The notes beneath the pieces are model-generated. The model saw only the letters and a program-made list of their open reading frames with translations. It was not told the origin of the DNA and did no database searches. A program made the position numbers and the translations under genes. 64,000 bases of DNA from Bacteroidota bacterium (GTDB lineage: Bacteria; Bacteroidota; Ignavibacteria; Kryptoniales; JAKASW01), in contig JAMCQL010000075.1 of assembly GCA_023381615.1 (NCBI GenBank), forward strand, positions 5,500 to 69,499, written 5' to 3'. This document shows positions 1 through 64,000 of the stretch, one piece after another; positions within the stretch are counted from its first letter, which is position 1, and the number at the start of each line of letters is the position of its first letter.

Positions 1-2
1 AT

Positions 3-380
3 ACCGTAAAGCTCAGTCTCGAATTAGAAGGCCGGTACATCGGCACGCTTCAGCCTGCCGACGGCTTCGGTAACGGTGGAACTTTCTTTTGCAAGCGGTC
101 AGAGAGGCATCTTCACCGGAAAACGAATTCGCTCGGTCTGAATTACTCCCTCTTAACAAATCCACAGTTCAAGTTCAAGTGGATTGCGATTGAGTTCGAG
201 GGCAGAAAATTAGTGACCAGTCGAGCTTTCTGGCTTGCGAGAGGAATGGTCTTCCATTTTGGGAAGGCCGGCTTTGAGCTTCAGAGCTTCCCTCCCTTGG
301 ATGAATTTGGTATCGACAAGGCAAGAGGCTTTGAAGCTATTCAGCAACCCGAATTGTTTCCTGAATTGTGCCATGACTAA
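3..380 (+). CDS. hypothetical protein, 5'-partial (runs off window start); first gene of a phage-like operon
   Basis: Stop-free frame from nt 3 to TAA 378-380; stop overlaps next start (ATGACTAA). No family recognised. Confidence 0.4.
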   Translation, partial: TVKLSLELEGRYIGTLQPADGFGNGGTFFCKRSERHLHRKTNSLGLNYSLLTNPQFKFKWIAIEFEGRKLVTSRAFWLARGMVFHFGKAGFELQSFPPLDEFGIDKARGFEAIQQPELFPELCHD

Positions 381-621
381 CCTTTCCAATTTCACCGACG
401 ACGTTCACGGATTAGTTCTGTCTGTCGAGAGTCTAATCTCCGATTCAGGCAAGCTGAAAGTTCAGACCAAGCCGGAGGCGCTTCTTCGCCGGAAGATAAC
501 CGACTATCTCGAAACGGCCTCCGGTTCCCTCATAGATGCGTACCGGCTTCTTTCCGATGCACAATCTTGCGGCTATGAAGAACTTGAGCATGTGCTCGAA
601 GAGAGCGAGGCGGAGGAATGA
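373..621 (+). CDS. small acidic hypothetical protein
   Basis: ATG 373 inside track ORF 235..621; coupled to both neighbours by overlapping start/stop codons (ATGA at 618-621). Confidence 0.4.
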   Translation: MTNLSNFTDDVHGLVLSVESLISDSGKLKVQTKPEALLRRKITDYLETASGSLIDAYRLLSDAQSCGYEELEHVLEESEAEE

Positions 622-1388
622 AGCACGGCAATGGCAACTGGCTCAGATACTATCGCAGCGCAACGGAAAATGAATTCTACTTTGCCGAGCGATTCACACG
701 ATGGCAAGGATGGGTTGACCTTTTAACCCTTGCTTGCTTTGCGCCTCGGACTGTCTTCATTCGTGGAATCGAGTTCCACTTGCAGCCCGGTGATATGATA
801 GAGTCGCAAAAGACACTTGCCAAACGCTGGAAATGGAGCGACAACACGGTAAGAAAGTTTCTCAACTTGCTTTCAGCGAGAGGCCAAATTTCGATAAAAG
901 TGCGTTACAGAATTTCCGTCATTTCAATATCGAATTGGGCACTTTATCAGGGTACAGACAATGAGGGTGCGCCACAAACTGCGCCACAAACTGCGTTAGC
1001 TATGAGAATGGTAAAGAATGTTAAGAAAGAAGATATGCAGCCGTTCTTCCGCTGTGAGTTCTTTTCTGTTAACGAGAACGATGCTTTCAATTACAGAGAT
1101 ACTTTCAATCTGTCAGAGGCAGAGCTTCTTTCCGAGCTTAAGCGAATGAGCCTTTGGTTAGAAAAGAATCCCGCAAAGAGAAAGAAGAATTACGGTAGGT
1201 TCATAGTCAATTGGCTGTCTCGAAGAAACGGCGATGGAACACCACAAGCCAATTCCGCTAAACGATTCAGTCGAACTGAAGCTGCAAAGTATGCGAAGGA
1301 ACACAGCTTTACCGTAGCAAACTTTGACCGTGTTGTTCGAGACGGCGAAGAATATTACCTCTTAAAGTCGGAGGTGCAAAATGGATAA
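618..1388 (+). CDS. putative replication-organiser / winged-helix DNA-binding protein
   Basis: Track ORF. Segment TLAKRWKWSDNTVRKFLNLL looks like an HTH; position directly upstream of and overlapping a DnaB-like helicase. Confidence 0.4.
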   Translation: MKHGNGNWLRYYRSATENEFYFAERFTRWQGWVDLLTLACFAPRTVFIRGIEFHLQPGDMIESQKTLAKRWKWSDNTVRKFLNLLSARGQISIKVRYRISVISISNWALYQGTDNEGAPQTAPQTALAMRMVKNVKKEDMQPFFRCEFFSVNENDAFNYRDTFNLSEAELLSELKRMSLWLEKNPAKRKKNYGRFIVNWLSRRNGDGTPQANSAKRFSRTEAAKYAKEHSFTVANFDRVVRDGEEYYLLKSEVQNG

Positions 1389-2767
1389 TTTAAAGCCGCT
1401 TCCTCAAAACATCGAAGCCGAACAAAGCCTTATCGGGGCGATACTCGTGGAGCCGAGCGTGCTTCCCGACCTTTCCTCAATCGTTCAATCTTCCGATTTT
1501 TACGACGAGCATCACAAGGCAATATTTGAGATGCTCCTAAAAATGCGCATCGAAGGAAAGGGTATCGACTTCATTTCTGTCAGGTCAATGCTCAAGGGGA
1601 ACGATGAACTGATTACAGCCCTTGTAGATTGTTCCAATGCCGTTTCCTCTTCGGTCTTTGCCGTGCCTCATGCTCAAATTGTCAAAGAGGATTCGATGCT
1701 GAGGGGCTTGCACAAGATTGGCGTAAGACTTTCAAACGATTCAAGCTCCGGCAGCGATGCCTTTGAGCTGATTGAGAAAACACAGCGTGAACTCGTTCAA
1801 CTTTCAGCCGTTCGGAATTCCAGGGCGGTGAAGGATTCCGGCAGGCTTCTCAGCGAATTCGAGCAAATGCTGAACGATATTGCTTCAGGCAGAGGAAGCG
1901 GCATCAAGTCTCATATTCCCGAACTCAATCGACATATCGGCGGGTTTAGACCAGGGGAAGTAACGCTCATAGCGGCGAACACATCCATCGGGAAGACGAA
2001 TTTCGTTATCGCAGTCTTACGCCGAATCGCTGAACGGCATTCCTCAGCCTTGTTCTCCCTTGAGATGAACAGCCGATTGATTTCAAACAGAATCATATCT
2101 CAGATTGCAGGGATAGAGCCAAGAAATGTTTTAGCTGGAAGCTATACGAAAGAGGACTTCCAAAGGCTCGCCGAAGCTAAGAAGCAATTCTCGAAGCTGA
2201 AACTTTTCGTTGACGATACAAGCCTGACGCTGAACGAACTTGAAGGAAAGGTATCGCAATTGAAAGCAACTCAACGAGCCGAATTTATCGCTGTCGATTA
2301 TCTGAACCTCATTCGCACCACGGCCAAGCATGATTCAAGGGAAAGAGAGATTGCTTTCATAAGTCAGACTCTGAAAAGAGTTGCCAAGGAAAACGATTGT
2401 GCCATGATAGCAGTTGCTGCACTTGACAAGGCGGGTGAAATGAACGGAAGTCCGAGACTGTCAAACATTCGGGAAAGCTCCATGCTTCTTTATGATGCCG
2501 ACAACATCTTGTTGCTGGACAGACCCGGCAGCGAGAGGCGAAGAAGCATTTACGGATTTACAGCCTGCTGGAAATAAGGCGCGTGTCCACGTGAGAAAGT
2601 CCCGAAATGGAATCACGGGCAGCTTTGAAGTTGAGTTCCTACCATCAACCGATTTTATTCCGTTGGAAAGCAATAAACCAAACAGCGGTAATGGTGCAGC
2701 GCAGAACAATGAGGTTCTTAAGGGCTTTGAGGCTGTGGCAGTCGGAGAAGACAGATTGCCGTTCTAA
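1381..2767 (+). pseudogene. dnaB: DnaB-family replicative helicase interrupted by a 1-nt frameshift near 2525-2560
   Basis: LPQNIEAEQSLIGAIL N-domain and P-loop ANTSIGKT. Frame 1 stops at 2577, while the conserved C-terminus (VHVRKSRNGITGSFEVEF) continues in track ORF 2492..2767. Confidence 0.8.
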
Positions 2768-2780
2768 GCATGGAGAAAAC

Positions 2781-3038
2781 ATGAAGCGAATAACGTCTTT
2801 AAAAGCGATACGTCTGAAGTGTCTTGATTGCTCAAATGGCAGTTCAAACGAAGTGAAATTGTGTCCGGTTGCAGATTGCCCCCTGCACGAATTTCGCCTT
2901 GGAAAGAATCCTTACACAAGGCGAAAGGTGAATATTGCCAACCTCAAGGCGTTCAAAAAAGCTCCCGTGGAAAAACAGGGGGTTCGGACGCAAAGAATCG
3001 ATTTTAAAGAATCCTCGTCCAGTGTGCAGGAAGCGTGA
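2781..3038 (+). CDS. small Cys-rich zinc-ribbon protein (phage/plasmid type)
   Basis: ATG 2781 within ORF 2607..3038; CLDCSNG...CPVADCPLHEFRLGKNP motif. Confidence 0.5.
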   Translation: MKRITSLKAIRLKCLDCSNGSSNEVKLCPVADCPLHEFRLGKNPYTRRKVNIANLKAFKKAPVEKQGVRTQRIDFKESSSSVQEA

Positions 3039-3736
3039 AGAATTGCCATTTTAACTTTGGAGGATGCCCCATGATAGTCTTAGTTGGAAATGTTATTTCC
3101 GAGGCCGTTAACATTTTGCTGATATGCGTTGTGTCAATTGGTATCATTTACGAGATTCGTTTGGTAAGGAGAATGAGACATGAGCAAAAAGACAGAGGGA
3201 CAGCTTAGGAGCTATCAAACAGGAACTCCATATCCCTGGCATAGTGGACAAGCCGGATTGTCGAACGGGAAAAGAATGCTTGAACAAAACAACGCCATCA
3301 AAATACTTTTGTGCGTGAATCGAATATGAGCGTAAAGCCCGAATAAGCATGCTTTGCATTTTGACCAGCGGTGTTTTCAAACTAATGATTCTTATCGAGG
3401 TCATGCTCACAGAATCAATTCTTTACCGCCTATCTTCGCATTAGACGAACGAACGCAAACCGAAGGTAAAACTTTCCTGAGTCTTCGCTGTACCATGAAG
3501 CTGAATTTGGAACGTTTACCCGTCTTGACAACTGCGAGGCGCGTTTGTTAAATTAGTGTACTATGAAACTCTTGAATGTGGCAATTCGAGTCAGAGATTT
3601 TGCGAAAGCCCTTGTGGGATTTCAAAGGCCGCCACAGCCTAAGAGTTTTCCCGCCTGGGCTTTTCCTTTTAATGCACATCACCACGAAAAAGCTGTAATT
3701 CACTCACCAAAAGACTCACCAGTGAAGCGTAACCTG

Positions 3737-3782
3737 TCGCCCTCTCAAGGCGAAAACACGGGTTCGACTCCCGTTAGCGCTA
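3737..3782 (+). other. tRNA 3'-portion-like sequence without a 5' half; candidate att remnant of the upstream element
   Basis: TCGCC-CTCTCAA-GGCGA (anticodon-arm-like, CUC), 4-nt variable loop, ACGGG-TTCGACT-CCCGT T arm, TAGCGCT+A acceptor strand. No complementary AGCGCTA or D arm upstream. Confidence 0.45.
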
Positions 3783-4001
3783 CTTACCTGCGGTAAAGTC
3801 AAAAGTCAAAAATCTTCAGTGCCGGTAGAGCTCATCACTCGTTGTATGAACGCTCTTACTCTTTTTACTTTTGACTTAATTATTCCAAGTACTTCTCTAC
3901 CGTAGCCCCGAAGAAAGCCTTATCTCTAGTCCCGATCCATTTGTCAACAATTTTTCCGTCCTTGTTGACCAGGAATGAAGTGGGAATTGCCAGGTATTTC
4001 A

Positions 4002-4871
4002 TTATTGCTTCACCCCAGTTTCGGTTTTCAAATATGCAACCAGATTTTTTTTCTCAAGATTCGCCGTTGCAATGCAAACATAATCGTCGGTGCTCCAAAC
4101 TGCCTGGATGTCACCGTCCGAATCCTCTGTCCAATACCATTCGCTCTTAGTAATTGTATCGATACAATTCTGAGGGAGGGAAATATTCTTCGCATTCATT
4201 ATTTGCCTGGGAAAACTGTAAATGTATATATATTCCTCTCCCATTTTATAGACCACATGTGTTACCTTGTTTCCATTTTGTGAGGAAACACTTCCGCCGA
4301 CCCAATCCGCGCTGGGGACCGCAGGAAGCGGAATTGAATAGCCGGCGTTTTGTCTTAAAAAAGATGCTACGTCGGCTGTAGCAATTGCTGTGACCTGAGG
4401 TTTGAATTTTCCGCTGAGGACGTCTTGAAAATTGTTTTCGGCCAGAGAAAGCCCGTCTTGCTGCGAGGTTACGACTGCTGCAAGCTGTTCTCCCGGGAAT
4501 GTCGGTATTATGAGATTCGGTTTGTTTGCAAAAAATAAAACCACCGCCAGAACAAGTACAACTGCGACGGCCATCATCGGCTGAAATATGCTGCTGCTGA
4601 ACAATTGCGTGAAGAAACCGGGATTGAATTCCAGTCCGCCTTCAGCAAATAGCTGCGCCATTATTGCCTGCTCGAGATCGTATGGAACATCGACAAGGGT
4701 GATCTTTCTTCGAATATAAGCTTTGGTCAGCCTCTCAAGATCAAATTCGTCCTTACAGCTTCCGCAAATCTCTATATGTTCGTAAAACCCCTGGGACTCG
4801 TTTTTCAGAAGCTGATTATCGACAGCTCCGCTCATCAACTCGCGCGATTCCCTGCAATCCACCATTACCAA
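4002..4871 (-). CDS. anti-sigma factor (zf-HC2 type), membrane-spanning
   Basis: N-terminal H..C..C motif (HIEICGSC), central hydrophobic helix, located downstream of an ECF sigma gene. Confidence 0.7.
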   Translation of the reverse strand: MVMVDCRESRELMSGAVDNQLLKNESQGFYEHIEICGSCKDEFDLERLTKAYIRRKITLVDVPYDLEQAIMAQLFAEGGLEFNPGFFTQLFSSSIFQPMMAVAVVLVLAVVLFFANKPNLIIPTFPGEQLAAVVTSQQDGLSLAENNFQDVLSGKFKPQVTAIATADVASFLRQNAGYSIPLPAVPSADWVGGSVSSQNGNKVTHVVYKMGEEYIYIYSFPRQIMNAKNISLPQNCIDTITKSEWYWTEDSDGDIQAVWSTDDYVCIATANLEKKNLVAYLKTETGVKQ

Positions 4872-5024
4872 CTCCTTTTATCCGAAGGATCGAGACTGTG
4901 TGAAAACCCATGAACGTTGGTTGCCGCAAGCTTTATGCCTGCGAGAAATCTCCAAAAACGCAACCTGAAGGTTGCGACTACCATAATTTTCGGACTTTTT
5001 ACACAGTCTCGATCCTTTGGACAA

Positions 5025-5615
5025 TCAATCTTCGTCTGTTTCATCATCATTATTCTTAAAACCACGTTTCAACGCATAGTCTCTCAGCATAGAGCGCAGC
5101 ATTTTTCTGCCGCGGTGAAGCCGCGACCTTACAGTCCCGATCGGAATTTCAATAAAGTCTGCGATTTCCTCGTAAGTATATTCTTCGATGTCGCACAAAA
5201 TGACAACTGTCCTGAAATCCTCCGGAAGCTCCTGTAATGCTTTTGCGACCTCATCTTCAAATAGGTTTCCAAATATTTTTTCCTGTAAATCATTAGTGTC
5301 AACCACGGAGCCTTTGACAGTCGCGTAAAAATCTTTCACATCGTCGTAATCGACCGTATCAGGTTCCTTGGATTCCTTCCTGTAACGGTTGATGTACGAG
5401 TTCTTCATTATTCGGAACAACCAGGCTTTCGCGTTCGTTCCCTGCGCGTACTTGTCGAAGAATCTATAGGCTTTCATGTAGGTTTCTTGGACAAGATCTT
5501 TCGCATCGTCGGGATCGCCGGTCATTCGGAGTGCAAAATTGTAAAGTGCCGCCATGTGGGGCAGCATTTCTTTCTCGAAATTTTTGTGTCTCGACTGAGT
5601 TTGTTCTATGCTCAT
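5025..5615 (-). CDS. ECF-family RNA polymerase sigma-70 factor
   Basis: Region 2 (DLVQETYMKAYRFF) and region 4 HTH (YEEIADFIEIPIGTVRSRLHRGR). Confidence 0.9.
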   Translation of the reverse strand: MSIEQTQSRHKNFEKEMLPHMAALYNFALRMTGDPDDAKDLVQETYMKAYRFFDKYAQGTNAKAWLFRIMKNSYINRYRKESKEPDTVDYDDVKDFYATVKGSVVDTNDLQEKIFGNLFEDEVAKALQELPEDFRTVVILCDIEEYTYEEIADFIEIPIGTVRSRLHRGRKMLRSMLRDYALKRGFKNNDDETDED

Positions 5616-5747
5616 AAAAGAAAGGTTGGCAGCATTAATTGTCTCTATAAGATTTTTTTATTATAACACTCAACAGAAACTAAGGCAAGCACGACGCAAA
5701 AGTGGAATCTCTGTACCGAAGTTTGTTATTTTACATCATAGATTATA

Positions 5748-6476
5748 GTGGTACGACTAACAGAATACATAGTTGTCATTTTTGTTTTTGCGATGATCGG
5801 TTCCATACTGCCGTTCATAAAAAAATGGCGGTCTGACCTTCTTCATCTTTTTATAGCATTCGGCGCGGGAGTCTTTCTCGGGGCGGTCTTTTTCCATCTG
5901 CTTCCGGACGTAAGCGCGTCCAAAGATGTTTTTGTCTTTGTTCTCGCCGGGTTTCTGTTCGTACTTCTATTCGAGCAGTTCACCGCGAAACATCATGACG
6001 TGGATTGCGGTCCGGACTGTCCGCACAAGCACGACGTGGTCGGGCTGTCGGCTTTTGTCGGACTGACGATCCACAGTCTCACGGAGGGATTCGGGCTCGG
6101 TGTCGGAGCATTGACCAATCCCGCGCTGGGGCTGGTCATTTTCATCGCGATAATTGCGCACAAGGCTGTCGGCTCTTTTTCGCTTGCAACGGTTCTCAGG
6201 CTTTCGAGTTTCTCGACGAAGAAATCTATGACGCTTCTCGTCATCCATGCGCTTATGACTCCCATCGGTGCCCTCGTCGCATACAAATTGATCTCATCTT
6301 TATTCGGCGGCGCTTCGGCTGTCGCCACAGCGCTCGCGGCGGGCACATTCCTTTACGTTGCAACGATGGACCTTCTGCCGGAAGCTTTTCATTTGCATTC
6401 GAGAAGGGGATGGGCGACTCTTTCGATGCTGTTCGGGTTGGTGCTGATGTTTGCGATAACGTTGTTAGGGGCTTAA
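5748..6476 (+). CDS. ZIP-family divalent metal (zinc) transporter
   Basis: About eight hydrophobic segments and His-rich motifs (HSLTEGFGLG, AHKAVGSF, DLLPEAF); GTG start. Confidence 0.8.
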   Translation: MVRLTEYIVVIFVFAMIGSILPFIKKWRSDLLHLFIAFGAGVFLGAVFFHLLPDVSASKDVFVFVLAGFLFVLLFEQFTAKHHDVDCGPDCPHKHDVVGLSAFVGLTIHSLTEGFGLGVGALTNPALGLVIFIAIIAHKAVGSFSLATVLRLSSFSTKKSMTLLVIHALMTPIGALVAYKLISSLFGGASAVATALAAGTFLYVATMDLLPEAFHLHSRRGWATLSMLFGLVLMFAITLLGA

Positions 6477-6567
6477 ATTTTATAAACATCGAACCGGACA
6501 AAGTTCGATGTTCTTTAAGCCAGAGGCTTACAAGTCCGGAGATTTTGAAAATGGAGAATATCTAATA

Positions 6568-7512
6568 ATGAATAAGAGAATTTTAGGGAAAAATGGTCCC
6601 GAGCTTACTGTTGTCGGTTTCGGCGCGTGGGCTATCGGCGGGCCATGGGAATTCGGCTGGGGGCCCGTTGATGACGAGGTTTCAGTGAAAGCAATCCAAC
6701 GCGCGCTCGATCTCGGAATCAACTGGATCGATACCGCCGCAGTTTATGGACTCGGGCACTCGGAAGAAATTGTCGCCAAGGCGATAAAGGGAAAACGCAG
6801 CGAGGTCTTCATCGCGACAAAGTGCGGAATGGTTTGGGATGAAAACAGAAAAGTGAGAATTCATCTGGGGCCATCAAGCATAAGGAAGGAGATCGAGAAC
6901 AGCCTTCGCAGGTTGAACACGGATCACGTTGACCTCTACCAGATCCATTGGCCCGATCCTGAGACTCCTGTCGAGGATTCGTGGGCAGCGCTCGCAAAAC
7001 TAAAGGAAGAAGGAAAAGTCAGATATATCGGCGTCAGCAATTTCGATGTTCCGCTGTTGAAAAAATGCATGGCAATAGCGCCGGTGCAGTCTCTCCAGCC
7101 GATCTACAACTTGCTGAAACGCGACGTTGAAAAAGAGATCCTTCCTTATTGTTCGGAAAACGGAATCGGCGTTGTCGCTTACAGCCCGATGATGTCGGGA
7201 TTGCTCACTGGGAAGTTCGACCCGAAGCGCCTCGCGCCAGATGATTGGCGTTCTAAAAATCCGATGTACAAGGAGCCTGTCCTTTCAAAGGAGATGGCGT
7301 TCATCGATAAGCTGCGCCCGATTACGGCAAAATATGGAAAGACTGTCGGACAGTTAGCGATTGCATGGGTGAATATGAGTCCGGCGGTTACCTCATCGAT
7401 TGTCGGCGCGAGAAATCCTCAGCAGGTTGAGGAAAATGTCGGCGCAGATTTTAAGATCGGTGCGGACGATATGAAGAAAATCGAGCAAGCGCTGAAAGAG
7501 ACTTTAGGCTGA
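6568..7512 (+). CDS. aldo/keto reductase
   Basis: ATG 6568 with GGAG upstream; LGKNGPELTVVGFGAW, DTAAVYG, LYQIHWPD motifs. Confidence 0.9.
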   Translation: MNKRILGKNGPELTVVGFGAWAIGGPWEFGWGPVDDEVSVKAIQRALDLGINWIDTAAVYGLGHSEEIVAKAIKGKRSEVFIATKCGMVWDENRKVRIHLGPSSIRKEIENSLRRLNTDHVDLYQIHWPDPETPVEDSWAALAKLKEEGKVRYIGVSNFDVPLLKKCMAIAPVQSLQPIYNLLKRDVEKEILPYCSENGIGVVAYSPMMSGLLTGKFDPKRLAPDDWRSKNPMYKEPVLSKEMAFIDKLRPITAKYGKTVGQLAIAWVNMSPAVTSSIVGARNPQQVEENVGADFKIGADDMKKIEQALKETLG

Positions 7513-7526
7513 TTGTTGATCCTTGC

Positions 7527-7550
7527 AGTCGACGTGGCTCCACGTCGACT
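7527..7550 (+). terminator. perfect GC-rich hairpin after the reductase gene (possible terminator)
   Basis: AGTCGACGTGG-CT-CCACGTCGACT followed by a T-rich stretch. The stem also belongs to the GTCGAC word family. Confidence 0.35.
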
Positions 7551-7625
7551 CCTTCTCCATCTTTCTGATTTCTCGTCCTTCCTTGTAAAGTCCTCCATCT
7601 CTGACTATTTTTGTTTATTAATGTT

Positions 7626-8717
7626 ATGATAAAATCTAAAGTCGCTGTCATAAAAGCCCGCCCAGAAACAGTCCTGAGCGATTATGCAAAGCTGATGGAA
7701 ATGGCCGGCATCCGCGAATCGCTCGACAGTAGCGCCGTTACTATTTTGAAAGACAATATCAGTTGGCACTTCCCGTATCTATCCGCAAACACAACTCCGT
7801 GGCAGCTTGAAGGCGTTACGTCAGGTTTGATCGCGGCTGGGTTCAATAAAATTGTCGCCGTTCACAACGACACTGTCGTGACTGATCCGAACAAGGGAGA
7901 GAAACTCAATCGGCTGATCCCGATTTACCGCAAATTTGGAGTCGAAGAGAAATTCAATAATAACCCTGACGACATAAAATGGGTTCGCTATTCTCCGAAG
8001 GCGAAGATGCTCGCTCTCGATAAGATTTTCCCCGATGGGATTCGTATCCCCGAATATTTTGTGGGTAAAAATATCGTTCATCTTCCAACGATGAAAACGC
8101 ATATCTACACCACGACAACCGGCGCGATGAAGAATGCCTTCGGCGGACTTCTGAATACGCGGCGGCACTACGCACATTCGTGGATTCACGAAACTCTCGT
8201 CGATCTGCTCGCCATCCAGAAAGAAATTCACGCGGGAATTTTTGCGGCGATGGACGGAACTGTCGCAGGCAACGGTCCCGGCCCCCGCACGATGATTCCC
8301 GTCGAAACCGATTTCATACTTGCAAGCGCAGATCAGGTCGCAATAGATGCTGTGTCCGCTAAAATAATGGGTTTTGATCCTTTGTCTATAAAGTATATCA
8401 GGCTTGCACACGACGCAAAGCTTGGCACGGGCGATCCGAGGGAAATTGAAATCGTCGGTGAAGATATAAGCGCGGTCAATTTTCATTTCTTTGTCGGCGA
8501 CAACGCCGCGAGCAGAGTCGGCCACCTGCTGTGGTTTTCTCCGATGAGAATTTTCCAGAAACTGTTTTTCAGGACGCCTCTCGTTTACGCTTTTGTTTTC
8601 GGAAGCTTCTTCTACCATGATTATCTCTGGTGGCCTACCAAGGGAAAGAAAATCCAAGATAGAGTCCGCAAGACCACAAAATGGGGAAAGCTCTTTTTGA
8701 GTTATCCCGAAGTTTGA
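7626..8717 (+). CDS. DUF362 domain protein
   Basis: ATG 7626 in track ORF 7611..8717; VAVIKARPETVLSDY start and overall pattern recalled from DUF362 proteins. Confidence 0.7.
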   Translation: MIKSKVAVIKARPETVLSDYAKLMEMAGIRESLDSSAVTILKDNISWHFPYLSANTTPWQLEGVTSGLIAAGFNKIVAVHNDTVVTDPNKGEKLNRLIPIYRKFGVEEKFNNNPDDIKWVRYSPKAKMLALDKIFPDGIRIPEYFVGKNIVHLPTMKTHIYTTTTGAMKNAFGGLLNTRRHYAHSWIHETLVDLLAIQKEIHAGIFAAMDGTVAGNGPGPRTMIPVETDFILASADQVAIDAVSAKIMGFDPLSIKYIRLAHDAKLGTGDPREIEIVGEDISAVNFHFFVGDNAASRVGHLLWFSPMRIFQKLFFRTPLVYAFVFGSFFYHDYLWWPTKGKKIQDRVRKTTKWGKLFLSYPEV

Positions 8718-8932
8718 GTGAAAGTAGTTTCTTCCGGTCAGGTGAAGTGACTTTGACAACTTGACATCGGCGAGGCAGCCATTTTTCTTTTTTTGTCGCA
8801 TTTATGATACAATTTGTCCAAAATTATTTGTGAATGAATCAGAGTCGTTGTTTTATTTGTGTATTTAAGCCCTTTTTGTCGGCACATTGGTTGAACTATG
8901 GAAGGTGTGAAAACAAAAAGGAGGAATGAAAT

Positions 8933-9400
8933 ATGGCACTGACAAGATGGAAACCCGAAAGGGAAGTGACGAATTGGTCGCCGATGCGCGATCTTCTGAA
9001 CATGCAAAATGAAATCGGCCGTGTGTTCGATAGTTTGTTTTCAGATTATGACAGCGGCTCATTTGTTTCACAATGGGCGCCGCGCATTGATGTGATGGAG
9101 CATGACGATGAGTACGTCATCAAAGCTGAACTCCCCGGAGTCGGCAAGAACGACGTCAAGATTACGCTTCAGGACAACGTTCTTACGTTGAAAGGTGAGA
9201 AGAAACAAGAGAAGGAAGAGAAAGGCTTGAACTTTCATCGCGTCGAAAGAGCTTACGGCAACTTCGAGCGATCCTTCACGCTTCCTACCGGCGTAAAGAA
9301 CGATAGGATAGACGCTACATACAGGGACGGCGTCCTGACAATAACACTACCCAAAGTGGAAGAAGCGAAGCCGAAAGAAATCGAAGTGAAGGTTTCTTAG
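8933..9400 (+). CDS. Hsp20/alpha-crystallin small heat-shock protein
   Basis: WAPRIDVMEHDDEYVIKAELPGV...GVLTITLPK alpha-crystallin domain. Confidence 0.9.
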   Translation: MALTRWKPEREVTNWSPMRDLLNMQNEIGRVFDSLFSDYDSGSFVSQWAPRIDVMEHDDEYVIKAELPGVGKNDVKITLQDNVLTLKGEKKQEKEEKGLNFHRVERAYGNFERSFTLPTGVKNDRIDATYRDGVLTITLPKVEEAKPKEIEVKVS

Positions 9401-9416
9401 GCGAGACTTTCTGTGA

Positions 9417-9452
9417 GGCTCCCCAAAATTGGGAGCCTTATCATATTTTTTT
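9417..9452 (+). terminator. rho-independent terminator after hsp20
   Basis: GGCTCCC-caaaatt-GGGAGCC stem-loop followed by a T7 run. Confidence 0.6.
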
Positions 9453-9463
9453 GAGAGGAATTT

Positions 9464-9958
9464 ATGCTGCAGCAAACAACAGTTGAAAAGGCGGAAAAGA
9501 GATTCGGTTTTCTTGACAATCTTTTCGAGGATTCAAATGGAAAAGGAGAACTCAAGAAGGACACAGATTTCTTGAGCGACGATTATGCAGCGGCGATCAG
9601 GATCGCTGCAAATTTATCTTCAAATGCGAAATGGATCCCTTATCCTTTCCTGCAAAACCGCATCAGGAAAATTGCCGATGAGATGCGGACACAGTCCGAA
9701 CTCTTTCGATCAAAAATTAGTGAGCTTGGCGGGCAGTTGCCCCAGGTCGCTGTTGATAATCGCGACTTGCTTGAGTTCAGGCAAAATGTGAAGCGGCTGG
9801 TCAAAGATATGGAAGAACACGCGGCACAAAGCGAAGCTCTTACTCATCAGAAGAACAAAATCACCGATGAGAGTGTTAAAGAGTTAATAAGCGCTGTCAT
9901 TGTCGACATGCAAAGGCAAAAAGACGAACTGATCGATATTGTAATGAGACTATCTTAA
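9464..9958 (+). CDS. hypothetical helical protein
   Basis: Track ORF with RBS-like GAGAGG upstream; no family recognised. Confidence 0.5.
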   Translation: MLQQTTVEKAEKRFGFLDNLFEDSNGKGELKKDTDFLSDDYAAAIRIAANLSSNAKWIPYPFLQNRIRKIADEMRTQSELFRSKISELGGQLPQVAVDNRDLLEFRQNVKRLVKDMEEHAAQSEALTHQKNKITDESVKELISAVIVDMQRQKDELIDIVMRLS

Positions 9959-9970
9959 CAGGAGAAATTG

Positions 9971-12385
9971 ATGTCAAAAAATGAATTCGATAAAGATGAA
10001 CAAATAGTGATGGAGGATCCCGGCAAGCTTTATAACCAGGAAATACTTCCGGTAATGCCGCTTCGAAATTCCGTATTCTTCCCGCGGCAGATGATGCCGT
10101 TGTCTGTCGGAAGAAAGAGCACGATACAACTCGTCGACGAAGCATTCCGTGACGATGTTCCGATTCTTATTGTGGCGCAGAAGGATGCGAATACGGAACG
10201 TCCGACGCCGGATGACATACACAAGATGGGAACGGTGGCACGTATTTTAAAAGTTTATAATTTGCCCGACGGCTCCAAGAGTGTTTTTGTCCAGGGTTTG
10301 TACAGGGCTGAGATATTCAACCTTGTCCAGCAAGAACCGTATATGAAAGGCTTTGTTCAGCGGATTGAAGAACAGAAGAGCGAAGGGATAGAGACAGAAG
10401 CGCTTGTCGCAACGATAAAGAATGGTTTCAAGAAAGCCGTTGATATGGCGCCCGATCTTACGCCGGAACATTTGAGTTTGATTCTGAATACAGAAGACCC
10501 GAGTCAGGTTGCCGATATGGCGATGTGGCTGATAAATATTCCTGTGAAAGAAAAGCAGGTGGTTCTCGAAGAATTAAATGTTCAGGAAAGATTAACAAAG
10601 GCAAATCTTTATTTGAGCAAATTGGTACAGCGTCTCGAGCTTGGGAACAAAATCCAGAATGAAGTGCAGGACGAAATAAACAAAAGTCAGCGGGACTATT
10701 TCTTACACGAGCAGCTCAAGGCGATCAAGCATGAGCTTGGCGAAGACGATGAGAATGTTGAGATAAACGAGCTGCGGAAACGGATCGATGAAGGAAATTA
10801 TCCGGAAGAAGTGAAAAAGACTGCGACGAAAGAACTCGATAGGTTGCAGAGGATGCACCCGTCAAGCGCGGAGTTTACCGTTGCGCGAACATATCTCGAC
10901 TGGCTGCTCGACTTGCCGTGGAATACCTCAACCGAAGATAACCTTGATATCAAGGCAGGTGAGAAATCTTTAGAGCGCGATCATTACGGACTCGAGAAGG
11001 TGAAGAAAAGAATTCTTGAATATCTTGCGGTTCGCAAATTGAAAAACGATATGCGCGGGCCGATATTGTGCTTTGTCGGCCCTCCCGGAGTTGGAAAGAC
11101 GAGCCTCGGGAAGTCGATCGCTAACGCTCTTGGCAGAAAGTTTGTTCGAATATCCCTGGGCGGCGTTCACGATGAAGCGGAAATCCGCGGACACAGGCGC
11201 ACTTACATTGGCGCTTTGCCGGGAAGAATTATTCAGGGAATAAAGAAAGCCGGTTTTAATAATCCGGTTTTCATGCTGGATGAGGTTGACAAGATCGGCA
11301 TGGATTTCAGGGGCGATCCGTCAAGCGCGCTTCTTGAAGTCCTCGATCCGGAACAAAACTTCTCGTTCAGCGATCATTATGTGGAGCTTCCTTTCGACCT
11401 TTCGAAAGTCTTGTTCATCGCGACGGCGAACATGATGGAACCAATTCCGCCAGCGCTGCGCGACAGGATGGAGATAATTGAGATACCGAGTTATGTGGAA
11501 GAGGAAAAACTTCACATTGCAAAAAACTTTCTTGTGCCGAAGCAGGTTGCCGAGCATGGATTGAAGGAAAAGCAAATAAAATTCACGGACGACGCGCTGC
11601 ACCTCATGATTTCCGGTTACACGAAAGAGGCGGGCGTTCGAAACCTCGAACGCAAAATTGCTGATGTATGCCGAGGCGTTGCGATGGAAGTCGCCGGCGG
11701 CGCTAAGAAATCGTTCGTGATCGACAACGAAGCCATTGTCAAATACTTGGGTAACCAGAAATTTTATCCGGAGATTTCCGAAAGGATAAATAAGCCGGGA
11801 ATTGCAACCGGTCTCGCTTGGACTCCGGTCGGCGGCGATATACTTTTTATCGAAGCTACGAAGATGAAAGGCAAGGGAAATCTTATTTTGACAGGACAGC
11901 TCGGCGATGTCATGAAGGAATCGGCTCAAGCCGCGCTGAGTTTCATAGGCGCAAATGCGGAGGTGCTCGGCATTGAAACCGACTTCCGCGAAAAGTATGA
12001 CATACATGTCCACGTCCCTGCGGGTGCAGTTCCGAAGGACGGGCCTTCCGCCGGTGTTACAATATTGACCGCGCTTGTTTCTCTTTTGACCGGCAGACTC
12101 GTCCGCAACGATCTTGCGATGACCGGAGAGATTACGCTTCGCGGCGCGGTTCTCCCGATTGGAGGCGTGAAGGAAAAAGTCATCGCAGCGGTGCGTTCCG
12201 GAATAAAAACAGTTATACTTCCGAAGAGAAACGAGCTTGATCTCGATGAAGTCCCGTCGCATGTTCGCGAGCAGGTCAAGTTCAAATTTGTCAGCGAGAT
12301 GCCGGAAGTGCTGAGCTTCGCGCTTCGTCCGCTCAAAAAAGAAGAGAAGCCGTCTGCGCGCGCACAAGAAGCGATAGCGAATTAG
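9971..12385 (+). CDS. lon: ATP-dependent Lon protease
   Basis: LON N-domain, Walker A GPPGVGKTS, proteolytic PKDGPSAG motif; ATG 9971 six nt after GGAG. Confidence 0.97.
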   Translation: MSKNEFDKDEQIVMEDPGKLYNQEILPVMPLRNSVFFPRQMMPLSVGRKSTIQLVDEAFRDDVPILIVAQKDANTERPTPDDIHKMGTVARILKVYNLPDGSKSVFVQGLYRAEIFNLVQQEPYMKGFVQRIEEQKSEGIETEALVATIKNGFKKAVDMAPDLTPEHLSLILNTEDPSQVADMAMWLINIPVKEKQVVLEELNVQERLTKANLYLSKLVQRLELGNKIQNEVQDEINKSQRDYFLHEQLKAIKHELGEDDENVEINELRKRIDEGNYPEEVKKTATKELDRLQRMHPSSAEFTVARTYLDWLLDLPWNTSTEDNLDIKAGEKSLERDHYGLEKVKKRILEYLAVRKLKNDMRGPILCFVGPPGVGKTSLGKSIANALGRKFVRISLGGVHDEAEIRGHRRTYIGALPGRIIQGIKKAGFNNPVFMLDEVDKIGMDFRGDPSSALLEVLDPEQNFSFSDHYVELPFDLSKVLFIATANMMEPIPPALRDRMEIIEIPSYVEEEKLHIAKNFLVPKQVAEHGLKEKQIKFTDDALHLMISGYTKEAGVRNLERKIADVCRGVAMEVAGGAKKSFVIDNEAIVKYLGNQKFYPEISERINKPGIATGLAWTPVGGDILFIEATKMKGKGNLILTGQLGDVMKESAQAALSFIGANAEVLGIETDFREKYDIHVHVPAGAVPKDGPSAGVTILTALVSLLTGRLVRNDLAMTGEITLRGAVLPIGGVKEKVIAAVRSGIKTVILPKRNELDLDEVPSHVREQVKFKFVSEMPEVLSFALRPLKKEEKPSARAQEAIAN

Positions 12386-12439
12386 GTTAGAAACTTGGTC
12401 GAAAACCCCGTCGAAAAAAATATCACCATCCATCCATGA

Positions 12440-12600
12440 ATCACGGACGGACACAGAGGACACGGAGAAATCCCCCACTGCAAGACCCGATGAAGAAAAG
12501 AATAGCACGCGGATGACACAGATGAGACGGATTATCACGGATTGCTTTATCTTCATCCGTGTAGATCAGTGTTATCCGCGTCATCAGTGTTCTATCGGGG
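12440..12600. repeat. word-repeat / long imperfect hairpin block downstream of lon
   Basis: CACGGAGAAATCCCC word plus inverted pair GCGGATGACACAGATGAGACGGAT / ATCCGTGTAGATCAGTGTTATCCGC. Confidence 0.6.
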
Positions 12601-12897
12601 CTTTCGTCCGGGTTTCTAGAACATTATTTCATCTAAATTATAGATCAGAAAAAAGAGGCGGCAGTTGTGAGACAGCCGCTTTCGTTTTTCAAATTATCAG
12701 AGAGTTAACCGCAAAGTGCGCAATGGGAAATTGTTGCCAAAAGAATCGCGAAGTTCACAAAGAAAGATAGAAAATCGCCGGCTCGACTCAGGTTTGTTTT
12801 CCTATGCATTCTTGCTTAATTTGACTTCGGTTCATGGTTTATGAGGATAAAGCCACGGTTCGAATGAGTTTCGGAGTTTTGAATTTCCCCTTAAACA

Positions 12898-14421
12898 ATG
12901 TCGGAGTCTCGAGGAATGCGTGAGATAAATTTAAACATAAAAAAGCCGAAAACTTTCTGCGGCATATTCGGAATATACGGGGCTCCGAACGCGTCGGGCT
13001 ACATTTATTATGGCTTGAATGCGCTCCAGCACCGCGGTCAGGAAGCCGCCGGAATCGTGACTAGAGAAAGAACAGAGGATAAGACTTTCTTCAACGTTCA
13101 TAAAAGTACCGGACTCGTGGCGGATGTTTTCAAGGATGATAAAATCCTGCACGATGTTTTGAGAGGCGATGCGGGAATCGGACATGATCGTTATTCAACA
13201 ACTGGTTCTGCCGAAAGCCGGAAGAATGTCCAGCCGATCGTCGTGAATTACCGGAAAGGCAATCTAGCGATTTCGCATAATGGGAACCTCACAAACTCGC
13301 ACAAACTCCGCGATGAATTAACTGAAGGCGGCACGCTTTTCCAGACAACCACCGATACGGAAATAATTTTGCATCTGATCGCGCGAAGCCAGAAAGAGAC
13401 CGTTGTCGAACAAGTTTATGAAGCCTTGCAGCTTATTCGCGGTGCGTTTTCACTTGTCATCCTTTCGGATGATCAGTTGATAGTTGCGAGAGATTCATAC
13501 GGTTTTCGTCCGCTTGCACTCGGGAAATTGGGCGATGCCGTCGTCGCTGCGTCAGAGACATGCGCGTTCGATGTCGTTGGCGCCGAATATTTACGCGACG
13601 TCGAGCCGGGCGAAATTGTCGTGATAAACGATGAAGTGATCCAAACCGGGAAACTGCAATCGCTGTTTCTTCCCGACATTCCCAAACAATCGCGACATTG
13701 TATTTTTGAATATATTTATTTCTCGCGGCCCGACAGCAAGATTTTCGGAGAGAGCGTTGATAAAGTCAGGCGGAAGATAGGCAAAGGCCTCGCGGAGGAA
13801 TCGCCGGTGGAGAACGACGAGGATGAAAAGCTTGTAGTGATCAGCGTCCCCGACTCATCGAACACAGCGACGCTCGGTTACGTTTCGCAGAGCGCAAAGA
13901 TGGGGATCAAAGTGAAGTTTGAGATCGGTTTGATCAGAAGCCATTATGTCGGCAGGACTTTCATTCAACCGGATCAAGACACACGTGACCTAAAGGTAAA
14001 AGTCAAATTCAATACAGTGAAAGGCGTCTTGAAGGGAAGGAAAGTTGTAATTGTGGACGACTCAATTGTGCGCGGCACGACGAGCAAGCAGCTTGTGAAA
14101 TTGGTCCGCGAAGCCGAGCCTGCCGAGGTGCATTTCCGCGTGAGTTCTCCGCCGATCATGTATCCTTGTTATTACGGAATGGATTTCCCATCGGAGCGCG
14201 AGCTGTTTGCTAATCAATTCGAAGGCGACATTGAGAGCATGAGGAAAGAACTGAATGTGGACTCTCTCGCGTACCTTTCCCTTGAAAAGCTGCTCGATTC
14301 TGTCCCTGTGGATGAGCGAAGAAATTACTGCACAGCATGTTTCAGCGGCGAGTATCCGACCGACGTCGAAGTCAACAGCAAAGAGGAGTTTGAGGCAAAC
14401 ATAAATGAAGCGAAAGTATAA
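12898..14421 (+). CDS. purF: amidophosphoribosyltransferase
   Basis: Propeptide then CGIFGIYG catalytic Cys; PRTase motif VVIVDDSIVRGTT; C-terminal Cys cluster. Confidence 0.95.
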   Translation: MSESRGMREINLNIKKPKTFCGIFGIYGAPNASGYIYYGLNALQHRGQEAAGIVTRERTEDKTFFNVHKSTGLVADVFKDDKILHDVLRGDAGIGHDRYSTTGSAESRKNVQPIVVNYRKGNLAISHNGNLTNSHKLRDELTEGGTLFQTTTDTEIILHLIARSQKETVVEQVYEALQLIRGAFSLVILSDDQLIVARDSYGFRPLALGKLGDAVVAASETCAFDVVGAEYLRDVEPGEIVVINDEVIQTGKLQSLFLPDIPKQSRHCIFEYIYFSRPDSKIFGESVDKVRRKIGKGLAEESPVENDEDEKLVVISVPDSSNTATLGYVSQSAKMGIKVKFEIGLIRSHYVGRTFIQPDQDTRDLKVKVKFNTVKGVLKGRKVVIVDDSIVRGTTSKQLVKLVREAEPAEVHFRVSSPPIMYPCYYGMDFPSERELFANQFEGDIESMRKELNVDSLAYLSLEKLLDSVPVDERRNYCTACFSGEYPTDVEVNSKEEFEANINEAKV

Positions 14422-14498
14422 GTCTGTCGCTGATAATCTCATTACGACTGCGCCAGAGGCGCATCAGCCTCAGGCTGAAATCTTGCTGCGAGACGCGG

Positions 14499-15086
14499 TT
14501 GAATAGCGTCATAAAAATTGAAAAGCGGTGGACTGCTTCGAATATTCTAAGTGTAAGCCGCATCTTTTTGTTGATTCCGATTGTCATCCTCATTCTCAAG
14601 CCGGGGAATCAGTATCGCTTGACTGTTTTGGCGTTGATGATTCTCGGTTCAGCGACGGATTTTCTCGATGGGATGCTTGCGCGGGCGCTTAACCAAGTCA
14701 CGGATTTCGGAAAACTTCTCGATCCTCTTTCCGATAAAATTTGCATCGTTACAGCTTCAATCGCTCTCGTGATCGCCGGCGACGTTCCGGTGTGGTACGC
14801 CGTTATCGTTGCAGCACGCGACTTAATTATCCTTGCGGGGAGCGCTGTGATAATAACTCAACGAAAAGTTGTTGTCCAATCAGTCTGGACAGGGAAATGG
14901 ACAGTTGCATTCATCGCCGCATATCTAATACTTGCGACACTGCGGATCGACTCGCTTGCCCTCGCAAAAAATTTCTTCCTCTACTTGAGCGCGTTGTTCG
15001 TTTTCATATCGCTCGCGGTTTACACAAGAGTTTATCAGAAGCACATGTCCAAAGGATCCTTCGGAGAAAAAAATGGGATTGCTTGA
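14499..15086 (+). CDS. CDP-alcohol phosphatidyltransferase family protein
   Basis: DFLDGMLAR...G..LDPLSDK signature and multiple TM helices. TTG start is uncertain. Confidence 0.8.
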   Translation: MNSVIKIEKRWTASNILSVSRIFLLIPIVILILKPGNQYRLTVLALMILGSATDFLDGMLARALNQVTDFGKLLDPLSDKICIVTASIALVIAGDVPVWYAVIVAARDLIILAGSAVIITQRKVVVQSVWTGKWTVAFIAAYLILATLRIDSLALAKNFFLYLSALFVFISLAVYTRVYQKHMSKGSFGEKNGIA

Positions 15087-16107
15087 TCGTTTCAAGAAAA
15101 TAAAAGAAGGGCTTGCGAGGACTCGTTCGAGTTTCGTTGACAGAGTCACAAAAGTCATTTCCGGTAAAACAAAAATTGACGACCAGCTTATCGACGAAAT
15201 CGAAGAAGCTCTTCTTTCGAGCGATATGGGTTTCAACGCGACTCAAAAAATCATCGACGACATTCGCGCGCGGGTGAAAAAAGAAGGCTACGAAGATTCT
15301 CAAATGCTAAAAAGCCTTCTCAAAGAAGAAATATTAAAATATGTGACGGAGCCGAATGGCGCCGGCTCGATGAAAACGAAACCGCATGTTATAATGATTG
15401 TCGGAGTGAATGGAGTCGGCAAAACGACGACGGTCGGAAAGCTTGCGTATAATTTTAAGAATGACGGGAAGAAGGTTCTGATTGCGGCGGCGGATACGTT
15501 TCGTGCAGCTGCAAACGAGCAGCTTCAAATCTGGGCAGAAAGAGCCGGAGTTGAAATTATCCAGTCCAAAGGATCTCGACCTTCGTCGGGACAGCAGCCG
15601 GGAACCGATCCGGGAGCTGTGGCTTACGACGCGGTGAGCGCCGCAAGGTCACGCGGGACCGACGTTGTGCTGATAGATACCGCCGGAAGACTCCACACGA
15701 AAACGAACCTGATGGAAGAGTTGAAGAAGATCAGGCGAGTCGTCCAAAAAGTTGTCCCGGACGCGCCGCATGAAGTATTTCTGGTGCTCGATGCGGTAAC
15801 CGGACAAAACGGACTGGTACAGGCGAGGCAGTTTCTCGAAGCCGCTGGTGTGACAGGGATCGTACTGACGAAACTCGACGGCACGGCAAAAGGCGGCATC
15901 GTGGTTGCAATAAGCCAGGAGCTTAAATTACCAGTGGAATACATCGGCGTCGGCGAGGGAATAGACGACCTACTGCCGTTCGACCGGAATATCTTTGTTG
16001 ATGCTTTGTTTTCTGAAGGGTCTTACGAATCGGAATTATCCTGTTCCCCTTCGCCAGAGGCGCATCTGCCTAAGGCCGAGAATCCTGCGAATGGAGAGGA
16101 ATCATAA
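15073..16107 (+). CDS. ftsY: signal recognition particle receptor FtsY
   Basis: GVNGVGKTTT, DTAGRL, TKLDGTAKGG motifs. Carries a repeat-derived internal insert and a C-terminal extension (see findings). Confidence 0.93.
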   Translation: MGLLDRFKKIKEGLARTRSSFVDRVTKVISGKTKIDDQLIDEIEEALLSSDMGFNATQKIIDDIRARVKKEGYEDSQMLKSLLKEEILKYVTEPNGAGSMKTKPHVIMIVGVNGVGKTTTVGKLAYNFKNDGKKVLIAAADTFRAAANEQLQIWAERAGVEIIQSKGSRPSSGQQPGTDPGAVAYDAVSAARSRGTDVVLIDTAGRLHTKTNLMEELKKIRRVVQKVVPDAPHEVFLVLDAVTGQNGLVQARQFLEAAGVTGIVLTKLDGTAKGGIVVAISQELKLPVEYIGVGEGIDDLLPFDRNIFVDALFSEGSYESELSCSPSPEAHLPKAENPANGEES

Positions 16108-17900
16108 TGTCAAAGGTCAAAATCCTTCCTGAGGAGATAGCAAGCAAGATCGCCGCCGGCGAAGTTGTCCAGCGCCCGGAGTCTGTTGTCAAGGAGCTGA
16201 TTGAAAATTCGATCGACGCCGGCGCGAAGTCGATAGACATTGAAGTGAAAGAAGCCGGCAAGAGTTTTATCAGAGTTACCGACGACGGCGCGGGCATGCA
16301 GGAGGAAGATGCGATCCTCGCATTTGAACGACACGCGACGAGTAAGATCGAGACGTACCATGATCTTGAGAATGTCGCGACGCTCGGCTTCCGCGGAGAA
16401 GCGCTCTATTCGATTGCCGCGGTTTCACAGGTTGAAGTGAAAACTAAAACCGCTTCCGATGATGCGGCAGTTTATTTGAGGGTTGAAGGTGGAAAACAGA
16501 CTGAGGTTTCCAGAACCGCGCACGGGACAGGAACGACAATTCTCGTGAAAAATTTATTTTACAATACGCCGGGCAGGCGTAATTTCATGAAAGCAAACCC
16601 GACGGAGTTCAGGCACATCTATCAGACTGTCTCGCGGTACGCGATCGCCTTCCCCGAAATAGAATTCACCCTGCAATCAGGCGACGAAGTTGTCCTGCGC
16701 GCGAAGACAAGTACGGTTCGCGGGAGGCTCGATGAAATCTTCGGCGAGAGATTCACCGACTCGCTTGTCGCGTTCGAAGAAGATTACGATCATCTCAAGG
16801 TCAGCGGTTTCCTCGGCAAACCGGAATACACGAAGCGAACTCGCGGTGAGCAATTCTTATTCTTGAACAAAAGATATGTGATGAGCAAGGCGATAAGTCA
16901 CGCGGCGTTTTCCGCCTACGAGAACCTGATCGACAAAGGAGACTTCCCGTTCTTCGTGATTTTTATCGACCTGCCGCCGAACGAAGTTGACGTAAACGTT
17001 CATCCATCGAAGTTGGAAGTGAAATTCAGGGACGAGAGAAGCATTTACGGAGCGATCCGGTCTGCCACACGAAGTGCTCTTGTCCGAAGCGACCTTGTGC
17101 CGGAAATGGCGATCGCGACGGAGCCCGGGAAATTCGTCAGCCGCACCACATCAGAAACGTCCCGCGGCGGAATAGTGCCGGTGATGTTCAACGCGAAACC
17201 TTCTCCGCGTTACATAGAAGACGAGAGAATTGCCGATGCGGTAGATCCTTTGTTTGCTCTGAGATTCCCGCAAAACCGTGCTTCGTCTGCGGATCCCGAC
17301 TGGGGTCGGGAAGAGAGTGAGACCATTGAAAGTTCCGGTGGTATTATTTATCAGCTTCACAATAAATATATCATTTCCCAGATATCGACAGGTTTACTTG
17401 TCGTCGATCAGCACGCCGCTCACGAGCGTGTCATTTATGAACGAACGCTGAAACGATTCAGCGAGCAAGGACAGAGCACGCAGCAGCTTTTATTCCCGTT
17501 GAGTTTGAACCTTGATCCGGCCGACTTTGCAGTGCTGGAAGAAATAATGAGCGATCTGAATCAGCTTGGTTTCAGCATAAAACAGTTCAGCGGTTCGACG
17601 GCGGTTCTTGACGGCGTGCCGGTTGACTTGAAAGCCGGCAGAGAGAGCACAATTCTCACGGAGATTATTGAAGATTACAAACGTGATAACGATCTGCGGC
17701 TCACTCCGCGCGAAAAGTTGTGCAAGACTTATGCTTGCAAAGCCGCCGTTAAAGCTGGTGATTATCTCACGGTTGAGGAAATGGGATCACTGCTGGATCA
17801 ACTTTTCGAAGCCGAGGTGCCGTACGTATGTCCGCACGGAAGGCCAGTGCTTGTGAAGATACCGCTGCTGGAACTCGACAAGAAATTCGGGCGGATATAG
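16107..17900 (+). CDS. mutL: DNA mismatch repair protein MutL
   Basis: GHKL ATPase N-terminus (IAAGEVVQRPESVVKELIENSIDAG) and C-terminal dimerisation domain (CPHGRP). Confidence 0.95.
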   Translation: MSKVKILPEEIASKIAAGEVVQRPESVVKELIENSIDAGAKSIDIEVKEAGKSFIRVTDDGAGMQEEDAILAFERHATSKIETYHDLENVATLGFRGEALYSIAAVSQVEVKTKTASDDAAVYLRVEGGKQTEVSRTAHGTGTTILVKNLFYNTPGRRNFMKANPTEFRHIYQTVSRYAIAFPEIEFTLQSGDEVVLRAKTSTVRGRLDEIFGERFTDSLVAFEEDYDHLKVSGFLGKPEYTKRTRGEQFLFLNKRYVMSKAISHAAFSAYENLIDKGDFPFFVIFIDLPPNEVDVNVHPSKLEVKFRDERSIYGAIRSATRSALVRSDLVPEMAIATEPGKFVSRTTSETSRGGIVPVMFNAKPSPRYIEDERIADAVDPLFALRFPQNRASSADPDWGREESETIESSGGIIYQLHNKYIISQISTGLLVVDQHAAHERVIYERTLKRFSEQGQSTQQLLFPLSLNLDPADFAVLEEIMSDLNQLGFSIKQFSGSTAVLDGVPVDLKAGRESTILTEIIEDYKRDNDLRLTPREKLCKTYACKAAVKAGDYLTVEEMGSLLDQLFEAEVPYVCPHGRPVLVKIPLLELDKKFGRI

Positions 17901-18038
17901 AGCATAAATCCGCTTATAACGCAGAGTAATTATCGCAGAACCACAATTCGTGCCTAAATTCCACGTTTTTTTGAAACTCTTTCCCTCCTTTCTTATATTA
18001 AACTTCACGATTTTCGAACAAATAAACAGAAATTTGAA

Positions 18039-19889
18039 ATGTCTCAGACAACAGTATCGCTGCGTGGTAAGAAGAGAACACACACGTGTGGTGAACTCAG
18101 AGTAAAGAATATAAATGAAAAAGTAACGCTGAACGGTTGGGTTGATCGCCGTAGAGATTTAGGCGGCGTAATTTTTATAGACCTCCGCGACCGGTATGGA
18201 AAAACGCAGGTCGTTTTCGCACCTCAGCATAACGAACCGGTTTATCAAATCGCAAAACAATTGAGAAGCGAAGATGTAATTGCGGTCGTCGGCAAAGTTG
18301 GCAATAGACCTACGGGCACGATCAATCAGAATTTATTGACGGGTGAAATCGAGGTCCTTGCCGACGATCTTTTGATCCTGAATGAAGCTGAAACTCCGCC
18401 TTTCCCGATAGATAGTGAAATTGATACAAGCGAAGAACTGCGGCTGAAATATCGCTACATTGATTTGCGCCGAGAGCCGATGCAGAGGAATTTGCAGATC
18501 AGGCATAAGATGGCACAGGCAGTTCGCCGCTACATGGACGGTTTGAACTTCATGGAAATTGAGACGCCGTTCCTGATGAAGAGTACGCCTGAAGGCGCAC
18601 GTGACTATCTCGTTCCCAGCAGAATCCACCACGGAAAGTTCTACGCGCTCCCGCAGTCCCCGCAGACTTACAAGCAGATTTTGATGGTCTCCGGATTTGA
18701 TCGGTACTTCCAGATTGTGAAATGTTTCCGCGACGAGGACCTTCGCGCAGACCGCCAGCCCGAATTTACCCAGATCGATATCGAAATGTCTTTCATTCTT
18801 GAAGAAGACATCTACCAGATGGCTGAAGGCTTGATGAAAACGCTTTTCAAGGAAGTCAAAGGAATAGGGATCGAGACGCCATTGCGCCGGATGAGTTACG
18901 ATGAAGCGATGACGAAATATGGCAGCGACAAGCCCGACTTGCGTTTTGAACTTCCAGTCGAGAACGTAACAGAGATTATGCGCGGCTCCGAGTTCAAAAT
19001 TTTCGAATCGAATATCCGGAGCGGGAATCTCGTCTGCGGAATCAACTTGAAACATCAGGTCGACGACTCGACTCGTCGAGCAGAACTGAGCCGCAAGCAG
19101 ATCGACGAAGTAACCGAAATTGCGAAGTCGTGCGGCGCCGCTGGATTAGTTCATTTCAAGGTGATAGCTGACTCGATCGATTCTCCCACTGCAAAATATT
19201 TTATCCCTGAACAGCTGAAGAATCTGCGGGAGAAATTTACTGCGGAAACCGGGGATTTGATTTTGCTCATTACACAGCCGCGCGAGAAAATTTTCCAGAC
19301 GCTCGGCCAATTCCGTCTCGAACTCGGGAAAAAGTTCAACCTGATAGATCAAAACAAAAATTCACTTTTATGGGTTACCGAATTTCCTCTTTTGGAATGG
19401 TCGGAAGATGAAAAGAGATTTGCGGCGATGCACCATCCGTTCACGTCTCCAAAGGACGAAGACGCCGTGAAACTCGAGGAAGGCTTGAAAGAATTCAAAG
19501 AAAAGAAGGAGTGGTCTTCGGACAATCCGGTCGGTAAAGTCCGCGCCCGCGCTTACGACTTGGTCTGGAACGGGAACGAGATCGCAGGTGGGAGTATCAG
19601 GATATTCCATCCTGAGCTTCAACAAAAAATGTTCAGTTGTCTCGGAATATCGGAGGAGGATGCTCGGAGAAAATTCGGTTTTCTCCTCGAAGCCTTCAAA
19701 TTCGGAGCGCCGCCGCATGGCGGAATCGCGTTCGGTTTCGACAGGCTCGTCATGCTCTTCACCGGAAGCAAATCGATCCGGGACGTTATCGCATTTCCCA
19801 AGACGAGCAGCGCAATGTCTTTGATGGACGAGGCGCCAAGCGAAGTCGGTCAGGATCAACTAAACGAACTTCATCTAAAAGTGATTTAA
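18039..19889 (+). CDS. aspS: aspartate--tRNA ligase
   Basis: OB-fold N-terminus and class II motifs (FRDEDLRADRQPEFTQID, GGIAFGFDRL). Confidence 0.97.
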   Translation: MSQTTVSLRGKKRTHTCGELRVKNINEKVTLNGWVDRRRDLGGVIFIDLRDRYGKTQVVFAPQHNEPVYQIAKQLRSEDVIAVVGKVGNRPTGTINQNLLTGEIEVLADDLLILNEAETPPFPIDSEIDTSEELRLKYRYIDLRREPMQRNLQIRHKMAQAVRRYMDGLNFMEIETPFLMKSTPEGARDYLVPSRIHHGKFYALPQSPQTYKQILMVSGFDRYFQIVKCFRDEDLRADRQPEFTQIDIEMSFILEEDIYQMAEGLMKTLFKEVKGIGIETPLRRMSYDEAMTKYGSDKPDLRFELPVENVTEIMRGSEFKIFESNIRSGNLVCGINLKHQVDDSTRRAELSRKQIDEVTEIAKSCGAAGLVHFKVIADSIDSPTAKYFIPEQLKNLREKFTAETGDLILLITQPREKIFQTLGQFRLELGKKFNLIDQNKNSLLWVTEFPLLEWSEDEKRFAAMHHPFTSPKDEDAVKLEEGLKEFKEKKEWSSDNPVGKVRARAYDLVWNGNEIAGGSIRIFHPELQQKMFSCLGISEEDARRKFGFLLEAFKFGAPPHGGIAFGFDRLVMLFTGSKSIRDVIAFPKTSSAMSLMDEAPSEVGQDQLNELHLKVI

Positions 19890-19891
19890 AA

Positions 19892-22375
19892 ATGCTTATT
19901 ACAGGACTCCTTCTCATGCTCGGTATTCATTCCGGGCTAACCAGCAATGTTGCGGCAATGGATAAAATTGGAAAATTCATAAAAGTCGAAAAGACTCAGC
20001 GGACTGTTTCGATTGATTACGAATCCGGCAAAGCGAAACTGCAAATTTTCAAATCGGGGATCGTGCATTTAACGATCGAGCGCGGAGGGAATGAGCGCAA
20101 GTCTTTCGCCGTGATCGAAACGCCGGAAGAATTATCACGCCGCAATTTGAAAGCGGATAAAGAAAAGGTCTCGATAAATCTCCCTGACGGAACTGTCGAA
20201 TATTTTCCTGAGACTATGAAACTCACCTACAAGTCGAAAAGTAATTCTGACATTTTGGATTTGAATGATATTCAATTCAGCGACACAGGATTGGCTGCCC
20301 GGTTCGATATTCACGGCGCACGGAATTTCTACGGGCTCGGCGAGAAAACGCTGCCGTTCAACAAATACGGGACGCACTGCACGATGTGGAATTCTGATTT
20401 CCCTGCTTATACGGTCAAGTTTGATCCGTTGTATGAAAGTATTCCATTTCTGCTGAAGGCAGATACAAATGGAGCGTATGGATTATTGTTCGACAACACC
20501 TTCAGGTCGACGTTTGACGTCGGGGCGTCGGACAGCAATCAACTTGTTTACACGGCGGCTGGAGGCGCGTTCCAGCTTTATATTATTACCGGAAAGGATC
20601 CAGCCGAAGTTGTTGAGAGGCTGAGCGAGCTGACGGGCAAAATGCACATGCCTCCGATTTGGGCGTTGGGATATCAGCAGTCGAGATGGAGCTACTATCC
20701 GGAAGATAAAGTCATCGATCTGGCGCACGGCTTCCGCGAGAATAAGATCCCGTGCGATGTTATCTATCTCGACATTGATTACATGGACGGTTATAAGTGC
20801 TTCACATGGAGTCCGAAAAATTTTCCGACGCCGCGGAACATGCTTGATACGCTGCACAATCTCGGATTCAAAGTCGTTACAATAATTGATCCGGGAATCA
20901 AGGACGAAAAAGGTTATCACGTTTACGACAGCGGCGTCAAGCAAGATGTGTTTGTGAAAATGCCGGTCGAAGATCCCGCTCGCGGGAACGGAAAATATTT
21001 CGTTGGAAAGGTCTGGCCTGGCGATTGTGTCTTTCCTGATTTTCTTAACGAGAAAACAAGAGAATGGTGGGGCAAACAATACGAAGGGTTGCTCGATGAT
21101 GGTGTGGATGGCTTTTGGAACGACATGAACGAGCCAAGCGTGTTCAATACTCCGAACAAAACATTTCCTTTAGATGCTGTCCACAGATTAGATGATGGCA
21201 CAGCGACGCATGCCGAAGTTCACAATGTTTACGGAATGCAAATGGCACGTGGAACTCGCGAAGGTTTGGAGAAGCTGGAGCCGAACAAGCGTCCGTTAGT
21301 TTTGACTCGCGCAAACTATGCCGGCGGCCAGCGCTATGCTGCGATGTGGACCGGGGACAATTTTGCGAGCTTTGCTCACATGAAATTGGCGCTCGTAATG
21401 TTCTTGAATATCGGCGTGAGCGGGCAGCCTTTCGTCGGGAGCGATGTCGGGGGATTTATCGGAAATCCGAGTGCGGAGCTTTTCTCGAGATGGTTAGAGC
21501 TTGGTGTGTTCAGTCCGTTCTACAGAACGCACAGCGTAAAAGGGTCCGCGCCGCGCGAACCGTGGGTGTTCGGTGCGAAGTACACTAGGATTAACCGTCA
21601 GATAATTGACCGCAGATACGAGCTTCTTCCTGAGATTTACACCGCTTTTCGAGATGCAAATCAAAACGGACTGCCAATCGTGAGGCCGTTGTATTTAGAT
21701 TTTCCGCATGACAAAGATGCTTACAATATATCTGATGAATTCTTGTTCGGCGATAAACTCTTGGTTGCGCCCGTTTTCGATTCAGGGGCAGTTGCGAGGA
21801 AAGTGTATCTGCCGGAAGGGAAGTGGGCGAGTATTTACGACGGATCGGAAATTGGCAGTGGCTGGCATGAAGTGAATGCGCCTCTTGGAATTACTCCGGT
21901 CTTTGTGAAGAATGGGACGATACTTTTCACACAAAGTCTGATTCAGTCCACGACGGAGCAGGCGGACACGTTGGTGCTCAAACTTTTCAGCCAGAGGCTT
22001 GAGCCTGAGGCTCATCAGCCTCTGGCTGAGATGCTCCTTCGGCGCAATGGAACGAAGTCAGCGAGCGGGAAAGCATATTTTGATGATGGTGAAAGTTTGG
22101 CTTATAAGAGTGGACATTACTTGAATGTGAATGTCTCATATGAACAAAACGGCTCCGCGCGTGTTTTCCATTTTGTCAAACAGGGAGACTTCAAGCCGGG
22201 ATATAAGTACCTCTCGGTTGAGATCATGAATGTCAATGGAACACCAATCCATAGGGCGACAATGAAAACGAGCGACGGACACAAGGCGGCTGGCGTCATT
22301 TCAAGTAAAGTAAATAAATCCATTAGGATTACTTTTCCTTTCAGCTCAGAAATTGAATCGATACATTTAGAATAG
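19892..22375 (+). CDS. secreted glycoside hydrolase family 31 alpha-glucosidase
   Basis: Start moved to ATG 19892 (signal peptide MLITGLLLML), 2 nt after the aspS stop; GFWNDMNEP catalytic motif. Confidence 0.9.
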   Translation: MLITGLLLMLGIHSGLTSNVAAMDKIGKFIKVEKTQRTVSIDYESGKAKLQIFKSGIVHLTIERGGNERKSFAVIETPEELSRRNLKADKEKVSINLPDGTVEYFPETMKLTYKSKSNSDILDLNDIQFSDTGLAARFDIHGARNFYGLGEKTLPFNKYGTHCTMWNSDFPAYTVKFDPLYESIPFLLKADTNGAYGLLFDNTFRSTFDVGASDSNQLVYTAAGGAFQLYIITGKDPAEVVERLSELTGKMHMPPIWALGYQQSRWSYYPEDKVIDLAHGFRENKIPCDVIYLDIDYMDGYKCFTWSPKNFPTPRNMLDTLHNLGFKVVTIIDPGIKDEKGYHVYDSGVKQDVFVKMPVEDPARGNGKYFVGKVWPGDCVFPDFLNEKTREWWGKQYEGLLDDGVDGFWNDMNEPSVFNTPNKTFPLDAVHRLDDGTATHAEVHNVYGMQMARGTREGLEKLEPNKRPLVLTRANYAGGQRYAAMWTGDNFASFAHMKLALVMFLNIGVSGQPFVGSDVGGFIGNPSAELFSRWLELGVFSPFYRTHSVKGSAPREPWVFGAKYTRINRQIIDRRYELLPEIYTAFRDANQNGLPIVRPLYLDFPHDKDAYNISDEFLFGDKLLVAPVFDSGAVARKVYLPEGKWASIYDGSEIGSGWHEVNAPLGITPVFVKNGTILFTQSLIQSTTEQADTLVLKLFSQRLEPEAHQPLAEMLLRRNGTKSASGKAYFDDGESLAYKSGHYLNVNVSYEQNGSARVFHFVKQGDFKPGYKYLSVEIMNVNGTPIHRATMKTSDGHKAAGVISSKVNKSIRITFPFSSEIESIHLE

Positions 22376-22461
22376 TTTTTCAAGCACAAAGACACGGAGG
22401 CACAAAAATCTTGCAGGAAAGCAGCGATATATTTAAATTATTACACGTTCTTTAAAAAGTT

Positions 22462-22534
22462 GGGGCTGTAGCTCAGTGGTTAGAGCATCTGCCTTTTAAG
22501 CAGAGGGTCGCTGGTTCGATCCCAGCCAGCCTCA
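22462..22534 (+). tRNA. tRNA-Lys (anticodon UUU)
   Basis: Manual cloverleaf: GGGGCTG/CAGCCTC acceptor, GCTC-AGTGGTTA-GAGC D arm, TCTGC-CTTTTAA-GCAGA, GCTGG-TTCGATC-CCAGC. Confidence 0.9.
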
Positions 22535-22538
22535 CACA

Positions 22539-22577
22539 AAGCAGAGGGTCGTCCCGATGAAATCGGGCCAGCATCAC
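22539..22577 (+). other. degenerate duplicate of the tRNA-Lys 3' half
   Basis: AAGCAGAGGGTCG repeated exactly 4 nt after the tRNA. It is followed by a different hairpin (CCCGAT-GAA-ATCGGG) and by CCAGCATCAC (CCAGCCTCAC in the tRNA). Confidence 0.5.
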
Positions 22578-22746
22578 GAAGAGAGTTTTTTGGTTGTGAG
22601 TGCTTGAAAGATTTGAACCCCCACTCAATCTCCCCCTATGAGGGGGAGAAGTTGGTGGCAGATGTTTACGGGTTGAGTTTTTGTAGAGTCGTGCAATAAA
22701 CAGAAATAAATCCTATTCATAGCAAAATTAATCGAAGGGGGATGCT

Positions 22747-23721
22747 ATGCGAATGCTAATTTTTGTTTTTTTCCTACAAATCGCTTCTCAATCCGTTTTC
22801 GCTCAAACTACTTATACCTGGAATTCCGCTTCAGGGGATTGGTCTGACTCGAGCAAGTGGACACCCGCTCGCATTTCGACATCGGATTCGGATGTTATCA
22901 TTACGCGCTTTGGTTTTTAAAGCCGGCTCAGAGTTTTTCACGAACACGGGATTCGCGGGCAATCCATTTGGGACGACATAACCGGCAGCAAATCTTTCGA
23001 TGCGGAAGCAAACCTTTTCCTCTATGGGAAACATGACAGGTTTTAATGTTCCGCAAAATATTCAACGCATAGATTCTCTTGTCATGGGAAATCCCAATGG
23101 CGCATCTCTTGCGGGAGATCTGACCGTGAATGTATTGGATTTAACCGGAGGGAAATTAATCACCGGAAATCACCGGCTTAAAATTAAAACCGACGCCGTC
23201 AATGCCGGAACGAACAGGTACATCGACGATGAACTGACACTTGTTCTTGAGGAAGGCAAAACCGCTAAGTTCCCGTTGGGCAGGAACGGAAAATACGAGC
23301 CGATAGAGATGAGCTTGTCCGAAGGTCGACTCGTCGAGCCGTAGGCCGTAGGTAGATCGACTCGTCGAGATCCTTTGGACCGGACGCAGCCACTGCAAAG
23401 GAGCTGATGATCTCATTGACAGAAAAGGGCTCGCTTCCGGCAGGGATTGACCTTCGAGGGCGAACACTCCTTCAAGCATATAAGCTATCTCCTGAAGGGA
23501 GCTGGAACAGCAGGGTGGCAAACCTCAGGATGACTTATTGCGGTGAAGATATTCCAAACCGGGAGACGGCGCTTGAAAATACGATTAAACTTTTTCAGAT
23601 AACGAACGGTGTCATAGAGGAAGTGCCATCGATCGCGCGCGACACTTCAGCCAACCGGATCATCCCGCCGTCGGCTCATTGGCGTCAACTTAGGAACAAA
23701 TTTTTGTTTTTTTGGAAATAG
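22747..23721 (+). pseudogene. fragmented secreted protein (signal peptide + TYTWN..GDWS..WTP start), split over several frames
   Basis: Signal peptide ORF from ATG 22747 stops at 22920. Continuation lies in track ORFs 23000..23344 and 23407..23721. Word-repeat block inserted at 23323-23380. Confidence 0.4.
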
Positions 23722-24621
23722 CCCCAACTTTTCCCGAAGGGGTCATTCGGACAAGTCGGGGGAATGATAATCGCCCAAAATTCTTGTCCCGACTCAGTCG
23801 GGACAAAGGTTGTCTTCGTATAGGACTAAAGTCCGGGCTTTGGGAGAGAAGTATTAAACCCCGACATAAATGTCGCGGCAATTCAAACACAATTATCGTT
23901 AGGTTGACGCCTAAGCGACTTGTCGGGACGTGGCAATCCGATGCAAGTGTGCCACTAAGCTTGGGATTGTTCCGCTTTCAGCGGACTCCTCGCAAAGAGA
24001 AATTTTGTGTTGCCCTTTTCTTCGATATTTCTTAGCTTTTAGATATTGAGGAAAAGTTCTTGTCGAGTAATGTACAAGTATGAAGCTGCGAGTGGCTGTC
24101 CAAAAAGAAAAGAAGAAAACACTCTTCTCTGTTATTCCCGTCCGAAGGACCCCGTCGGGGCGTGTTTCAAGTCCCGACAAGGTCGGGATCCTTTGGACGG
24201 GAATCTTTCGTCTCTCTCAGCGAGATTCCCGATAAAGGCATAAGGGAATGACATTGGCGTCCTTTTGGACAACCTTGCGGCAATCCCCAAACTTGAAATC
24301 ATTTCCATGCGGATTGCCGCGTCGCTCCGCTTTCAGCGGCATCCCTTACAAAGACAGGTTCTTCTGAAGGTGTGGACGAAAAGTCTGGACACGGAGAAAT
24401 CCCCCCTGTCCGCAGGATCCTTCGGAAATCCCCCTTGTAAGTTTGTGCGCACAACAGTAGTAATCCTTGTAAGGGGGAGAAAGGAAATCAAGCCGGTGGT
24501 TTTCAGCAGACTGTACCCGGTGAATCCCACTTTGAAAAAGGGGGACAAAGGGGGATTTCTAGGACAGACTTCGAGAACGGTTTTTTCATTATTCCTAACA
24601 TAAAGAAAGAGAAACATTCGT

Positions 24622-26088
24622 ATGAACATTTCAGTCATTGGCACCGGCTACGTCGGGCTTGTAACAGGTACCTGCTTTGCCGAAACAGGCAATTATGTGA
24701 CGTGCATGGATGTCGACGCAAAGAAGATTAACCAACTCAAGAAAGGCAAGTCCCCGATTTACGAGTCGGGTTTGGACGATTTAATTGTAAAAAATCTAAA
24801 TGCGAAGCGGCTGCACTTCACAACTTCGCTGAGTGAAACCGTAAAAAACTCCGAAGTGATATTCCTTTGTCTGCCGACTCCGCCGGGTGCGGATGGAAGC
24901 GCAGATCTCCGGTATGTCATGGAGGTGGCGGAGGAGATTGGAGAAATTGCGGATGAAGAAAGGGAGAACGGCGAACGGCGAACGGCGAAGGGAAAAGAGG
25001 GAGATATTTCGGAATTCGGATTTCGGAATTCGGATTTGGGATATAAGGTGATTGTGACTAAGAGTACGGTGCCTGTGGGAACGGGGGATAAGATAAGGGA
25101 GATTTTTAAGAAACATTCTAATGTGAAATTTGACGTCGCGTCGAATCCGGAATTTTTGAAGGAGGGGAATGCGATTCAGGATTTTATGTTTCCGGACAGG
25201 GTCGTCGTAGGTGTCGAGGACAGCAGAGGAGAACAAGTTTTACGCGAGCTGTACGAGCCGTTCGTTCGGACCGGCGCTCCGATTCTTGTGATGGAAACTC
25301 GCAGCGCCGAGATGGTGAAGTATACCGCCAACGCGTTTCTCGCTACTCGTATTTCATTTATGAATGAGGTTGCACGGCTTTGCGAGAAATTAGGAGCTGA
25401 TGTCGATAAAGTAAGAACTGCGATCGGCTATGATAACAGAATAGGTCCGAAGTTTCTTTTTCCTGGAATTGGCTGGGGAGGGAGCTGCTTCCCGAAGGAT
25501 GTGAAAGCTTTGATCAAGATGGGAGAAGAGGCTGCCGTGGAAACTTCGGTAGTCAGCGCGGTCAATGCGGTGAACGAGAAGCAAAAGGAAATTATTCCCG
25601 AAAAGATCATGGCACATTTTGCAGGAAATCTGAAGGAGAAGAAGTTTGCAGTGTGGGGACTTTCCTTCAAGCCGAAGACCGACGACATGCGCGAGGCGCC
25701 TTCGATAGTGGTTATTGAAAGCTTGCTGAAAGACGGCGCTGAGATTTCCGCCTTTGATCCGGCCGCGATGGAAAATGCGAAAAGAATCTTTTCCGCAGGA
25801 TCCTTCGGAGAAGGTGAAAAGGCACAAAGACACAAAGGCACAGAGGAACAAAGGCAAGGAACCGGAGAGAAATGGGGAGACTTGAAGTTTGCGAAGGATC
25901 AGTACGAGGCGTTGAAAGGCGCGGATGCGTTGATACTTGTTACCGAGTGGCAGGAATTCAGAGAACCCGACTATGAGAGGATGAAAAAGTTAATGAAGGG
26001 GCACGTGATATTTGACGGGCGGAATATTTATAATCCGGAGAAAGTAAGAGGATTGGGATTTGAGTATTATGGGATAGGAAGAAAGTAA
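24622..26088 (+). CDS. ugd: UDP-glucose 6-dehydrogenase
   Basis: ISVIGTGYVGLVTG Rossmann start, GGSCFPKD catalytic Cys. About 50 aa longer than usual because of two repeat-derived in-frame inserts. Confidence 0.93.
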   Translation: MNISVIGTGYVGLVTGTCFAETGNYVTCMDVDAKKINQLKKGKSPIYESGLDDLIVKNLNAKRLHFTTSLSETVKNSEVIFLCLPTPPGADGSADLRYVMEVAEEIGEIADEERENGERRTAKGKEGDISEFGFRNSDLGYKVIVTKSTVPVGTGDKIREIFKKHSNVKFDVASNPEFLKEGNAIQDFMFPDRVVVGVEDSRGEQVLRELYEPFVRTGAPILVMETRSAEMVKYTANAFLATRISFMNEVARLCEKLGADVDKVRTAIGYDNRIGPKFLFPGIGWGGSCFPKDVKALIKMGEEAAVETSVVSAVNAVNEKQKEIIPEKIMAHFAGNLKEKKFAVWGLSFKPKTDDMREAPSIVVIESLLKDGAEISAFDPAAMENAKRIFSAGSFGEGEKAQRHKGTEEQRQGTGEKWGDLKFAKDQYEALKGADALILVTEWQEFREPDYERMKKLMKGHVIFDGRNIYNPEKVRGLGFEYYGIGRK

Positions 26089-26258
26089 TAGATTGTCGAT
26101 CTACAATTTACAATTGACGATCTGGAATTGAAGATTGAGGAATGAGGAGGTAAAATTGACGGTTGAAAATTTACAATTGAGAATTTGATTGCACTGCTGT
26201 CCTAAATGATTTTGTAGTTTCATAGGATTGATGGTTTTCTGTTTGTTTTGAACGGGTA

Positions 26259-26324
26259 AGGTGACCGTCACTTGTGTCAATATTGCGATACACTAATGAC
26301 TTGGCATAGAAGTGACGGTCACCT
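26259..26324. repeat. 66-nt hairpin element with 15-bp termini AGGTGACCGTCACTT / AAGTGACGGTCACCT (copy 1)
   Basis: Read directly. Shorter relatives at 42885-42920 and 49718-49756. Confidence 0.75.
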
Positions 26325-27411
26325 GCGGCATTCAACCGTATCTGCCCTGCTTGCTGAGGCCCCGCCGACAAGTCCGCAAGCCTATGCATCCAACCGTATG
26401 ACCAACAACAACGAGAGAGCAGGCTTGGCACCACACTTCACCGTATTTGTGAATAATGCAGGCTAGAGAGGCGGCCGAAAAGGCCTGTGCAAAGAAGAAT
26501 TTCATAGAGAGACACGGAGAAATCCCACTTTGTCCCCCTTTCTCTCCGAAGGATCCTTTGGACAGGGGGATTTCTTATTCCTGTATCTCTCAGCCAGAGA
26601 CTGATGAGCCTCAGGCTCACGCCTCCGGCGGACCTTGGTTCTTTCTCTTGCATCAAGGCAAGAGGAAGAACATACTCTGAGTTCCAAATCAACCTCTGTT
26701 ACAACAACTATGGACAAACTGTGAAAGGCATAACCGACCAATCGAAAATCACCCTCGCCTTAATCCTCTCCTCTATGAGGCCGTAGGCCCATCAAGGGAG
26801 AGGAAACACAGGAGATCAACGTGCACATCTTATGAAAAGAAATCCTGCTTAACATTAGACCTGCTCTGGTCAGGAAAATACTTATCCTGCTTGAACCTCT
26901 TGTTTGGTTGCGGCTTTGCCGCGTTGTGTAACAAAAGAGCTATTTCACAGAGAAACACCGATGCCGGAAGGCGGCACACGCATTTCACATGAATATGAAT
27001 ATTGAGCGTTAGAAGCACAGAGAGCCACGGAGAAAAAACATCGGTTGAACTTTTCTGCCGGGCTTCTATCCGCTTTTCGTTCTTCACCGCTTACTATTCA
27101 CTTACCCCCATGTGAACTATATCACCTCTTTTCTTTCTCTTAACAAAAAATCCTCATGGGGTGCTTGATTCGTTTTGTGGATTGGTTTAATTTTACAATC
27201 AGAGGAGAAAAATAGGAGGATTTTTTTGCTGTCAATCTATGTCATCAAATGTTTTTTCCATGGGATGCTCTCGAAATAATCTAGAGAATGGGAGAATGTG
27301 GTTACAGCACAAAATCTAAAGCCAGCGACGAAACACTTTCTTTAAATAGAATTGTCGTTATCAAAGTTTATGGCACTACCTCAGATATTATGTGTATTAT
27401 TACAGTGATGG

Positions 27412-28050
27412 ATGTATAAAGGAGATGCGTGTTTGGAGGAGTTAAACGTCGTTTCGTCTGAACTCAAGAAGCTTTCTAATCTTGAAAAGAAACGGTGGCA
27501 TGTTATCTACGTCAAGGCTCGCCATGAAAAGTCCGTTTGTTTGGATTTGAGTAAGCAAGGCATTGAATCGTATCTCCCCTTAAGGAAGGAACTCCATCAG
27601 TGGAGCGATAGGAAAAAATGGATCGAAGTACCTCTATTTTCCTGTTATGTCTTTGTAAGAATCTTGCATAGTGATTGTGGAAGAGTTTATTTAATAGATG
27701 GCTTTGTAAAGTTTGTGGGTCTGAATGGAAAGCCAAGCGTGATTCCAGAAAGTCAGATGGATGCAATAAGAAGAATTGTCGAATATTTTCCGACTGACGT
27801 TGAGGTTTTGGATGGAGATTATAGAGGCTTTGAAGCTGAGATTACAACAGGGCCTTTGAGTGGTTTACGTGGAGAGATCGTTGAACTTGTAAATGGCAAG
27901 AGTTTTGTAATCAGGGTAGATGGCTTAGAGAAGTTATTGAGCGTCAAAGTGTCTGTGGGCGCAGTAAGGATCGCCGGTTCGAAGAGAACAGATGTTTCTC
28001 CGCGTCCTTCCGATGCAGGCACGACTGGCCATACTTCGTCAACGACATAG
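27412..28050 (+). CDS. UpxY-family (NusG/RfaH-like) transcription antiterminator
   Basis: NGN domain (WHVIYVKARHEKSVCLDLSKQGIESYLPL) plus KOW-like region; sits at the head of the polysaccharide locus. Confidence 0.8.
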   Translation: MYKGDACLEELNVVSSELKKLSNLEKKRWHVIYVKARHEKSVCLDLSKQGIESYLPLRKELHQWSDRKKWIEVPLFSCYVFVRILHSDCGRVYLIDGFVKFVGLNGKPSVIPESQMDAIRRIVEYFPTDVEVLDGDYRGFEAEITTGPLSGLRGEIVELVNGKSFVIRVDGLEKLLSVKVSVGAVRIAGSKRTDVSPRPSDAGTTGHTSSTT

Positions 28051-28249
28051 TTATAGAGATTCGCGCAGGATAAATTTTCACCGTTACGGCGCGAATTGAT
28101 CGTGTTATCTTTTTTGTAGCTTTGCAGGCGCAAGTGGCCTTGATTTACGGCGCCATGTGAGTGAGATGGCGAAGCCGTGGATGCAGCTCATAGCTGATAG
28201 CTCATGGTTGATAGTAGAAGAGATAGCGTGGCGCATTTTTCATTTTCCG

Positions 28250-28415
28250 AAGGTCGTCCTACGGTCTCGTAGAGATGACTCCCGACAGGTCGGCCTACGG
28301 CCTCGTAGAGGGTCAACGACTCCCTACGGGATCGTATCTACGATACCTCTACGAGGCCGTAGGCCGTAGGTAGATCGACTTGTAGAGTCATCGACGACTC
28401 GTCGAGATCCTTCGG
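28250..28415. repeat. composite CGTAGG / CTCGTAGAG / CTCGTCGAG word element, inverted partner of 31121-31268
   Basis: The reverse complement of 31121-31268 aligns end to end by eye (GGTCG.CCTACGGT.TCGTAGAGATGACTCCCGAC ... CCGTAGGCCGTAGGTAGATCGACT...CGTCGAGATCCTTCGG). Confidence 0.7.
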
Positions 28416-28556
28416 AGAGGACCTGGTGGTATGGAGAAAGCTCATAGCCTTCAGCAGTCAGCCCCGGAAAAGAATATAACCACAAGAGGCACTGAGGCAC
28501 AGAGAAAACACGCAGTGAGGTGAAGCTCCGTGTCTCAGCGGTTAGACTTCTCGTGA

Positions 28557-28622
28557 AAGTGACCGTCACTTCTATATCATATTGTCAGTGTATTGCAATA
28601 TTGAGACAAGTGACGGTCACCT
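28557..28622. repeat. 66-nt GTGACCGTCAC hairpin element (copy 2, inverted relative to copy 1)
   Basis: Same 15-bp termini. Its spacer matches the reverse complement of the copy 1 spacer at about 23 of 32 positions. Confidence 0.75.
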
Positions 28623-28704
28623 ACCGCGGGCATGTACAACTTTTGGGATGGTCTTTTGCAACAACAGTTTCTTAAATTTGTTTTTCACACTTGACGAGTA
28701 AAAT

Positions 28705-31119
28705 ATGAAAACTCAATTCAAATTTAATTTTGTAAATGTCGTGTTGGCAGTTTTCTTGTTTGCCGGCTTGCCGGCGCTGTCTTTCTCTCAAACAAGAGAA
28801 CAAATCAAGGCACAGGCTGAGAGCGTTCTGCAAGGGATGACTCCTTCCCAGATCGACCAGAAACTTGCGCAGTTAGGTATTTCCCGGCAAGAGGCGGAAA
28901 GCAGAGCGGCAGAGTATGGAATAAGTTTGCAGGATTACCTGTCAAAAGTACAGGTTTCAGCCGCGCCGGTCACTACTCAACCCGCAACAGGCCTTTCTGT
29001 TCCGCAGATCCCACCGCAGACGACACCAGCCGCGGCACCTGCAGCGAGCAAGGGATTTGACGTCCCAGGCTTCGCAGGACGAGCGGGGATCACCTCTGCC
29101 GTTCAGCCGATCGGGTATGACATCTTCCAATATCCCTCTTCAACTTTCCAGCCCGTGGAGAACGTGGCAACGCCTGCGTCTTACATCCTCGGACCGGGAG
29201 ATGAGATCGTTATCACCGTCTGGGGCCAGACGGACCTGAGGTATCAACTAATGGTGAACAGAGACGGCGAGGTCATCGTACCTGTGGTCGGGCCAGTTCA
29301 TGCGGCAGGACTCTCCGTGTCGCAGTTTCGCGAGAGGCTTCTGCGGCGCATGACGACAGTCTATGCAGGTTTGAAGAACGGAGCGCCGAATGCGAACACG
29401 TTCATGGACCTTTCACTCGGGAAACTAAGAACGATACAGGTGTTCGTACTTGGAGAGGTTGTCAGACCGGGCGGGTATCTCGTGTCTTCGATGTCGACGG
29501 TACTTCAGGCGCTCTATCTCTCCGGCGGACCGAACGTGAATGGTACTCTGCGTAACATAAAAATTGTCCGCAGCGGCGACACCACGGCTACTATTGACCT
29601 CTACAATTACATCCTTCGCGGTGACAAGTCGAGCGATATACGCCTTCAGGATGGAGATATAGTTTTCGTTAAGCCTGCAGGCAAGCGGGCTGCACTCGTC
29701 GGCGATGTCGTCAGGCCGGGCATTTATGAATTGAAAGAGAACGAGACCCTCAGCGATCTTCTCAAGCTTGCCGGCGGATTAAGATTTGACGCATATTATA
29801 ACCGTATTCACATTGAGCGTGTAGTTCCGTTCAACGAGCGGAAATTCTATCCCAAAGACCTTCTCGATATTGACCTGCATTTTAATTCTGAAGCGGCCCT
29901 TGCAGAGAGCCCGTATGCCATGGTTGCGGGCGATATTGTTTCGGTGTTCAAGATATCCGATCGCCCTCAAGACAGAGTGGCCATCACCGGTAATGTCTAC
30001 AAACCCGGAAATTTTCAGCTGACTCCCGGCATGCGCGTCAGCGACCTAATCATGGAAGCTGACAGTTTGCAGATGAACACGTTCGCGGACCGCGCGCTTT
30101 TATTCAGACTTCTTCCAAACCTGCGACGGGAAGTGATGTCGTTCAGCCCATTAAGTGCACTTGAAGGTGATGCTTCGAACAACCTCCTTCTGCAGAATGA
30201 GGACAGTGTCGTCGTATTCCAGGAGAGCCAATTCTTCCCACAGCACAGTGTGACCATTTCGGGCGCAGTTAGAAAGCCGGGAAGCTACGTGAGAAACAAC
30301 AACATGACAGTGGCTGACCTCGTCATGATGGCGGGCGGCTTAACAGAGGATGCGGACACGAGCGATTGGGAAATCTCACGCATCGACACAACAAATCTCC
30401 GCATCTACAGCCATGTTTACAGGATCAGCGTGAGCAGTGATTATTGGAACCCCGACGGCGGACAGACATTCGCGCTGAAAGATTTCGACCATGTCAACGT
30501 GCCCACAAACCCAAGGTATAATAAACCTAAGATCGTTCAGATTGAGGGATATGTGCTCTATCCCGGGAGCTACACCATCATAAAAGAGGGAGAGACTTTG
30601 GACGACCTGTTGAAGCGTGCTGGAGGATTGCGGCCTGAGGCTTATCTAACCGCGTCGTTTTACTACAGGAGTCTCAATAACGCCGGGATGATACCGATTG
30701 ATTTCCAAAAAGCAGTTGACGATCCGTCGTCAAAGGACAATCTCCAGCTTCAGCAAGGCGATTCGATCTACATTGGACTTAAGACAAATGTTGTTTATGT
30801 AAGAGGCGATGTGTTTGTTCCATCTGCGATACTATACAAGCCGGGAGCGGGTCCGAGTTATTACGTGGCGCAGGCAGGGGGAATGAAAGAGGATGCCGAT
30901 GAGGACAGGATATCGGTTTTCCTGCCGGGCGGAAAGAGATGGGAGCCGGGATGGTTCATAATCCCTAATCCGGATATTCTCCCCGGCAGCTCGATCTACG
31001 TACCTGTGAAGGTGCAGAAGCCGTCGCAGGCATTAGAAATACTCCGCGATTGGTCGACCACAATGGCGAGCCTGGCGACGGTCATAGTGGCTCTCTATAC
31101 AATAATTAGATATCATTAG
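28705..31119 (+). CDS. polysaccharide export protein (Wza-like, multiple SLBB domains)
   Basis: Signal peptide, Poly_export-like YILGPGDEIVITVWGQ, repeated SLBB-like units, C-terminal TM helix. Confidence 0.85.
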   Translation: MKTQFKFNFVNVVLAVFLFAGLPALSFSQTREQIKAQAESVLQGMTPSQIDQKLAQLGISRQEAESRAAEYGISLQDYLSKVQVSAAPVTTQPATGLSVPQIPPQTTPAAAPAASKGFDVPGFAGRAGITSAVQPIGYDIFQYPSSTFQPVENVATPASYILGPGDEIVITVWGQTDLRYQLMVNRDGEVIVPVVGPVHAAGLSVSQFRERLLRRMTTVYAGLKNGAPNANTFMDLSLGKLRTIQVFVLGEVVRPGGYLVSSMSTVLQALYLSGGPNVNGTLRNIKIVRSGDTTATIDLYNYILRGDKSSDIRLQDGDIVFVKPAGKRAALVGDVVRPGIYELKENETLSDLLKLAGGLRFDAYYNRIHIERVVPFNERKFYPKDLLDIDLHFNSEAALAESPYAMVAGDIVSVFKISDRPQDRVAITGNVYKPGNFQLTPGMRVSDLIMEADSLQMNTFADRALLFRLLPNLRREVMSFSPLSALEGDASNNLLLQNEDSVVVFQESQFFPQHSVTISGAVRKPGSYVRNNNMTVADLVMMAGGLTEDADTSDWEISRIDTTNLRIYSHVYRISVSSDYWNPDGGQTFALKDFDHVNVPTNPRYNKPKIVQIEGYVLYPGSYTIIKEGETLDDLLKRAGGLRPEAYLTASFYYRSLNNAGMIPIDFQKAVDDPSSKDNLQLQQGDSIYIGLKTNVVYVRGDVFVPSAILYKPGAGPSYYVAQAGGMKEDADEDRISVFLPGGKRWEPGWFIIPNPDILPGSSIYVPVKVQKPSQALEILRDWSTTMASLATVIVALYTIIRYH

Positions 31120-31120
31120 T

Positions 31121-31268
31121 CCGAAGGATCTCGACGAGTCGATCTACCTACGGCCTACGGCTCGACGAGTCGACCTACGGTCTCGTAGAGAGTCATCGAC
31201 CTCGTAGAGGTATCGTAGATACGATCCCGTCGGGAGTCATCTCTACGAAACCGTAGGTCGACCTGTGG
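31121..31268. repeat. composite CGTAGG / CTCGTCGAG word element (partner of 28250-28415)
   Basis: See 28250-28415. Confidence 0.7.
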
Positions 31269-31925
31269 ACAGCTTGATGAAAGATTCGACAAAAGGGTGA
31301 AGAGGTGAAAAGGAATATTGGAGAGATGGAAATATGGAACACTGGAAAGGATAGAAGGCGAAGAGGAAAATTGGAATGATGGAACGAGTCGTAAATAAGG
31401 CTAAGAATCATAAAGAAGCTGAACAATGGGACGTGTATCAGCAGATACGAATGACTCCCAAACAGCGGCAAGAAATAGTAAAGGAACTGAAGAAGCGATT
31501 TTTCGGTGAAAACCCACGTGATGTACGAAGCGTTAAGAAATGAAGAGTCGGCTCCAATGGGAATCTCAATTACCCTCACATAGAAGCGTGGTCGAAAAGG
31601 CCTGTGCAAAGAAGAATTACACAGATTGACACGGAGAAATCCTCCCTGTCCGCAGGATCCTTCGGAAATCCCCCTTGGAAGGGGGACAAAGGGGGATTTC
31701 TTATTCTCTGTGGCTCTCTGTCTTGTCTCCGTGGAACTCTGTGTCCCCCTCTTTTCCTGAATCTACTTTTCGGCCACGTCACTAGCCTCCTCCACCATCT
31801 CAGGTAAGGAGTCCGCATGACTCTTCGGAGTCCATCGGACAAGAGGGTGGATGGAAACCCTGCAGGAAGCTTACTCGGAATAATCAGGTCATAAATGCAA
31901 AATTACTACAAGATTAGAGTTGAAC

Positions 31926-33005
31926 ATGCCAGAAAATTTTGACACACCGGTACCAAATCAGCCGTTTGATGACGAGAGCTCGATAGACTTCACGGAGCTT
32001 TTCGCGGTCATATGGCGGGCGAAGAAGAAGATATTTTTGTTCGTTGTCGCTGCGACTGTTCTTGCCATCATAATCAGCCTCATCCTCCCGAAGGCATACA
32101 AGTCAACGGCGACAATTCTTCCGGAGACGAATGCAAGCAAATTGTCGGCTCTCGGAGGCCTTTCCGATATCGCATCACTAGCGGGAGTGAACGTCGGCGA
32201 GGCGCCGCTGACGAAACTCTATCCCGACATCGCGAAAAGCGAAGCTGTGCTGAAGAACATTATCTATACCCAGTATAAAACGGATGAGATGTCAAGTCCT
32301 GAAAATCTAATACAACTCTGGGAAATCAGCGGGAAAACGCCTTACGAGCAGTACGTGACGGCGTTGAAAATACTGGGGAGTGCGTTAAGCATTGATGTCG
32401 ATCGCATGACTAGCGTTATGACGGTCTCGATTGAGACAAAAGATCCGGAGCTTTCCGCAGATATAGTGAACAACGTCGTTGCGGGACTTAATAATTTTAT
32501 GCTGACGAAGCGGAAGAGCAGTGCATCCGAACAGCGGGCATGGATTGCGGAGCGACTTTCAGAAGTCAAAGTATCTCTCGACAGTTCTGAAGATGCACTC
32601 ACGAAGTTCCGGGAGCAGAACAGGCAGGTTGCAAGTTCGCCGCAGCTTCAGATGCAGCAGGAGCGTCTTATGCAGGCGGTGCAGCTTAACTCGACGCTTT
32701 ACATTGAGCTTAGAAAGCAGTATGAGCTTGCGAAGATAGATGAGATCAAGAACATTCCGATAATAAACGTGCTCGATGCCGCAAGGCCGGCCGCTTTCAA
32801 GGACAAGCCTAAGCGCGCTGTCATCGTGCTTGTGGTTTTCTTCTTAGCATTTTTCGGAAGCGTTGGTTATGTCCTGGTTGCGAACTGGTATGGCGGTGAA
32901 TTTAAGAAGCTGATGGGAGTGGTGAAGGGAGAAAAGCTGTTAGCGGTCAGCGATCAGCCCGCCGGAGGCTCCGACTTTCAGCGGTCACGGAATAAAGATC
33001 AGTGA
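31926..33005 (+). CDS. Wzz-type polysaccharide chain-length determinant
   Basis: ATG 31926; N-terminal TM (IFLFVVAATVLAIIISLIL), coiled-coil periplasmic region, C-terminal TM. The last ~20 codons read into word repeats. Confidence 0.8.
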   Translation: MPENFDTPVPNQPFDDESSIDFTELFAVIWRAKKKIFLFVVAATVLAIIISLILPKAYKSTATILPETNASKLSALGGLSDIASLAGVNVGEAPLTKLYPDIAKSEAVLKNIIYTQYKTDEMSSPENLIQLWEISGKTPYEQYVTALKILGSALSIDVDRMTSVMTVSIETKDPELSADIVNNVVAGLNNFMLTKRKSSASEQRAWIAERLSEVKVSLDSSEDALTKFREQNRQVASSPQLQMQQERLMQAVQLNSTLYIELRKQYELAKIDEIKNIPIINVLDAARPAAFKDKPKRAVIVLVVFFLAFFGSVGYVLVANWYGGEFKKLMGVVKGEKLLAVSDQPAGGSDFQRSRNKDQ

Positions 33006-33417
33006 ATAGCAAGAAGTCAGAAGTGAGAAGAGCATCGCGGATTGCGAATTGCCGATTGAGAAGGGCAGTCAACAGTGAAGCGTTCTCTTTTGTCATCCTG
33101 AATTCAGTGTCTAGTGTAGTGCACAGATAAAACGTTACTGGAGGGAGGAAGAATAGATGAAAATAGAATATAGATGCAGAAACAGTCTTCGGCGTTTGTT
33201 CCGAGCACCTTCCTCAGATGAAACTGGTAGCCGAGAAGATTATCGAAGACCTGAAGACACAATGAACCTGAGTTGTTTCAACCACGTATGACGAACCCCG
33301 ACCTCCGAACCTTGAACCCGAAACGCCGAACTCAGAACCCCGAACCAATTTCTATGAGCAATGAGCTATAAGCTACATTCAGGCATCTGGAAACAAGCGT
33401 GAGGAAACCGGATTAGC

Positions 33418-33681
33418 TTGATTATAAGATTCACGCAGCACGCAATGAAGAAATTGAAGGAGCGAGCGATAGATCCTGTGGATGTTAAATGAGCGGTGGA
33501 GGTACCGTTTCTGAAGGAGAGCGATAAAACTTACCCTGGCATTATTCACTTCATTCGTGAGAAGGAGGGTAGGTATCGGAGAGTTCTTGGCAGGTTTGTA
33601 AACAGTGAAACGTTCTTGGTTGTAAGTGCGTTTTATGACAGAAGGCTGAAGAAAAGAGAGGGTAAAAATGCTCAACATTAG
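33418..33681 (+). pseudogene. DUF4258-like toxin gene with in-frame TGA (33490-33492)
   Basis: IRFTQHAMKKLKERAIDPVDVK*AVEVP...LVVSAFYDRR; overlaps the downstream DUF2283 start. Confidence 0.5.
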
Positions 33682-33868
33682 TTACGACAAGGAAGGCGAT
33701 GTGTTAGAGATAAAGTTTTCGGATGAGAAGATTGAAGAAAGTGAGTTCTTAGAAGAATCGGGCTTAGTTTTGGACTACGATTCGAAAGAAAACATTGTGG
33801 CGATCGAAATAGTGTCATTTTCGAAAAGGGTTTCGAAGAACGAGGCATTAGAGGCAATTGCGCTCTGA
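33668..33868 (+). CDS. DUF2283-family small protein (antitoxin-like)
   Basis: YDKEGDVLEIKF...NIVAIEIVSFSKR pattern. Confidence 0.8.
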   Translation: MLNISYDKEGDVLEIKFSDEKIEESEFLEESGLVLDYDSKENIVAIEIVSFSKRVSKNEALEAIAL

Positions 33869-34061
33869 TTTTGCATTTACCGTCGCCCAGTATGGGAATA
33901 TCTCACCGCTTACTGGCGTTTACGGTTTGCTCTGAACTCCTCACCCATCTGCCACGAGCTATGAGGCATGAGCAATCTTGCTTCTGGTTTCTTGCCTCTG
34001 ACTTCTGATTTCTTGTTTCTTCTTACTACCTACACCTACTCAGTGCCTGTTAACATGGTAA

Positions 34062-34181
34062 ATGCCTTACCGTGTCACGTTCCGTCCGGAGACTGAACAA
34101 GATTTTAAACGGCTCGACTCACAAGTAGCTGAACGAATATTGCGCAAGGATCAAGTGGTTGTCCGAAAATCTCGAATTTGA
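34062..34181 (+). pseudogene. RelE/ParE-family toxin N-terminal fragment, frameshifted
   Basis: MPYRVTFRPETEQDFKRLDSQVAERILRK then WLSENLEF in another frame. It merges at ~34172 with the 3' tail of a four-helix-bundle gene (SNLINGFIRYLKNSPRQR*, to 34228). Confidence 0.4.
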
Positions 34182-34305
34182 TAAACGGTTTCATAAGATA
34201 CTTGAAGAATTCTCCTCGTCAGCGCTGAACATCTCCAACTCTGAACCTTGGACTTATATTATACAACTTTGAACTTTTACCACCCTGAACACCGAACATA
34301 ATAAC

Positions 34306-34529
34306 ATGAAGAAAGCTTTAATTACCGGAATCACCGGCCCCCGATATGCTTCGCAACGGGGCAGGCAGGACGGTTCCTATCCTACAGGCCTACCGAAGTT
34401 GATATGTTGGTCGGTGATGCATCCAAGGCAAAGGCAAAATTAGGCTGGGAGCCGAAGACAAAATTTGAAGAGTTGGTTAAATTGATGGCGCGAGCCGACT
34501 ACGAGAAGGTGAAGAAGAGAGGGTATTAA
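34306..34529 (+). pseudogene. gmd: mini-gmd: first ~25 codons (with 27-nt hairpin insert) fused out of frame to the last ~48 codons
   Basis: [25 protein letters not shown] | [48 protein letters not shown]. Confidence 0.8.
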
Positions 34530-34650
34530 TGTCCTCGTTCACCTGTATTGGAAGGTTGATGATGCGGAAGTTGTCAGGAAGCTGGGAGGTATCTCACAAG
34601 TCGAAGATTTTTTGAGAGAAGTTTCTAAATTAGCTGCCTGAACCCATTAT

Positions 34651-34716
34651 CATTACAATAATCCAGAGATCAGCGGCAAGAAGCTCTTTCTTCATCACGG
34701 CGATGTGACTGATACA
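34651..34716 (+). pseudogene. gmd: internal gmd scrap
   Basis: [22 protein letters not shown]. Confidence 0.7.
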
Positions 34717-34983
34717 AGAGACGTGGACGAAGAGTCCATTTCGTGGAAACTTATATTTGGTTCTGACACAGATTTGCAACTCTCGTTTTCAAAATGGGGG
34801 TTCTCGTTCACGTCTCAAGGGCATCTCTAAAAACTAATTTGTTTCACCGCGGAGACGCAAAGACGCTGAGAAAAAATTATAAAAAAAGATACTCTGCGAC
34901 TTCGCGCCTTTGCGGTGAAAAATATTTTGGGGTTTTTCGAGATACCCTCAAGTAATTTGAATCGCCTTTTGGAAAAGATTATT

Positions 34984-35073
34984 CCCGATGAGATATACAA
35001 TCTTGCGGCAATTGAGATAGTCTCATTTTTGAAGAGGGTTTCGAAAAACGAGTCTATAGAAGCACTTGTGCTA
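34984..35073 (+). pseudogene. chimeric scar: gmd PDEIYNLAA joined directly to a DUF2283 C-terminus
   Basis: PDEIYNLAA|IEIVSFLKRVSKNESIEALVL (compare 33668..33868 ...IEIVSFSKRVSKNEALEAIAL). Confidence 0.6.
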
Positions 35074-35122
35074 TGTTTTTGCTCGCGGACGTCCATTTTG
35101 CTAGGGTAGGTTTGTAAGTTGT

Positions 35123-35596
35123 ATGAAGACAGAAGATCTGTTCCAAAGATTTCTTGAAGTTATCGATGCACTTGAGAAAGAAAAAGTCGATTATCTCCTT
35201 GTCGGCGGGTTTGCAGTCGTTTTACATGGAATGCCACGGCTTACACAAGATTTAGATCTCTTTGTTAAAGCAAATGGAGATAATATTGCCCGATTACAAA
35301 AAGCCTTGTACTCCGTATTCGATGATAAAAGTATTTTTGAGATTACAAATACGGAGCTTCAAAATTATCCTGTAATTCGCTATGGATCGGATGAAGGATT
35401 TTCTATCGATGTCATTTCAAGAATAGGAGAGTCTTTTGCGTTTGAGGATCTGCAGTACGAGGAGTTGAATGTTGATGGACACACGGTAAAAATAGCAACG
35501 GCGGAAACGCTCTACCGGCTTAAGGAAAAAACATATCGTGCTATTGACCAAAACGATCTAATTTTTTTGAAAGAATTAATTTCCCGAAAGAAATAA
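35123..35596 (+). CDS. small nucleotidyltransferase-fold protein (putative TA component)
   Basis: VDYLLVGGFAVVLHGMPRLTQDLDLFV motif. Confidence 0.6.
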   Translation: MKTEDLFQRFLEVIDALEKEKVDYLLVGGFAVVLHGMPRLTQDLDLFVKANGDNIARLQKALYSVFDDKSIFEITNTELQNYPVIRYGSDEGFSIDVISRIGESFAFEDLQYEELNVDGHTVKIATAETLYRLKEKTYRAIDQNDLIFLKELISRKK

Positions 35597-35827
35597 ATGC
35601 CGGTTCAAAAATTCAAAACCTTTGATGAAGCTTCTAAAGCTTTATGGAACTTCGCCCCAGACGAGGATTATTACAAAAGGGTAGAAAACTTTTATAAGCT
35701 TGCTTCCCAGCTAATTACTCTTTCTGCTATGAGAGGCATTTACAAGTTTCACGATCTTGAAGAAGTCGAGCAACATCGAATGGAATTTTTGTTGCAGAAC
35801 AGTTTACCCCGGGGGCGCAAAAAATAG
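35597..35827 (+). CDS. small hypothetical protein abutting the nucleotidyltransferase gene
   Basis: ATG immediately after the upstream TAA. Confidence 0.45.
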   Translation: MPVQKFKTFDEASKALWNFAPDEDYYKRVENFYKLASQLITLSAMRGIYKFHDLEEVEQHRMEFLLQNSLPRGRKK

Positions 35828-36464
35828 AACAATTTCAAGAAAGTTTCAATAATCGGACTCGGCTGCATTAAACTTCGGACGGTGGCTGTGCTCGCTCGCG
35901 GATGTCCATTTTGCCAAGTTGGGTTCGTAAAAGAATGACGGTTAGCCATGCGTGTCGAACTTTTCATACAACTTCGATTCGTGATCATTCGTGACATTCC
36001 CCGCTGAGGCGGGGCAGGCTGTGGAAGATATGTTCGTGACATTTGTGGAAGAAAAGTTAGCGTACATTCGTGAAGAAGATCACTTTTCATCGCTTCGCAA
36101 AATACGACCTTTTAACCTTGAACCCTGAACCCCGAACCGAAAACAGGACAACAGAGATAGCGTCTATCTACCTACGGTATCGTAGATACGAGGTCGATGA
36201 CTCTCTACGAGACCGTAGGTCGACTCGTCGAGCCGTAGGCCGTAGGTACGACTCGTCGAGGTCTATCGACCTCCACGAGTCGTCGACTCCTCGGAGTCGT
36301 AGACCGAAGGGTCGTGGACAAGTCGTTGACCTGCGGACTGGCGTCGTATTCAAAGTGGGCTTATACCGTATCAGCCTCTGCTCGGCGGTCATCGTGAATG
36401 GCGCATTGGTTGTATCTACATGATGCGTACCAGCTGTTCTCCCTTGTTGCTATGAGCCGCGTAA

Positions 36465-36702
36465 ATGGGTAAATACGATAAGCTGTTATCAAAGATACTC
36501 GAAGGAACTTCTGATGCCAATATACGGTTCGATGAATTGTGTCAGTTACTGCTTAAGTTAGGATTTGAAGAGCGCATTTGCGGTAGTCATCACATTTTTA
36601 GAAGAGAAGGTAAATCTACAGCGAGATGCAGACAAGGCGAAAATGTACCAGGTACGCCAGGTCCGCAATGTGATTCTGAAGTATGGATTGAGGTTATCAT
36701 GA
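36465..36702 (+). pseudogene. hicA: HicA-family toxin, frameshifted
   Basis: N-part ...GSHHIFRREG. The C-part VNLQRDADKAKMYQVRQVRNVILKYGL is in the +1 frame (compare intact 57258..57509). Confidence 0.6.
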
Positions 36703-36920
36703 AGAGAGATGGGAAGATGAAATATGTGAAGAGAAGAAAGCTTGCAGATTTCTCGAAAGACCGGGAAGAGATGGACTATTGGTCCTCAAGAACGATTGAG
36801 GAGAGACTTGAGGCTGTCGAAATCCTCAGGGCGCGGTGGCAGAAGTTCAACGAATCAAAAAGAGGAAATGGAGACTTCAAAGGACTTCGAAGAGTTCTTC
36901 GAGTTACTCAACTCTCGTAA
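36699..36920 (+). CDS. small hypothetical protein
   Basis: ATGA overlap with the hicA remnant; EEMDYWSSRTIEERLEAVEILR. Confidence 0.4.
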   Translation: MKRDGKMKYVKRRKLADFSKDREEMDYWSSRTIEERLEAVEILRARWQKFNESKRGNGDFKGLRRVLRVTQLS

Positions 36921-37308
36921 AGTCCGCTACATGGTCGTCGGCGGGTATGCATTTGCCGTCCACGCAAAGCCAAGGTACACCGGCGATATAGATGTTTTTG
37001 TAGATTCGAGTATTACAAACGCGCAGAATTTACTGAAAGTTCTTGAAGAGTTTGGTTTCGGTGAATTGGGCATATCCCTGGAAGATTTGACGAAGGCCGA
37101 TCAGGTGATCCAGCTCGGTAATCCTCCGCTGAGAATAGACATCCTGACATCGATTTCCGGTGTGTCCTTTCAGGAAGCATGGAAAAACAAAATAACAGGG
37201 AAATATGGCGAGCAGGGAGTCAATTTCATCGGCAAGGCTGATCTGATCAAGAACAAGAAAGCATCCGGACGAAAAAAAGACATGCTTGATATTGAGGATC
37301 TGCAGTGA
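36868..37308 (+). CDS. small nucleotidyltransferase-fold protein (paralog of 35123..35596)
   Basis: ATG 36868 after AGAGGA; VRYMVVGGYAFAVHAKPRYTGDIDVFV. Confidence 0.6.
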   Translation: METSKDFEEFFELLNSRKVRYMVVGGYAFAVHAKPRYTGDIDVFVDSSITNAQNLLKVLEEFGFGELGISLEDLTKADQVIQLGNPPLRIDILTSISGVSFQEAWKNKITGKYGEQGVNFIGKADLIKNKKASGRKKDMLDIEDLQ

Positions 37309-37356
37309 GTTTGAAACATTTTGGATGTCGTCTGTTAGCGCTCCTTACATAACAAC

Positions 37357-38002
37357 ATGAAGAAGGCCTTGATAACCGGCATCGCCGGCCCCCGATATGC
37401 TTCGCAACGGGGCAGGGAGGACGGTCCCTATCTTGCTGAACTTCTTTTAGAAAAGGGCTACGAAGTTCACGGGATAATCCGACGAAGCAGCTCGTTCAAC
37501 ACCGGCAGAATTGATCACCTCTACAATAATCCAGAGATAAACGGCAAGACGCTATTCCTTCATTATGGTGACGTTACCGATACAAGCAATCTAAACAGGC
37601 TGCTCAAGAATGTCGAGCCGGATGAGATATACAACCTTGCGGCCCAGAGCCACGTCAAAGTCTCATTTGAGGTGCCGGAATATACGGCTGAGGTGGATGC
37701 TGTGGGCACGCTTCGTTTTCTCGATGCAATAAGAGAGACGGGCTTAAAGACGAAATTCTACCAGGCGTCAACGAGCGAACTCTTCGGCAAAGTGCAAGCG
37801 GTGCCGCAAAATGAGAAGACTCCCTTTTATCCGCGAAGCCCTTATGGCGTTGCTAAGCTGTATGGGTACTGGATCATTAGCGAAGAAGGAATTAGGATGG
37901 GAACCGAAGACGAAATTCTCCGAATGGATCTCTTCGGGAGAGGAGTTGGTCAAATTGATGGCGCGGGCCGATTATGAAAAGGTCAAGAAGAGGGGGTATT
38001 GA
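37357..38002 (+). pseudogene. gmd: gmd with large internal deletion (about 175 N-terminal codons + ~40 C-terminal codons, out of frame)
   Basis: Track ORFs 37357..37977 and 37811..38002. Has the 27-nt hairpin insert and a second 24-nt insert (SEWISSGE) in the C-terminal part. Confidence 0.85.
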
Positions 38003-38070
38003 GGTTCAATGTTTCGGGTTCAAAGTTCTGAGTTGTGGGTTCGGGATGCGGAGTTGATGGTTAGTGGTTG
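38003..38070. repeat. heptamer tract in reverse orientation (GGTTC-type)
   Basis: GGTTCAATGTTTCGGGTTCAAAGTTCTGAGTTGTGGGTTCGGG directly after the mini-gmd stop. Confidence 0.7.
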
Positions 38071-38200
38071 TTATCGGAATTTCAGTCTGTTTTAATGATA
38101 TTAGAAAGCATGTGAAAGGAGAGCGAGGACAGCAATGGCAGATATTTATTGGAGAAAATACATAAGAAGCAAAATAAGTTAGAGAGTGGGTGCGTGTACT

Positions 38201-38436
38201 ATGGAAAACGATTTAATTCAGCGAATCACAATAAACCCTGATAATTTGGTGGTAAGCCCATTATACGGGGTATGCGAATTGCGGTGGAGCATATTTTGGG
38301 CATGTTAGCTGCCGGGTCAACGACAGAGGAGATATTAGAGGGATATCCTTATCTTGAAAGGGAGGACATTCAAGCATGTTTATTGTATGCCTACCGACTT
38401 TCCGCACATGAACGCTTTGAGGCAGTCACGTCGTAG
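38201..38436 (+). pseudogene. DUF433-family antitoxin-like gene, frameshifted
   Basis: MENDLIQRITINPD... then GMRIAVEHILGMLAAGSTTEEILEGYPYLEREDIQACLLYA in another frame. Confidence 0.6.
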
Positions 38437-38552
38437 TGAAATTCCTGGTAGATTCATGTTTGTCGCGGTTTGCTGTGGAAGCTCTCCATCGGAACAATAC
38501 CGTAGAGCGGTTCCGAGTTCGGATAAAATATCCTGGGGACAAGGAAATATGA
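38436..38552 (+). pseudogene. truncated DUF5615-like (PIN-like) partner
   Basis: VKFLVDSCLSRFAVEALHRNN...; 38 codons only; TAGTG overlap with the upstream gene. Confidence 0.35.
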
Positions 38553-38903
38553 ATACAAATGATATGGCTCTGTTCAGCTGATGCGCTCGCCGTCAATGCT
38601 TCAGGCCGCTCGTGGGACTCTGTGCGCCATGCACTTTGCTTGTTTAACATCGAACCTTTGCGCCTGAGGTCGATCTACGGCCTACGGCTCGACGAGTCGA
38701 CCTACGGTCTCGTATCTACGATACCGTAGGTAGAGAGTCATCGACCTCGTATCTACGATACCGTAGGTAGATAGATTCGTAGAACGGCATCGTAGATTGA
38801 CGACTCGTCGAGGGCATCCGCCTTCGGCGGAGAACCCAGAACGCCGAACTTCGAATCCGCCTCATTCGAGTTGGCGCTCGGGCATACGGTTGTCAATTTA
38901 TGA

Positions 38904-39170
38904 ATGAGAGATGCAGGGAGTGCTAATTTGGCCAAGAGCAATCTTGAGATTACAAGGCATGCCAGGCGGCGAATGAAATGGAGGAGAATAACAGAAGAAG
39001 ATGTCCGCGCCACGATTGATGAGCCCGACAAAACCGAAGAATCCGTTAGCGGCAGGAAAAACGTTTACAAAGAGATCGGTGTGAGGTATATTAAAGTGAC
39101 CTACAGAGAGATTGCCAATAAATTAGTGGTGATTAGTGCAGTTGATAAAGGAAAAGGAGAGATGAGATGA
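38904..39170 (+). CDS. DUF4258-like toxin
   Basis: LEITRHARRRMKWRRITEEDVRATI...LVVISAV. Confidence 0.7.
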   Translation: MRDAGSANLAKSNLEITRHARRRMKWRRITEEDVRATIDEPDKTEESVSGRKNVYKEIGVRYIKVTYREIANKLVVISAVDKGKGEMR

Positions 39171-39385
39171 AAATAGAGTATAGCAAGGATGCCGACGCTA
39201 TTTATGTTTATTTCAAAGAGGATTTCGTGGCACAGTCGAAGGAGGTAGAAGACGGTGTCGTGATAGATCTCGATGAGAAAGGGCACCTTATCGGCGTTGA
39301 AGTGCTGGATGTAAGCCGGCGATTTACCCTCTCAGATATCGCTAATGTGAATATCGAAAATCTTCCGGTGGAAATTGCAGGGTGA
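39167..39385 (+). CDS. DUF2283-family protein
   Basis: MKIEYSKDADAIYVYF...GHLIGVEVLDVS. Confidence 0.85.
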   Translation: MKIEYSKDADAIYVYFKEDFVAQSKEVEDGVVIDLDEKGHLIGVEVLDVSRRFTLSDIANVNIENLPVEIAG

Positions 39386-39494
39386 TCCCAAAGATTTGTG
39401 AACATGCATCGAGCGGGAATGTTGATGCCCATCTGCCTTCTTGCCTCTTGCTGCCCTTTGCTGCTGCCCGAGCTTTGAACGCTTTGCTCCTTGC

Positions 39495-39593
39495 CCTCTA
39501 CGAGGCCGACGGCTCCTCTACGAGTTTATGAACTCGAAGAGTTGTAAACCTACGGGCCTACGGCTCGACGAGTCGAGTCATCGACCTCGTAGA
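39495..39593. repeat. composite word element, inverted partner of 41748-41882
   Basis: A 60-nt stretch (CTCTACGAGGCCGACGGCTCCTCTACGAGTTTATGAACTCGAAGAGTTGTAAACCTACGG) is the exact reverse complement of 41823-41882. Confidence 0.75.
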
Positions 39594-39745
39594 GGAGATA
39601 GGGAGAGCGAGAGAAGCGGGGAATGACGACGCTGGGCAACGTTCTTGAATGTCTATTGATGCTGCGCTATTTTAATTGTGGTCAGTTTTCAACGAAAGTT
39701 AAATGATCCAATGGGAACGGAACGTCTCTTGTGACTTTGGATAAA

Positions 39746-39811
39746 GAGAAGGGATACAAAGTCCACGGGATAATCAGAAGAAGCGGTTCGTGCGATATCG
39801 GCAGGATCGAC
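39746..39811 (+). pseudogene. gmd: degenerate gmd scrap
   Basis: [22 protein letters not shown]. Confidence 0.6.
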
Positions 39812-39900
39812 TGTTGTGCTTCAGATTGAAGTGTCCCGACAAGGGTCGGGATCCTGCGGAGAATTTTCTCGGATCAAATTAAGAGAAAAGGAGACAGACA

Positions 39901-40167
39901 ATGGAATTTTACACAATGGTATTGAGAAAGAGCAAGTCAAATTGGGTAGCGCTCTGCCTTGAAAATGGATTGGTAGGGCAGGGTGCCACAAAAGATGATG
40001 CAGCTAGAAAACTCAGAGAGGCCATAGAGTCTTTTGAAGAAGAACATGAAAGAAACAGAGATGTATATAGTGCACCTTTATCTATAGAGGAATTGCATGA
40101 ATTCCTATCTGTTGAGGGGAAGGAGCCTGTTATTGAGGAATATGAACTAAGGGCGGTGCATGCCTAA
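39901..40167 (+). CDS. hicB: HicB-family antitoxin
   Basis: YTMVLRKSKSNWVALCLENGLVGQGATKDDAARKLREAI. Confidence 0.75.
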   Translation: MEFYTMVLRKSKSNWVALCLENGLVGQGATKDDAARKLREAIESFEEEHERNRDVYSAPLSIEELHEFLSVEGKEPVIEEYELRAVHA

Positions 40168-40398
40168 AAATATACCTGCTCTTAAACCACGAGAACTTGT
40201 CAGGATTCTTGAAACAGGCGGATGCTTGTATTTGCGAGAAGGCAAGGGAATCACAGGTTGTATTTTCGTTATTGTGAAGGAAGGAAGAGAGTTGTTCCAA
40301 TTGATATGGGAGCAGGAGAGTTGTCCCCACCGTATGTCTTGCGTATTTTTAGACAATTTGGTTTTACCGATGAAGAGGTAGAGACTTTATTAAAGTAA
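40160..40398 (+). pseudogene. hicA: HicA-family toxin, frameshifted near 40290
   Basis: MPKNIPALKPRELVRILETGG... then VVPIDMGAGELSPPYVLRIFRQFGFTDEEVETLLK* in another frame. Confidence 0.6.
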
Positions 40399-40615
40399 CT
40401 TTTCTGTTCCTGCTTCTCGGATTTTGTCTGTTCGGTTTGCTTCTTAGTCATGACTTGCTCGCTATCAACCTTGAACCCCGCACCGCGAACCATCACCGAT
40501 GAAAATGGAGTGGTGGGTAATTGAAGTTTCTCTGCTGGTGCTTTATTTTGTTGACACGAAGAGTTCTTGCCGCTATTCAGCGGGCGGATGAATCCGTTTT
40601 AGAAAGTGATGAACA

Positions 40616-40900
40616 TTGAAGATTGCTCGAGTAATTTGGCTCGAAGACATAGCTGAAAAAATAAGACGAAAGCATGGTGTTAACCAATCGGAGGCTGTGG
40701 AGGTTTTGAAGAATCAGCCCTTATTTCGGTTTGTCGAAAAGGGCTATCGGAGAGGAGAAAATGTTTATGTTGCTCTTGGTCAAACGAATTCCCGACGATA
40801 TTTGGCCGTGTTTTTCGTACACAAGAGCGGCAATCAGGCGTTGATCATCTCAGCGAGAGACATGACGGATTCGGAAAGGAGGAAATATGAGGAAAGATAA
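40616..40900 (+). CDS. BrnT-like toxin
   Basis: KHGVNQSEAVEVL...GENVYVALGQT..RYLAVFF...LIISARDMTDSERRKY; TTG start. Confidence 0.6.
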   Translation: MKIARVIWLEDIAEKIRRKHGVNQSEAVEVLKNQPLFRFVEKGYRRGENVYVALGQTNSRRYLAVFFVHKSGNQALIISARDMTDSERRKYEER

Positions 40901-41156
40901 GAGTTCGATTTCGCAGGCATCGTCGTACAAAGAAATAGGTGAATTTTGGGATTCACATAGTCTGTCAAAATTTTGGAAGGAAACGGAACCGGCAAGGTTT
41001 TCTGTTGATGTTCAGTCGGAGCAAATCTACTATCCAATAGATAGCGAGTTGTCGGCAAAGATTGATGGAATAGCGAAGCGGCGCGGAATAAGTTCAGAAA
41101 CGCTTGCAAACCTATTGTTGCAGGAGAAAATACGACAGATGAAGAAGTCTGCCTGA
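40887..41156 (+). CDS. BrnA/CopG-like antitoxin
   Basis: EIGEFWDSHSLSKFW... and C-terminal RHH-like ISSETLANLLLQEKI. Confidence 0.65.
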   Translation: MRKDKSSISQASSYKEIGEFWDSHSLSKFWKETEPARFSVDVQSEQIYYPIDSELSAKIDGIAKRRGISSETLANLLLQEKIRQMKKSA

Positions 41157-41747
41157 CGGAAGTTCGAACCTGATTCCCCATTCCGTATGCACCGTGCCGG
41201 TTGCTCCATGCTCCTGAACCCCGAACCCTGAACTGAAAACAGGAGAAAGGAAAACGGAGGAAGGAGAAGGGTTGGAGGACAGAAGTCAGAGGTCAGACGT
41301 CAGAAGTCAGAGGTCGACGGGCGGAAGCTTATGTCCAGAGGATCTCGACGAGTCCTCCACGAGTCTTCGACTCCTCGGAGTCGTAGACCGAAGGGTCGTG
41401 GACAAGTCGTTGACCTTCGAACAAGGATTAAGTTTGTGTGAAAAAGATCATAGAAGTTGGAAAACGCTCACAAAGCTCTTGAAGTCTTCCTACGTCTCTA
41501 TTATTTTCAGGTCAGAGATTTTTGTTTTTGAGCGTTGGATGGCCAATCAAGCTTACTTGCAGAGAGCACCGAAAGAAACTCTGTGGCTATGTACCATGAG
41601 CTATGAACCACATTGTGAGTGAGTCACCGCAAGTCGGGATCGCGACAAGCGCGAATGGCGAAGTCGAGCGGAGCGAGATGGCGCGGAATGCGCCACTGGG
41701 TCCGATGGGACTGAGATGGCGAAGCTGTGGGAAGAGCGGACAGGGTC

Positions 41748-41882
41748 TATCTACGATACCTCTACCTACGGTATCGTAGATACGAGGCCGTAGGCCGTAG
41801 GTACGACTCGACGAGCCGTAGGCCGTAGGTTTACAACTCTTCGAGTTCATAAACTCGTAGAGGAGCCGTCGGCCTCGTAGAG
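41748..41882. repeat. composite word element (partner of 39495-39593)
   Basis: See 39495-39593. Confidence 0.75.
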
Positions 41883-42111
41883 GAGAAGCGGAGAAGTTAA
41901 GAGGATGGCAAGAACATTTCGGATTATGAGTTGCGGATTTCGGAATGGAACAATGGAATGGTGGAGCAAAGCGCAAGGGATGGAATTTCAGATTGCGAAT
42001 GTCGGATTGCCGTCTCTTCTCGCATCGCGAGATAAGACGAGCCACGACGCAATCGGGCAGTATCTTGCCGATCGTGGAAATCGTGGTCGAAGATGAGAAG
42101 AGGAGATCATT

Positions 42112-42340
42112 ATGTCAGAGACTATCGTGGTTGAACTTCGTTTGCCTGCTGATGTGGCAGCGGCAATCCGTGCGCGTGAAAAGACGGGTTTGACGGAGGC
42201 AGAATAGGTGCAAGTCCCTTTGGCCATCGGCCTATTTGCCGATGCTGAAAGAGCGAGGGTGAATTATTTTATTACCTGTGATGACGATATTGTAAAGAAT
42301 TATAAAAAGTATCAGAATGCGATAATGGTCGAAGTACTAA
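42112..42340 (+). pseudogene. scrap of a UPF0175-like antitoxin (internal TAG) fused to a PIN-like C-terminus, truncated by IS630
   Basis: MSETIVVELRLPADV...EAE*VQVPLAIGLFADAE then RVNYFITCDDDIVKNYKK. Confidence 0.4.
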
Positions 42341-43650
42341 GTAGTCTTGTACGTAAGTTTGATGACGTATTTATTTAAGCGCATTTGCGGATAGTATCGG
42401 CCCAAGGCTGCAATTTTTCTATGACGTTGTCAAGATCTTGTCGTGTAAATTTCCATTGGAACGGTTTGGCGATTTTTTCGTAATAGTTTTGGAAATCTAT
42501 TAAGCGTTTCTCAAGACCTTGCGTGGATTCAAAATCATTGGGGGTCAATACTTTTCTTTGGACAACTGAGAAATAGACTTCTATTTGATTTAACCAGCTT
42601 GCATGCACCGGCAGGTGAACTGGGGCGATTGTGGGCCATCTTTGTGTAAGCCTTTTTACACAAGCGTCTCCACGATGTGAGGAACCGTTATCGAGAACCC
42701 AAAAGACACGCTTAGCGGACCTGTATGGATATTGAGACATCACTTGCTCCACCAAAGCGTCGAAGGAATAGATTCCAGTAGTTTCTTCGCAGCGTCCAAA
42801 AATCTTTGCTCTATGAACATCCCGTGTTGCCAAATATGCTAATGCACCCAATCGTTCATATTCGAATTCCGTCTTCATCCTAACAAAGTGACCGTCACTT
42901 CAAAAGTGACGGTCACATCCTCGGTGAGGTCGTGAGGTGGCGTTGTTAAATGAATGCGATGCCGCGCTTGAATACTGGTCTTTTCATCCGCACTGATCAC
43001 GAATTCATCCTCACTCAACGGCTGGCCATTCCACATCCGGTGATACAAATCCAAAACAATCCCAGCCTTGCGCTGAAAATCTGGGTCGCGAGGGAAAATC
43101 CAACTGCGATACTGCCATGGTTTAATAGCGTCCTCATCAAGCCAACGCCAGACTGTCGTTCCACTGATAGACGCAGCAATACCTCGCTCAACGACCAGAT
43201 GAGCGATTTCCCGCGTGGTAAATCGGGACAGTGGTTTGTCAAATTCCAACGGCAATTGGCAAGCCAAGGCTTTCACTTCAATTGCGACTTGAGGGGGAAA
43301 AAGCAGGGGGTCTTCCCTGTCGTGCCTCATCCTCAAGCCCGAGCAGCCGTTTTTCAAAGAACCGTTTTCGCCACTTGCTTACGATCTGTCTGGGCAAATC
43401 TACTCTGCGAGCAATTTCGTCGTTTCGCATTCCTTCGGCAGCATAGAGAGCTATCTTTGCTCTGACAACTCGAAAATAAGGCGACGTATACTTCCGAGTT
43501 TCTTTCTCGAGAATCTGTTTTTCCTCCTGCGTCAGCAGTATCGTGTATGGGCTCTTCCTGGACATATTTTTCCTTTTCGAGTGTGTCTCTAAAAGGAGAA
43601 TAGGCCATTTAACATAATAATTGTCAAGCACAATACGTTATCGTATTTAT
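42340..43650 (-). mobile_element. IS630-family insertion sequence, inactivated
   Basis: Transposase split into three track ORFs (43278..43631 HTH, 42875..43357, 42375..42878 DDE part). One frameshift lies at a C5-T5-C5 slippery stretch. A ~45-nt GTGACCGTCAC hairpin insert with a stop lies at 42880-42925. Element ends are approximate; GTACTAAGT occurs at 42324 and 43659. Confidence 0.75.
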
Positions 43651-43702
43651 GTTCCCGTGTACTAAGTCTAATGGAGTTCGTAGCAAGGGAGGAAAAACAA
43701 GA

Positions 43703-43906
43703 ATGAGTTTGGCAGAGGTGAAAATCAAAGGTTGGGCGGCACTTGTAAAGGACCTAGGCTATGCTGGAGCGACCAAGTTCATGTTGCTTTATCAGACCGG
43801 AGAGGGGGATTATACAAGGGACAGGAAAGAGTTACTTAGGGATGTTCCAATCGAAGAGATGGTTAAAGAAATAAAACAGAGGACAGAGTTTGGTAACCGA
43901 CAGTAG
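43703..43906 (+). CDS. small hypothetical protein
   Basis: ATG 43703 after GGGAGG, in track ORF 43649..43906. Confidence 0.4.
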   Translation: MSLAEVKIKGWAALVKDLGYAGATKFMLLYQTGEGDYTRDRKELLRDVPIEEMVKEIKQRTEFGNRQ

Positions 43907-43926
43907 TTGTTCATCGCCTCACTTGA

Positions 43927-44196
<270 letters not shown>

Positions 44197-44331
44197 TGTG
44201 GATCTGATCGCCTTTCGTTTGGACAAATCAGTTCGAAGTCGGACGCTGCTCCATTATGTGGCCTGCAGGCATTAGTGGAGATTTCGGTAGAGTTTTATGA
44301 TATTGTCAGTGGGTTGTAAGGCTGATGAATT

Positions 44332-44751
44332 ATGAAAAAAACGCAGATTGAAAAACAGATCGCCGACTTTCTAAAAGCAAAAACAGAGGTTATGTTCGCT
44401 TATATCTTCGGTTCGTTTGTTCAAAAAGATTATTATCATGATATAGATGTAGCCGTCTATCTATACGAAGACTTTGATAAGAATGATCGGAAGAAATTTC
44501 CTTACGGTTATGAGAGCTTCTTATTAAGTGAATTGAATTTGCTAACGAGAGAAAATGTGGATTTGGTTATTATGAACAGTGCGGAAATTCTGATCCAGCA
44601 AAGGGTAATAAATAGAGGAATTTTGCTTTTCAGTAAAGATGAACGTCTGCGGATACAATACGAGAATTATATTCGGAAGCTTTACATTGACGCTGAACAT
44701 TTGAGAAAGATTAAGAGACACTACCTGGCCAGGAATATTATCAATGCCTGA
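44332..44751 (+). CDS. mntA: MntA-type nucleotidyltransferase antitoxin
   Basis: FAYIFGSFVQKDYYHDIDVAV minimal NTase motif. Confidence 0.8.
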   Translation: MKKTQIEKQIADFLKAKTEVMFAYIFGSFVQKDYYHDIDVAVYLYEDFDKNDRKKFPYGYESFLLSELNLLTRENVDLVIMNSAEILIQQRVINRGILLFSKDERLRIQYENYIRKLYIDAEHLRKIKRHYLARNIINA

Positions 44752-45163
44752 TTTAGAAGTTATACAAAGACATCTTTCTTCGTATGTTGCTGATCTTGAA
44801 AATTTAAAGAAGCACAAGAATGTTACATTGGAGGAGATAAAGGCAGACACAGATTTACTTTGGATATTGGAGAGAGGTATTTACTTACTAATCCAGAATT
44901 TATTTGATATGCTGGCGCATATTGTATCTGCTGATTTCAGGGAAAACTGGGAGTTTTATACGGATATAGGCGATATCCTTTTGAGGCACAAGGTTATTTC
45001 AGAGGAAGACAAGGCTGTATTAAACCAAATGGCGGGATTTAGGAACAGGCTCAGTCACGAATATCTATCGTTGGACTCAAATGTTTTGGTTGATGTTGTG
45101 AACCGCCGCCTATCGGACTTTGCCAGGTTTTTGACAATTATTAAAACCTACTGCAATATCTAA
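44744..45163 (+). CDS. hepT: HepT/DUF86 HEPN toxin
   Basis: RNRLSHEY (Rx4HxY) motif; 8-nt overlap with mntA. Confidence 0.85.
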   Translation: MPDLEVIQRHLSSYVADLENLKKHKNVTLEEIKADTDLLWILERGIYLLIQNLFDMLAHIVSADFRENWEFYTDIGDILLRHKVISEEDKAVLNQMAGFRNRLSHEYLSLDSNVLVDVVNRRLSDFARFLTIIKTYCNI

Positions 45164-45170
45164 AGCCAAT

Positions 45171-45415
<245 letters not shown>

Positions 45416-45553
45416 GGACAGTTACGATCAGAAGGGAGCCGCGAAGAAGGTAAATCTCTATATGGCTTACGAAGATGCGCTTACCTTTGCTGATGATGAC
45501 ATAAATGAAAACTGGCAACTGTATAAAGAGAAATTTCTGAGAGGAGAGTTCCC

Positions 45554-45814
45554 ATGAGATTTGCGGAGAAAAACATGGTCTTTGTCAAGGAATTTGATAA
45601 ATACATTCTTGAACATCCTGAGTTCTCAGATAAGATTCCTGAGAACGCTCTTGTTGTCATGCAGATAATCGGCGACGAAGAATTCAATAATTGGGCAAAG
45701 AAGACGGCCCGCGAAACAGCGGATAGTAATCAAACAATTGTGTATGTTACAATAACCGAACTCAAACCAGTCCGTTCAAGAATAGAGAAGTTGAGCCTGG
45801 AGCTTGTGAACTGA
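45554..45814 (+). CDS. small conserved hypothetical (DUF5647-like by recollection)
   Basis: EFDKYILEHPEFSDKIPENALVVMQI pattern. Confidence 0.4.
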   Translation: MRFAEKNMVFVKEFDKYILEHPEFSDKIPENALVVMQIIGDEEFNNWAKKTARETADSNQTIVYVTITELKPVRSRIEKLSLELVN

Positions 45815-46030
45815 AAGTCCTTCAGGATCTTGCCGCGATTACTCTCTTAGACTGACATCATGCGAGAAGGGCAGGAAACGGTCAAAGAACCCATTTGGTG
45901 GATTCAAACATGACCAGACGCCAGTGGAGTGAGAGATTCTGATTATGGGAAGGACGTCTTAGATGTGGAATAGTCAATGGTGGTATGATAACTTTATTTT
46001 TTTATATGATGAAAAGGAAGCGTTAAGGTC

Positions 46031-46306
46031 ATGATGGAAACAAAGACAGCATATAAGTATATCGTGAAAAAATACGGGGATAATGAACCTGTAATCGAGA
46101 ACACGAGGATTTGTGTTAGAGACATTGTGGAACAATGGAGACTCGGCTCAACTCCGGAAGAGATTACGATGGCATACCCGCATATAAATCTGTCTCAGGT
46201 TTTTGAGGCATTGGCTTATTATCAAGATAATATGGGCGAGATCGAGCATTTCATTGAAATAAACAAAGTCTCGGAGAGTCTTAGTGGTAAGCCTTTATCT
46301 CGATGA
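46031..46306 (+). CDS. DUF433-family antitoxin-like protein
   Basis: NEPVIENTRICVRDIVEQWRLGSTPEEITMAYPHINLSQVFEALAYY. Confidence 0.8.
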   Translation: MMETKTAYKYIVKKYGDNEPVIENTRICVRDIVEQWRLGSTPEEITMAYPHINLSQVFEALAYYQDNMGEIEHFIEINKVSESLSGKPLSR

Positions 46307-46508
46307 GGATATTCACGGGCTTTTGGCGGTATTGTTGAGGGCAAGAAACATATCGGTTGAGACTACGCAAGAAAGCAGAATGCTCGGCAAAGAAGATCGG
46401 GAACAACTGGAGTATGCGACGAAGAGAGGCGCTGCCATTGTGACCCACAACAGGGTCGATTTCGAGAAGTTATTTGCAGATTATACTGATATGGGCCATA
46501 AGCTATGA
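46284..46508 (+). CDS. DUF5615-family (PIN-like) toxin-like protein
   Basis: LYLDEDIHGLLAVLLRARNISV...AIVTHNRVDF; GTG start overlapping the DUF433 gene. Confidence 0.7.
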   Translation: MVSLYLDEDIHGLLAVLLRARNISVETTQESRMLGKEDREQLEYATKRGAAIVTHNRVDFEKLFADYTDMGHKL

Positions 46509-46543
46509 GCTATCAGCAAGATTGCCATGAGCTATTACAATCC

Positions 46544-46736
46544 TGAACCCCGAACCAAGAACTACGAACTCTGAACTTCGGACTCTTTGCCCTTTGCTCC
46601 ATGCGCTATGCCATTTCACCCTCGAGCCTTGAACATTCAACTTTGAACTTTTATCACTCCGAACTCTGAACCTTGAACCACGAACCAAAAACTCGGAACG
46701 TTGAACATCTCAACCCCGAACATCGGACCCTGAACG
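46544..46736 (+). repeat. long heptamer tract (interrupted by a TTGCCCTTTGC word block), no gmd stub after it
   Basis: Read directly. Confidence 0.8.
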
Positions 46737-46860
46737 ATCTGACTTCTGGCTTCTTGTGCATATGAGCTATAACCTATGATTCATGACCTGTACTCACTTT
46801 TCAAGTCCGGCAATTGCTTGGGTTGGTTGAAAAATATGATTTGAAGTTGGAGGATGATTG

Positions 46861-47130
46861 ATGTCTAGACGTTTTGTTCATAGAAAGGACTACCACATTA
46901 ATATATTTTATAGCGAAGATGATGGTGGTTACATTGCTGACATTCCTGATTTAACGCACTGCTCTGCATTCGGTAAAACTGCCGATGAAGCTTTGGCGGA
47001 ATTGCTTGTGGCAAAAGATGCTTGGCTTGATGCTGCCCGAAAGAATAAAAAGCCGATTCCATCGCCCAGGTACAGACCGGTGCTTTATCAATTGAAACGT
47101 GTGGCGGTCAAGAGATCCGTAATTCATTGA
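46861..47130 (+). CDS. HicB-like antitoxin, orphan
   Basis: YHINIFYSEDDGGYIADIPDLTHCSAFGKTADEALAEL. Confidence 0.6.
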   Translation: MSRRFVHRKDYHINIFYSEDDGGYIADIPDLTHCSAFGKTADEALAELLVAKDAWLDAARKNKKPIPSPRYRPVLYQLKRVAVKRSVIH

Positions 47131-47611
47131 ATAAGTTCTCTCATGAGGAGACCGCACGGTGGGGACACGTGAGCCAATGAACCATCTTGCTTCTGACCTC
47201 TGACCTCTGACTTTGCGTCATAGAGACGTGGACGAAAAGTCCCGCCATTGAATTTTTCTCTGTGGCTCTCTGTGTCTTCTCGGTGTCCCTCTGTGAAATT
47301 GCTCTTTTATTACACAGAGTTCCACTGAGAATCACGGAGTTCCACAGAGATAACAGGTTTTCGGCCACGTCTCTAGGCGCATCAGCTCGACGAGTCGACC
47401 TACCTACGGCCTACGGCTCGACGAGTCGACCTACGGTCTCGTAGATACGGTCTCGTAGAGAGTCATCGACCTTTGGAGGACTGAGCCCCTGCTTCCTCTA
47501 TCACCTATGAGCTATCTGCTATTACCTGCTATCCATAGCCAGACATGCTGGTGAAGAAGGATTTTTGATCACAGCCTATCCGGCGGACAAAGTGAAGGAA
47601 GGAGATGAAAT

Positions 47612-47824
47612 ATGGACAAAGTGAAGCTCTATTATAACAGGGAATCGGATACGATGGATATTTGGTTTGATGACCCTGCTGAAGAAACTTCGAGCGAAGA
47701 AGCAGGCGATGGGACGATACTGAAGAAGAACAAGAAGGGGCTCGTGATAGGAGTTGAGAAGTTGTATGTCACCAAAATGCTCGGAATAAGTCAGCCATTG
47801 CCTGTGGAGGTCGTTGTTTCCTGA
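47612..47824 (+). CDS. DUF2283-family protein (only a C-terminal scrap of a DUF4258-like gene upstream)
   Basis: YYNRESDTMDIWF...GLVIGVEKL; upstream scrap GFLITAYPADKVKEG at about 47555-47605. Confidence 0.7.
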   Translation: MDKVKLYYNRESDTMDIWFDDPAEETSSEEAGDGTILKKNKKGLVIGVEKLYVTKMLGISQPLPVEVVVS

Positions 47825-48080
47825 GGCTTGCCATAGTTTGAGCCCAGCATACCCTTACCTCACTTCCGGCTTTTGTTTCCAGCATCAAGTATCCGGCATC
47901 AAGCATCTTGCCCTATGCCCTATGCGCTCTGCTTCGACACCTTGAACCCTGAACTCTGAACCCCGAACCCCGAACCTCTCACGCTTTGCCCTCTGCCCCA
48001 TACTCTCTGCTTTTCACCCAGGATTCCGAGCTTTGCCCCTTGAACCCTATGCGCCTTGCTCCGTTAAATGGTGTTGAGTC

Positions 48081-48365
48081 TTGGACTGCTCAGAGGTAAT
48101 ATTTAGTAGACATGCGGTGCAACAAATGTTCTCGAGGAGAATCGGAAAAGAGGATGTTCTTCAGATTATCAAGACAGGAGAGGTGATTATCAGTTATCCG
48201 GATGACACTCCTTTTCCCAGCAGTCTTGTCCTTGGATTTGTGGGAGATAGGCCGATACATGTGGTGATTGCAACGGTTGAATTGACAGGCAGATGCGTGG
48301 TCGTCACGGCATATGAGCCTGACGAAAGCATTTGGGAAAAAGATTTTAGAAGGAGGAAGCCATGA
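48081..48365 (+). CDS. DUF4258-like toxin
   Basis: IFSRHAVQQMFSRRIGKEDVLQII...VVVTAYEPD; TTG start. Confidence 0.75.
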   Translation: MDCSEVIFSRHAVQQMFSRRIGKEDVLQIIKTGEVIISYPDDTPFPSSLVLGFVGDRPIHVVIATVELTGRCVVVTAYEPDESIWEKDFRRRKP

Positions 48366-48607
48366 AGTGTGTATTTTGTAAACTGGGTGAAACGAGGCCT
48401 GGAAATGTGACTGTGACGTTGTCGCGAAAGCCTGCAGATTCCGGACGTGAGGAAAGTCTGGTTGTGTTGAAGAATGTGCCGGCGGAGGTGTGTGAGAATT
48501 GTGGCGAGTATTATCTAAATGAAACTGTGACCGATGCGGTGTTGAGGCGTGGTGAGGATGCTGCACGTAACAATGCTGAAATCGAAGTACTACAATTTGC
48601 GGCTTGA
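48362..48607 (+). CDS. YgiT-type (MqsA-like) zinc-finger antitoxin
   Basis: CVFC...VCENCGEYYLNE. Confidence 0.8.
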   Translation: MKCVFCKLGETRPGNVTVTLSRKPADSGREESLVVLKNVPAEVCENCGEYYLNETVTDAVLRRGEDAARNNAEIEVLQFAA

Positions 48608-48652
48608 TAAGGGGGATTGGCGTGCGGGTGAGCTAGCGGAGCGGCAAGGTGA

Positions 48653-49095
<443 letters not shown>

Positions 49096-49130
49096 ATCTC
49101 TGGGAAGACTGGCGCAGAGGGAGGGCGGGC

Positions 49131-49547
49131 ATGAAGATTACTAAGTTTGAAGAAATCGAGTCGTGGAAAGAGGCGAGGACTTTGACGAGCAGCATATACA
49201 ACTTGACCCGGCAGTCGGGGTTCTCTAAAGATTACGGCCTCAAGGACCAAATACAGCGTGCCTCCGTTTCGATTATGGCAAACATAGCTGAAGGTTTCGA
49301 TGCAGGGACCAATAAAGGCTTCATAAGTTTCCTGAATTATGCATATCGCTCCGCGTCTGAAGTCCAGTCGTTGCTTTACGTTGCTCTGGATCAAAGCTAC
49401 ATCACGGAAGACGCCTTTCGAACGAATTATGATGATGCTGCGACGATTAAAAAACTTATTGGGGGGCTAATCAAATATCTCGAGTCATTCGACGGCAAAG
49501 CGCGACGTAAGCCCTTGCAACCACGCACCAAGAACCATGAACCTTGA
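49131..49547 (+). CDS. four-helix-bundle protein (23S rRNA intervening-sequence protein family)
   Basis: MKITKFEEIESWKEAR...QIQRASVSIMANIAEGF...RSASEVQSLLYVA. Confidence 0.85.
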   Translation: MKITKFEEIESWKEARTLTSSIYNLTRQSGFSKDYGLKDQIQRASVSIMANIAEGFDAGTNKGFISFLNYAYRSASEVQSLLYVALDQSYITEDAFRTNYDDAATIKKLIGGLIKYLESFDGKARRKPLQPRTKNHEP

Positions 49548-49863
49548 GCACTGAACCCCGAACATGGAACACCTGAGAGGCGATTACCCTCAGTTCTATA
49601 ACGAGTACTTTGCGGCGAGGCAGATCAAGGACGCGGGGATGAGGCACAGACCGGCAGAGCCGGCTCCGCCGCCAGCGCAGAAGTGAGGATGATCCAGGAT
49701 ACAAGGGTGATATAGATATAAGTGACCGTCATCTTAAAGATGACGGTCACTTATGCTTCGGATGTGATTGCGTGTTTGAAAGTAAAGGATTTAAGAACAT
49801 TGTGACACGGAGGCACGCCGCACTGGATTTGACTATTCAAGTGGCGCGAATCAAAACCTCGGG

Positions 49864-50163
49864 ATGGGTCAGCAGACATCGGCCACTAAAAGTATCCCGG
49901 AGCTCTTCAGAGATGCCGACGAGATCATCTACGAAGATATAAACGGTCTCATGGAACATGTCGAAGAGGACTACCCGGACCTGTATGCCCAGTTCGACGA
50001 GGCGAAGAAGATGGAACCATTAGCCGCATGGTCACATCACGACGAGTTGAAAAGTGTTGAAGGTCTTATCGTACTGCGTTACTTTAACGGCAAGGATTAT
50101 TTGAGATGTATAGGCATTATGGAGAAGATGAATAGTATGGAAGGGAATCAGGATGACATATAA
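49864..50163 (+). CDS. hypothetical protein
   Basis: Track ORF only. Confidence 0.3.
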   Translation: MGQQTSATKSIPELFRDADEIIYEDINGLMEHVEEDYPDLYAQFDEAKKMEPLAAWSHHDELKSVEGLIVLRYFNGKDYLRCIGIMEKMNSMEGNQDDI

Positions 50164-50371
50164 GGTAGTAATAACATACGACTCCGAATATGAAGGTTAC
50201 GTGGTGGACGTGCCGGAACTTAACGGCTGTATGAGTGAGGGAAAGACTCTCGATGAAGCACTCAGCAATGTGAAGGACGCGATCAAAGGTTGGCTCTACG
50301 TCGAAAGCAAGCATGGTCGTGCAGGGATTGCCCATATTCAAGACATCCTTGTGGGAGAGGTAACAATCTGA
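50153..50371 (+). CDS. hicB: HicB-family antitoxin
   Basis: YKVVITYDSEYEGYVVDVPELNGCMSEGKTLDEALSNVKDAI. Confidence 0.75.
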   Translation: MTYKVVITYDSEYEGYVVDVPELNGCMSEGKTLDEALSNVKDAIKGWLYVESKHGRAGIAHIQDILVGEVTI

Positions 50372-50620
50372 TTGGGTGTTCTCTCAAACATTTCGGGTAG
50401 GGATGCTGTAAAGATTTTCTGTAAGTTCGGGTATGTCGTTGATCATCAGACAGGAAGCCATATAATCTTGTACCATTGAGCCATAGGCTCATCAGCCTTT
50501 GGCTGAGAAACCAGGCCCACATTGTCAATACCTAACCACAAGGAAATTGCACCCGGATTGCTGAGGTCTCAGATAAGAAAGAGTGGTTTGAGTATTGAAG
50601 AGTTTTTGAAGTTTAGATGA
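50372..50620 (+). pseudogene. hicA: HicA-family toxin disrupted by a 38-nt palindromic element and a further frameshift
   Basis: ...RDAVKIFCKFGYVVDHQTGSHIILYH*[TGAGCCATAGGCTCATCAGCCTTTGGCTGAGAAACCAGG]PTLSIPNHKEIAPGLLRSQIRK... Confidence 0.6.
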
Positions 50621-50979
50621 ATTGAGCCCGACTGGTTACCGGTTTTTTCCCCGTTTACTCCTTACCGGTTCCTACGAGTCAAGATATACAAGGGCATCTC
50701 TAATAATTCTATGGACAAAGAATTTACACAGAGTTACACAGAGAAAAGATTTGAGTTTCACAGGGAAACAAATATTCTCCGTTACGAGGTCGATGACTCG
50801 TCCACGACCCTTCGGGTCGATAGACCCGTTGGGACTCGTCGAGCCGTAGGCCTATCGGGCCGACGGCTCGGCTCATCGAGTCGCAGGCCTCGTAGAGGAG
50901 ACAGGGAGAAAGGCGGGATGAAGTGGAAAGGTTAGACTTAAATTGCTATACTTGATGGAGAACGATAAAGGAGCATGAG

Positions 50980-51234
50980 ATGGAAGCGAAGTTGATCATC
51001 CCCGATTCCGTAGTGCGAGCAATTCGTTTGCCGGAAGAAAGGATACAGGGTGAATTGTTAAAAGAATTAGCTGTTTCCTTATATGAACAAGGGATCTTAT
51101 CATTTGGAAAGGCAAGAGAACTGGCCCAGCTCGGGAAATATGAATTCGGGAAATTATTAGGCGAACGGGAAATATTGAGACATTACGGAGATGAAGAGTT
51201 AAGTGATGACATAATATATGCCCGCGGTCAGTAA
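50980..51234 (+). CDS. UPF0175-family antitoxin
   Basis: ELLKELAVSLYEQGILSFGKARELAQL. Confidence 0.75.
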   Translation: MEAKLIIPDSVVRAIRLPEERIQGELLKELAVSLYEQGILSFGKARELAQLGKYEFGKLLGEREILRHYGDEELSDDIIYARGQ

Positions 51235-51268
51235 TACTTCTCCTATGAAAGGCATGAGAGTGAGATGA
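51218..51268 (+). pseudogene. 16-codon stub of a DUF3368/PIN-like toxin
   Basis: MPAVSNTSPMKG... then stop; overlaps the UPF0175 stop as in intact pairs. Confidence 0.35.
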
Positions 51269-51337
51269 TACCTATTACAGTCCATGCGACAACACGTCAA
51301 CAAATAAACTTCCGATTGAAAACAGGAAGGTTTACCA

Positions 51338-51565
51338 GTGAGTAAGATGAAAATGAAATATTTCAAGGATGAGGATATTCTTCATCTCGCCATAACTGAT
51401 GAGGTCGAGGCCAAGAGTGTCGAGCTCAGCCCGAACGTTACGGCCGAAGTAAACGAAAAGGGCGATTTAATAGGTATAGAGATACTTGAGGCAAGTTCGT
51501 TTATTCGTGATTCGATACTGGAGTCATCTCAAGCCAAATTACTCGAGCTCAAACAGGCCGTTTAG
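51338..51565 (+). CDS. DUF2283-family protein, orphan
   Basis: KYFKDEDILHLAI...GDLIGIEILEAS. Confidence 0.75.
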   Translation: MSKMKMKYFKDEDILHLAITDEVEAKSVELSPNVTAEVNEKGDLIGIEILEASSFIRDSILESSQAKLLELKQAV

Positions 51566-51736
51566 TGCCCGAAGGAAAGTCCGGGACCCGAAGAAATAAT
51601 GGTTCATGGCATGGATTACCGAATTGTCGGATTACCTGATCCGCAAATTCTTCAATTCGCCAATCCGTAGGAGCGGTTTCCTGAGAAGCGATGCTTTGTT
51701 ACATTATCAGGCGAAGAAAATATCGAGGAGACAAGT

Positions 51737-51949
51737 ATGGAGTACACAGTAGTTTTGCACAAGGCGGAAGAGGGTGGCTACTGGGCAGAGGTTCCCGCTC
51801 TGGAAGGCTGTTTTTCTCAAGGGGAGACTGTGGAAGAGAGCATGGTGAATATTAGGGATGCCATCGGATCTCACCTAATGGCCCTAAAATCGGAGGGACG
51901 GAAACTGCCTGAGGATCAGGTAATGATAGTCAGCCATGTTGCTGTATGA
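51737..51949 (+). CDS. hicB: HicB-family antitoxin
   Basis: YTVVLHKAEEGGYWAEVPALEGCFSQGETVEE. Confidence 0.8.
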   Translation: MEYTVVLHKAEEGGYWAEVPALEGCFSQGETVEESMVNIRDAIGSHLMALKSEGRKLPEDQVMIVSHVAV

Positions 51950-52167
51950 GCAGAAGCCTTTATGGAATCAAAGGTCAAGATGCGGTCAAGGCTTTCATAC
52001 GGGCAGGCGGCATTGAAAAACCGGGGAAGGGAGATCACGTCAATATTAAAATGCCCAACGGTATGATTGTAACGATCCCCGGTAACAGGGAACTGAAGAT
52101 TGGCTTGCTGAAAAGTGCCATCCGAAAAGCAGGGTTGAGCGAACAAGAATTTCTCGATTTATTGTGA
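51946..52167 (+). CDS. hicA: HicA-family toxin (intact)
   Basis: GQDAVKAFIRAGG...GDHVNIKMPNGMIVTIPGNRELKIGLLKSAIRKAGLSEQEF. Confidence 0.8.
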   Translation: MSRSLYGIKGQDAVKAFIRAGGIEKPGKGDHVNIKMPNGMIVTIPGNRELKIGLLKSAIRKAGLSEQEFLDLL

Positions 52168-52256
52168 CTCCCATTTCATTGATGGAATAGATTACCGGAT
52201 TATCGTATTTATCGGGTTACCGAATTCTCAAATTCGAAAATCCAAAAATTCGTTAA

Positions 52257-52636
<380 letters not shown>

Positions 52637-52801
52637 AGATGTGGCCGAAAACCCAACTCCAAAAGATTGAACCGCAAAGGACGCAAAGGATGCGCAAAGG
52701 ACACGAAGAAAAGAATTGTTTTTGCAATGAAACGTCCTTTGCGAACTTTGCGCCGACTTCGCGCTCTTTGCGGTTAGGCTTTTCGGCCGCATCTCTATGA
52801 C

Positions 52802-52944
52802 TGTTTGCTGAAGGTTGGACTGAGAGGCAGGTCCTTGAGAACTATCCCACTTTATCATCCGAGAGCCTGCGAGCGGTTTTCTCCTTTGCGATGGAGTGCA
52901 TGCGTGAGGAGTCGGTGTATACGATACCGGGCGGGACAGCGTAA
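52802..52944 (+). pseudogene. 3' fragment of a DUF433 gene (paralog of 60478..60768)
   Basis: AEGWTERQVLENYPTLSSESLRAVFSFAMECMREESVYTIP. Confidence 0.6.
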
Positions 52945-53012
52945 TGAAATTCTTGGCGAACGAGAATTTTCCTTTTTTTAGTATTGGCCTTCTGGTTGCC
53001 CAGCTCTTTTGA
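52944..53012 (+). pseudogene. 22-codon stub of the DUF5615 partner
   Basis: MKFLANENFPFFSIGLL... then stop. Confidence 0.5.
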
Positions 53013-53061
53013 TTTCGCGTTACAGCAGGTAAGGTTGAAGCTGAAAATCAAGCGATGACGC

Positions 53062-53394
53062 TTGAAGCTCAAAGAAACTGTGGTGGATATACAGAACATC
53101 ATTGATTCGATACGGCGTAATCGCATTCGGATTACCGACCACGCAGACGAAGAAGCACAAGCAGACCGTTTGTCCTTTGATGAAATTTTCTTCAGCGTCC
53201 TGCGAGGAGAAATTATCGAAGACTATCCAGCAGATAAACCTTATCCGAGTTGTTTAATTTATGGTGATAGTTTTACAGGTGAGCCAATTCACAGTGTGTG
53301 GGCATGGAACGTTGAAACAAGATGGGCTGTGCTGATCACGGTGTACCGCCCTGATCCCAAACGCTGGATGGATTGGCGCACAAGGAGGAAGTGA
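53062..53394 (+). CDS. DUF4258-like toxin
   Basis: IRITDHADEEAQADRLSFDEI...VLITVYRPD. Confidence 0.75.
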   Translation: MKLKETVVDIQNIIDSIRRNRIRITDHADEEAQADRLSFDEIFFSVLRGEIIEDYPADKPYPSCLIYGDSFTGEPIHSVWAWNVETRWAVLITVYRPDPKRWMDWRTRRK

Positions 53395-53636
53395 TGAAAA
53401 CGTTCGAGCAATGTCCGGTTTGTGGTGGTGAGTTGGTTGAGAAAGAAGTGGAGAAGCTCCTCAGGGGCGGAGTGCATACGGCGGTATTTAGAGTGCAAGC
53501 TGACGTATGCCTGAGATGTGGAGAGCGATTATATTCGGCTGAAACAGTCAGGCGCTTCGAGCAAATCAGGCAGAAGCTGGAAAAGCGGGAGGTCGCGGAG
53601 TTTCAGCCACTAGGACAAACCTTCGAGGTAGTGTAG
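53394..53636 (+). CDS. YgiT-type zinc-finger antitoxin
   Basis: CPVCGG...VCLRCGERLY; TGATG overlap with the upstream gene. Confidence 0.8.
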   Translation: MKTFEQCPVCGGELVEKEVEKLLRGGVHTAVFRVQADVCLRCGERLYSAETVRRFEQIRQKLEKREVAEFQPLGQTFEVV

Positions 53637-53857
53637 ATTGTCAGAAGCTGGGTTGGATGATTAAGAGTGCAGAAGACAGATGTTCGACATCCAGGGTACA
53701 CCTCAAACTTTGAACTCTGAACCCTGAACTTTCAACCCCGAACATTGAACCCTCTTGCTTCTGACATCTGACTTCCGATTTGTGACATCTGTCTTCCGCC
53801 CTTTGCCCGGAGTTTATCCCGCTTGACGAGAAAGTCACTCCGCAATGGAAGCACACA

Positions 53858-54094
53858 TTGAAGTTCACTAAATACTTTGAGGGGATGCGCAGTCGCCCAG
53901 ACCGAGGCATAATCAAGAAAGAGTGGATACAACAGGTCATCGATACTCCCGTGAGGGAGGTCGTTCAGAAGGATGGCCGAATCCGTCTGTGGGCACCCAT
54001 TGAGGAAATGGGGGGTAGGTTCTTACGTGTTATATTGCTTGAGGATCGCGAAACAGTCCACAATGCTTTCTTCGATCGGAGGTTTAGATTATGA
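53858..54094 (+). CDS. small toxin-like protein upstream of DUF2283 (family uncertain)
   Basis: Position and size. GRIRLWAPIEEMGGRFLRVILLEDRETVHNAFFDRRF is recalled from similar gene pairs. Confidence 0.45.
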   Translation: MKFTKYFEGMRSRPDRGIIKKEWIQQVIDTPVREVVQKDGRIRLWAPIEEMGGRFLRVILLEDRETVHNAFFDRRFRL

Positions 54095-54288
54095 AGATAA
54101 AATACTTTCAGGATACCGATACTCTCTATATTGAATTTCGGGAAAAGGAAATAGTGGAGACGAAGGATCTGGATGAGGATACCTTGCTGGACATCGACCA
54201 AGATGGAAATATCTGCGCAATTACCGTCGAACATGCTAAGGAGCGAACGAACATCCCACAATTTTCTTTTGAGCAGATCGCAGCTTGA
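54091..54288 (+). CDS. DUF2283-family protein
   Basis: KYFQDTDTLYIEF...GNICAITVEHA. Confidence 0.8.
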   Translation: MKIKYFQDTDTLYIEFREKEIVETKDLDEDTLLDIDQDGNICAITVEHAKERTNIPQFSFEQIAA

Positions 54289-54311
54289 TTGCTGCTTCGA
54301 TCTCCAAGCCC

Positions 54312-54432
54312 GTACCCCGACCCGACAACTACGAACTCTAAACGCAGGCCTCCTAACCCTGAACCCCGAACCTTGAACCCCGAACCACGAACTCCGAACC
54401 CAGAATCCCGAACCAAGAACAGCGAACCTGAA
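54312..54432 (+). repeat. heptamer tract
   Basis: GAACCCCGAACCTTGAACCCCGAACCACGAACTCCGAACCCAGAATCCCGAACCAAGAACAGCGAACC. Confidence 0.8.
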
Positions 54433-54630
54433 ACAGGAGAACCGGAGAAAGGGTCTACGGCTCGACGAGCCGTCAACGACCCTATCGGGTCGCAGACCCG
54501 TAGGGAGCCGTCGACCTCGTAGAGGAGAAGCGGAGAAGTTAAGAGGGATTACTTTTGGATATGCGTGCGGGGTTGTATATGATTGATGGGTTTGGTTATG
54601 TTGTTGCCTGTCAAAGAGGAAAGGACTAGA

Positions 54631-54843
54631 ATGAATCGAGAACAAGTCGAAGAAATATTCAGTGCCTTGAACGGACTGCCATCCGAAAAAGTCACGGAGG
54701 TCAAGGATTTTGTTCTATTTCTAAAGGAGCAGTACGGTTTCTGTAAGACGGTCCATGAAGGGGACTCGTGGAGCCAGGAGGATATCGACGACCTCACAAA
54801 GGCGGTTTTGAATTACGCCGATGCGGACGAACGGCAACCGTGA
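54631..54843 (+). CDS. DUF2281-like antitoxin
   Basis: LPSEKVTEVKDFVLFLKEQ. Confidence 0.55.
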   Translation: MNREQVEEIFSALNGLPSEKVTEVKDFVLFLKEQYGFCKTVHEGDSWSQEDIDDLTKAVLNYADADERQP

Positions 54844-55172
54844 TGGTCGAACCGGGCGACGTTGTTACCGTAGATTTCCCAGGGACACTGGGAACCAAAC
54901 GACGTCCTGCTGTGGTGGTTTCGACAGAAACGTACCATGCGTCTCGCCCTGATGTTATTCTTGCGCTCCAGACAAGTCAGACCACAAAAGCAGCAAGCCC
55001 GACGGATTACATTTTGCAGGATTGGAGCATCGCTGGGCTGCGGAACGCCTCAGCTTTGCGTTCTTTTCTCGCAACTGTCCCTGCTTCAAGTGTTTCTGTA
55101 GTAGGGCACCTGTCAAGCCGTGACTGGCAAGAAGTACAAGCACGTTTACGAATAGCGTTGGCCGTTGCCTGA
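54843..55172 (+). CDS. PemK/MazF-family toxin
   Basis: PGDVVTVDFPGTLGTKRRPAVVVS; TGATG overlap with the upstream gene. Confidence 0.8.
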   Translation: MVEPGDVVTVDFPGTLGTKRRPAVVVSTETYHASRPDVILALQTSQTTKAASPTDYILQDWSIAGLRNASALRSFLATVPASSVSVVGHLSSRDWQEVQARLRIALAVA

Positions 55173-55605
55173 AGAACCTCGATGTTAAATTCCGACTCTC
55201 GTTACTGATTACTGTCTCTTGCCATCTTTCCGCTGACTGCTAAATGCTGATATGTTTTAACTATTCACTTTTCATTTTTCACTGCTCCATCAGCGAGGCC
55301 TAACCCGCCTCCAGTTGTTCCTTTGCCTCGGTCACAGAAGCAATAGAGCGCGTGAATGGTAGACAGTAGGTAGGGGGTAAGTAGTGACCTGCACTGCTAT
55401 GGCAAGTCACGCGGCGGCCGTGGGCTTAGCAAAGATGCAGGAAGGGCAGGAAACGGTGAAAGGACCCATTTGGTGGGTTCAGACATGACCAGACGCCAGT
55501 GGAGTGAGAGATTCTGATTATGGGAAGGACGTCTTAGATGTGGAATAGTCAATGCTGGTATGATAACTTTATTTTTTTATATGATGAAAAGGAAGCGTTA
55601 AGGTC

Positions 55606-55881
55606 ATGATGGAAACAAAGACAGCATATAAGTATATCGTGAAAAAATACGGGGATAATGAGCCTGTAATCGAAAACACGAGGATTAGTGTTAGAGACAT
55701 TGTGGAACAATGGAGACTCGGCTCAACTCCGGAAGAGATTACGATGGCATACCCGCATATAAATCTGTCTCAGGTTTTTGAGGCATTGGCTTATTATCAA
55801 GATAATATGGGCGAGATCGAGCATTTCATTGAAATAAACAAAGTCTCGGAGAGTCTTAGTGGTAAGCCTTTATCTCGATGA
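55606..55881 (+). CDS. DUF433-family protein (near-identical copy of 46031..46306)
   Basis: One aa difference (RISVRD here, RICVRD in the other copy). Confidence 0.8.
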   Translation: MMETKTAYKYIVKKYGDNEPVIENTRISVRDIVEQWRLGSTPEEITMAYPHINLSQVFEALAYYQDNMGEIEHFIEINKVSESLSGKPLSR

Positions 55882-56083
55882 GGATATTCACGGGCTTTTG
55901 GCGGTATTGTTGAGGGCAAGAAACATATCGGTTGAGACTACGCAAGAAAGCAGAATGCTCGGCAAAGAAGATCGGGAACAACTGGAGTATGCGACGAAGA
56001 GAGGCGCTGCCATTGTGACCCACAATAGGGTCGATTTCGAGAAGTTATTTGCAGATTATACTGATATGGGGCATAAGCTATGA
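55859..56083 (+). CDS. DUF5615-family protein (identical translation to 46284..46508)
   Basis: Track ORFs have the same sequence. Confidence 0.7.
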   Translation: MVSLYLDEDIHGLLAVLLRARNISVETTQESRMLGKEDREQLEYATKRGAAIVTHNRVDFEKLFADYTDMGHKL

Positions 56084-56116
56084 GCTATCAGCAAGATTGC
56101 CATGAGCTATTACAAT

Positions 56117-56214
56117 CCCGAACCCCGAACTACGAACTAAGAACCCCTAACTTCGAACCCCGAACCTTGAACCTCGTACCACGAACTCCGAACCCAGAAC
56201 CCCGAACCACTAAC
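56117..56214 (+). repeat. heptamer tract abutting a gmd stub
   Basis: ...GAACCCCGAACCTTGAACCTCGTACCACGAACTCCGAACCCAGAACCCCGAACCACTAAC-ATG. Confidence 0.85.
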
Positions 56215-56277
56215 ATGAAAAAAGCTTTGATCACTGGCATCACCGGTCAGAACGGTTCCTACTTTGTTCAATGTTGA
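56215..56277 (+). pseudogene. gmd: gmd 5' stub (17 codons)
   Basis: [16 protein letters not shown] then FVQC*. Confidence 0.75.
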
Positions 56278-56324
56278 ACGTTTATAATGGGTTTTTGATA
56301 TTATGCTAATGCAGGAAAGGAACT

Positions 56325-56612
56325 ATGCCAATTCCAGTAGAAGTTAGACCGCTTGATAGATATCGGTTGTGGGTGAAGTACTCAGACGGGACTGAGGGCG
56401 TTGCCGATTTGTCGGACCTTGTTGGCAAGGGAGTCTTTGCACTCTGGAATGATTATGAAGAATTTAAGAAAGTTCATATAGGCGCGAGCGGCGAAATTGC
56501 CTGGAGCGAGCAGATCGACGTGTGTCCGGACGCAATCTATCTTAAGATTAGCGGCAAGAAACCCGAAGACTTGTTTCCGCGATTGAAAGAAATGACTAGT
56601 CAGCGTGCCTGA
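56325..56612 (+). CDS. DUF2442-family protein
   Basis: LWVKYSDGTEGVADLS...IAWSEQIDVCPDAIY. Confidence 0.8.
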   Translation: MPIPVEVRPLDRYRLWVKYSDGTEGVADLSDLVGKGVFALWNDYEEFKKVHIGASGEIAWSEQIDVCPDAIYLKISGKKPEDLFPRLKEMTSQRA

Positions 56613-56865
56613 AATCAGCCGCTTCTTTGGCATTGTCATCAGGATGTACTTTGACGATCATTTGCCGCCACACTTCCACGCAGAGTACGGTGAATATAAG
56701 GCAGTTGTGGAAATTCAGAGCCTGATGGTTATTGGCGGCTACTTTCCACCGCGCGCATTGGGATTGGTTGTTGAATGGGCAACGCTACATCGTGACGAGC
56801 TGCTTGAAGTCTGGGACAGGGCCGTCAAACTGCAGCCCTTACCGAAGATTCCGCCACTTACATAG
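56605..56865 (+). CDS. DUF4160-family protein
   Basis: MPEISRFFGIVIRMYFDDHLPPHFHAEY. Confidence 0.85.
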   Translation: MPEISRFFGIVIRMYFDDHLPPHFHAEYGEYKAVVEIQSLMVIGGYFPPRALGLVVEWATLHRDELLEVWDRAVKLQPLPKIPPLT

Positions 56866-57257
56866 CAATAGGACACTGGCGGATGTCAGGGTGCGGCACA
56901 GGGACTACTTGATAACGCTGAGCACGCACCCTCGCATATTTAACCTTGAAAAATTTGCTGTGAGCTATCAACTAAATCAACCACGAATCCGTCTCTCCGA
57001 GCCGAGCGCTTCGACGCGAGGTCCCGCCATAAATGATCCGGACGGGCCGGATCTTCGACAACGGACCCCGGACTAAGGACCGTTTGATGCAAAGTGGTTC
57101 TGCAGGTGGATTATTTTAGTGATTGTTCCTGTTCCGGAGAGAAGCTTTCAGAAATTGAATCTGTGATTGTGCAACCGCAGCCTTTCAACTCCAAACTCAG
57201 CACCCAGAACCTTCTAGCGTGAGACAACGAATCAGGCAATCTGAGGGAGTGATGTAA

Positions 57258-57509
57258 GTGAAGGACAAAGTGCTGAGCACGGTGCTTTCCGGGTTGTCGG
57301 ATAAGAACGTAAGATTTGAGGATTTGAGAAAGTTGCTTTTGAGACTGAATTTTACCGAGAGGAACAAAGGAGATCACCACATATTTCATAAGGAACATGT
57401 GGCTGAGATCATAAACCTGCAACCTCTCAATGATGGCAAGGCGAAAGCGTATCAGGTAAAGCAGGTAAGAAATCTGTTGCTGAAATACAAACTGCATAAT
57501 GAGGGATGA
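57258..57509 (+). CDS. hicA: HicA-family toxin (intact)
   Basis: GDHHIFHKEHVAEIINLQPLNDGKAKAYQVKQVRNLLLKY; GTG start. Confidence 0.8.
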   Translation: MKDKVLSTVLSGLSDKNVRFEDLRKLLLRLNFTERNKGDHHIFHKEHVAEIINLQPLNDGKAKAYQVKQVRNLLLKYKLHNEG

Positions 57510-57510
57510 A

Positions 57511-57720
57511 ATGCACAGGTATGAGCTCGTTATTTACTGGAGTATGGACGACGCATCTTTTGTGGTTGAAGTACCTGAACTTCCAGGGTGCATGGCTGAC
57601 GGGAAGACCTATAATGAAGCGGTGAAGAATGCGGAAGTTGCGATCGATGAATGGATCGATACAGCAGAAGAATTAAAGAGAGAGATACCCAAACCTAAAG
57701 GCAAACTGGCGTACGCATGA
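57511..57720 (+). CDS. hicB: HicB-family antitoxin
   Basis: YELVIYWSMDDASFVVEVPELPGCMADGKTYNEAVKNAEVAI. Confidence 0.8.
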   Translation: MHRYELVIYWSMDDASFVVEVPELPGCMADGKTYNEAVKNAEVAIDEWIDTAEELKREIPKPKGKLAYA

Positions 57721-58703
57721 TTCGTCTTCCGTATGACTATCTGTATTTCCATGCGGCTTTGTCGAAGCCTGAACGGCGAACCACGAAGCGGGATCGCTAT
57801 GCCCCGTGCACCCCGTCCCGAACTTCGAACCAGGAACTAAGAACCTTTCACTGCTTACCACTATCACCTATGAGCCCAATTGCCATCAGCTAATTCAACC
57901 CCGAACCACGCACTACGAACTCTGAACTTCGAACTCTATGCGCCATGCTCTTTGCTCTTCAACCCTGAACACACAACATGCAAGGATTAAGTTTGTGTGA
58001 AAAAGATCATAGGAGTTGGAAAACGCTCACAAAGCTCTTGAAGTCTTCCTGCGGCTCTATTATATTGAGGCCAGAGATTTTTTTTGAGCGTCGGTTGACC
58101 AATCAAGCTTACTTGCAGAGAGCACCGGAAGAAACTCTGTCGCTATGTGCCATGAGCGAAAGCAGCTGATAGTCGCAGATCCGCCTCCGGTGGACAGTTA
58201 GCTCATAACTGATAGGAAGAAAAGCCTGTTTTGGTTTCCTGCGGTTGCTATGAGCCATGAGCCACAACCTATGAGCTACCCTGTGAGTGAGTCACCGCAA
58301 GTCGGGATCGCGACAAGCGCGAATGGCGAAGCCGACCGAAGGGAGGTGGCGCTGAAAGCGCCACTGGGTCCGATGGGACTCAGATGGCGAAGCTGTGAGA
58401 AGAGCGTGGTGCAGAGAGCATGGAGCAAAGAGCATAGAGCGGGAATGAGGAGTTCGGAGGATCGTGATTTCGAAGTGCTGTCTCCTCCCGCATTGCGAGA
58501 AGAGACGAGCCGCGACTGAGTCGGGCGAATTTCGGATCGGTAATCAAATTAATCCTATAAATCCTGGTCGAAATCATGAGAATCCCGGTCCAAGATGCAA
58601 GGTGCCGGCGGCGAGCATGAATCGGGTACCCCGGATCCTCTTACGGATCACTTCGAACCTTAAATTGAGAACCTTTGAATCCGCGGCAAAATGTTGAGGG
58701 GCA

Positions 58704-58967
58704 GTGAAGAAAGTCGAGATCATTCCAGTCGCGCAAAGAAAAGCAGAGAAACGGGGAATAAAAGTCGAATGGATAACTGATGCAGTTACAAATCCTGCTC
58801 AAGTAGTAAGTGGCTATGGCGGAAGAAGGGTCGCGCATAAGTTGATTTGGATTGACGAAAAGGAATATCTTCTGAGAGTCGTTTATGAGGACGACAACGA
58901 GGTGTTTACCGTCGTGACAGCTTATATTACGTCACAGATAAAACGTTACTGGAAGGAGGAAGAGTAG
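58704..58967 (+). CDS. DUF4258-like toxin
   Basis: AQRKAEKRGIKVEWI...YLLRVVYEDDNEVFTVVTAY. A 3' scrap of a paralog lies at 33125-33158. Confidence 0.65.
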   Translation: MKKVEIIPVAQRKAEKRGIKVEWITDAVTNPAQVVSGYGGRRVAHKLIWIDEKEYLLRVVYEDDNEVFTVVTAYITSQIKRYWKEEE

Positions 58968-59186
58968 ATGAAAATAGAGTATGATCCAAAGCATGATCTT
59001 TTGAACATTGAGTTTATCCCGGGTGAGAGTATCGGCGAGTCCAGCGAAACCGATGGAGTGATTATCGATTACGCAAAGGACGGCAGGATAGTCGCTATTG
59101 AGATTTTGGATGCGGGAAAGCGGACGACCAGAAACCCGCTCGATCTGCTTGACCTTTCCATAGTGAAGGAGAAAGCAACTGTATGA
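58968..59186 (+). CDS. DUF2283-family protein
   Basis: MKIEYDPKHDLLNIEF...GRIVAIEILDAG. Confidence 0.85.
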   Translation: MKIEYDPKHDLLNIEFIPGESIGESSETDGVIIDYAKDGRIVAIEILDAGKRTTRNPLDLLDLSIVKEKATV

Positions 59187-59370
59187 TTATGATAATGTTT
59201 GGCTTAATGCCGGAACCGGTCGGCGGCAAAATCTCCTCTTTGACTCGCCGCCAGGAATAAGGCCTCGAAATCTCAGAACACTTCGAACCATGAACCCTGA
59301 ACATGGAACCCTGGATCTCTCATGTGGAGTCTACCCCGTTTTCAACGGGGCTCTCTGCTCCATGCGCCCA

Positions 59371-59498
59371 ACCACGAACCACGCACCAAGAACCATGAAC
59401 CTTGAACACCGAACCCTGAACATTGAACGCTGAACATCTAACCCTGAACCCCGAACCTTGAACCTCGTACCACGAACTTCGAACTCCGAACCACTAAC
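59371..59498 (+). repeat. heptamer tract (~17 units) abutting a gmd start
   Basis: ACCACGAACCACGCACCAAGAACCATGAACCTTGAACACCGAACCCTGAACATTGAACGCTGAAC...GAACCACTAAC-ATG. Confidence 0.85.
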
Positions 59499-60082
59499 AT
59501 GAAAAAAGCCCTCATCACCGGTATCACCGGCCAGGACGGCTCATATCAAGCCGAACTTTTACTCGAGAAGGGATACGAAGTCCACGGGATTATCAGAAGG
59601 TCCAGCTCTTTCAATACCGGACGTATTGATCACCTCTACAATAATCCTGAGATAAACGGCAAGACGTTTTTCCTCCACTACGGTGACGTCACCGATACGA
59701 GCAATTTGAACAGGCTTCTTGAGAAAGTGGAGCCCGATGAGATATACAACCTGGCAGCCCAGAGTCATGTCAAAGTCTCCTTTGAAGTGCCTGAATATAC
59801 CGCCGAGGTAGATGCCGTTGGCACTCTTCGTTTCCTCGACGCGATAAGAGAGACAGGACTTAAAACGAAATTTTACCAGGCATCGACGAGTGAACTTTTT
59901 GGCAAAGTCCAGGCTGTCCCCCAGAATGAGAAGACTCCGTTTTATCCGAAGTTGATATGTTGATAGGTGATGCTTCGAAAGCAAAAGAGAAGCTCGGCTG
60001 GAAGCCGGAGATAAAGTTTGAACAATTGGTTAGCCTGATGGCGAAAGCCGATTTCGATGAGGTGAGGAAACGAGGTTTTTAG
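59499..60082 (+). pseudogene. gmd: gmd with internal deletion (~150 N-terminal + 44 C-terminal codons, out of frame)
   Basis: ...EKTPFYP|[44 protein letters not shown]. Confidence 0.85.
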
Positions 60083-60232
60083 TCTCTTACAAGTAAAGTC
60101 TGTGAAATAAGACCAAGAAATTGCACACCAAAAAAACACGGAAAGAACTGATGACCACAGATGAAATCTCTTTTTTAAATGATAAAAACCCGTGAGAATC
60201 TGTTTCATCTGTGTTATCCGTGTGCCATCTTT

Positions 60233-60292
60233 GGTTTCGGTTCAGCCGAGTAGGAGTTCTGGGTTCTTCGTTCGAAGATATCGGTTCGAAGT
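60233..60292. repeat. reverse-orientation heptamer tract downstream of the last gmd remnant
   Basis: GGTTTCGGTTCAGCCGAGTAGGAGTTCTGGGTTCTTCGTTCGAAGATATCGGTTCGAAG. Confidence 0.65.
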
Positions 60293-60477
60293 CGGACGTT
60301 TCCCGAGTGTGGAGCCTACAGGGGTCTGCGACAAAAATATAAAACACATAGGCACATAGGGCACATTAACGAATAAATCTATGTTTTCTAATGTGCCTAT
60401 GTGGTTAATCTATTGCTTTTTACAAATTTGTCGCAGACCCAGCCTACAGGTGTTATTGGAGATTTCAATGTAGTTTT

Positions 60478-60768
60478 ATGATATTACAGGTGCGTGAAAG
60501 GATGGTGAAGGAAACGATGGCGGATGTAGATTGGAGAAAACACATCAATTCTGATCCGAATGTTTTGGTCGGCAAACCGGTAGTCAAGGGAACCAGACTA
60601 TCCGTAGAATTTCTTCTAGGTCTGTTCGCTGAAGGTTGGACTGAGAGGCAGGTCCTTGAAAACTATCCCACTTTATCATCCGAGAGCCTGCGGGCAGTTT
60701 TCTCTTTTGCCACAGAATGCATGCGTGAAGAGTCTGTGTATACCATACCGACCAGTACGACGCGATGA
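60478..60768 (+). CDS. DUF433-family antitoxin-like protein (start uncertain, ATG 60502 or 60517 possible)
   Basis: INSDPNVLVGKPVVKGTRLSVEFLLGLFAEGWTERQVLENYPTLS. Confidence 0.8.
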   Translation: MILQVRERMVKETMADVDWRKHINSDPNVLVGKPVVKGTRLSVEFLLGLFAEGWTERQVLENYPTLSSESLRAVFSFATECMREESVYTIPTSTTR

Positions 60769-61127
60769 ATCTACTGGCAAATGAGAATTTCCCTCTTCTC
60801 AGTGTTCGGTTACTTCGCACTGCGGGCCACGATGTGGCAAGTGTGATCGAGGATAACCCGGGAGCCAGCGACGAGGATGTCTTGAAACGAGCAAGTCAGG
60901 AGAAGCGGGTCGTGTTGACATTCGATAGAGACTATGGTGAGTTAGTTTATCGCTACAAGTCATTCCCGCCGTCCGGCATCCTGTATTTCCGTTTTGATCC
61001 ATCGGCACCGGAGGAACCTGCTCAAATCCTCTTGACCATCATGGAGGGAGGTAAGGTGGTGATCCCGGGTAAGTTCACAGTAATCGAGAGGGGCAGAATA
61101 CGACAGAGAGCACTTCTCAAGACATAG
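60765..61127 (+). CDS. DUF5615-family (PIN-like) toxin-like protein
   Basis: LLANENFPLLSVRLLRTAGHDV...VVLTFDRDYGEL. Confidence 0.8.
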   Translation: MNLLANENFPLLSVRLLRTAGHDVASVIEDNPGASDEDVLKRASQEKRVVLTFDRDYGELVYRYKSFPPSGILYFRFDPSAPEEPAQILLTIMEGGKVVIPGKFTVIERGRIRQRALLKT

Positions 61128-61176
61128 GTAGTCGTTAATTTGTTAGTTATTAGTTCAAAGGAGGGCTGAAGTCGGG

Positions 61177-61542
61177 ATGAAGATTACTAGGTTCGAAGAT
61201 ATCGAAGTCTGGAAAGAAGGGAGGCTCTTGGTCGTTGACGTTTACAAAGCTTTGTCGAAGGTGAAAGACTTTGGATTCAGGGATCAGATACAGAGAGCTG
61301 CCATCTCCATTACATCCAATATCGCCGAAGGATTTGACAGAGGAAGCAATAAGGAGTTCATTCAATTCTTGACCATTGCGCGCGGATCAGCCTCGGAAGT
61401 TAAGAGCGAGGCATACAATGCACTGGATCTGGGGTACATTGATTCCAAAACCTTTGATGACTTGTCTGCAAGATCCCTTTCGGTGTCGAACCTGATAAAC
61501 GGCTTCATAAGATACCTGCGAAATTCCGGTCGACAACGTTGA
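61177..61542 (+). CDS. four-helix-bundle protein (23S rRNA IVS family)
   Basis: MKITRFEDIEVWKEGR...QIQRAAISITSNIAEGF...GSASEVKSEAY. Confidence 0.85.
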   Translation: MKITRFEDIEVWKEGRLLVVDVYKALSKVKDFGFRDQIQRAAISITSNIAEGFDRGSNKEFIQFLTIARGSASEVKSEAYNALDLGYIDSKTFDDLSARSLSVSNLINGFIRYLRNSGRQR

Positions 61543-61545
61543 CTT

Positions 61546-61614
61546 CTCAACCTTCAACCTTGAACTTTGAACTCTGAACCCTGAACTTTCAACCCCGAAC
61601 AATGAACCCTGAAC
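61546..61614 (+). repeat. heptamer tract that runs into the fcl start (ATGAACCCTGAAC)
   Basis: A near-identical copy without a gene lies at 53701-53752. Confidence 0.8.
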
Positions 61615-62490
61615 AGAAAATATACGTCGCCGGCCACCGCGGCCTTGTCGGCTCCGCTCTGATGCGTGCTCTTGAGAAAAAAGGGTTTAAGAACCTTGTG
61701 ACCCGCACACATACGGAACTCGACCTCACAGACCAGGCAGCCGTGAAGAAGTTCTTCGAAAGCGAGAAGCCGGAGTACGTGTTCCTCGCGGCGGCGAAAG
61801 TCGGAGGCATACATGCCAACAATACTTATCCGGCCGATTTTATCTACATAAACCTGCAGATTCAAAACAACGTCATCCACAACTCTTATCTATCAGGAGT
61901 AAAGAAACTCTGCTTTCTGGGTAGTTCTTGCATCTATCCGAAGTTCGCACCTCAACCGATGAAAGAGGAGTACCTCCTCGACGGGAAGCTCGAACCAACA
62001 AACGAGCCCTATGCCATCGCTAAAATTGCCGGCATAAAGATGTGCCAGTCGTACAACAGGCAGTACGGTACGAACTTCATCTCGGTCATGCCGACTAATC
62101 TTTACGGTCCTAATGACAACTTCGATCTGGAAAACTCACACGTTCTGGCAGCACTTGTGCGGAAATTCGTCGACGCTAAGCGATCCTCCGCCGACAACGA
62201 ACCCAGAACCCAGAACTCTGAACCGCGAACCACGAACCCAGAACCGTGACTGTTTGGGGAACCGGGACTCCTCGTAGGGAATTCCTGCATGTCGACGACA
62301 TGGCGAGCGCCTGTTTGTTTCTGGTGGAGAACTACGATGACGGCGAGATTGTGAACATAGGAACGGGAGAAGACATTTCTATCAAGGAGTTGGCGGAACT
62401 CATTGCGAAGGAAACCGGCTTTCAGGGTCCAATCCGATACGACAGCTCGCGTCCTGACGGGACACCGAGAAAACTTCTCGACGTCTCGCG
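61602..62490 (+). pseudogene. fcl: GDP-L-fucose synthase, copy 1: frameshifted inside an internal heptamer tract and 3'-truncated
   Basis: [13 protein letters not shown]...YAIAKIAG; TGA 62247-62249 within ...[17 protein letters not shown]; resumes at 62246 ([19 protein letters not shown]) and ends at ...LLDVSR. Confidence 0.85.
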
Positions 62491-63144
62491 GAATATCTCC
62501 TTGATGGCAAGTTGGAACCGACGAACGAGCCTTATGCGATTGCGAAGATCGCGGGCATAAAGATGTGCCAATCGTACAACCGGCAGTACGGGACGAACTT
62601 TATCTCTGTTATGCCCACGAATCTTTACGGGCCGAACGACAACTTCGATCTGGAAAACTCGCACGTTCTGGCAGCACTTGTGCGGAAATTCGTCGACGCT
62701 AAGCGCTCCTCCGCCGACAACGAACCCAGAACCCAGAAGTCTGAACCAAGGACCCCGAACCACGAACCCAGAACCGTCACCGTCTGGGGGACAGGCAAGC
62801 CCAGGAGAGAGTTCCTGCATGTTGATGACATGGCAGAAGCTTGTGTGTTTCTGATGCAGAACTACAACTATAATGATATTGGTGAATTTGTGAATATTGG
62901 AACAGGTGAGGATATCACCATTAAAGACCTTGCAAAACTGATCGCAGAAGAAGCGGGCTTTGAAGGTGGGATTGAGTCGGATACTTCAAAACCAGATGGG
63001 ACACCAAGGAAGTTGCTTGATGTGAGTAGGATAAATGTCCTTGGATGGAAAGCAAAGATTACTTTGCGGGATGGAGTGAGACAGATTGTGGATTTGTATG
63101 AGGAGACGCTGCCGTGTCAGGAGAGAAGCAGTAACCTGAGATGA
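62491..63144 (+). pseudogene. fcl: GDP-L-fucose synthase, copy 2: 5'-truncated diverged allele with the heptamer tract read in frame
   Basis: Restarts at [19 protein letters not shown], out of frame with copy 1, and runs to a normal C-terminus ([20 protein letters not shown]). Confidence 0.85.
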
Positions 63145-63249
63145 GAACTGGATATGATGTGCACTTGCCGAGTTTGTCTTACAATCTGTCGCCACTTCTA
63201 AACGTGTCTTTTAAACAGAAATGCAGAAGAAACGTCGGGAGCTAGGAGT

Positions 63250-64000
63250 ATGATAGCTGTTATTTTATGTGGCGGACAAGGGACGCGTATAAGGGATGTT
63301 TCGGAGAGCCTCCCAAAGCCAATGGTGCCGATCGGTGGAAAGCCGATTTTATGGCATATCATGAAAACGTACTCTCATTATGACGTGAAGGAATTTATTC
63401 TTTGTCTTGGATATAATGGGTGGAAGATAAAGGAGTATTTCCTGAATTATCGAACGATAAATAACGATTTCACTGTTAGCGTTGGTGAGCATGGTTCGGT
63501 AGAGTTTCACGATGGCGTTGATGAAGCGGAGTGGAAAGTGACCCTTACCGACACGGGCGATGAGGCGATGACCGGAGCCAGACTCTGGAAAGTTCGCCGG
63601 TACTTGGAAGGCGAAGACAATTTCTGTCTTACTTATGGAGATGGCGTGGCCGACATTGACATCGGGAAATTGATTGAGTCCCACAAAGCGCAGGGTAAAG
63701 TCGGAACAATAACTGCTGTCAGGCCTTCAGGCAGGTTTGGTGAGATGATCCTCGATGGCAGCATGGTCACGCGGTTTAACGAAAAGCCCCAGAGTGAAGA
63801 GGGGTGGATCAACGGCGGCTTCATGGTGTTCGACAATAAGAGAGTCTGGGACTATTTCTGGCCGAGCGATGAATTGATCCTTGAAAGAGAACCGCTTCCT
63901 TCAATGGTGAAGGATAAAGAGCTTGCCGTTTTTCAACATAGAGGATTCTGGACAGGTATGGACACACCTCGTGAGTACCATATTCTCAACCAGATGTGGA
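63250..64000 (+). CDS. rfbF: glucose-1-phosphate cytidylyltransferase, 3'-partial (runs off window end)
   Basis: MIAVILCGGQGTRIRDVSESLPKPMVPIGGKPILWHIM...; open frame to the end of the window. Confidence 0.9.
   Translation, partial: MIAVILCGGQGTRIRDVSESLPKPMVPIGGKPILWHIMKTYSHYDVKEFILCLGYNGWKIKEYFLNYRTINNDFTVSVGEHGSVEFHDGVDEAEWKVTLTDTGDEAMTGARLWKVRRYLEGEDNFCLTYGDGVADIDIGKLIESHKAQGKVGTITAVRPSGRFGEMILDGSMVTRFNEKPQSEEGWINGGFMVFDNKRVWDYFWPSDELILEREPLPSMVKDKELAVFQHRGFWTGMDTPREYHILNQMW

Follow-up and report, generated by a model that had tools for sequence, protein, structure and literature searches.

The locus analysed here recalls a superintegron in being co-oriented, rich in toxin-antitoxin (TA) genes and punctuated by repeats, but it is an array without integron machinery. 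Within the window (the whole 64-kb stretch of DNA that was analysed), the interval from 33.0 to 61.6 kb holds ~29 small TA-type or four-helix-bundle modules, ~28 kb in all and every one on the + strand, together with nine gmd remnants (also +) and one dead IS630 (− strand). When the array and its flanks were scanned with Pfam in six frames (all stop-to-stop segments of ≥40 aa on the + strand, segments of ≥66 aa on the − strand), no integrase or other recombinase was found in the 64-kb window, and an attC screen was negative, with 8 attC-type pairs against 4.0 in shuffles and a single hairpin that proved to be a MITE. An integron or CALIN is therefore rejected, in agreement with the initial annotation, which had seen neither an intI-like recombinase nor attC-type sites. 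Chimeric assembly was also ruled out, because the array is collinear at 99.5-100% identity in at least five independent assemblies (JGI Ga0189856_1003618, GCA_027400995.1, GCA_023484005.1, GCA_021791435.1 and GCA_027404255.1), as well as in many megahit and Logan contigs; the 33-62 kb interval is thus real.

The array lies inside a polysaccharide operon, between its export genes and its broken GDP-fucose genes. The operon is headed by a NusG-like gene of UpxY type (27412-28050; Pfam NusG, 2e-16), followed by a Wza-type polysaccharide export protein (28705-31119; Poly_export and SLBB, with homologues named Ignavibacteriae or Bacteroidota) and a Wzz chain-length determinant (31920-33005; Wzz and GNVR), the last intact gene ahead of the array; beyond fcl, an rfbF-like nucleotidyltransferase gene starts at 63250. 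All these flanking genes, which lie on the + strand, are as first annotated. Nearly every gene from 5.7 kb on is likewise on the + strand, so that the co-orientation of the array is somewhat less striking than it appears; replication-strand bias contributes to it, as the neighbouring genes share the same direction.

The Pfam scans bore out the description of some 30 co-oriented, TA-rich mini-modules inside the operon and recovered the TA-type families named at first reading, with two exceptions: a supposed RelE scrap is instead a ParE toxin remnant (34056-34179; 89.5% identical to L043 2764-2886, part of the ParE gene that is intact in lineage B), and of a proposed UPF0175/PIN-like pair only the UPF0175 antitoxin-type orphan (50980-51234; 3.3e-21) was found. 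DUF2283 (eight copies) and DUF4258 (five) form pairs at 38904-39385 and 58704-59186; DUF2283 also follows a 61-aa ORF of no family (33496-33868; 9.9e-11) and a 78-aa ORF (53858-54288) and occurs as orphans (47612-47824 and 51338-51565), and DUF4258 is also coupled to the two zinc-finger antitoxins, a YgiT-type finger (48081-48607) and an MqsA-like one (53062-53636). The six DUF433 copies include two fragments (38245-38433, 7.5e-21 over profile positions 8-56; and a 3' fragment at 52801-52941), and the three DUF5615 copies accompany DUF433, truncated at 46031-46508 and 55606-56083 and full-length at 60478-61127 (3e-18 and 4.8e-23). HicA/HicB-type genes (five) comprise a HicA fragment (36465-36744; Pfam HicA positions 2-31), a HicB-like (UPF0150) orphan (46858-47130), a 99-aa ORF with a HicB-like gene (49864-50371), and HicB/HicA (51737-52167) and HicA/HicB (57258-57720) pairs; an overlapping 88-aa and 73-aa pair (39901-40381) looks HicBA-like by eye, with a weak DUF7387 match only. 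BrnT with a CopG-type antitoxin (40616-41156), MntA (Polbeta nucleotidyltransferase) with HepT (44332-45163; 1.9e-16 and 2.9e-21), a MazE-like ORF with PemK/MazF (54583-55172; 3.4e-12), DUF2442/DUF4160 (56325-56865; 89.7% identical to lineage C) and a DUF7718 fragment with DUF5647 (45399-45814) are, like UPF0175, present once. The inventory is completed by two small nucleotidyltransferases, one DUF2204/AbiEii-like with a 76-aa partner (35123-35827; Pfam 2.7e-6, PADLOC AbiEii 1.5e-6) and one DUF6036 (36742-37308), two 23S_rRNA_IVP four-helix-bundle genes (TIGR02436; 49149-49547, 4.3e-31, and 61177-61542), and an 85-aa orphan ORF (43649-43906) common to lineage C at 80%. The broken IS630-family transposase (42375-43631; three ORFs, DDE_3 and HTH_32/23/28/29) was confirmed by the − strand scan as the sole minus-strand gene, and two MITEs of one family, with TAGAGAYGTGG..CGAAAA terminal inverted repeats, lie at 47221-47375 and 52634-52797.

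Between the modules run tracts of imperfect heptamers, (NNNGAAC)n. The triple unit GAACNNNGAACNNNGAAC (GAACNNN tracts) has 59 matches against 0.00 expected, 57 of them on the + strand and 58 within 33.3-62.8 kb. Tracts, all on the + strand, are found at 33290-33345, 36117-36137, 38829-38849, 41213-41233, 43965-43999, 45172-45254 (11 units), 46542-46706 (two tracts), 47941-47975, 48732-48881 (two), 49529-49570, 52381-52428, 53709-53750, 54358-54427, 56117-56207 (11 units), 57817-57934 (two), 59282-59491 (4 and 14 units) and 61559-61614, the last overlapping the fcl start codon. By their behaviour they act as substrates of recombination and slippage: the 3' edge of a recent 721-bp internal duplication (97-98% identity between the 46031-46508 region, the older copy, and the 55606-56083 region) fades out within the first tract at 46542-46706; the tract at 53709-53750 reproduces the fcl leader and the first three fcl codons, with ATG changed to ATT; L009 has one unit fewer at 61559-61614; and in contig L010 the sequence at 61.6 kb is linked to that at 53.7 kb within this 53-nt homology between the fcl leader and its copy, although this is a single 955-bp low-coverage contig that could be chimeric. 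No recombination event was caught with certainty. Against this reading, the units are imperfect and so offer RecA few long stretches of perfect homology; the longest shared stretch seen is ~40-53 nt.

Eight spacers end in N-terminal gmd stubs, as originally reported: seven of these begin 6-9 nt past a heptamer tract, and the one at 37357 is preceded by a CATAACAAC leader only. A tblastn search with full-length GMD delineated, on the + strand, stubs of aa 1-61 (44005-44187), aa 1-38 (45263-45403), aa 1-50 (48890-49039) and aa 1-19 (56215-56271; in lineage C a 62-aa stub occupies the same stub-to-cassette junction), and remnants that also retain C-terminal scraps: aa 1-20 fused to aa 299-337 (34306-34530, with a Pfam C-terminal match), aa 1-165 with out-of-frame aa 308-337 (37357-38005), aa 1-32 (52437-52639), and a deletion allele at 59499-60085, in which a 154-aa ORF (aa 1-151 and a KLIC tail) is followed by an overlapping ORF (aa 303-338). 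Three internal scraps lie at 34654-35010 (aa 47-95 and aa 54-87) and 39716-39826 (aa 13-49). The window holds no intact gmd, and aa 166-298 left no fragment anywhere. A 27-nt insertion is common to four stubs (34306, 37357, 45263 and 52437); the deletion junction of 59499 is identical in lineages A, B and C and in five further protein clusters, and the remnant at 37357 has a junction of its own.

The remnants nonetheless represent at least six alleles, saturated at synonymous sites (pairwise pS 0.5-0.82, pN 0.00-0.10), with dN/dS of 0.02-0.04 over 150 codons and no stops. To judge from these sequences, the stubs derive from many diverged functional gmd alleles, yet carry common inactivating lesions. 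The strong signature of purifying selection on remnants with common lesions could instead mean that the truncated ORF of 155 aa is itself functional, in which case the stubs would have to be read differently. The recurrence of gmd 5' pieces as delimiters is supported; their proposed role as a fixed recombination site is not, given stub lengths of 19 to 165 codons, decay through internal deletions and many diverged alleles. The neighbouring fcl, first listed simply as a gene downstream of the array, is actually broken and partly duplicated: allele 1 (61602-62490; aa 1 to ~293) is thrown out of frame by 47 nt of heptamer tract within the gene (62196-62244), and allele 2 (62491-63144; aa ~122 to the end) carries a 54-nt in-frame tract (62719-62774). 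With a 477-nt overlap at 78.8% nucleotide identity, fcl consists of two overlapping diverged alleles, the same signature as in the gmd remnants.

In related lineages the cassettes differ in content or order but occupy a like site downstream of wzz or wzc, again accompanied by heptamer tracts and by stubs of gmd or ugd; the arrays of lineages B, C and D likewise show no recombinase. In lineage B (wzz 88% identical) the order is wzz, DUF4258/DUF2283, ParDE, tract, gmd stub, RelB/PIN, tract, gmd deletion allele, DUF433, and the window has its 124-nt ParE remnant at the position matching ParDE. Lineage C has a different, Wzc-headed locus with at least nine common cassettes at 71-91% identity in another order, and both a ugd and a gmd stub; lineage D has a TA array ahead of an intact ugd. 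In a distant relative, tracts of 7-nt period flank one or two modules; another lacks modules and tracts alike. The array is also a mosaic: block 52799-55623, opened by the DUF433 3' fragment, is 97-98.8% identical to lineage B, compared with 88% for wzz and 68-77% for the adjoining gmd remnant. Since content differs between related lineages and order between genomes, the term cassette array is fair. These comparisons bear out cassette turnover. The 5' edge of the 721-bp duplication lies at neither tract nor stub.

We somewhat favour the interpretation that the locus is an accretion zone of selfish TA-type modules, built by recombination in the promoter-proximal part of a polysaccharide operon headed by a NusG paralogue, with no need for a dedicated recombinase; the host would be an uncultured member of the FCB group, Ignavibacteria-like to judge by how its best matches are named. 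The best reading of the mechanism is serial recombination, within the array and between lineages, anchored in tract and gene start. An ancestral order wza, wzz, A/C-rich heptamer leader, gmd, leader, fcl and further sugar genes may have received DNA from other arrays or loci through exchange of polysaccharide loci between lineages. Host recombination, whether by RecA crossover, by short-tract conversion or by template switching during replication, would join incoming DNA at the only sequence presumably common to every locus, the heptamer leader and first codons of gmd (elsewhere fcl or ugd); the far end would be joined imprecisely, or the incoming piece might be a circle or an ends-in fragment, so that each event would leave a tract and a truncated gene start beside a block of small genes. 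A dedicated integron-like machine fits less well: the delimiter varies in length and allele, the recent duplication has an off-tract edge, and tracts also occur in the coding sequence of ugd and fcl and, in Verrucomicrobiota without an array, ahead of intact gmd genes. Under host recombination at portable homologies, which fits the evidence better, unequal crossing-over or conversion between direct repeats could duplicate, reorder and delete blocks, as the observed duplication illustrates. Stacked remnants would lose biosynthetic genes while TA modules, whose loss may be penalised through addiction, would stay until they decay, a ratchet in the course of which gmd and fcl were probably destroyed in this lineage. 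Insertions may be tolerated only when co-directional with a long, antitermination-protected transcript, which would explain why all modules point the same way and could ride operon transcription. In keeping with read-through, intrinsic-terminator-like sites are no commoner than expected by chance and include no strong one on the + strand, and no match to a Bacteroidetes-type promoter was found in the array.

Near-identical strains have a stable cassette order, which counts against the favoured reading, and the variants seen among them are limited to IS elements, a group II intron and small changes. A polymorphic IS insertion occupies 36731-36744 in some populations, where L002, L003 and L050 diverge; another lies at 54345, and the group II intron was found at 47270 in one MAG.

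Between 33.0 and 61.7 kb, every plus-strand stop-to-stop segment of 40 aa or more was translated and scanned against Pfam, which uncovered ~29 small modules of the toxin-antitoxin (TA) type or of a similarly 'selfish' kind. The families represented include DUF4258/DUF2283 pairs, DUF4258 combined with YgiT- or MqsA-type zinc fingers, DUF433/DUF5615, HicA/HicB, BrnT/CopG, MntA/HepT, MazE-like/MazF, DUF2442/DUF4160, UPF0175 and DUF5647, besides two small nucleotidyltransferases and two four-helix-bundle '23S rRNA IVS' genes (TIGR02436). At least 12 pairs are complete (MntA/HepT, BrnT/CopG, MazE-like/MazF, two HicAB, two DUF4258/DUF2283, two DUF4258/zinc finger, DUF433/DUF5615, DUF2442/DUF4160, and a nucleotidyltransferase with its partner), and the remaining modules are orphans or fragments. 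As in type II TA systems, the paired genes are small, adjacent or overlapping, and carry toxin and antitoxin domains. On the minus strand of the array, the sole match in the same scan was a broken IS630-type transposase (42375-43631), which adjoins ~1 kb without recognisable genes (41272-42378). The array is preceded by a NusG-like gene, wza and wzz and followed by fcl and a sugar nucleotidyltransferase gene, all on one strand, which is the layout of UpxY-type operons: NusG-like gene first, then wza, wzz and biosynthesis genes. Terminator-like sites occur in the array at chance level, none of them is strong, and a scan with the Bacteroidetes-type promoter pattern gave no match there. An Rfam search of the array returned no known RNA family, NCBIfam provided no name for eight small array ORFs without a family, and PADLOC produced only weak AbiEii-like and PDC-S09 matches, so that the array contains no recognised defence system. 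Judging by the names of the best Wza and GMD matches (Ignavibacteriae, Ignavibacteriales, Melioribacteraceae and Bacteroidota), the host is probably an Ignavibacteria-like member of the FCB group.

The spacers between the modules carry tandem heptamer tracts, (NNNGAAC)n. The window contains 59 matches to three consecutive GAACNNN units against 0.00 expected; 57 lie on the plus strand and 58 between 33.3 and 62.8 kb. Within the array, the matches merge into ~20 tracts of 3-18 units with varying unit sequence, all located in spacers and none inside a TA gene. Tracts associated with truncated gmd starts (stubs) end 6-9 nt before the gmd start, the fcl tract overlaps the fcl start codon, and no Shine-Dalgarno sequence is present at these tract-preceded starts; most tracts without a neighbouring stub are separated from the next start codon by 50-330 nt. 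At 53.7 kb, the tract reproduces the fcl leader together with the first three fcl codons. Tracts also occur inside genes, namely ugd (24963-24983, in frame), the first of two fcl alleles (62196-62244; 47 nt, shifting the frame) and the second (62719-62774; 54 nt, in frame and translated), where gain or loss of units would permit on/off switching.

One class of heptamer direct repeat is formed by the cyanobacterial STRR repeats. Another, the intergenic TAACTGA repeats of Beggiatoaceae, Cyanobacteria and Bacteroidetes, has been proposed to act in translation (PMC4679880). With these classes the array tracts share the 7-nt period, the tandem and strand-polar arrangement, the mostly intergenic position (often a few bases from a start codon, sometimes in frame within a gene), patchy occurrence across phyla and the lack of a known mechanism. 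Unlike them, the array unit, NNNGAAC rather than TAACTGA, conserves GAAC only, 58 of the 59 matches fall within one operon, and the tracts go together with gene stubs and inserted TA modules. A link between TAACTGA repeats and gene-cassette arrays has not been described; the association of heptamer tracts with cassettes and gene stubs is new.

The other spacer repeats are clusters of REP-like palindromes (GTAG/CTAC) and members of a MITE family. The clusters are found after genes and in array spacers (23319-23380, 28251-28387, 31127-31206, 36165-36275, 38665-38780, 41755-41855 and 47375-47475), and their palindromes are built from CCTACGG/CCGTAGG, CTCGTAGAG and GTCGACTCGTCGAG, with GTAG/CTAC cores, in both orientations. 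The MITE family has two array copies (47221-47375 and 52634-52797) with TAGAGAYGTGG..CGAAAA terminal inverted repeats. A second family is represented by a 143-bp element at 4881-5023 and recurs, at 98% identity, just upstream of wzz in lineage B, a related locus on contig L043. Two 153-nt repeats (41586-41738 and 58254-58406) are 88% identical to each other.

The identical array order recurs at 99.5-100% identity in a 61-kb JGI contig, in four NCBI MAGs (GCA_027400995.1, GCA_023484005.1, GCA_021791435.1 and GCA_027404255.1) and in many megahit and Logan contigs from other samples, the concordant assemblies jointly spanning 18.7-62.5 kb. All these data are metagenomic assemblies, and the exact-match look-ups reach near relatives only. 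Validation of the assembly was called for in the initial annotation, and agreement across assemblers and samples speaks in its favour. It also bears on the suspicion that a metagenome assembler concatenated strain variants of a hypervariable locus, as might be supposed from the source being a MAG, from the co-occurrence of related lineages in the same samples and from the frequent breaking of contigs at tracts and at 62492. With JGI, NCBI, megahit and Logan data concordant, and with repeats whose identity of 64-91% is too low for a de Bruijn graph to collapse them, such an artefact is very unlikely and has already been largely refuted.

The differences between the concordant assemblies are population variants. 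The same IS (end TGTCTTGTCCTGAAATAGGTTGACAC) occupies two polymorphic sites, 36731-36744 and 54345; a group II intron (RVT_1 + GIIM) is present at 47270 in GCA_027400995.1; contig L051 carries an inversion-type junction (50943/51470); and in one variant a tract is shorter by one heptamer unit. The 955-bp contig L010, a single low-coverage contig, joins 61.6 kb to 53.7 kb within 53 nt of tract homology. This junction is that expected of a circle or a tandem copy and is suggestive only; look-ups with DUF2283 (54091) and fcl yielded no second contig of this type.

Small, co-oriented, promoterless-looking and TA-rich cassettes with content varying between relatives are a trait of integrons, and the locus might accordingly be taken for an ordinary sedentary chromosomal integron or a CALIN (a cluster of attC sites lacking an integrase). 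We regard this as extremely improbable. No intI was found in the array and flanks, and no Phage_integrase or other recombinase was detected in six-frame scans of the array or in scans of the ORFs that make up the remainder of the window, nor any recombinase gene in the arrays of lineages B, C and D, so that the initial claim of a missing recombinase holds for the whole window and the related arrays. The screen for attC core pairs (RYYYAAC ... GTTRRRY, 55-141 nt, with hairpin potential) stayed at chance level (8 versus 4.0 in shuffles), again in agreement with the initial reading; the single candidate that folds is a MITE, and such inverted repeats as do occur are parts of MITE or REP-like elements.

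The likeness to integrons, such as the Vibrio superintegron, and to CALINs lies in the long series of small, co-oriented, mostly promoterless cassettes, the richness in TA genes, which would stabilise the array, the variable content and the presumed expression from one end. The differences are the lack of IntI, attI and attC, the use of imperfect 7-nt tandem tracts and decaying pieces of sugar-nucleotide genes as delimiters, the location inside a biosynthetic operon, and joins that look homologous or illegitimate. The array resembles a sedentary integron array but shows neither of the two defining features, intI and attC sites. On Acinetobacter plasmids, small modules, TA pairs among them, move without a nearby recombinase because the enzyme is a housekeeping one; these pdif modules have inverted 28-bp XerC/D sites at their borders. 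Unlike pdif sites, the array tracts are direct repeats, and consensus-free repeat searches of the window revealed no recurrent 28-bp site.

The spacers also contain remnants of gmd. Using a full-length GMD as tblastn query against the window (64 kb of the 93.5-kb source contig), we identified eight N-terminal stubs, the shortest of 19 and the longest of 165 codons, along with four scraps of the C-terminal part and three from the interior; no piece covering residues 166-298 and no intact gmd were found within the window. Seven of the eight stubs start 6-9 nt past a tract, and the eighth, at 37357, follows only a CATAACAAC leader, as initially annotated. The N-terminal parts differ almost solely at synonymous sites (pS 0.5-0.82, pN 0.00-0.10, Nei-Gojobori), with dN/dS of 0.02-0.04 over 150 codons and no stop codons. 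The stubs derive from many alleles; with differences that are nearly all synonymous, they descend from at least six alleles that diverged under selection, rather than from one copy drifting in the array. Neutral drift of plain intra-array duplicates was ruled out as their origin (dN/dS 0.02-0.19, zero stop codons).

Two lesions are shared between diverged copies. Four stubs carry a 27-nt in-frame, partly palindromic insertion (CCCGATATGSTTCGCRACGGGGCAGG; 34340-34365, 37391-37416, 45297-45322 and 52471-52496) inside the NADP-binding GxxGxxG loop, which is better conserved than the coding sequence around it and is absent elsewhere in the window and from the other lineages. A dispersed mini-element was considered and rejected, the insertion being confined to these four gmd stubs. 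The second lesion is a deletion junction (PFYP/KLIC, then stop) that the copy at 59.5 kb has in common with lineages B and C and with five further protein clusters. The resulting gmd deletion ORF of 154-155 aa (59499-60085 in the window, 4733-5319 in L043, 7559-8145 in contig L068, and proteins P0153 and P0155-P0158) has the same junction in at least six lineages, with dN/dS of ~0.03 and saturated dS, and its stop is overlapped by the start of a 41-aa ORF. Such evolution, as read from the substitution pattern, would be unexpected for a pseudogene, and the 155-aa product may have a functional role as an alternative to being debris.

Downstream of the array, two fcl alleles are stacked. The first (61602-62490), frameshifted by its in-gene heptamer tract, ends at residue ~293, and the second (62491-63144) begins at residue ~122; their overlap of 477 nt has an identity of 78.8%. 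The independent contigs JAMDEH010000048.1 and Ga0189856_1025244 both terminate exactly where the alleles join (62490-62492), which suggests that the population is heterogeneous there.

One of the related loci is lineage B, whose Wzz falls into the same 90%-identity protein cluster as that of the window (88% nucleotide identity). Its wzz is followed by DUF4258/DUF2283, ParDE, a tract, a gmd stub, RelB/PIN, another tract, the gmd deletion allele, DUF433 and DUF4258, and a 124-nt ParE remnant is retained in the window at the position matching ParDE. Identity between the two loci is mosaic: the block 52799-55623 is 97-98.8% identical, as against 88% for wzz and 68-77% for the gmd remnants. Taken together, the lesions shared on diverged backgrounds, the stacked fcl alleles and the lineage B mosaic point to frequent homologous exchange and conversion at gene starts. 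Lineage C, from another genome and another locus headed by a gene for a 781-aa Wzc, contains, among others, IVP, MntA/HepT, HicAB, a ugd stub of 223 aa, DUF4258/DUF2283, a gmd stub of 62 aa, DUF2442/DUF4160, HicB and a nucleotidyltransferase. It shares at least nine cassettes with the window (71-91% identity), though arranged differently; the adjacency of gmd stub and DUF2442/DUF4160 is kept, the stub in the window being shortened by an internal deletion. In lineage D, a TA array precedes an intact ugd and glycosyltransferase genes.

Further afield, a distant relative with a complete genome has the order wza, (TGATAAG)x12, IVP, wzz, 7/14-mer tract, MntA/HepT, 7/14-mer tract and biosynthesis genes, and a second one has neither modules nor tracts in the operon. 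Spacers around IVP/TA modules elsewhere contain tracts with a 7-nt (or 8-nt) period and quite different units (TGATAAG, TAGTGCT, TTCACTC, AACCACG and GAGAAGAT; 12404-12488, 13952-13999 and 15514-15575 in L079, a relative with modules and tracts, and 1352-1375 and 2779-2864 in contig L064). GAAC tracts precede gmd in Chthoniobacter, Luteolibacter and Opitutia as well as in unnamed contigs, and in several Verrucomicrobiota without arrays the gmd so preceded is intact; in Luteolibacter, a 61-aa gmd stub follows a tract. With relatives carrying similar arrays, tracts and stubs, the architecture is a recurrent one with variable content rather than a one-off, and variation in cassette content between relatives was observed in lineages B and C. 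A protein scan of genome contigs with Wzz found no relative, and delimiter pattern scans of genome and metagenome contigs gave single matches per locus only, hence no further array. Alignments between diverged lineages end at gene borders anyway, which leaves the comparison of breakpoints with tracts low in power.

The array is genuine and polar, differs between lineages and contains no integron parts. We consider it moderately likely that it arose by serial host recombination anchored in a tract plus gene start, combined with TA addiction and operon polarity. DNA from other arrays or loci would be joined in by host recombination at this anchor, the far end joining imprecisely or the incoming DNA being a circle, and a tract, a truncated gene start and a group of small genes would remain after each event. 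The array would then be reshuffled by unequal crossing-over and conversion, TA addiction would slow the loss of modules, and co-directional insertions alone would be tolerated in the long transcript protected by the NusG paralogue. A one-sided homologous anchor with an imprecise far join, through which foreign DNA is gained while the anchor gene stays behind as an additional, truncated copy, is the hallmark of homology-facilitated illegitimate recombination and Campbell-type insertion-duplication, studied in Acinetobacter and Streptococcus pneumoniae, albeit as single laboratory events and not as the builder of a natural 28-kb array. UpxY-headed capsule loci of Bacteroidota, and O-antigen and capsule serotype loci that are replaced by recombination, offer a second parallel: a long co-directional operon that opens with a NusG-like gene followed by wza and wzz, and ancient, very diverged flanking sugar-gene alleles exchanged by homologous recombination; no such locus is known to contain dozens of stacked TA modules or serial 5' remnants of the first biosynthetic gene. 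By analogy, the gene remnants appear to resemble scars of both processes.

Could a dedicated, undescribed site-specific system be at work instead, with the tracts as attC/attI analogues, a recombinase encoded elsewhere in the genome, and circles excised and re-inserted at tracts? The confinement of tracts to ~20 inter-module spacers, their strict polarity (57 of 59 matches), the same cassettes in another order in another genome, and the company that tracts keep with modules (both occur in lineages B, C, D and L079, whereas L078, a relative without modules, has no tracts) would all suit it, and the L010 junction, whose crossover lies in a tract, fits a circle or tandem copy. However, neither the 64 kb nor any related array encodes a recombinase, the tracts vary in length (3-18 units) and unit, with other 7-mers or an 8-mer in other lineages, and they also lie in frame in ugd and fcl and before intact gmd in array-free Verrucomicrobiota. 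The variable length of the stubs at tracts is the residue of homologous or illegitimate joins, not of precise site-specific ones, and the one recent duplication (721 bp, 97-98% identity) has its 3' edge inside a tract but a tract-free 5' edge. We therefore hold such a system to be quite improbable. As to the new cassette architecture proposed in the initial annotation, the array itself stands, but the evidence does not require a new machine.

Another alternative, which as a whole we judge unlikely, is that modules arrived singly by their own or unrelated means (IS, MITE, illegitimate insertion) in an antitermination-protected operon insensitive to co-directional insertions, the gmd and fcl pieces being ordinary debris and the tracts RNA-level punctuation (unstructured leaders, or signals for translation or processing) that plays no part in DNA rearrangement. 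The position of tracts 6-9 nt before gmd starts or over the fcl start, where a Shine-Dalgarno sequence is lacking, recalls the TAACTGA repeats (PMC4679880), several Verrucomicrobiota have tracts before intact gmd, IS, MITE, REP-like elements and a group II intron have been active in the locus, and strong terminators are missing. Left unexplained, however, are the origin of the eight gmd starts in at least six diverged alleles, the lack of any fragment from the middle of gmd, the lesions shared across alleles, the copy of the fcl leader at 53.7 kb, the mosaic identity with lineage B and the stub-to-cassette adjacency conserved between genomes; moreover, most stub-free tracts are 50-330 nt away from the next start codon. 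Passive accumulation of this kind is partly compatible with serial recombination.

Going beyond serial recombination as such, a tract plus gene start could tentatively be regarded as a portable recombination site, an integrase-free integron analogue that moves TA- or defence-type cassettes in polysaccharide operons of Ignavibacteria-like bacteria and possibly of Verrucomicrobiota, which share tracts and gmd stubs. The enzyme would be host recombination or an unrecognised recombinase, and the gmd deletion ORF may be a functional part of the unit; we find this possible but doubtful. Literature searches by accession and for TA arrays in polysaccharide loci returned nothing relevant beyond integron papers and the TAACTGA paper, and no description of TA arrays inside polysaccharide operons was found in the literature searched. 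If serial recombination is the correct account, long antitermination-protected surface-polysaccharide operons would be landing pads and archives for selfish TA-type modules, and short leader repeats with the first codons of a conserved gene could replace attC sites and an integrase, so that cassette arrays could also be built in a second way, free of any recombinase. The 7-nt tandem repeats of several phyla, long without explanation, would acquire a concrete role, and the serial gene remnants would form a readable fossil record of successive polysaccharide-locus replacements. The locus also puts TA-type genes, with possible abortive-infection functions, beside genes for phage-receptor polysaccharides.

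Several features outside the array are recorded here. In Luteolibacter sp. CP121322.1 (positions 1-8000), polysaccharide and sulfate-assimilation genes have a sense GAACNNN tract upstream and an antisense one downstream, and a RAYT-like Y1 transposase gene is located at 3535-3981. The first 3800 nt of the window, which contain a DnaB-like helicase gene (1381-2577), ORFs without assignment and a partial tRNA (3721-3774), are probably the remnant of an integrated element. An ECF sigma/anti-sigma pair is encoded on the minus strand at 4002-5615.

Follow-up and report, generated by a model that had tools for sequence, protein, structure and literature searches.

A stack of dead gmd heads at the left edge of a surface-polysaccharide cluster and its possible origin by recombination

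The locus and its gmd remnants

The window, a 64,000-nt stretch of DNA, carries a surface-polysaccharide locus in which a NusG-like gene, wza and wzz are followed by an array of gmd pieces, fcl and sugar genes. The gmd pile spans 26 kb (34.3-60.1 kb), with the export genes on one side and those for sugar synthesis on the other. Pieces of gmd were located by tblastn using E. coli Gmd and a close Gmd as queries. This search recovered eight start-containing stubs and three internal scraps in the array, all on the + strand, and no intact copy, in agreement with a first-pass annotation that had described eleven partial copies. The pieces accumulate in one orientation at the head of a gene cluster. 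A degenerate gmd start pattern gave four matches, with none expected.

27412..28050, + strand: NusG/UpxY-like transcription factor gene at the polysaccharide locus head (PF02357 NusG)
28705..31119, + strand: wza-type polysaccharide export protein (Poly_export and SLBB domains)
31920..33005, + strand: wzz-type chain-length determinant (Wzz and GNVR domains), the last intact conserved gene before the array
34306..34529, + strand: gmd remnant 1, ~17 codons with a 27-nt insert, continuing out of frame into the last 48 codons (tblastn)
34654-34731, + strand: internal gmd scrap, codons ~51-76 (tblastn)
34948-35010, + strand: internal gmd scrap, codons ~71-91, fused to a DUF2283 scrap (tblastn)
37357..38002, + strand: gmd remnant 2, codons 1 to ~169 with a 27-nt insert, joined to the last ~39 codons (tblastn)
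39716-39811, + strand: internal gmd scrap, codons ~17-48 (tblastn)
44002..44295, + strand: gmd remnant 3, 5' end only, then a nucleotidyltransferase/HepT pair (tblastn)
45263..45402, + strand: gmd remnant 4, ~36-45 codons plus a 27-nt insert (tblastn)
48890..49086, + strand: gmd remnant 5, ~46-50 codons, then the last 6 codons and a GTTC trailer
49131..49846, + strand: relic of an older cluster head, with an IVP gene (23S_rRNA_IVP four-helix-bundle family) and a weak fcl scrap (codons ~24-47)
52437..52636, + strand: gmd remnant 6, ~36 codons plus a 27-nt insert, fused to the last 19 codons, then a DUF433 scrap
56215..56271, + strand: gmd remnant 7, 17-23 codons, then a DUF2442-DUF4160 pair
59499..60082, + strand: gmd remnant 8, the current head, in which codons 1 to ~152-155 run out of frame into the last 43-45 codons
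60478..61542, + strand: DUF433-DUF5615 pair and IVP (23S_rRNA_IVP family) gene, lying between remnant 8 and fcl
61602..63144, + strand: fcl mosaic
63250..63999, + strand: glucose-1-phosphate cytidylyltransferase-like gene, start of the downstream sugar cluster, running off the window (93% identical to the L018 NTP_transferase)

Four stubs were fused out of frame to gmd 3' ends (34383-34529, 37862-37999, 52577-52636 and 59945-60082), as first annotated. A fifth case had been missed at 48890, where the last six codons (VKKRGY) and the trailer were recognized by eye in the sequence. Retention of the gmd 3' end in five of eight stubs points to internal deletions of whole genes rather than displaced 5' ends. 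Codons ~170-300 were absent from every copy in the array by tblastn, and YxxxK was kept only in remnant 2. The 27-nt insert, common to four stubs, lies in the cofactor-binding loop. Remnant 3 is clean to about codon 60, with weak homology to about codon 96, and remnant 4 abuts the mid-portion of a DUF7718 gene, which variant L068 carries intact. The DUF433 scrap after remnant 6 resembles one after remnant 8, and the IVP of the older relic shares 84% amino acid identity with that of L018. Units 5, 6 and 8 each open like a cluster head, with a deleted gmd followed by DUF433 and/or IVP, then fcl. The fcl gene is broken too: its first part (codons 1 to ~207) ends in a frameshift in an in-gene heptad tract that is one heptad short, and codons ~192-300 and then a second partial copy (~123-318), with its heptad tract in frame, follow.

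These pieces form a series of gmd decay stages, from a full-length pseudogene with a nonsense codon and a frameshift in the sibling strain L231, through five internal deletions and three 5'-only stubs, to three scraps. The 78 gmd loci compared from other species were all single copies without stub arrays, full-length except for a few cut by contig ends.

The array cargo, classified by Pfam domains, comprises ~30 small toxin-antitoxin-type genes and one IS630-like element. Cargo, repeat and heptad features of the array are listed next.

38004..38042, - strand: inverted (GTTC) heptad trailer, immediately 3' of the gmd stop codon of remnant 2
42375..43631, - strand: IS630-like DDE transposase split into three ORFs (DDE_3 and HTH domains)
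45860..46583, + strand: left copy of a 724-nt repeat, carrying a DUF433-DUF5615 pair, 97% identical to 55435-56158
55435..56158, + strand: right copy of the 724-nt repeat, break point of short-read assemblies
59376..59491, + strand: longest GAACCYY heptad array

The longest heptad array contains 14 units with a GAAC match over ~17 heptad positions and stops 7 nt short of the gmd ATG. Comparable arrays lie upstream of six of the eight stubs and of the fcl start, and a GAAC heptad leader preceded the ATG in none of the 78 loci from other species. Cargo of this toxin-antitoxin type is common to several genomes: that of the window was 90-97% identical to the cargo beside the deleted gmd of L068, where the stub was 74.5% identical.

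Authenticity of the array and divergence of its copies

Contigs from different samples reproduced the junctions of the first six stubs at 99.9-100% identity to the window: a MAG contig at NCBI, a JGI contig of 61 kb and several megahit contigs from ENA. All six lay inside the one JGI contig, of which 34332-54751 was read here, and four lay inside the MAG contig and inside ENA contigs assembled from other samples; three further contigs reproduced the junctions of the last two stubs. The sole link uncrossed by an independent contig was the 724-nt repeat at 55435-56158. There, the SNPs of the right copy fit variants L007 and L008 (0 versus 10 mismatches), in agreement with the window arrangement, and the length and range of the JGI contig indicate that it should hold the left copy and the start of the right one. 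Many strain variants coexist within samples and short-read contigs break at this repeat, as would suit an assembly chimera in which the heads of several co-occurring strains were strung together via shared repeats; against these contigs and copy-specific SNPs, such a chimera is extremely improbable. The recurrence of the junctions in independent contigs, together with the mostly synonymous differences between copies, bears out the earlier view that the copies are not assembly stutter.

Pairs of stubs differed at pS 0.3-0.8 and pN 0.02-0.14, with most pairs near synonymous saturation and pN/pS at 0.03-0.2. The low pN relative to pS indicates divergence under selection for a working enzyme, and the stubs thus descend from different, once-functional gmd alleles. 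By their sequences, they are judged not to be recent in-place duplicates. In the identity matrix, the nearest relatives of stubs were not array neighbors, and the correspondence between relatedness and array order raised in the first-pass annotation was absent. Stub 48890 (90% nucleotide identity) and its IVP gene (84% amino acid identity) resembled the head of L018, another lineage, more than any window copy.

Several observations would nevertheless fit tandem duplication in place of a single gmd-plus-toxin-antitoxin unit, followed by decay: gmd followed by DUF433-DUF5615 recurs in units 2, 6 and 8, the copies of the 724-nt repeat are 97% identical, and stubs 45263 and 52437 are 92% identical and, as noted earlier, break at the same nucleotide, between ...AGCAGCTCC and TT. 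Decaying duplicates would show pN/pS near 1 rather than the values observed, and duplication would account at most for the 45263/52437 pair and the 724-nt repeat. As an explanation of the array it is very unlikely.

Exchange at the current cluster head

The stub beside fcl was confirmed to be internally deleted, having lost codons ~155 to ~312. Variants from other strains and lineages, at least seven of them, shared this junction, and at least six variants combined it with an open frame of 154-155 codons at 93-95% amino acid identity. In every variant compared, the deleted gmd stood at a cluster head, and it headed at least four different downstream clusters: IVP-fcl-rfbF in the window and L018, an rml-type cluster preceded by an fcl stub in L007, a GT4/flippase/Wzy cluster in L222, and an intact fcl in L226. 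L228, of a second lineage, carried a small gmd stub and the deleted gmd, both downstream of wzz.

Comparison of L226 with the window revealed only 2 mismatches over 55885-59547 and then 39, confined to 59548-59965; these co-occurring strains are thus near-identical over 3.6 kb upstream and 10% divergent within the stub. L007 diverged completely from the window from fcl codon 34 onward. Recombination tracts therefore start and stop within the 59499 stub and the fcl 5' end, and deleted alleles were mosaics, with identity per 45-nt window ranging over 49-98%. Alternative clusters have the stub as their boundary, and the first-pass identification of the gmd 5' end with its heptad leader as a site of exchange holds.

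The array had been tentatively ascribed to site-specific integrative elements that target the gmd 5' end and bring a replacement leader and 5' end. Consistent with such elements, stubs and cargo alternate in one orientation and a conserved leader precedes most stubs. However, no integrase was found among the called genes at 34-64 kb, where the only transposase/recombinase-type gene was the split IS630-like DDE gene, and the cargo lacks an element-like gene set. The 5' breakpoints of the eight stubs fell at seven different codons with no shared core site. Five stubs keep a 3' end, gmd is not restored at the array end, and the sibling strain L231 has a full-length gmd killed by mutations. Site-specific elements are therefore highly improbable. 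What stands of the earlier interpretation is the independent origin of the alleles, their single orientation at a cluster head and exchange at the gmd 5' end.

Among deleted alleles with the common junction, pN/pS was 0.05-0.12 in the 5' part and 0.2-0.5 in the 3' part, which argues against plain decay after a single deletion. To account for these alleles, the junction must have spread by recombination, working alleles must have converted them repeatedly, or the stub itself must have been under selection; the four 27-nt-insert stubs, which differ mostly synonymously, pose the same puzzle. One alternative is that the deleted gmd at 59499 persists for its usefulness, acting perhaps as a small protein with a Rossmann fold or in cis, with the leader and translated start needed for the downstream cluster to be expressed. 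The shared junction and open frame, the low 5' pN/pS and the constant cluster-head position are consistent with this explanation, but about half of the fold and the catalytic YxxxK motif are missing from the stub, the L068 copy carries an in-frame stop, and conserved residues near the junction are changed in some variants. Read in its old frame, the out-of-frame 3' piece likewise gives pN/pS below 1, suggesting inherited divergence rather than present selection. A useful stub is, on this evidence, quite unlikely.

Proposed origin and relation to known systems

We consider it somewhat probable that recombination at the left edge of a hypervariable surface-polysaccharide cluster left the array behind as a scrapyard, and that no site-specific mobile element produced it. 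The head in these uncultivated bacteria would run, downstream of wza-wzz, from a C/A-rich heptad leader through gmd, often DUF433-DUF5615, and IVP to fcl. Strains would exchange the sugar-gene cluster by homologous recombination, with crossovers landing in the conserved head. Several swaps in the window lineage may have been additive and one-sided, incoming DNA joining downstream of the resident head, illegitimately or via short homology, instead of replacing it, so that old heads were displaced upstream. Nonsense mutations, frameshifts, internal deletions and truncation would then have eroded redundant gmd copies, while toxin-antitoxin modules moving between these genomes inserted among the old heads. 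Such addictive modules probably limit large clean deletions, so that the wreck persists. Junctions cut into toxin-antitoxin genes at 45402/45403 in the window, and also in L222; their surroundings are thus not fully protected by such genes. No strain pair differing by exactly one unit was found among the strains compared, which is counted against the scrapyard reading. Also counted against it are the pN/pS values of the deleted alleles with the common junction, the mostly synonymous differences among the 27-nt-insert stubs, and the heptad arrays, to which it gives no explained role.

Cassette accretion would instead add stub-plus-cargo circles, looped out in a donor by recombination between neighboring stubs, taken up, and integrated Campbell-fashion into the resident gmd 5' end. 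It is the first-pass idea with RecA replacing the integrase: the stub would be a portable homology handle, with toxin-antitoxin cargo making gains hard to undo. The stubs are all direct repeats and are mosaic, with recombination tracts within them; between genomes, cargo is far more alike than stubs; and the recombinase gene missing from the array is not required. Yet accretion does not predict the gmd 3' ends of five stubs, several stub-cargo junctions are plain deletions into adjacent genes, and neither circle junctions nor a strain lacking exactly one unit were seen. We regard accretion as unlikely.

O-antigen and capsule loci are exchanged at conserved flanks, such as galF/gnd in E. coli and dexB/aliA in pneumococcus. 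To our knowledge, described O-antigen cluster remnants are single remnants of different genes, unlike the eleven pieces of one gene found here, from divergent alleles and amid ~30 toxin-antitoxin-type genes. The Salmonella galactose-initiated O-antigen set likewise contains truncated sugar-pathway genes left by past recombination (PMC3715488). Replacement flexible genomic islands are swapped by homologous recombination in conserved flanks (PMC4033161). Like these islands and O-antigen loci, the present locus has a hypervariable sugar cluster at a fixed position, recombination tracts that end in a conserved edge, and different clusters in co-occurring strains. In contrast to both, its edge is no longer a working flank but a dead gene with an internal deletion, and earlier edges are retained, stacked eight deep, rather than replaced.

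Tycheposon arrays at tRNA genes also have partial target copies separating cargo blocks in one orientation, but use a tyrosine or serine recombinase and a fixed core site and restore the target gene at one end (bioRxiv 10.1101/2020.12.28.424599), none of which was found here. The proposed mirror image of tRNA islands thus applies to the outcome (stub, cargo, stub) and not to the mechanism. Sedentary chromosomal integrons are similarly one-directional, toxin-antitoxin-rich arrays of small genes with repeated spacers, in which toxin-antitoxin modules are thought to hinder loss (PMC13108822). In contrast, the window has no IntI gene, its spacers are unstructured GAACCYY heptad runs rather than folded attC sites, and many junctions are illegitimate cuts within genes. 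In transformation merodiploids, pairing of incoming DNA with two distinct repeats leads to a gain of sequence and not to replacement, as shown in pneumococcus with recent identical duplications (PMC3784515). Here, natural-transformation merodiploidy is only a possible route for additive joining.

Swapping of polysaccharide clusters and remnants of their genes are of kinds already known; what sets this locus apart is a stack of dead gmd heads eight deep.

Remnants of gmd in a surface-polysaccharide locus

Fragments of gmd were located by tblastn with E. coli Gmd and the closer Gmd of comparison locus L017 as queries. Eight start-containing fragments, every one on the + strand, were found in the window together with three internal scraps, and codons ~170-300 were absent from every copy. 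The stubs are named here by start coordinate and counted in this order as units 1 to 8.

34306, + strand: gmd stub, ~17 codons kept
37357, + strand: gmd stub, ~169 codons kept
44002, + strand: gmd stub, ~60 clean codons kept, with weak homology to ~96
45263, + strand: gmd stub, ~36-45 codons kept
48890, + strand: gmd stub, ~46-50 codons kept
52437, + strand: gmd stub, ~36 codons kept
56215, + strand: gmd stub, ~17-23 codons kept
59499, + strand: gmd stub, ~152-155 codons kept
34654-34731: internal gmd scrap
34948-35010: internal gmd scrap
39716-39811: internal gmd scrap

The first 33 kb of the window consist of ordinary intact genes ending in ugd, a NusG-family gene, wza and wzz, and the array is followed by fcl and then by a cytidylyltransferase gene. 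This places the array inside a surface-polysaccharide locus, with the export genes on one side and the sugar genes on the other. At 618-3774, genes for a DnaD-like protein and a DnaB helicase, of replication type, precede a partial tRNA match (3721-3774); this segment may mark the end of an integrated element and has no relation to the array.

None of the copies reaches the length of a working Gmd (PF16363, ~340-370 residues with Rossmann and substrate domains), the longest comprising codons 1 to ~169 and 1 to ~155. The GxxGxxG cofactor loop is unbroken at 44002, 48890, 56215 (with a D to N change) and 59499, whereas in 34306, 37357, 45263 and 52437 a 27-nt in-frame insert splits it. The catalytic residues of a working enzyme (Ser/Thr plus YxxxK) were also incomplete, with STSE retained at 37357 and 59499 and YGVAK at 37357 only, a copy without the remainder of the protein. 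As the first-pass annotation had described, the stubs at 34306, 37357, 52437 and 59499 are fused out of frame to the last 19-48 codons of gmd, those at 45263 and 52437 break at the identical position, and the last copy, beside fcl, is internally deleted. The last copy is deleted likewise in at least six other variants. When the sequences were read by eye, the stub at 48890 was also seen to keep the final six codons (VKKRGY) and the normal post-stop sequence. Since 37357 retains codons 155-169 and 34306 retains ~4 more 3' codons than 59499, at least three of the internal deletions were independent and arose from longer genes.

The arrangement was compared with contigs from independent assemblies, retrieved by exact-protein look-ups. 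A contig of an NCBI metagenome-assembled genome (MAG) was 100% identical to window positions 18705-41119 and differed by 1 mismatch over 34332-47270, and a 61-kb JGI contig was 99.98% identical over 34332-54751. In ENA megahit assemblies of several samples, contigs span 21-37 kb and 36.7-46.4 kb; three further contigs cover 55.9-61.7 kb. Thus, each stub is internal to at least one independently assembled contig. The weak point of the path is a 724-nt repeat (45860-46583 versus 55435-56158, 97% identical) at which short-read contigs end; ten copy-specific differences in its final 274 nt agree with the window arrangement. Population polymorphism was seen past 47270, where the NCBI contig runs into a group II intron reverse transcriptase missing from the window, and at 36744, where two ENA assemblies part from the window into an apparent insertion-sequence end. 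The source organism is uncultivated.

The neighboring fcl is also broken in the window, running from codons 1 to ~207 through a frameshift into codons ~192-300 and then into a second partial copy (~123-318). As assembled in the window, it contains a partial tandem duplication (61967-62428 versus 62490-62967) whose copies are just 79% identical, indicating that this fcl is a mosaic of two alleles. One independent contig, L225 (1,084 nt), covers the fcl start; it carries the exact 215-codon ORF of 61602-62249, and its expected end is approximately the duplication boundary. An in-frame tract of heptanucleotide repeats within fcl encodes repeats such as EPRTxNx and varies in length among alleles (window 62199-62244 and 62722-62774; L018, 7072-7096; L226, ~6330-6380). 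Relative to the second fcl copy, the first lacks exactly one heptad (7 nt) and loses its reading frame at that point; fcl could be switched on and off by the number of heptad units.

Cargo genes and repeats within the array

The short ORFs between the stubs proved by Pfam analysis to be mostly genuine small genes with toxin-antitoxin-type domains. Judged from domain calls, they are organized as pairs of putative type II toxin and antitoxin genes. The domain pairs were HicA/HicB, Polbeta-NTase (nucleotidyltransferase)/HepT, BrnT/CopG, DUF433/DUF5615 (five occurrences) and DUF2442/DUF4160, accompanied by PemK, UPF0175, and DUF4258 with either an MqsA-like zinc finger or DUF2283. The sole transposition gene in the array is a split IS630-like (DDE_3) transposase on the minus strand. 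Units 5, 6 and 8 open like the head of a polysaccharide cluster, each with a deleted gmd. In unit 5 this gmd is followed by an IVP gene (23S_rRNA_IVP four-helix-bundle family) and a weak fcl scrap, in unit 6 by a DUF433 scrap, and in unit 8 by DUF433-DUF5615, another IVP gene and fcl.

Runs of the heptad GAACCYY end 2-8 nt 5' of the ATG in six stubs, and the fcl start sits within one; the leader remnant consists of two heptads at 34306 and of the final 12 nt only at 37357. Directly after the gmd stop codon, inverted GTTC runs are present in three window copies and in L018 and L068. Imperfect GAACCYY runs form 23 arrays in 33293-62774 (36% A, 37% C, 16% G), with one heptad array outside that range. 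Nearly all are on the + strand and inside the polysaccharide locus, where they occupy most spacers separating toxin-antitoxin modules and positions directly 5' of the gmd and fcl starts. Predicted RNA folding found the heptad spacers nearly structureless (-0.1 to -7 kcal/mol over 80-130 nt). These runs may be Rho entry sites overridden by a NusG-like factor, unstructured translation leaders or recombination-prone spacers. GAACCYY heptads were not found in the downstream sugar-gene cluster of L007 or beyond fcl in L018, and nothing relevant on heptanucleotide arrays tied to toxin-antitoxin genes was found in the literature. A search of viral contigs for a six-unit GAAC heptad pattern returned at least 120 matches, all of them unrelated period-7 repeats and uninformative.

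Other repeats were observed in and around the array. A family of 60-100 nt, partly palindromic repeats sharing the core CTACGGCCTACGGCTCGACGAGTCGACCTACGGTCTCGTAGA is found in either orientation, within the array and beyond it, and looks like a REP- or MITE-type element. Further period-7 and period-14 tandem repeats (GAGGTCA, TCTGACC and others) lie in the spacers, and the intact ugd (UDP-glucose dehydrogenase, 488 codons) contains in-frame tandem-repeat tracts. In general, this part of the genome appears prone to heptad repeats.

45175-45254, 54361-54427, 56120-56207, 59376-59491 and 61562-61614: examples of heptad arrays
24966-24983: heptad array outside 33293-62774
23319-23380, 28251-28395, 31127-31206, 36163-36263, 38657-38775, 39495-39606, 41760-41888 and 47386-47472: palindromic repeat family
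41275-41319, 47192-47211 and 33976-34006: other period-7 and period-14 tandem repeats
24622-26088: ugd
24966-25042 and 25818-25856: tandem-repeat tracts in ugd, with units GAACGGC (~3x), ATTTCGG (~5x) and AAAGGCAC (~5x)

Exchange among stubs, strains and lineages

Between stubs, 0.3-0.8 of synonymous sites and 0.02-0.14 of non-synonymous sites differed, a ratio of ~0.03-0.2. A ratio near 1 is expected for copies decaying where they lie; divergence therefore took place while the stubs belonged to working genes, and they were assembled later. An identity matrix revealed no link between similarity and position in the array; the closest pairs were 45263 and 52437 (92%), 34306 and 48890 (89%), and 48890 and the L018 head of another lineage (90%). 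The stubs are foreign to one another. The stub at 44002 lacks the insert, yet over its following 80 nt it shares 94% identity with the 52437 stub, indicating that stubs also exchanged sequence among themselves.

Comparison with other strains and lineages placed the current head of the array, unit 8, at the boundary of alternative clusters. The same deleted gmd is followed by four different clusters across the window and four comparison loci.

Window and L018: IVP-fcl-cytidylyltransferase
L007: 32-codon fcl stub, then an rml-type cluster
L222: GT4/flippase/Wzy, no fcl
L226: intact fcl allele

L226 differs from the window by 2 mismatches in 55885-59547 and then by 39 in 59548-59965, all within the stub and across its junction. 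L007 matches the window exactly as far as the end of the stub, diverges from it in a patch at 60684-61083 and shows no similarity past fcl codon 34. Thus, recombination tracts begin and end in the stub, and the locus combines the fixed position, the differing content in close strains and the tracts ending in the flank that characterize replacement-type polysaccharide islands.

Every stage of gmd decay is present in the population. In another strain, L231, a gmd of full length, with TGG changed to TAG and a frameshift late in the gene, is followed by the same type of cargo. In the L228 lineage (wzz 88% identical) the order is wzz, toxin-antitoxin genes, a gmd stub of 40 codons, further toxin-antitoxin genes and a deleted gmd. 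The cargo itself moves between genomes: L068, whose only annotation is as a Bacteroidetes MAG, has a stub with 74.5% identity to that of the window, followed by genes that match window cargo at 45403-45874, 49787-50009 and 51244-51454 with 90-97% identity, and there the DUF7718 gene cut by the 45263 stub is intact. Among 78 gmd loci of other species (77-91% protein identity), gmd was present as single copies, full-length except for a few cut by contig ends, with no stub arrays and no GAAC heptad leader before the ATG. Some candidates were discarded: an apparent internal deletion in L075 is a run of N marking a scaffold gap, and the split gmd genes of L017 and L021, on contigs named like long-read assemblies, were read as single frameshifts. 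The absence of full-length Gmd among close protein matches was given no weight, since that search yields matches about as long as the query.

The junction within the last stub, ...TTTTATCC joined to GAAGTTGATATG..., at which codons ~155 to ~312 are lost, recurs in L018-L020, L068, L222-L224, L226-L227, L228-L230 and protein P0006, and all of these alleles end in ...PK(L/S)IC. An exact-pattern scan of a metagenome contig collection for the junction gave no match; since a JGI contig is known to carry it, these samples are evidently missing from that collection. The alleles are mosaic, with 49-98% identity per 45-nt window, and their non-synonymous to synonymous ratio is 0.05-0.12 for the 5' part and 0.2-0.5 for the 3' part read in the old frame. 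They still differ like working genes, and plain decay does not account for them. Recurrent identical deletion was set aside and a single origin with later spread through recombination preferred, because microhomology at the junction is only ~3 nt. Most simply, recombination would have carried the junction into divergent gmd alleles, or working alleles would have repeatedly overwritten the stubs; selection may also be acting on the stub at present.

The 27-nt in-frame insert CCCGATATGSTTCGCRACGGGGCAGGS, which contains a CCCCG...CGGGG hairpin, raises the same puzzle of a common feature in alleles that diverged like working genes (34339-34365, 37390-37416, 45296-45322 and 52470-52496). A 33-nt version occupies the same site in the distant gmd of L235 (~1494-1526), which also holds two other ~100-nt insertions with terminal inverted repeats; L235 was rejected as a two-stub array and is one gmd broken by three small insertions with inverted-repeat ends. 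The 27-nt insert may represent a very small palindromic element that favors particular target sites.

Formation of the stack and its meaning

The first-pass annotation had proposed that incoming elements integrate into the 5' end of gmd, in mirror image of islands at tRNA 3' ends. That site-specific model failed on its integrase, its common core and its restored target. No integrase or recombinase was found among the Pfam-annotated gene calls over 34.3-54.8 and 55.9-61.7 kb. The 5' breakpoints of units 1 to 8 fall at approximately codons 17, 169, 60, 36, 46-50, 36, 17-23 and 152-155, and only those of 45263 and 52437 coincide. The target gene is restored at neither end of the array, the copy next to fcl being the deleted one in the window and in the other variants. 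The array therefore differs from arrays of tRNA-type integrative elements in every defining test (bioRxiv 10.1101/2020.12.28.424599). It also differs from an integron (PMC13108822) in having no IntI among the window ORFs, with wza, wzz, the NusG-like gene and ugd upstream. Judged from folding energies, no folded attC sites were evident in the spacers, and an Rfam search returned only two tRNA matches, both outside the array.

Collectively, the evidence supports the array as the recombination-prone left edge of a hypervariable polysaccharide cluster, an edge made up of the leader, gmd, sometimes a toxin-antitoxin pair, the IVP gene and the fcl start. In the lineage of the window, several exchanges would have placed a further head downstream of the existing one instead of replacing it, probably through one-sided or illegitimate joining, and the toxin-antitoxin modules would hinder the large deletions that could clear the remains. 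A related possibility, that stub-plus-cargo circles integrate through the stub by homologous recombination, fits the direct-repeat stubs and the mobile cargo but predicts neither the retained gmd 3' ends nor the junctions that cut into genes. We consider it unlikely that the locus is an integrase-free capture system, in which the dead gmd 5' end, perhaps with the GAACCYY runs, would be a portable homology handle for circles with toxin-antitoxin genes, gained by homologous recombination and toxin-locked; this role would account for the conservation of the deleted gmd across lineages. Such a system would work like an integron without being one.

Hypervariable polysaccharide islands with flank recombination, and gene remnants within such loci, are already known (PMC4033161, PMC3715488). 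In the literature we found no account of a stack like this one, eight remnants deep, in which pieces of a single gene from divergent alleles are interleaved with toxin-antitoxin genes and many variants share the deletion allele that forms the current edge.

Exchange of surface-polysaccharide loci is commonly viewed as a clean substitution bounded by functional flanking genes. In the present locus the flank itself is a relic, and past exchanges are preserved as a readable stack, a natural record of how often the cluster was re-headed and from how distant a donor. Toxin-antitoxin modules colonize the interior of the operon, which offers a natural test case for the idea that these modules block the clearance of wreckage. 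The single deletion junction in alleles that differ like working genes, and the strand-specific heptad runs placed exactly before starts and in frame within fcl and ugd, are left unexplained by plain decay and could each hint at an unrecognized cis function.

Follow-up and report, generated by a model that had tools for sequence, protein, structure and literature searches.

A head-to-tail pair of broken GDP-L-fucose synthase genes in a Kryptoniota polysaccharide locus, probably the scar of a 4.25 kb deletion

Introduction

What does it mean when two GDP-L-fucose synthase (fcl) sequences lie head to tail in a polysaccharide locus and neither of them is a complete gene? Such a pair is found in the window analysed here, that is, the whole 64 kb stretch of DNA under study. 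An earlier note had read the pair as a partial duplication of two diverged alleles, and had left it between a decayed locus and an ON/OFF arrangement for GDP-fucose synthesis.

O-antigen and capsule loci undergo microhomology-mediated deletion and mosaic recombination, and intergenic heptamer direct repeats are known from the STRR repeats of cyanobacteria. A further family of intergenic heptamer direct repeats, with the unit TAACTGA, occurs in Beggiatoaceae, Cyanobacteria and Bacteroidetes (PMC4679880), and in Haemophilus influenzae heptanucleotide simple sequence repeats count among the candidate or reported mediators of phase variation (PMC2651432). The fcl pair shares features with each of these systems. 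Here we argue that it is a decayed gene pair, probably left by a deletion that joined two neighbouring fcl genes which already differed from one another.

Results

Both fcl sequences are broken and the locus lacks an intact gmd

The window has a chromosomal setting (it encodes Lon, PurF, MutL, AspS and FtsY), and its AspS shares 80% identity with proteins named Candidatus Kryptoniota. The polysaccharide locus starts at 24.6 kb with ugd, a NusG-like gene and genes for an export protein and a chain-length determinant, and a long series of small toxin-antitoxin-type genes occupies 33-61 kb. Downstream of the fcl pair, a nucleotidyl transferase gene on the + strand (63250..64000, continuing past the window edge), recognized by a Pfam match (NTP_transferase) and by identical gene order in contig L002, is the first gene of a sugar cassette contiguous with the second fcl copy. 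The locus is mosaic within the species: contig L091 is 100% identical to the window over 55885-59484 and then only 66-90% identical, across a region that spans gmd, toxin-antitoxin genes and one intact fcl. Among GTDB representative genomes no close relative of the window fcl was found, the best being 69-70%. Four mine-tailings metagenome runs (X1-X4) contain the stretch at 93% of its words; the read evidence consists of k=31 Logan contigs, to which long-range phasing, rare recombinants and rare tract-length variants are invisible.

The first copy, fclA, opens on the + strand with a 215-aa N-terminal reading frame (61602..62249) that carries the Rossmann GxxGxxG motif, the Ser/Cys position, the Tyr-x3-Lys pair and the histidine of NSHV. 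This frame ends at a TGA (62247-62249) inside a tract of heptamers (62199-62247), because the tract is one unit short. The ORF at 62246-62560 then carries the Fcl sequence onward in the +2 frame, so that the C-terminal part of fclA (VTVWGTG...KLLDVSR, 62246..62492, +) is present but stops ~34 codons short of its natural end; the ORF map thereby bears out the stop and the change of frame described earlier. The 104-aa ORF that spans the end of fclA and the beginning of the second copy had no record in an exact look-up. Programmed -1 ribosomal frameshifting in fclA was considered and rejected, there being no slippery X XXY YYZ heptamer in frame over 61602-62247.

The second copy, fclB (62491..63144, +), is truncated at its 5′ end. 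It restarts at 62491 with the sequence that copy 1 has from 61966 onward, at codon ~123 (EYLLDG), reads through its own heptamer tract in frame and reaches a normal C-terminus at the stop at 63144. It lacks the Rossmann (NADPH-binding) domain, the Ser/Cys position and the native start, and keeps YAIAK and NSHV alone. A single uninterrupted ORF of about 305-325 aa is therefore found in neither copy, copy 1 being frameshifted at 62247 and cut at 62492 and copy 2 beginning at codon ~123.

The gene for GDP-mannose dehydratase (gmd) is no better preserved. No intact gmd or fcl is present in the 64 kb of this haplotype (hereafter H1), and two gmd remnants with different internal deletions were found. 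The one at 59499..60082 (+), common to L091, L093 and L002, retains Pfam positions 1-150 and 306-332 of 332, and the one at 37357..38002 (+) has in addition a 27-nt insert in its GxxGxxG motif. Between lineages, gmd remnant dN/dS is about 0.04, which is odd for a dead gene. With both genes lacking in intact form from the 64 kb of H1, the locus cannot make GDP-L-fucose, and as far as can be judged from sequence the fcl pair most probably does nothing. The broken fcl copies and the two gmd remnants thus support the reading of a decayed locus.

The two copies are diverged and share a near-identical patch

Aligned by blastn, the copies have 409/534 identities (77%) and one 7-nt gap, which falls in the tract. 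Two diverged fcl sequences do therefore lie head to tail, with a tract of 7 units out of frame in copy 1 and of 8 units in frame in copy 2, as had been proposed. Over the 75 codons common to both copies upstream of the tract the encoded protein is identical, while about half of the synonymous sites differ (dS about 0.95); in the C-terminal part dN is about 0.18.

Against this background one patch stands out. On the + strand, 62114..62215, which covers the first units of the heptamer tract, pairs with 62637-62738 at 3 mismatches in 102 nt, compared with 26 in the 146 nt directly upstream (binomial P 4e-6; 8e-6 for third codon positions only), and it includes identical stretches of 37 and 33 nt. 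The recombination-like patch noticed earlier thus holds up under a statistical test, and its pattern is gene-conversion-like, consistent with a conversion or recombination tract between the two genes.

The junction joins two flanks that lie 4,254 bp apart in a co-occurring haplotype

The junction between the copies is at 62490..62492, where a GGA triplet is common to the 3′ context of fclA and the 5′ context of the second fcl; it is defined by loose ends in the metagenome contigs, by a match to contig L092 and by a simulated deletion. In X1-X3 a branch leaves copy 1 after 62492 with TAAATTCACTCGGATGGAGAGCC (loose end TAAATTCACTCGG...), and its frame continues RINSLGWRALI, a normal Fcl C-terminus. 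On the other side, a branch entering copy 2 at 62490 in X1 and X2 (TCCGAAATTGGCACCTCAGCCAATGAAAGA) encodes PKLAPQPMKE, normal upstream Fcl sequence. Each copy therefore also occurs in these samples with the flank that a complete fcl would have. Contig depths point to ratios of fused against unfused forms near 60:40 in X1 and 50:50 in X2 and above 90:10 in X3.

Both loose ends are found in a single contig, L092 (JGI 3300017831). Its nt 1-127 are identical to window 62366-62492, and beyond nt 127 come the natural fclA C-terminus and five small ORFs, and after these an intact 347-aa gmd and a second fcl (protein P0002). The loose end on the fclA side corresponds to L092:128 onward and that on the copy-2 side has an exact match at L092:4349. 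Moreover, eleven minor-variant SNPs in X1 and X2 (62532-62640) are exactly the bases of the L092 second fcl. When L092 1-127 is joined to 4382 onward, window 62366-62567 is reproduced with 1 mismatch in 202 nt; the deletion so simulated takes 4,254 bp out of L092, from one GGA triplet to another. The deleted interval contains the only intact gmd known for this locus.

Contig L097, which stems from the JGI metagenome that also yielded L092, matches window 61409-62492 with 0 mismatches and ends at 62492. It overlaps L092 by 127 nt, and therefore the unfused haplotype (H2) also has the frameshifted fclA, so that H1 and H2 share the loss of one tract unit. An independent NCBI MAG contig, L093, is 99.94% identical and likewise ends at 62492, and in two runs from other studies (X6, X8) fclA has its natural continuation and the junction is absent.

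What is expected of a microhomology deletion, namely both parental flanks, the short repeat at the break (GGA) and the interval itself in a sister haplotype, was thus found. Since a co-occurring haplotype carries the two junction flanks 4.25 kb apart, the fusion is explained by deletion, and the fused form is taken as derived because the unfused layout could not arise from it unless some template supplied the absent 34 + 122 codons. We conclude that the fcl pair of the window was probably left behind when a deletion of 4.25 kb brought together two neighbouring fcl genes that already differed, and that it is a product of decay instead of a switch.

The exact parent of copy 2 is not the L092 second fcl, which means that one additional recombination, if not more, has to be postulated. 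Identity between them is near 100% over 62490-62567, about 86% over 62568-62640, high again over 62641-62716 and 62776-62815, and about 70% beyond 62830, and the downstream sugar cassettes of L092 and the window differ. It is here that another origin has to be weighed, in which a strain carrying fclA took up DNA with the 3′ two-thirds of another fcl and the nucleotidyl-transferase sugar cassette. The right end of the import would have been joined by homology downstream and the left end illegitimately at the GGA inside fclA, and the 4.25 kb interval would never have been in the lineage. The 3′ half of copy 2 and the nucleotidyl-transferase gene downstream of it share about 70-75% identity with each of the other alleles found; the block of fcl, nucleotidyl transferase and further sugar-modifying genes is syntenic in L002; within-species mosaicism of the locus is strong, as L091 shows; and a 3-nt microhomology is equally compatible with such an import. 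From the junction on, however, copy 2 agrees for 78 nt, bar 1 SNP, with the resident second fcl of the co-occurring haplotype. One deletion in the resident architecture already yields the exact junction, at which the donor fragment would have to end by chance. We therefore regard import as unlikely, and retain the deletion between resident genes as the preferred origin of the junction.

The heptamer tract occupies a variable loop of Fcl and is prone to frameshifts

The fclA tract (62199..62247, +), delimited by repeat finding and tract comparison, consists of the seven units GAACCCA, GAACCCA, GAACTCT, GAACCGC, GAACCAC, GAACCCA and GAACCGT. In run X7 fclA has 8 units, with an extra CGAACCA (a second GAACCAC) that restores the frame, and the in-frame tract of fclB (62722..62777, +) matches this 8-unit fclA tract unit by unit. 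The 7-unit form is found in the window, X1-X4, X8, L093 and L097. The L092 second fcl has only about 2.5 heptamer units, and therefore the conversion patch appears to have carried the fclA-type tract into the second fcl.

A second case was found in the lineage of P0005. Here, L089 has one GAACCCC fewer than L088 and L001, contigs that are otherwise >99% identical to it, and its fcl is frameshifted and split into ORFs of 201 and 89 aa. Frame-breaking losses of a single unit have thus occurred at least twice independently (fclA and L089), and both removed one of two identical adjacent units. The tract units are imperfect, with no more than two identical neighbours in a row. No tract-length indel was seen in X1-X4 contigs, which drop rare variants.

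Such an insert is rare among the best Fcl matches. Of the 120 best Fcl matches, 114 have the standard span of 28 residues from SHV to WGxG, and the five closest (P0001, P0002, P0004, P0005 and P0007) have 4-11 extra residues in it. In the three of these five for which the encoding DNA was checked (P0001/L002, P0005/L001 and P0007/L091), GAACYNN units, ending in GAACCGT-VTVWG, encode the extra stretch. The insert whose presence in relatives had been put forward as a check is therefore there, in frame, of variable length and at the same site. That site lies between E. coli Fcl residues 197 and 198; AlphaFold models the insert as a coil between a helix and a strand with pLDDT below 50, in a model of moderate quality overall (mean pLDDT 69, 20-row alignment). 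Unrelated lineages have different inserts in the same loop, and in a Nitrospirae MAG and one other MAG these are made of other heptamers. Judged by these alignments, the tract sits in an Fcl loop of lineage-variable length. It is frameshift-prone, yet too imperfect for classical phase variation.

GAACYNN heptamers fill the intergenic spaces of the locus

The heptamer is by no means confined to fcl. A pattern scan of the window for GAACYNN returned 107 matches against 0.1 expected, and from about 33 kb on the intergenic spaces are filled with these units, nearly all on the + strand. Five of the 21 tracts end 3-9 nt before an ATG or overlap one; the tract found upstream of the fcl pair by TRF and pattern scan (61549..61614, +) runs over the fcl start codon (ATG 61602). 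At the intergenic tracts between 43 and 61.7 kb the run contigs break, and the listed indels are of 1 nt only. Tract-to-tract joints are numerous in the runs, but their sides of 20-30 nt make them not interpretable. The paper describing the Kryptonia phylum does not mention such heptamer repeats.

Like the TAACTGA repeats (PMC4679880), the heptamers of the window are abundant, tandem and oriented with the downstream gene, they often end a few nucleotides before a start codon, and they occur now and then inside ORFs at tolerant positions. They differ from them in their degenerate unit, GAACYNN, in their host phylum, Kryptoniota, and in lying in frame inside conserved enzymes (Fcl, Ugd) and not only at protein ends. 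It is conceivable, though in our judgement decidedly unlikely, that GAACYNN is a genome-wide, strand-specific element of this Kryptoniota lineage that sits in 5′ leaders and has more than once invaded tolerant loops of sugar-nucleotide enzymes (Fcl, Ugd), where it would provide hypermutable frameshift sites. If so, these sites would form a contingency system for surface-glycan variation in an environmental, non-pathogenic phylum.

The fcl pair is most probably not a switch

An ON/OFF device for GDP-fucose synthesis, phase-variable through tract slippage or through recombination between the copies, is another reading of the pair. One-unit differences that toggle the frame were met twice in near-identical backgrounds, phase variation in H. 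influenzae has heptanucleotide repeats among its candidate or reported mediators (PMC2651432), and a RecA crossover could make use of the 37- and 33-nt stretches of identity in the patch. In common with the contingency loci of that species, the window has a 7-nt unit inside the ORF of a surface-glycan gene, its unit number differs between close relatives, and a change of one unit shifts the frame. Its tract differs from those loci in being a family of degenerate units in place of a long homogeneous array, in having been seen to undergo losses alone, and in belonging to an fcl that is additionally truncated, and its contigs, which drop rare variants, show no length heterogeneity within a sample. 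Both events took away one of two identical units from an imperfect array and left no template for reversion.

On paper, a crossover upstream of the tract does recreate a single fcl, as had been suggested: the result is an intact 339-aa chimaera that retains every column invariant across 20 aligned Fcl sequences, among them the Ser/Cys, Tyr-Lys and His positions. This in-silico chimaera aligns with residues 3-308 of the E. coli GDP-L-fucose synthase 1BWS (Fcl/GMER, an extended SDR; also 1E6U) at E 1e-108. Neither window copy, in contrast, is intact, and both carry a heptamer-encoded insert of 15-18 aa that 114 of the 120 best database matches do not have. What fails is the ON/OFF arrangement, for collapse by crossover is one-way and gmd would still be absent from the 64 kb. 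The 523-nt-offset joint that would mark a collapsed single copy was found in none of the contigs of eight runs, although a crossover inside the identical patch makes no new 31-mer and would escape the contigs; joints that skip 565, 698, 1119 and 1156 nt do occur in the runs, with sides of 30-40 nt, in repeats or in the diverged fcl of other organisms. Neither an indel nor the 523-nt joint is seen in the X1-X4 contigs. Even with its frame restored, copy 1 would remain short of its last ~34 codons, copy 2 has neither a Rossmann domain nor a start, and the intact gmd has been deleted. We give the switch little chance; the locus is a decayed, mosaic polysaccharide locus and not an ON/OFF device.

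The junction is real

Two further readings concern the join itself. The population is a mixture of strains in which depth drops 2-3 fold along the locus, 62492 is exactly where three other assemblies break, and the copies have identical words of 33-37 nt in common; an assembler might, on this account, have stitched two strain alleles in tandem. However, contigs cross 62490/62491 in four independent runs: at 62463-62519 in X1 (depth 419) and X2 (depth 23), at 62463-62667 in X3 (depth 854) and at 62195-62646 in X4 (depth 8.3). In X4, a sample of low complexity in which the fused haplotype alone was seen, the contigs 61572-62224 and 62195-62646 match the window with zero mismatches. No word shared at the junction has the length needed to mislead a de Bruijn assembler. 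The earlier note had expected an artefact to betray itself by reads with a single-copy fcl only; what is seen instead is the junction at high depth in four runs, with unfused forms co-existing. The junction is real, and misassembly is very improbable.

A true tandem partial duplication of one fcl, the copies of which diverged later, has the head-to-tail geometry in its favour and otherwise next to no credibility, for the copies are only 77% identical and have reached a dS of about 0.95 in their shared part and a dN of about 0.18 in their C-terminal part without a further stop or frameshift in either, and both natural flanks of the junction exist unfused, 4,254 bp apart in L092, so that the proposed origin by duplication has to be given up.

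Discussion

The observations can be ordered into a history in which repeat-unit loss, gene conversion and deletion would together have produced what looks like a duplication or a switch. The ancestral layout, which H2 would have kept, may be written as a gmd remnant, toxin/antitoxin genes, a 23S-IVP gene and fclA, followed on the 3′ side of fclA by five small ORFs, the intact gmd, the second fcl and a sugar cassette. In a first step, documented by the 7- and 8-unit forms, the 8-unit in-frame fclA tract before the VTVWGTG strand lost one of two adjacent, identical GAACCAC units, with a frameshift as the result. In a second step, part of which is conjectural, the two fcl genes would have exchanged sequence with one another as well as with other alleles, leaving the patch of ~100 nt and placing the fclA-type 8-unit tract in the second fcl, and the 3′ half of the second fcl, together with the downstream cassette, would have been swapped for a diverged allele. 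The third step can be placed to the base, and its direction is suggested by parsimony: an illegitimate deletion of 4,254 bp between two GGA triplets would have taken ~34 codons off the end of fclA and 122 off the start of the second fcl, along with the small ORFs and the intact gmd that lay between them, and so given the appearance of a head-to-tail partial duplication.

Set beside the deletions and mosaicism of O-antigen and capsule loci, this locus shows flanks that are 100% identical between strains around sugar genes that are 13-30% diverged, remnants of gmd and fcl, and a 3-nt microhomology at the junction. There is no essential difference: as an event the fusion is an ordinary microhomology deletion, set in a polysaccharide locus of mosaic make-up, and what is special is that the paralogues were fused near register and so mimic a partial duplication.

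The finding is, in kind, a decayed gene pair. Its parental form persists in the same samples, its history is unusually well recoverable, and the case documents both decay and diversification of a polysaccharide locus in an uncultivated phylum. For annotators it carries a caution, in that MAG contigs which end at such junctions, or pseudogene pairs of this sort, point to real co-existing haplotypes and not to misassembly. The case also shows that degenerate heptamer repeats can reside in frame within a conserved enzyme and later break the gene.

Synonymous changes in other contigs at the codons where the second fcl copy starts

Three public contigs (L001, L088 and L089) represent the P0005 fcl lineage. 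L088 differs from the other two by six clustered synonymous changes at the codons for EEYLLDGK (about 730-760 in L088), and outside this cluster the sequences are >99% identical. The cluster falls exactly on the codons where the second, 5′-truncated fcl copy of the window begins (62491-63144), which suggests that recombination left a short patch in this same place.

Repeat inserts within coding sequences

The Fcl loop at E. coli residues 197/198 also bears inserts in other phyla (public contigs L086:3001-3969, L037:1213-2166, L049, L064 and L082). The insert is made up of CTCAACC-type heptamers in a Nitrospirae MAG and of CCTCAGT-type units in another MAG, while in Flavobacteriia it is about 29 residues long and non-repetitive. 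Within the window, the gene for UDP-glucose 6-dehydrogenase (24622-26088) holds in-frame short-tandem-repeat inserts of GAACGGC (3.4 copies, 24966-24989), ATTTCGG (5.3 copies, 25006-25042) and AAAGGCAC (4.9 copies, 25818-25856), which give the protein about 50 extra residues relative to family models.

Heptamer tracts and the surrounding locus

Nearly all tracts of the degenerate heptamer GAACYNN in 43968-61614 lie on the + strand (tract ends at 43999, 45254, 52428, 59491 and 61614), and an ATG often either follows the tract end by 3-9 nt or is overrun by the tract. This arrangement resembles the TAACTGA repeats reported from Beggiatoaceae (PMC4679880). An identical 38-mer is common to the tracts at 53705-53743 and 61562-61600, public contig L095 joins window position 61610 to 53700, and numerous tract-to-tract joints are present in the contigs; such joints could be artefacts of the graph, or the tracts could truly have rearranged with one another.

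About 28 kb of the polysaccharide locus (33000-61600) is occupied by small toxin-antitoxin-type genes (HicAB, DUF4258/DUF2283, DUF433/DUF5615, PemK and AbiEii-like), together with three 23S-rRNA-IVP genes. DUF433 is present twice (52794-52929 and 60615-60750, 90% identical), and a 44-nt tandem repeat (2.6 copies, 84% match, 52275-52387) adjoins a heptamer tract.

The gmd remnants

Two gmd remnants, at 37357-38002 and 59499-60082, are 77% identical and differ in their deletion end-points. The first retains Pfam GDP_Man_Dehyd positions 1-165, after which come the final ~30 codons, read in a different frame; its GxxGxxG motif is interrupted by a 27-nt insert. The 154-residue N-terminal ORF of the second (59499-59963) is open in all lineages with the same internal deletion, and comparison with the relatives L002 (5380-5847) and L091 (3615-4079) gave a dN/dS of about 0.04 at a dS of 0.77. 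This low ratio would reflect either selection on the fragment or repeated conversion from intact paralogues.
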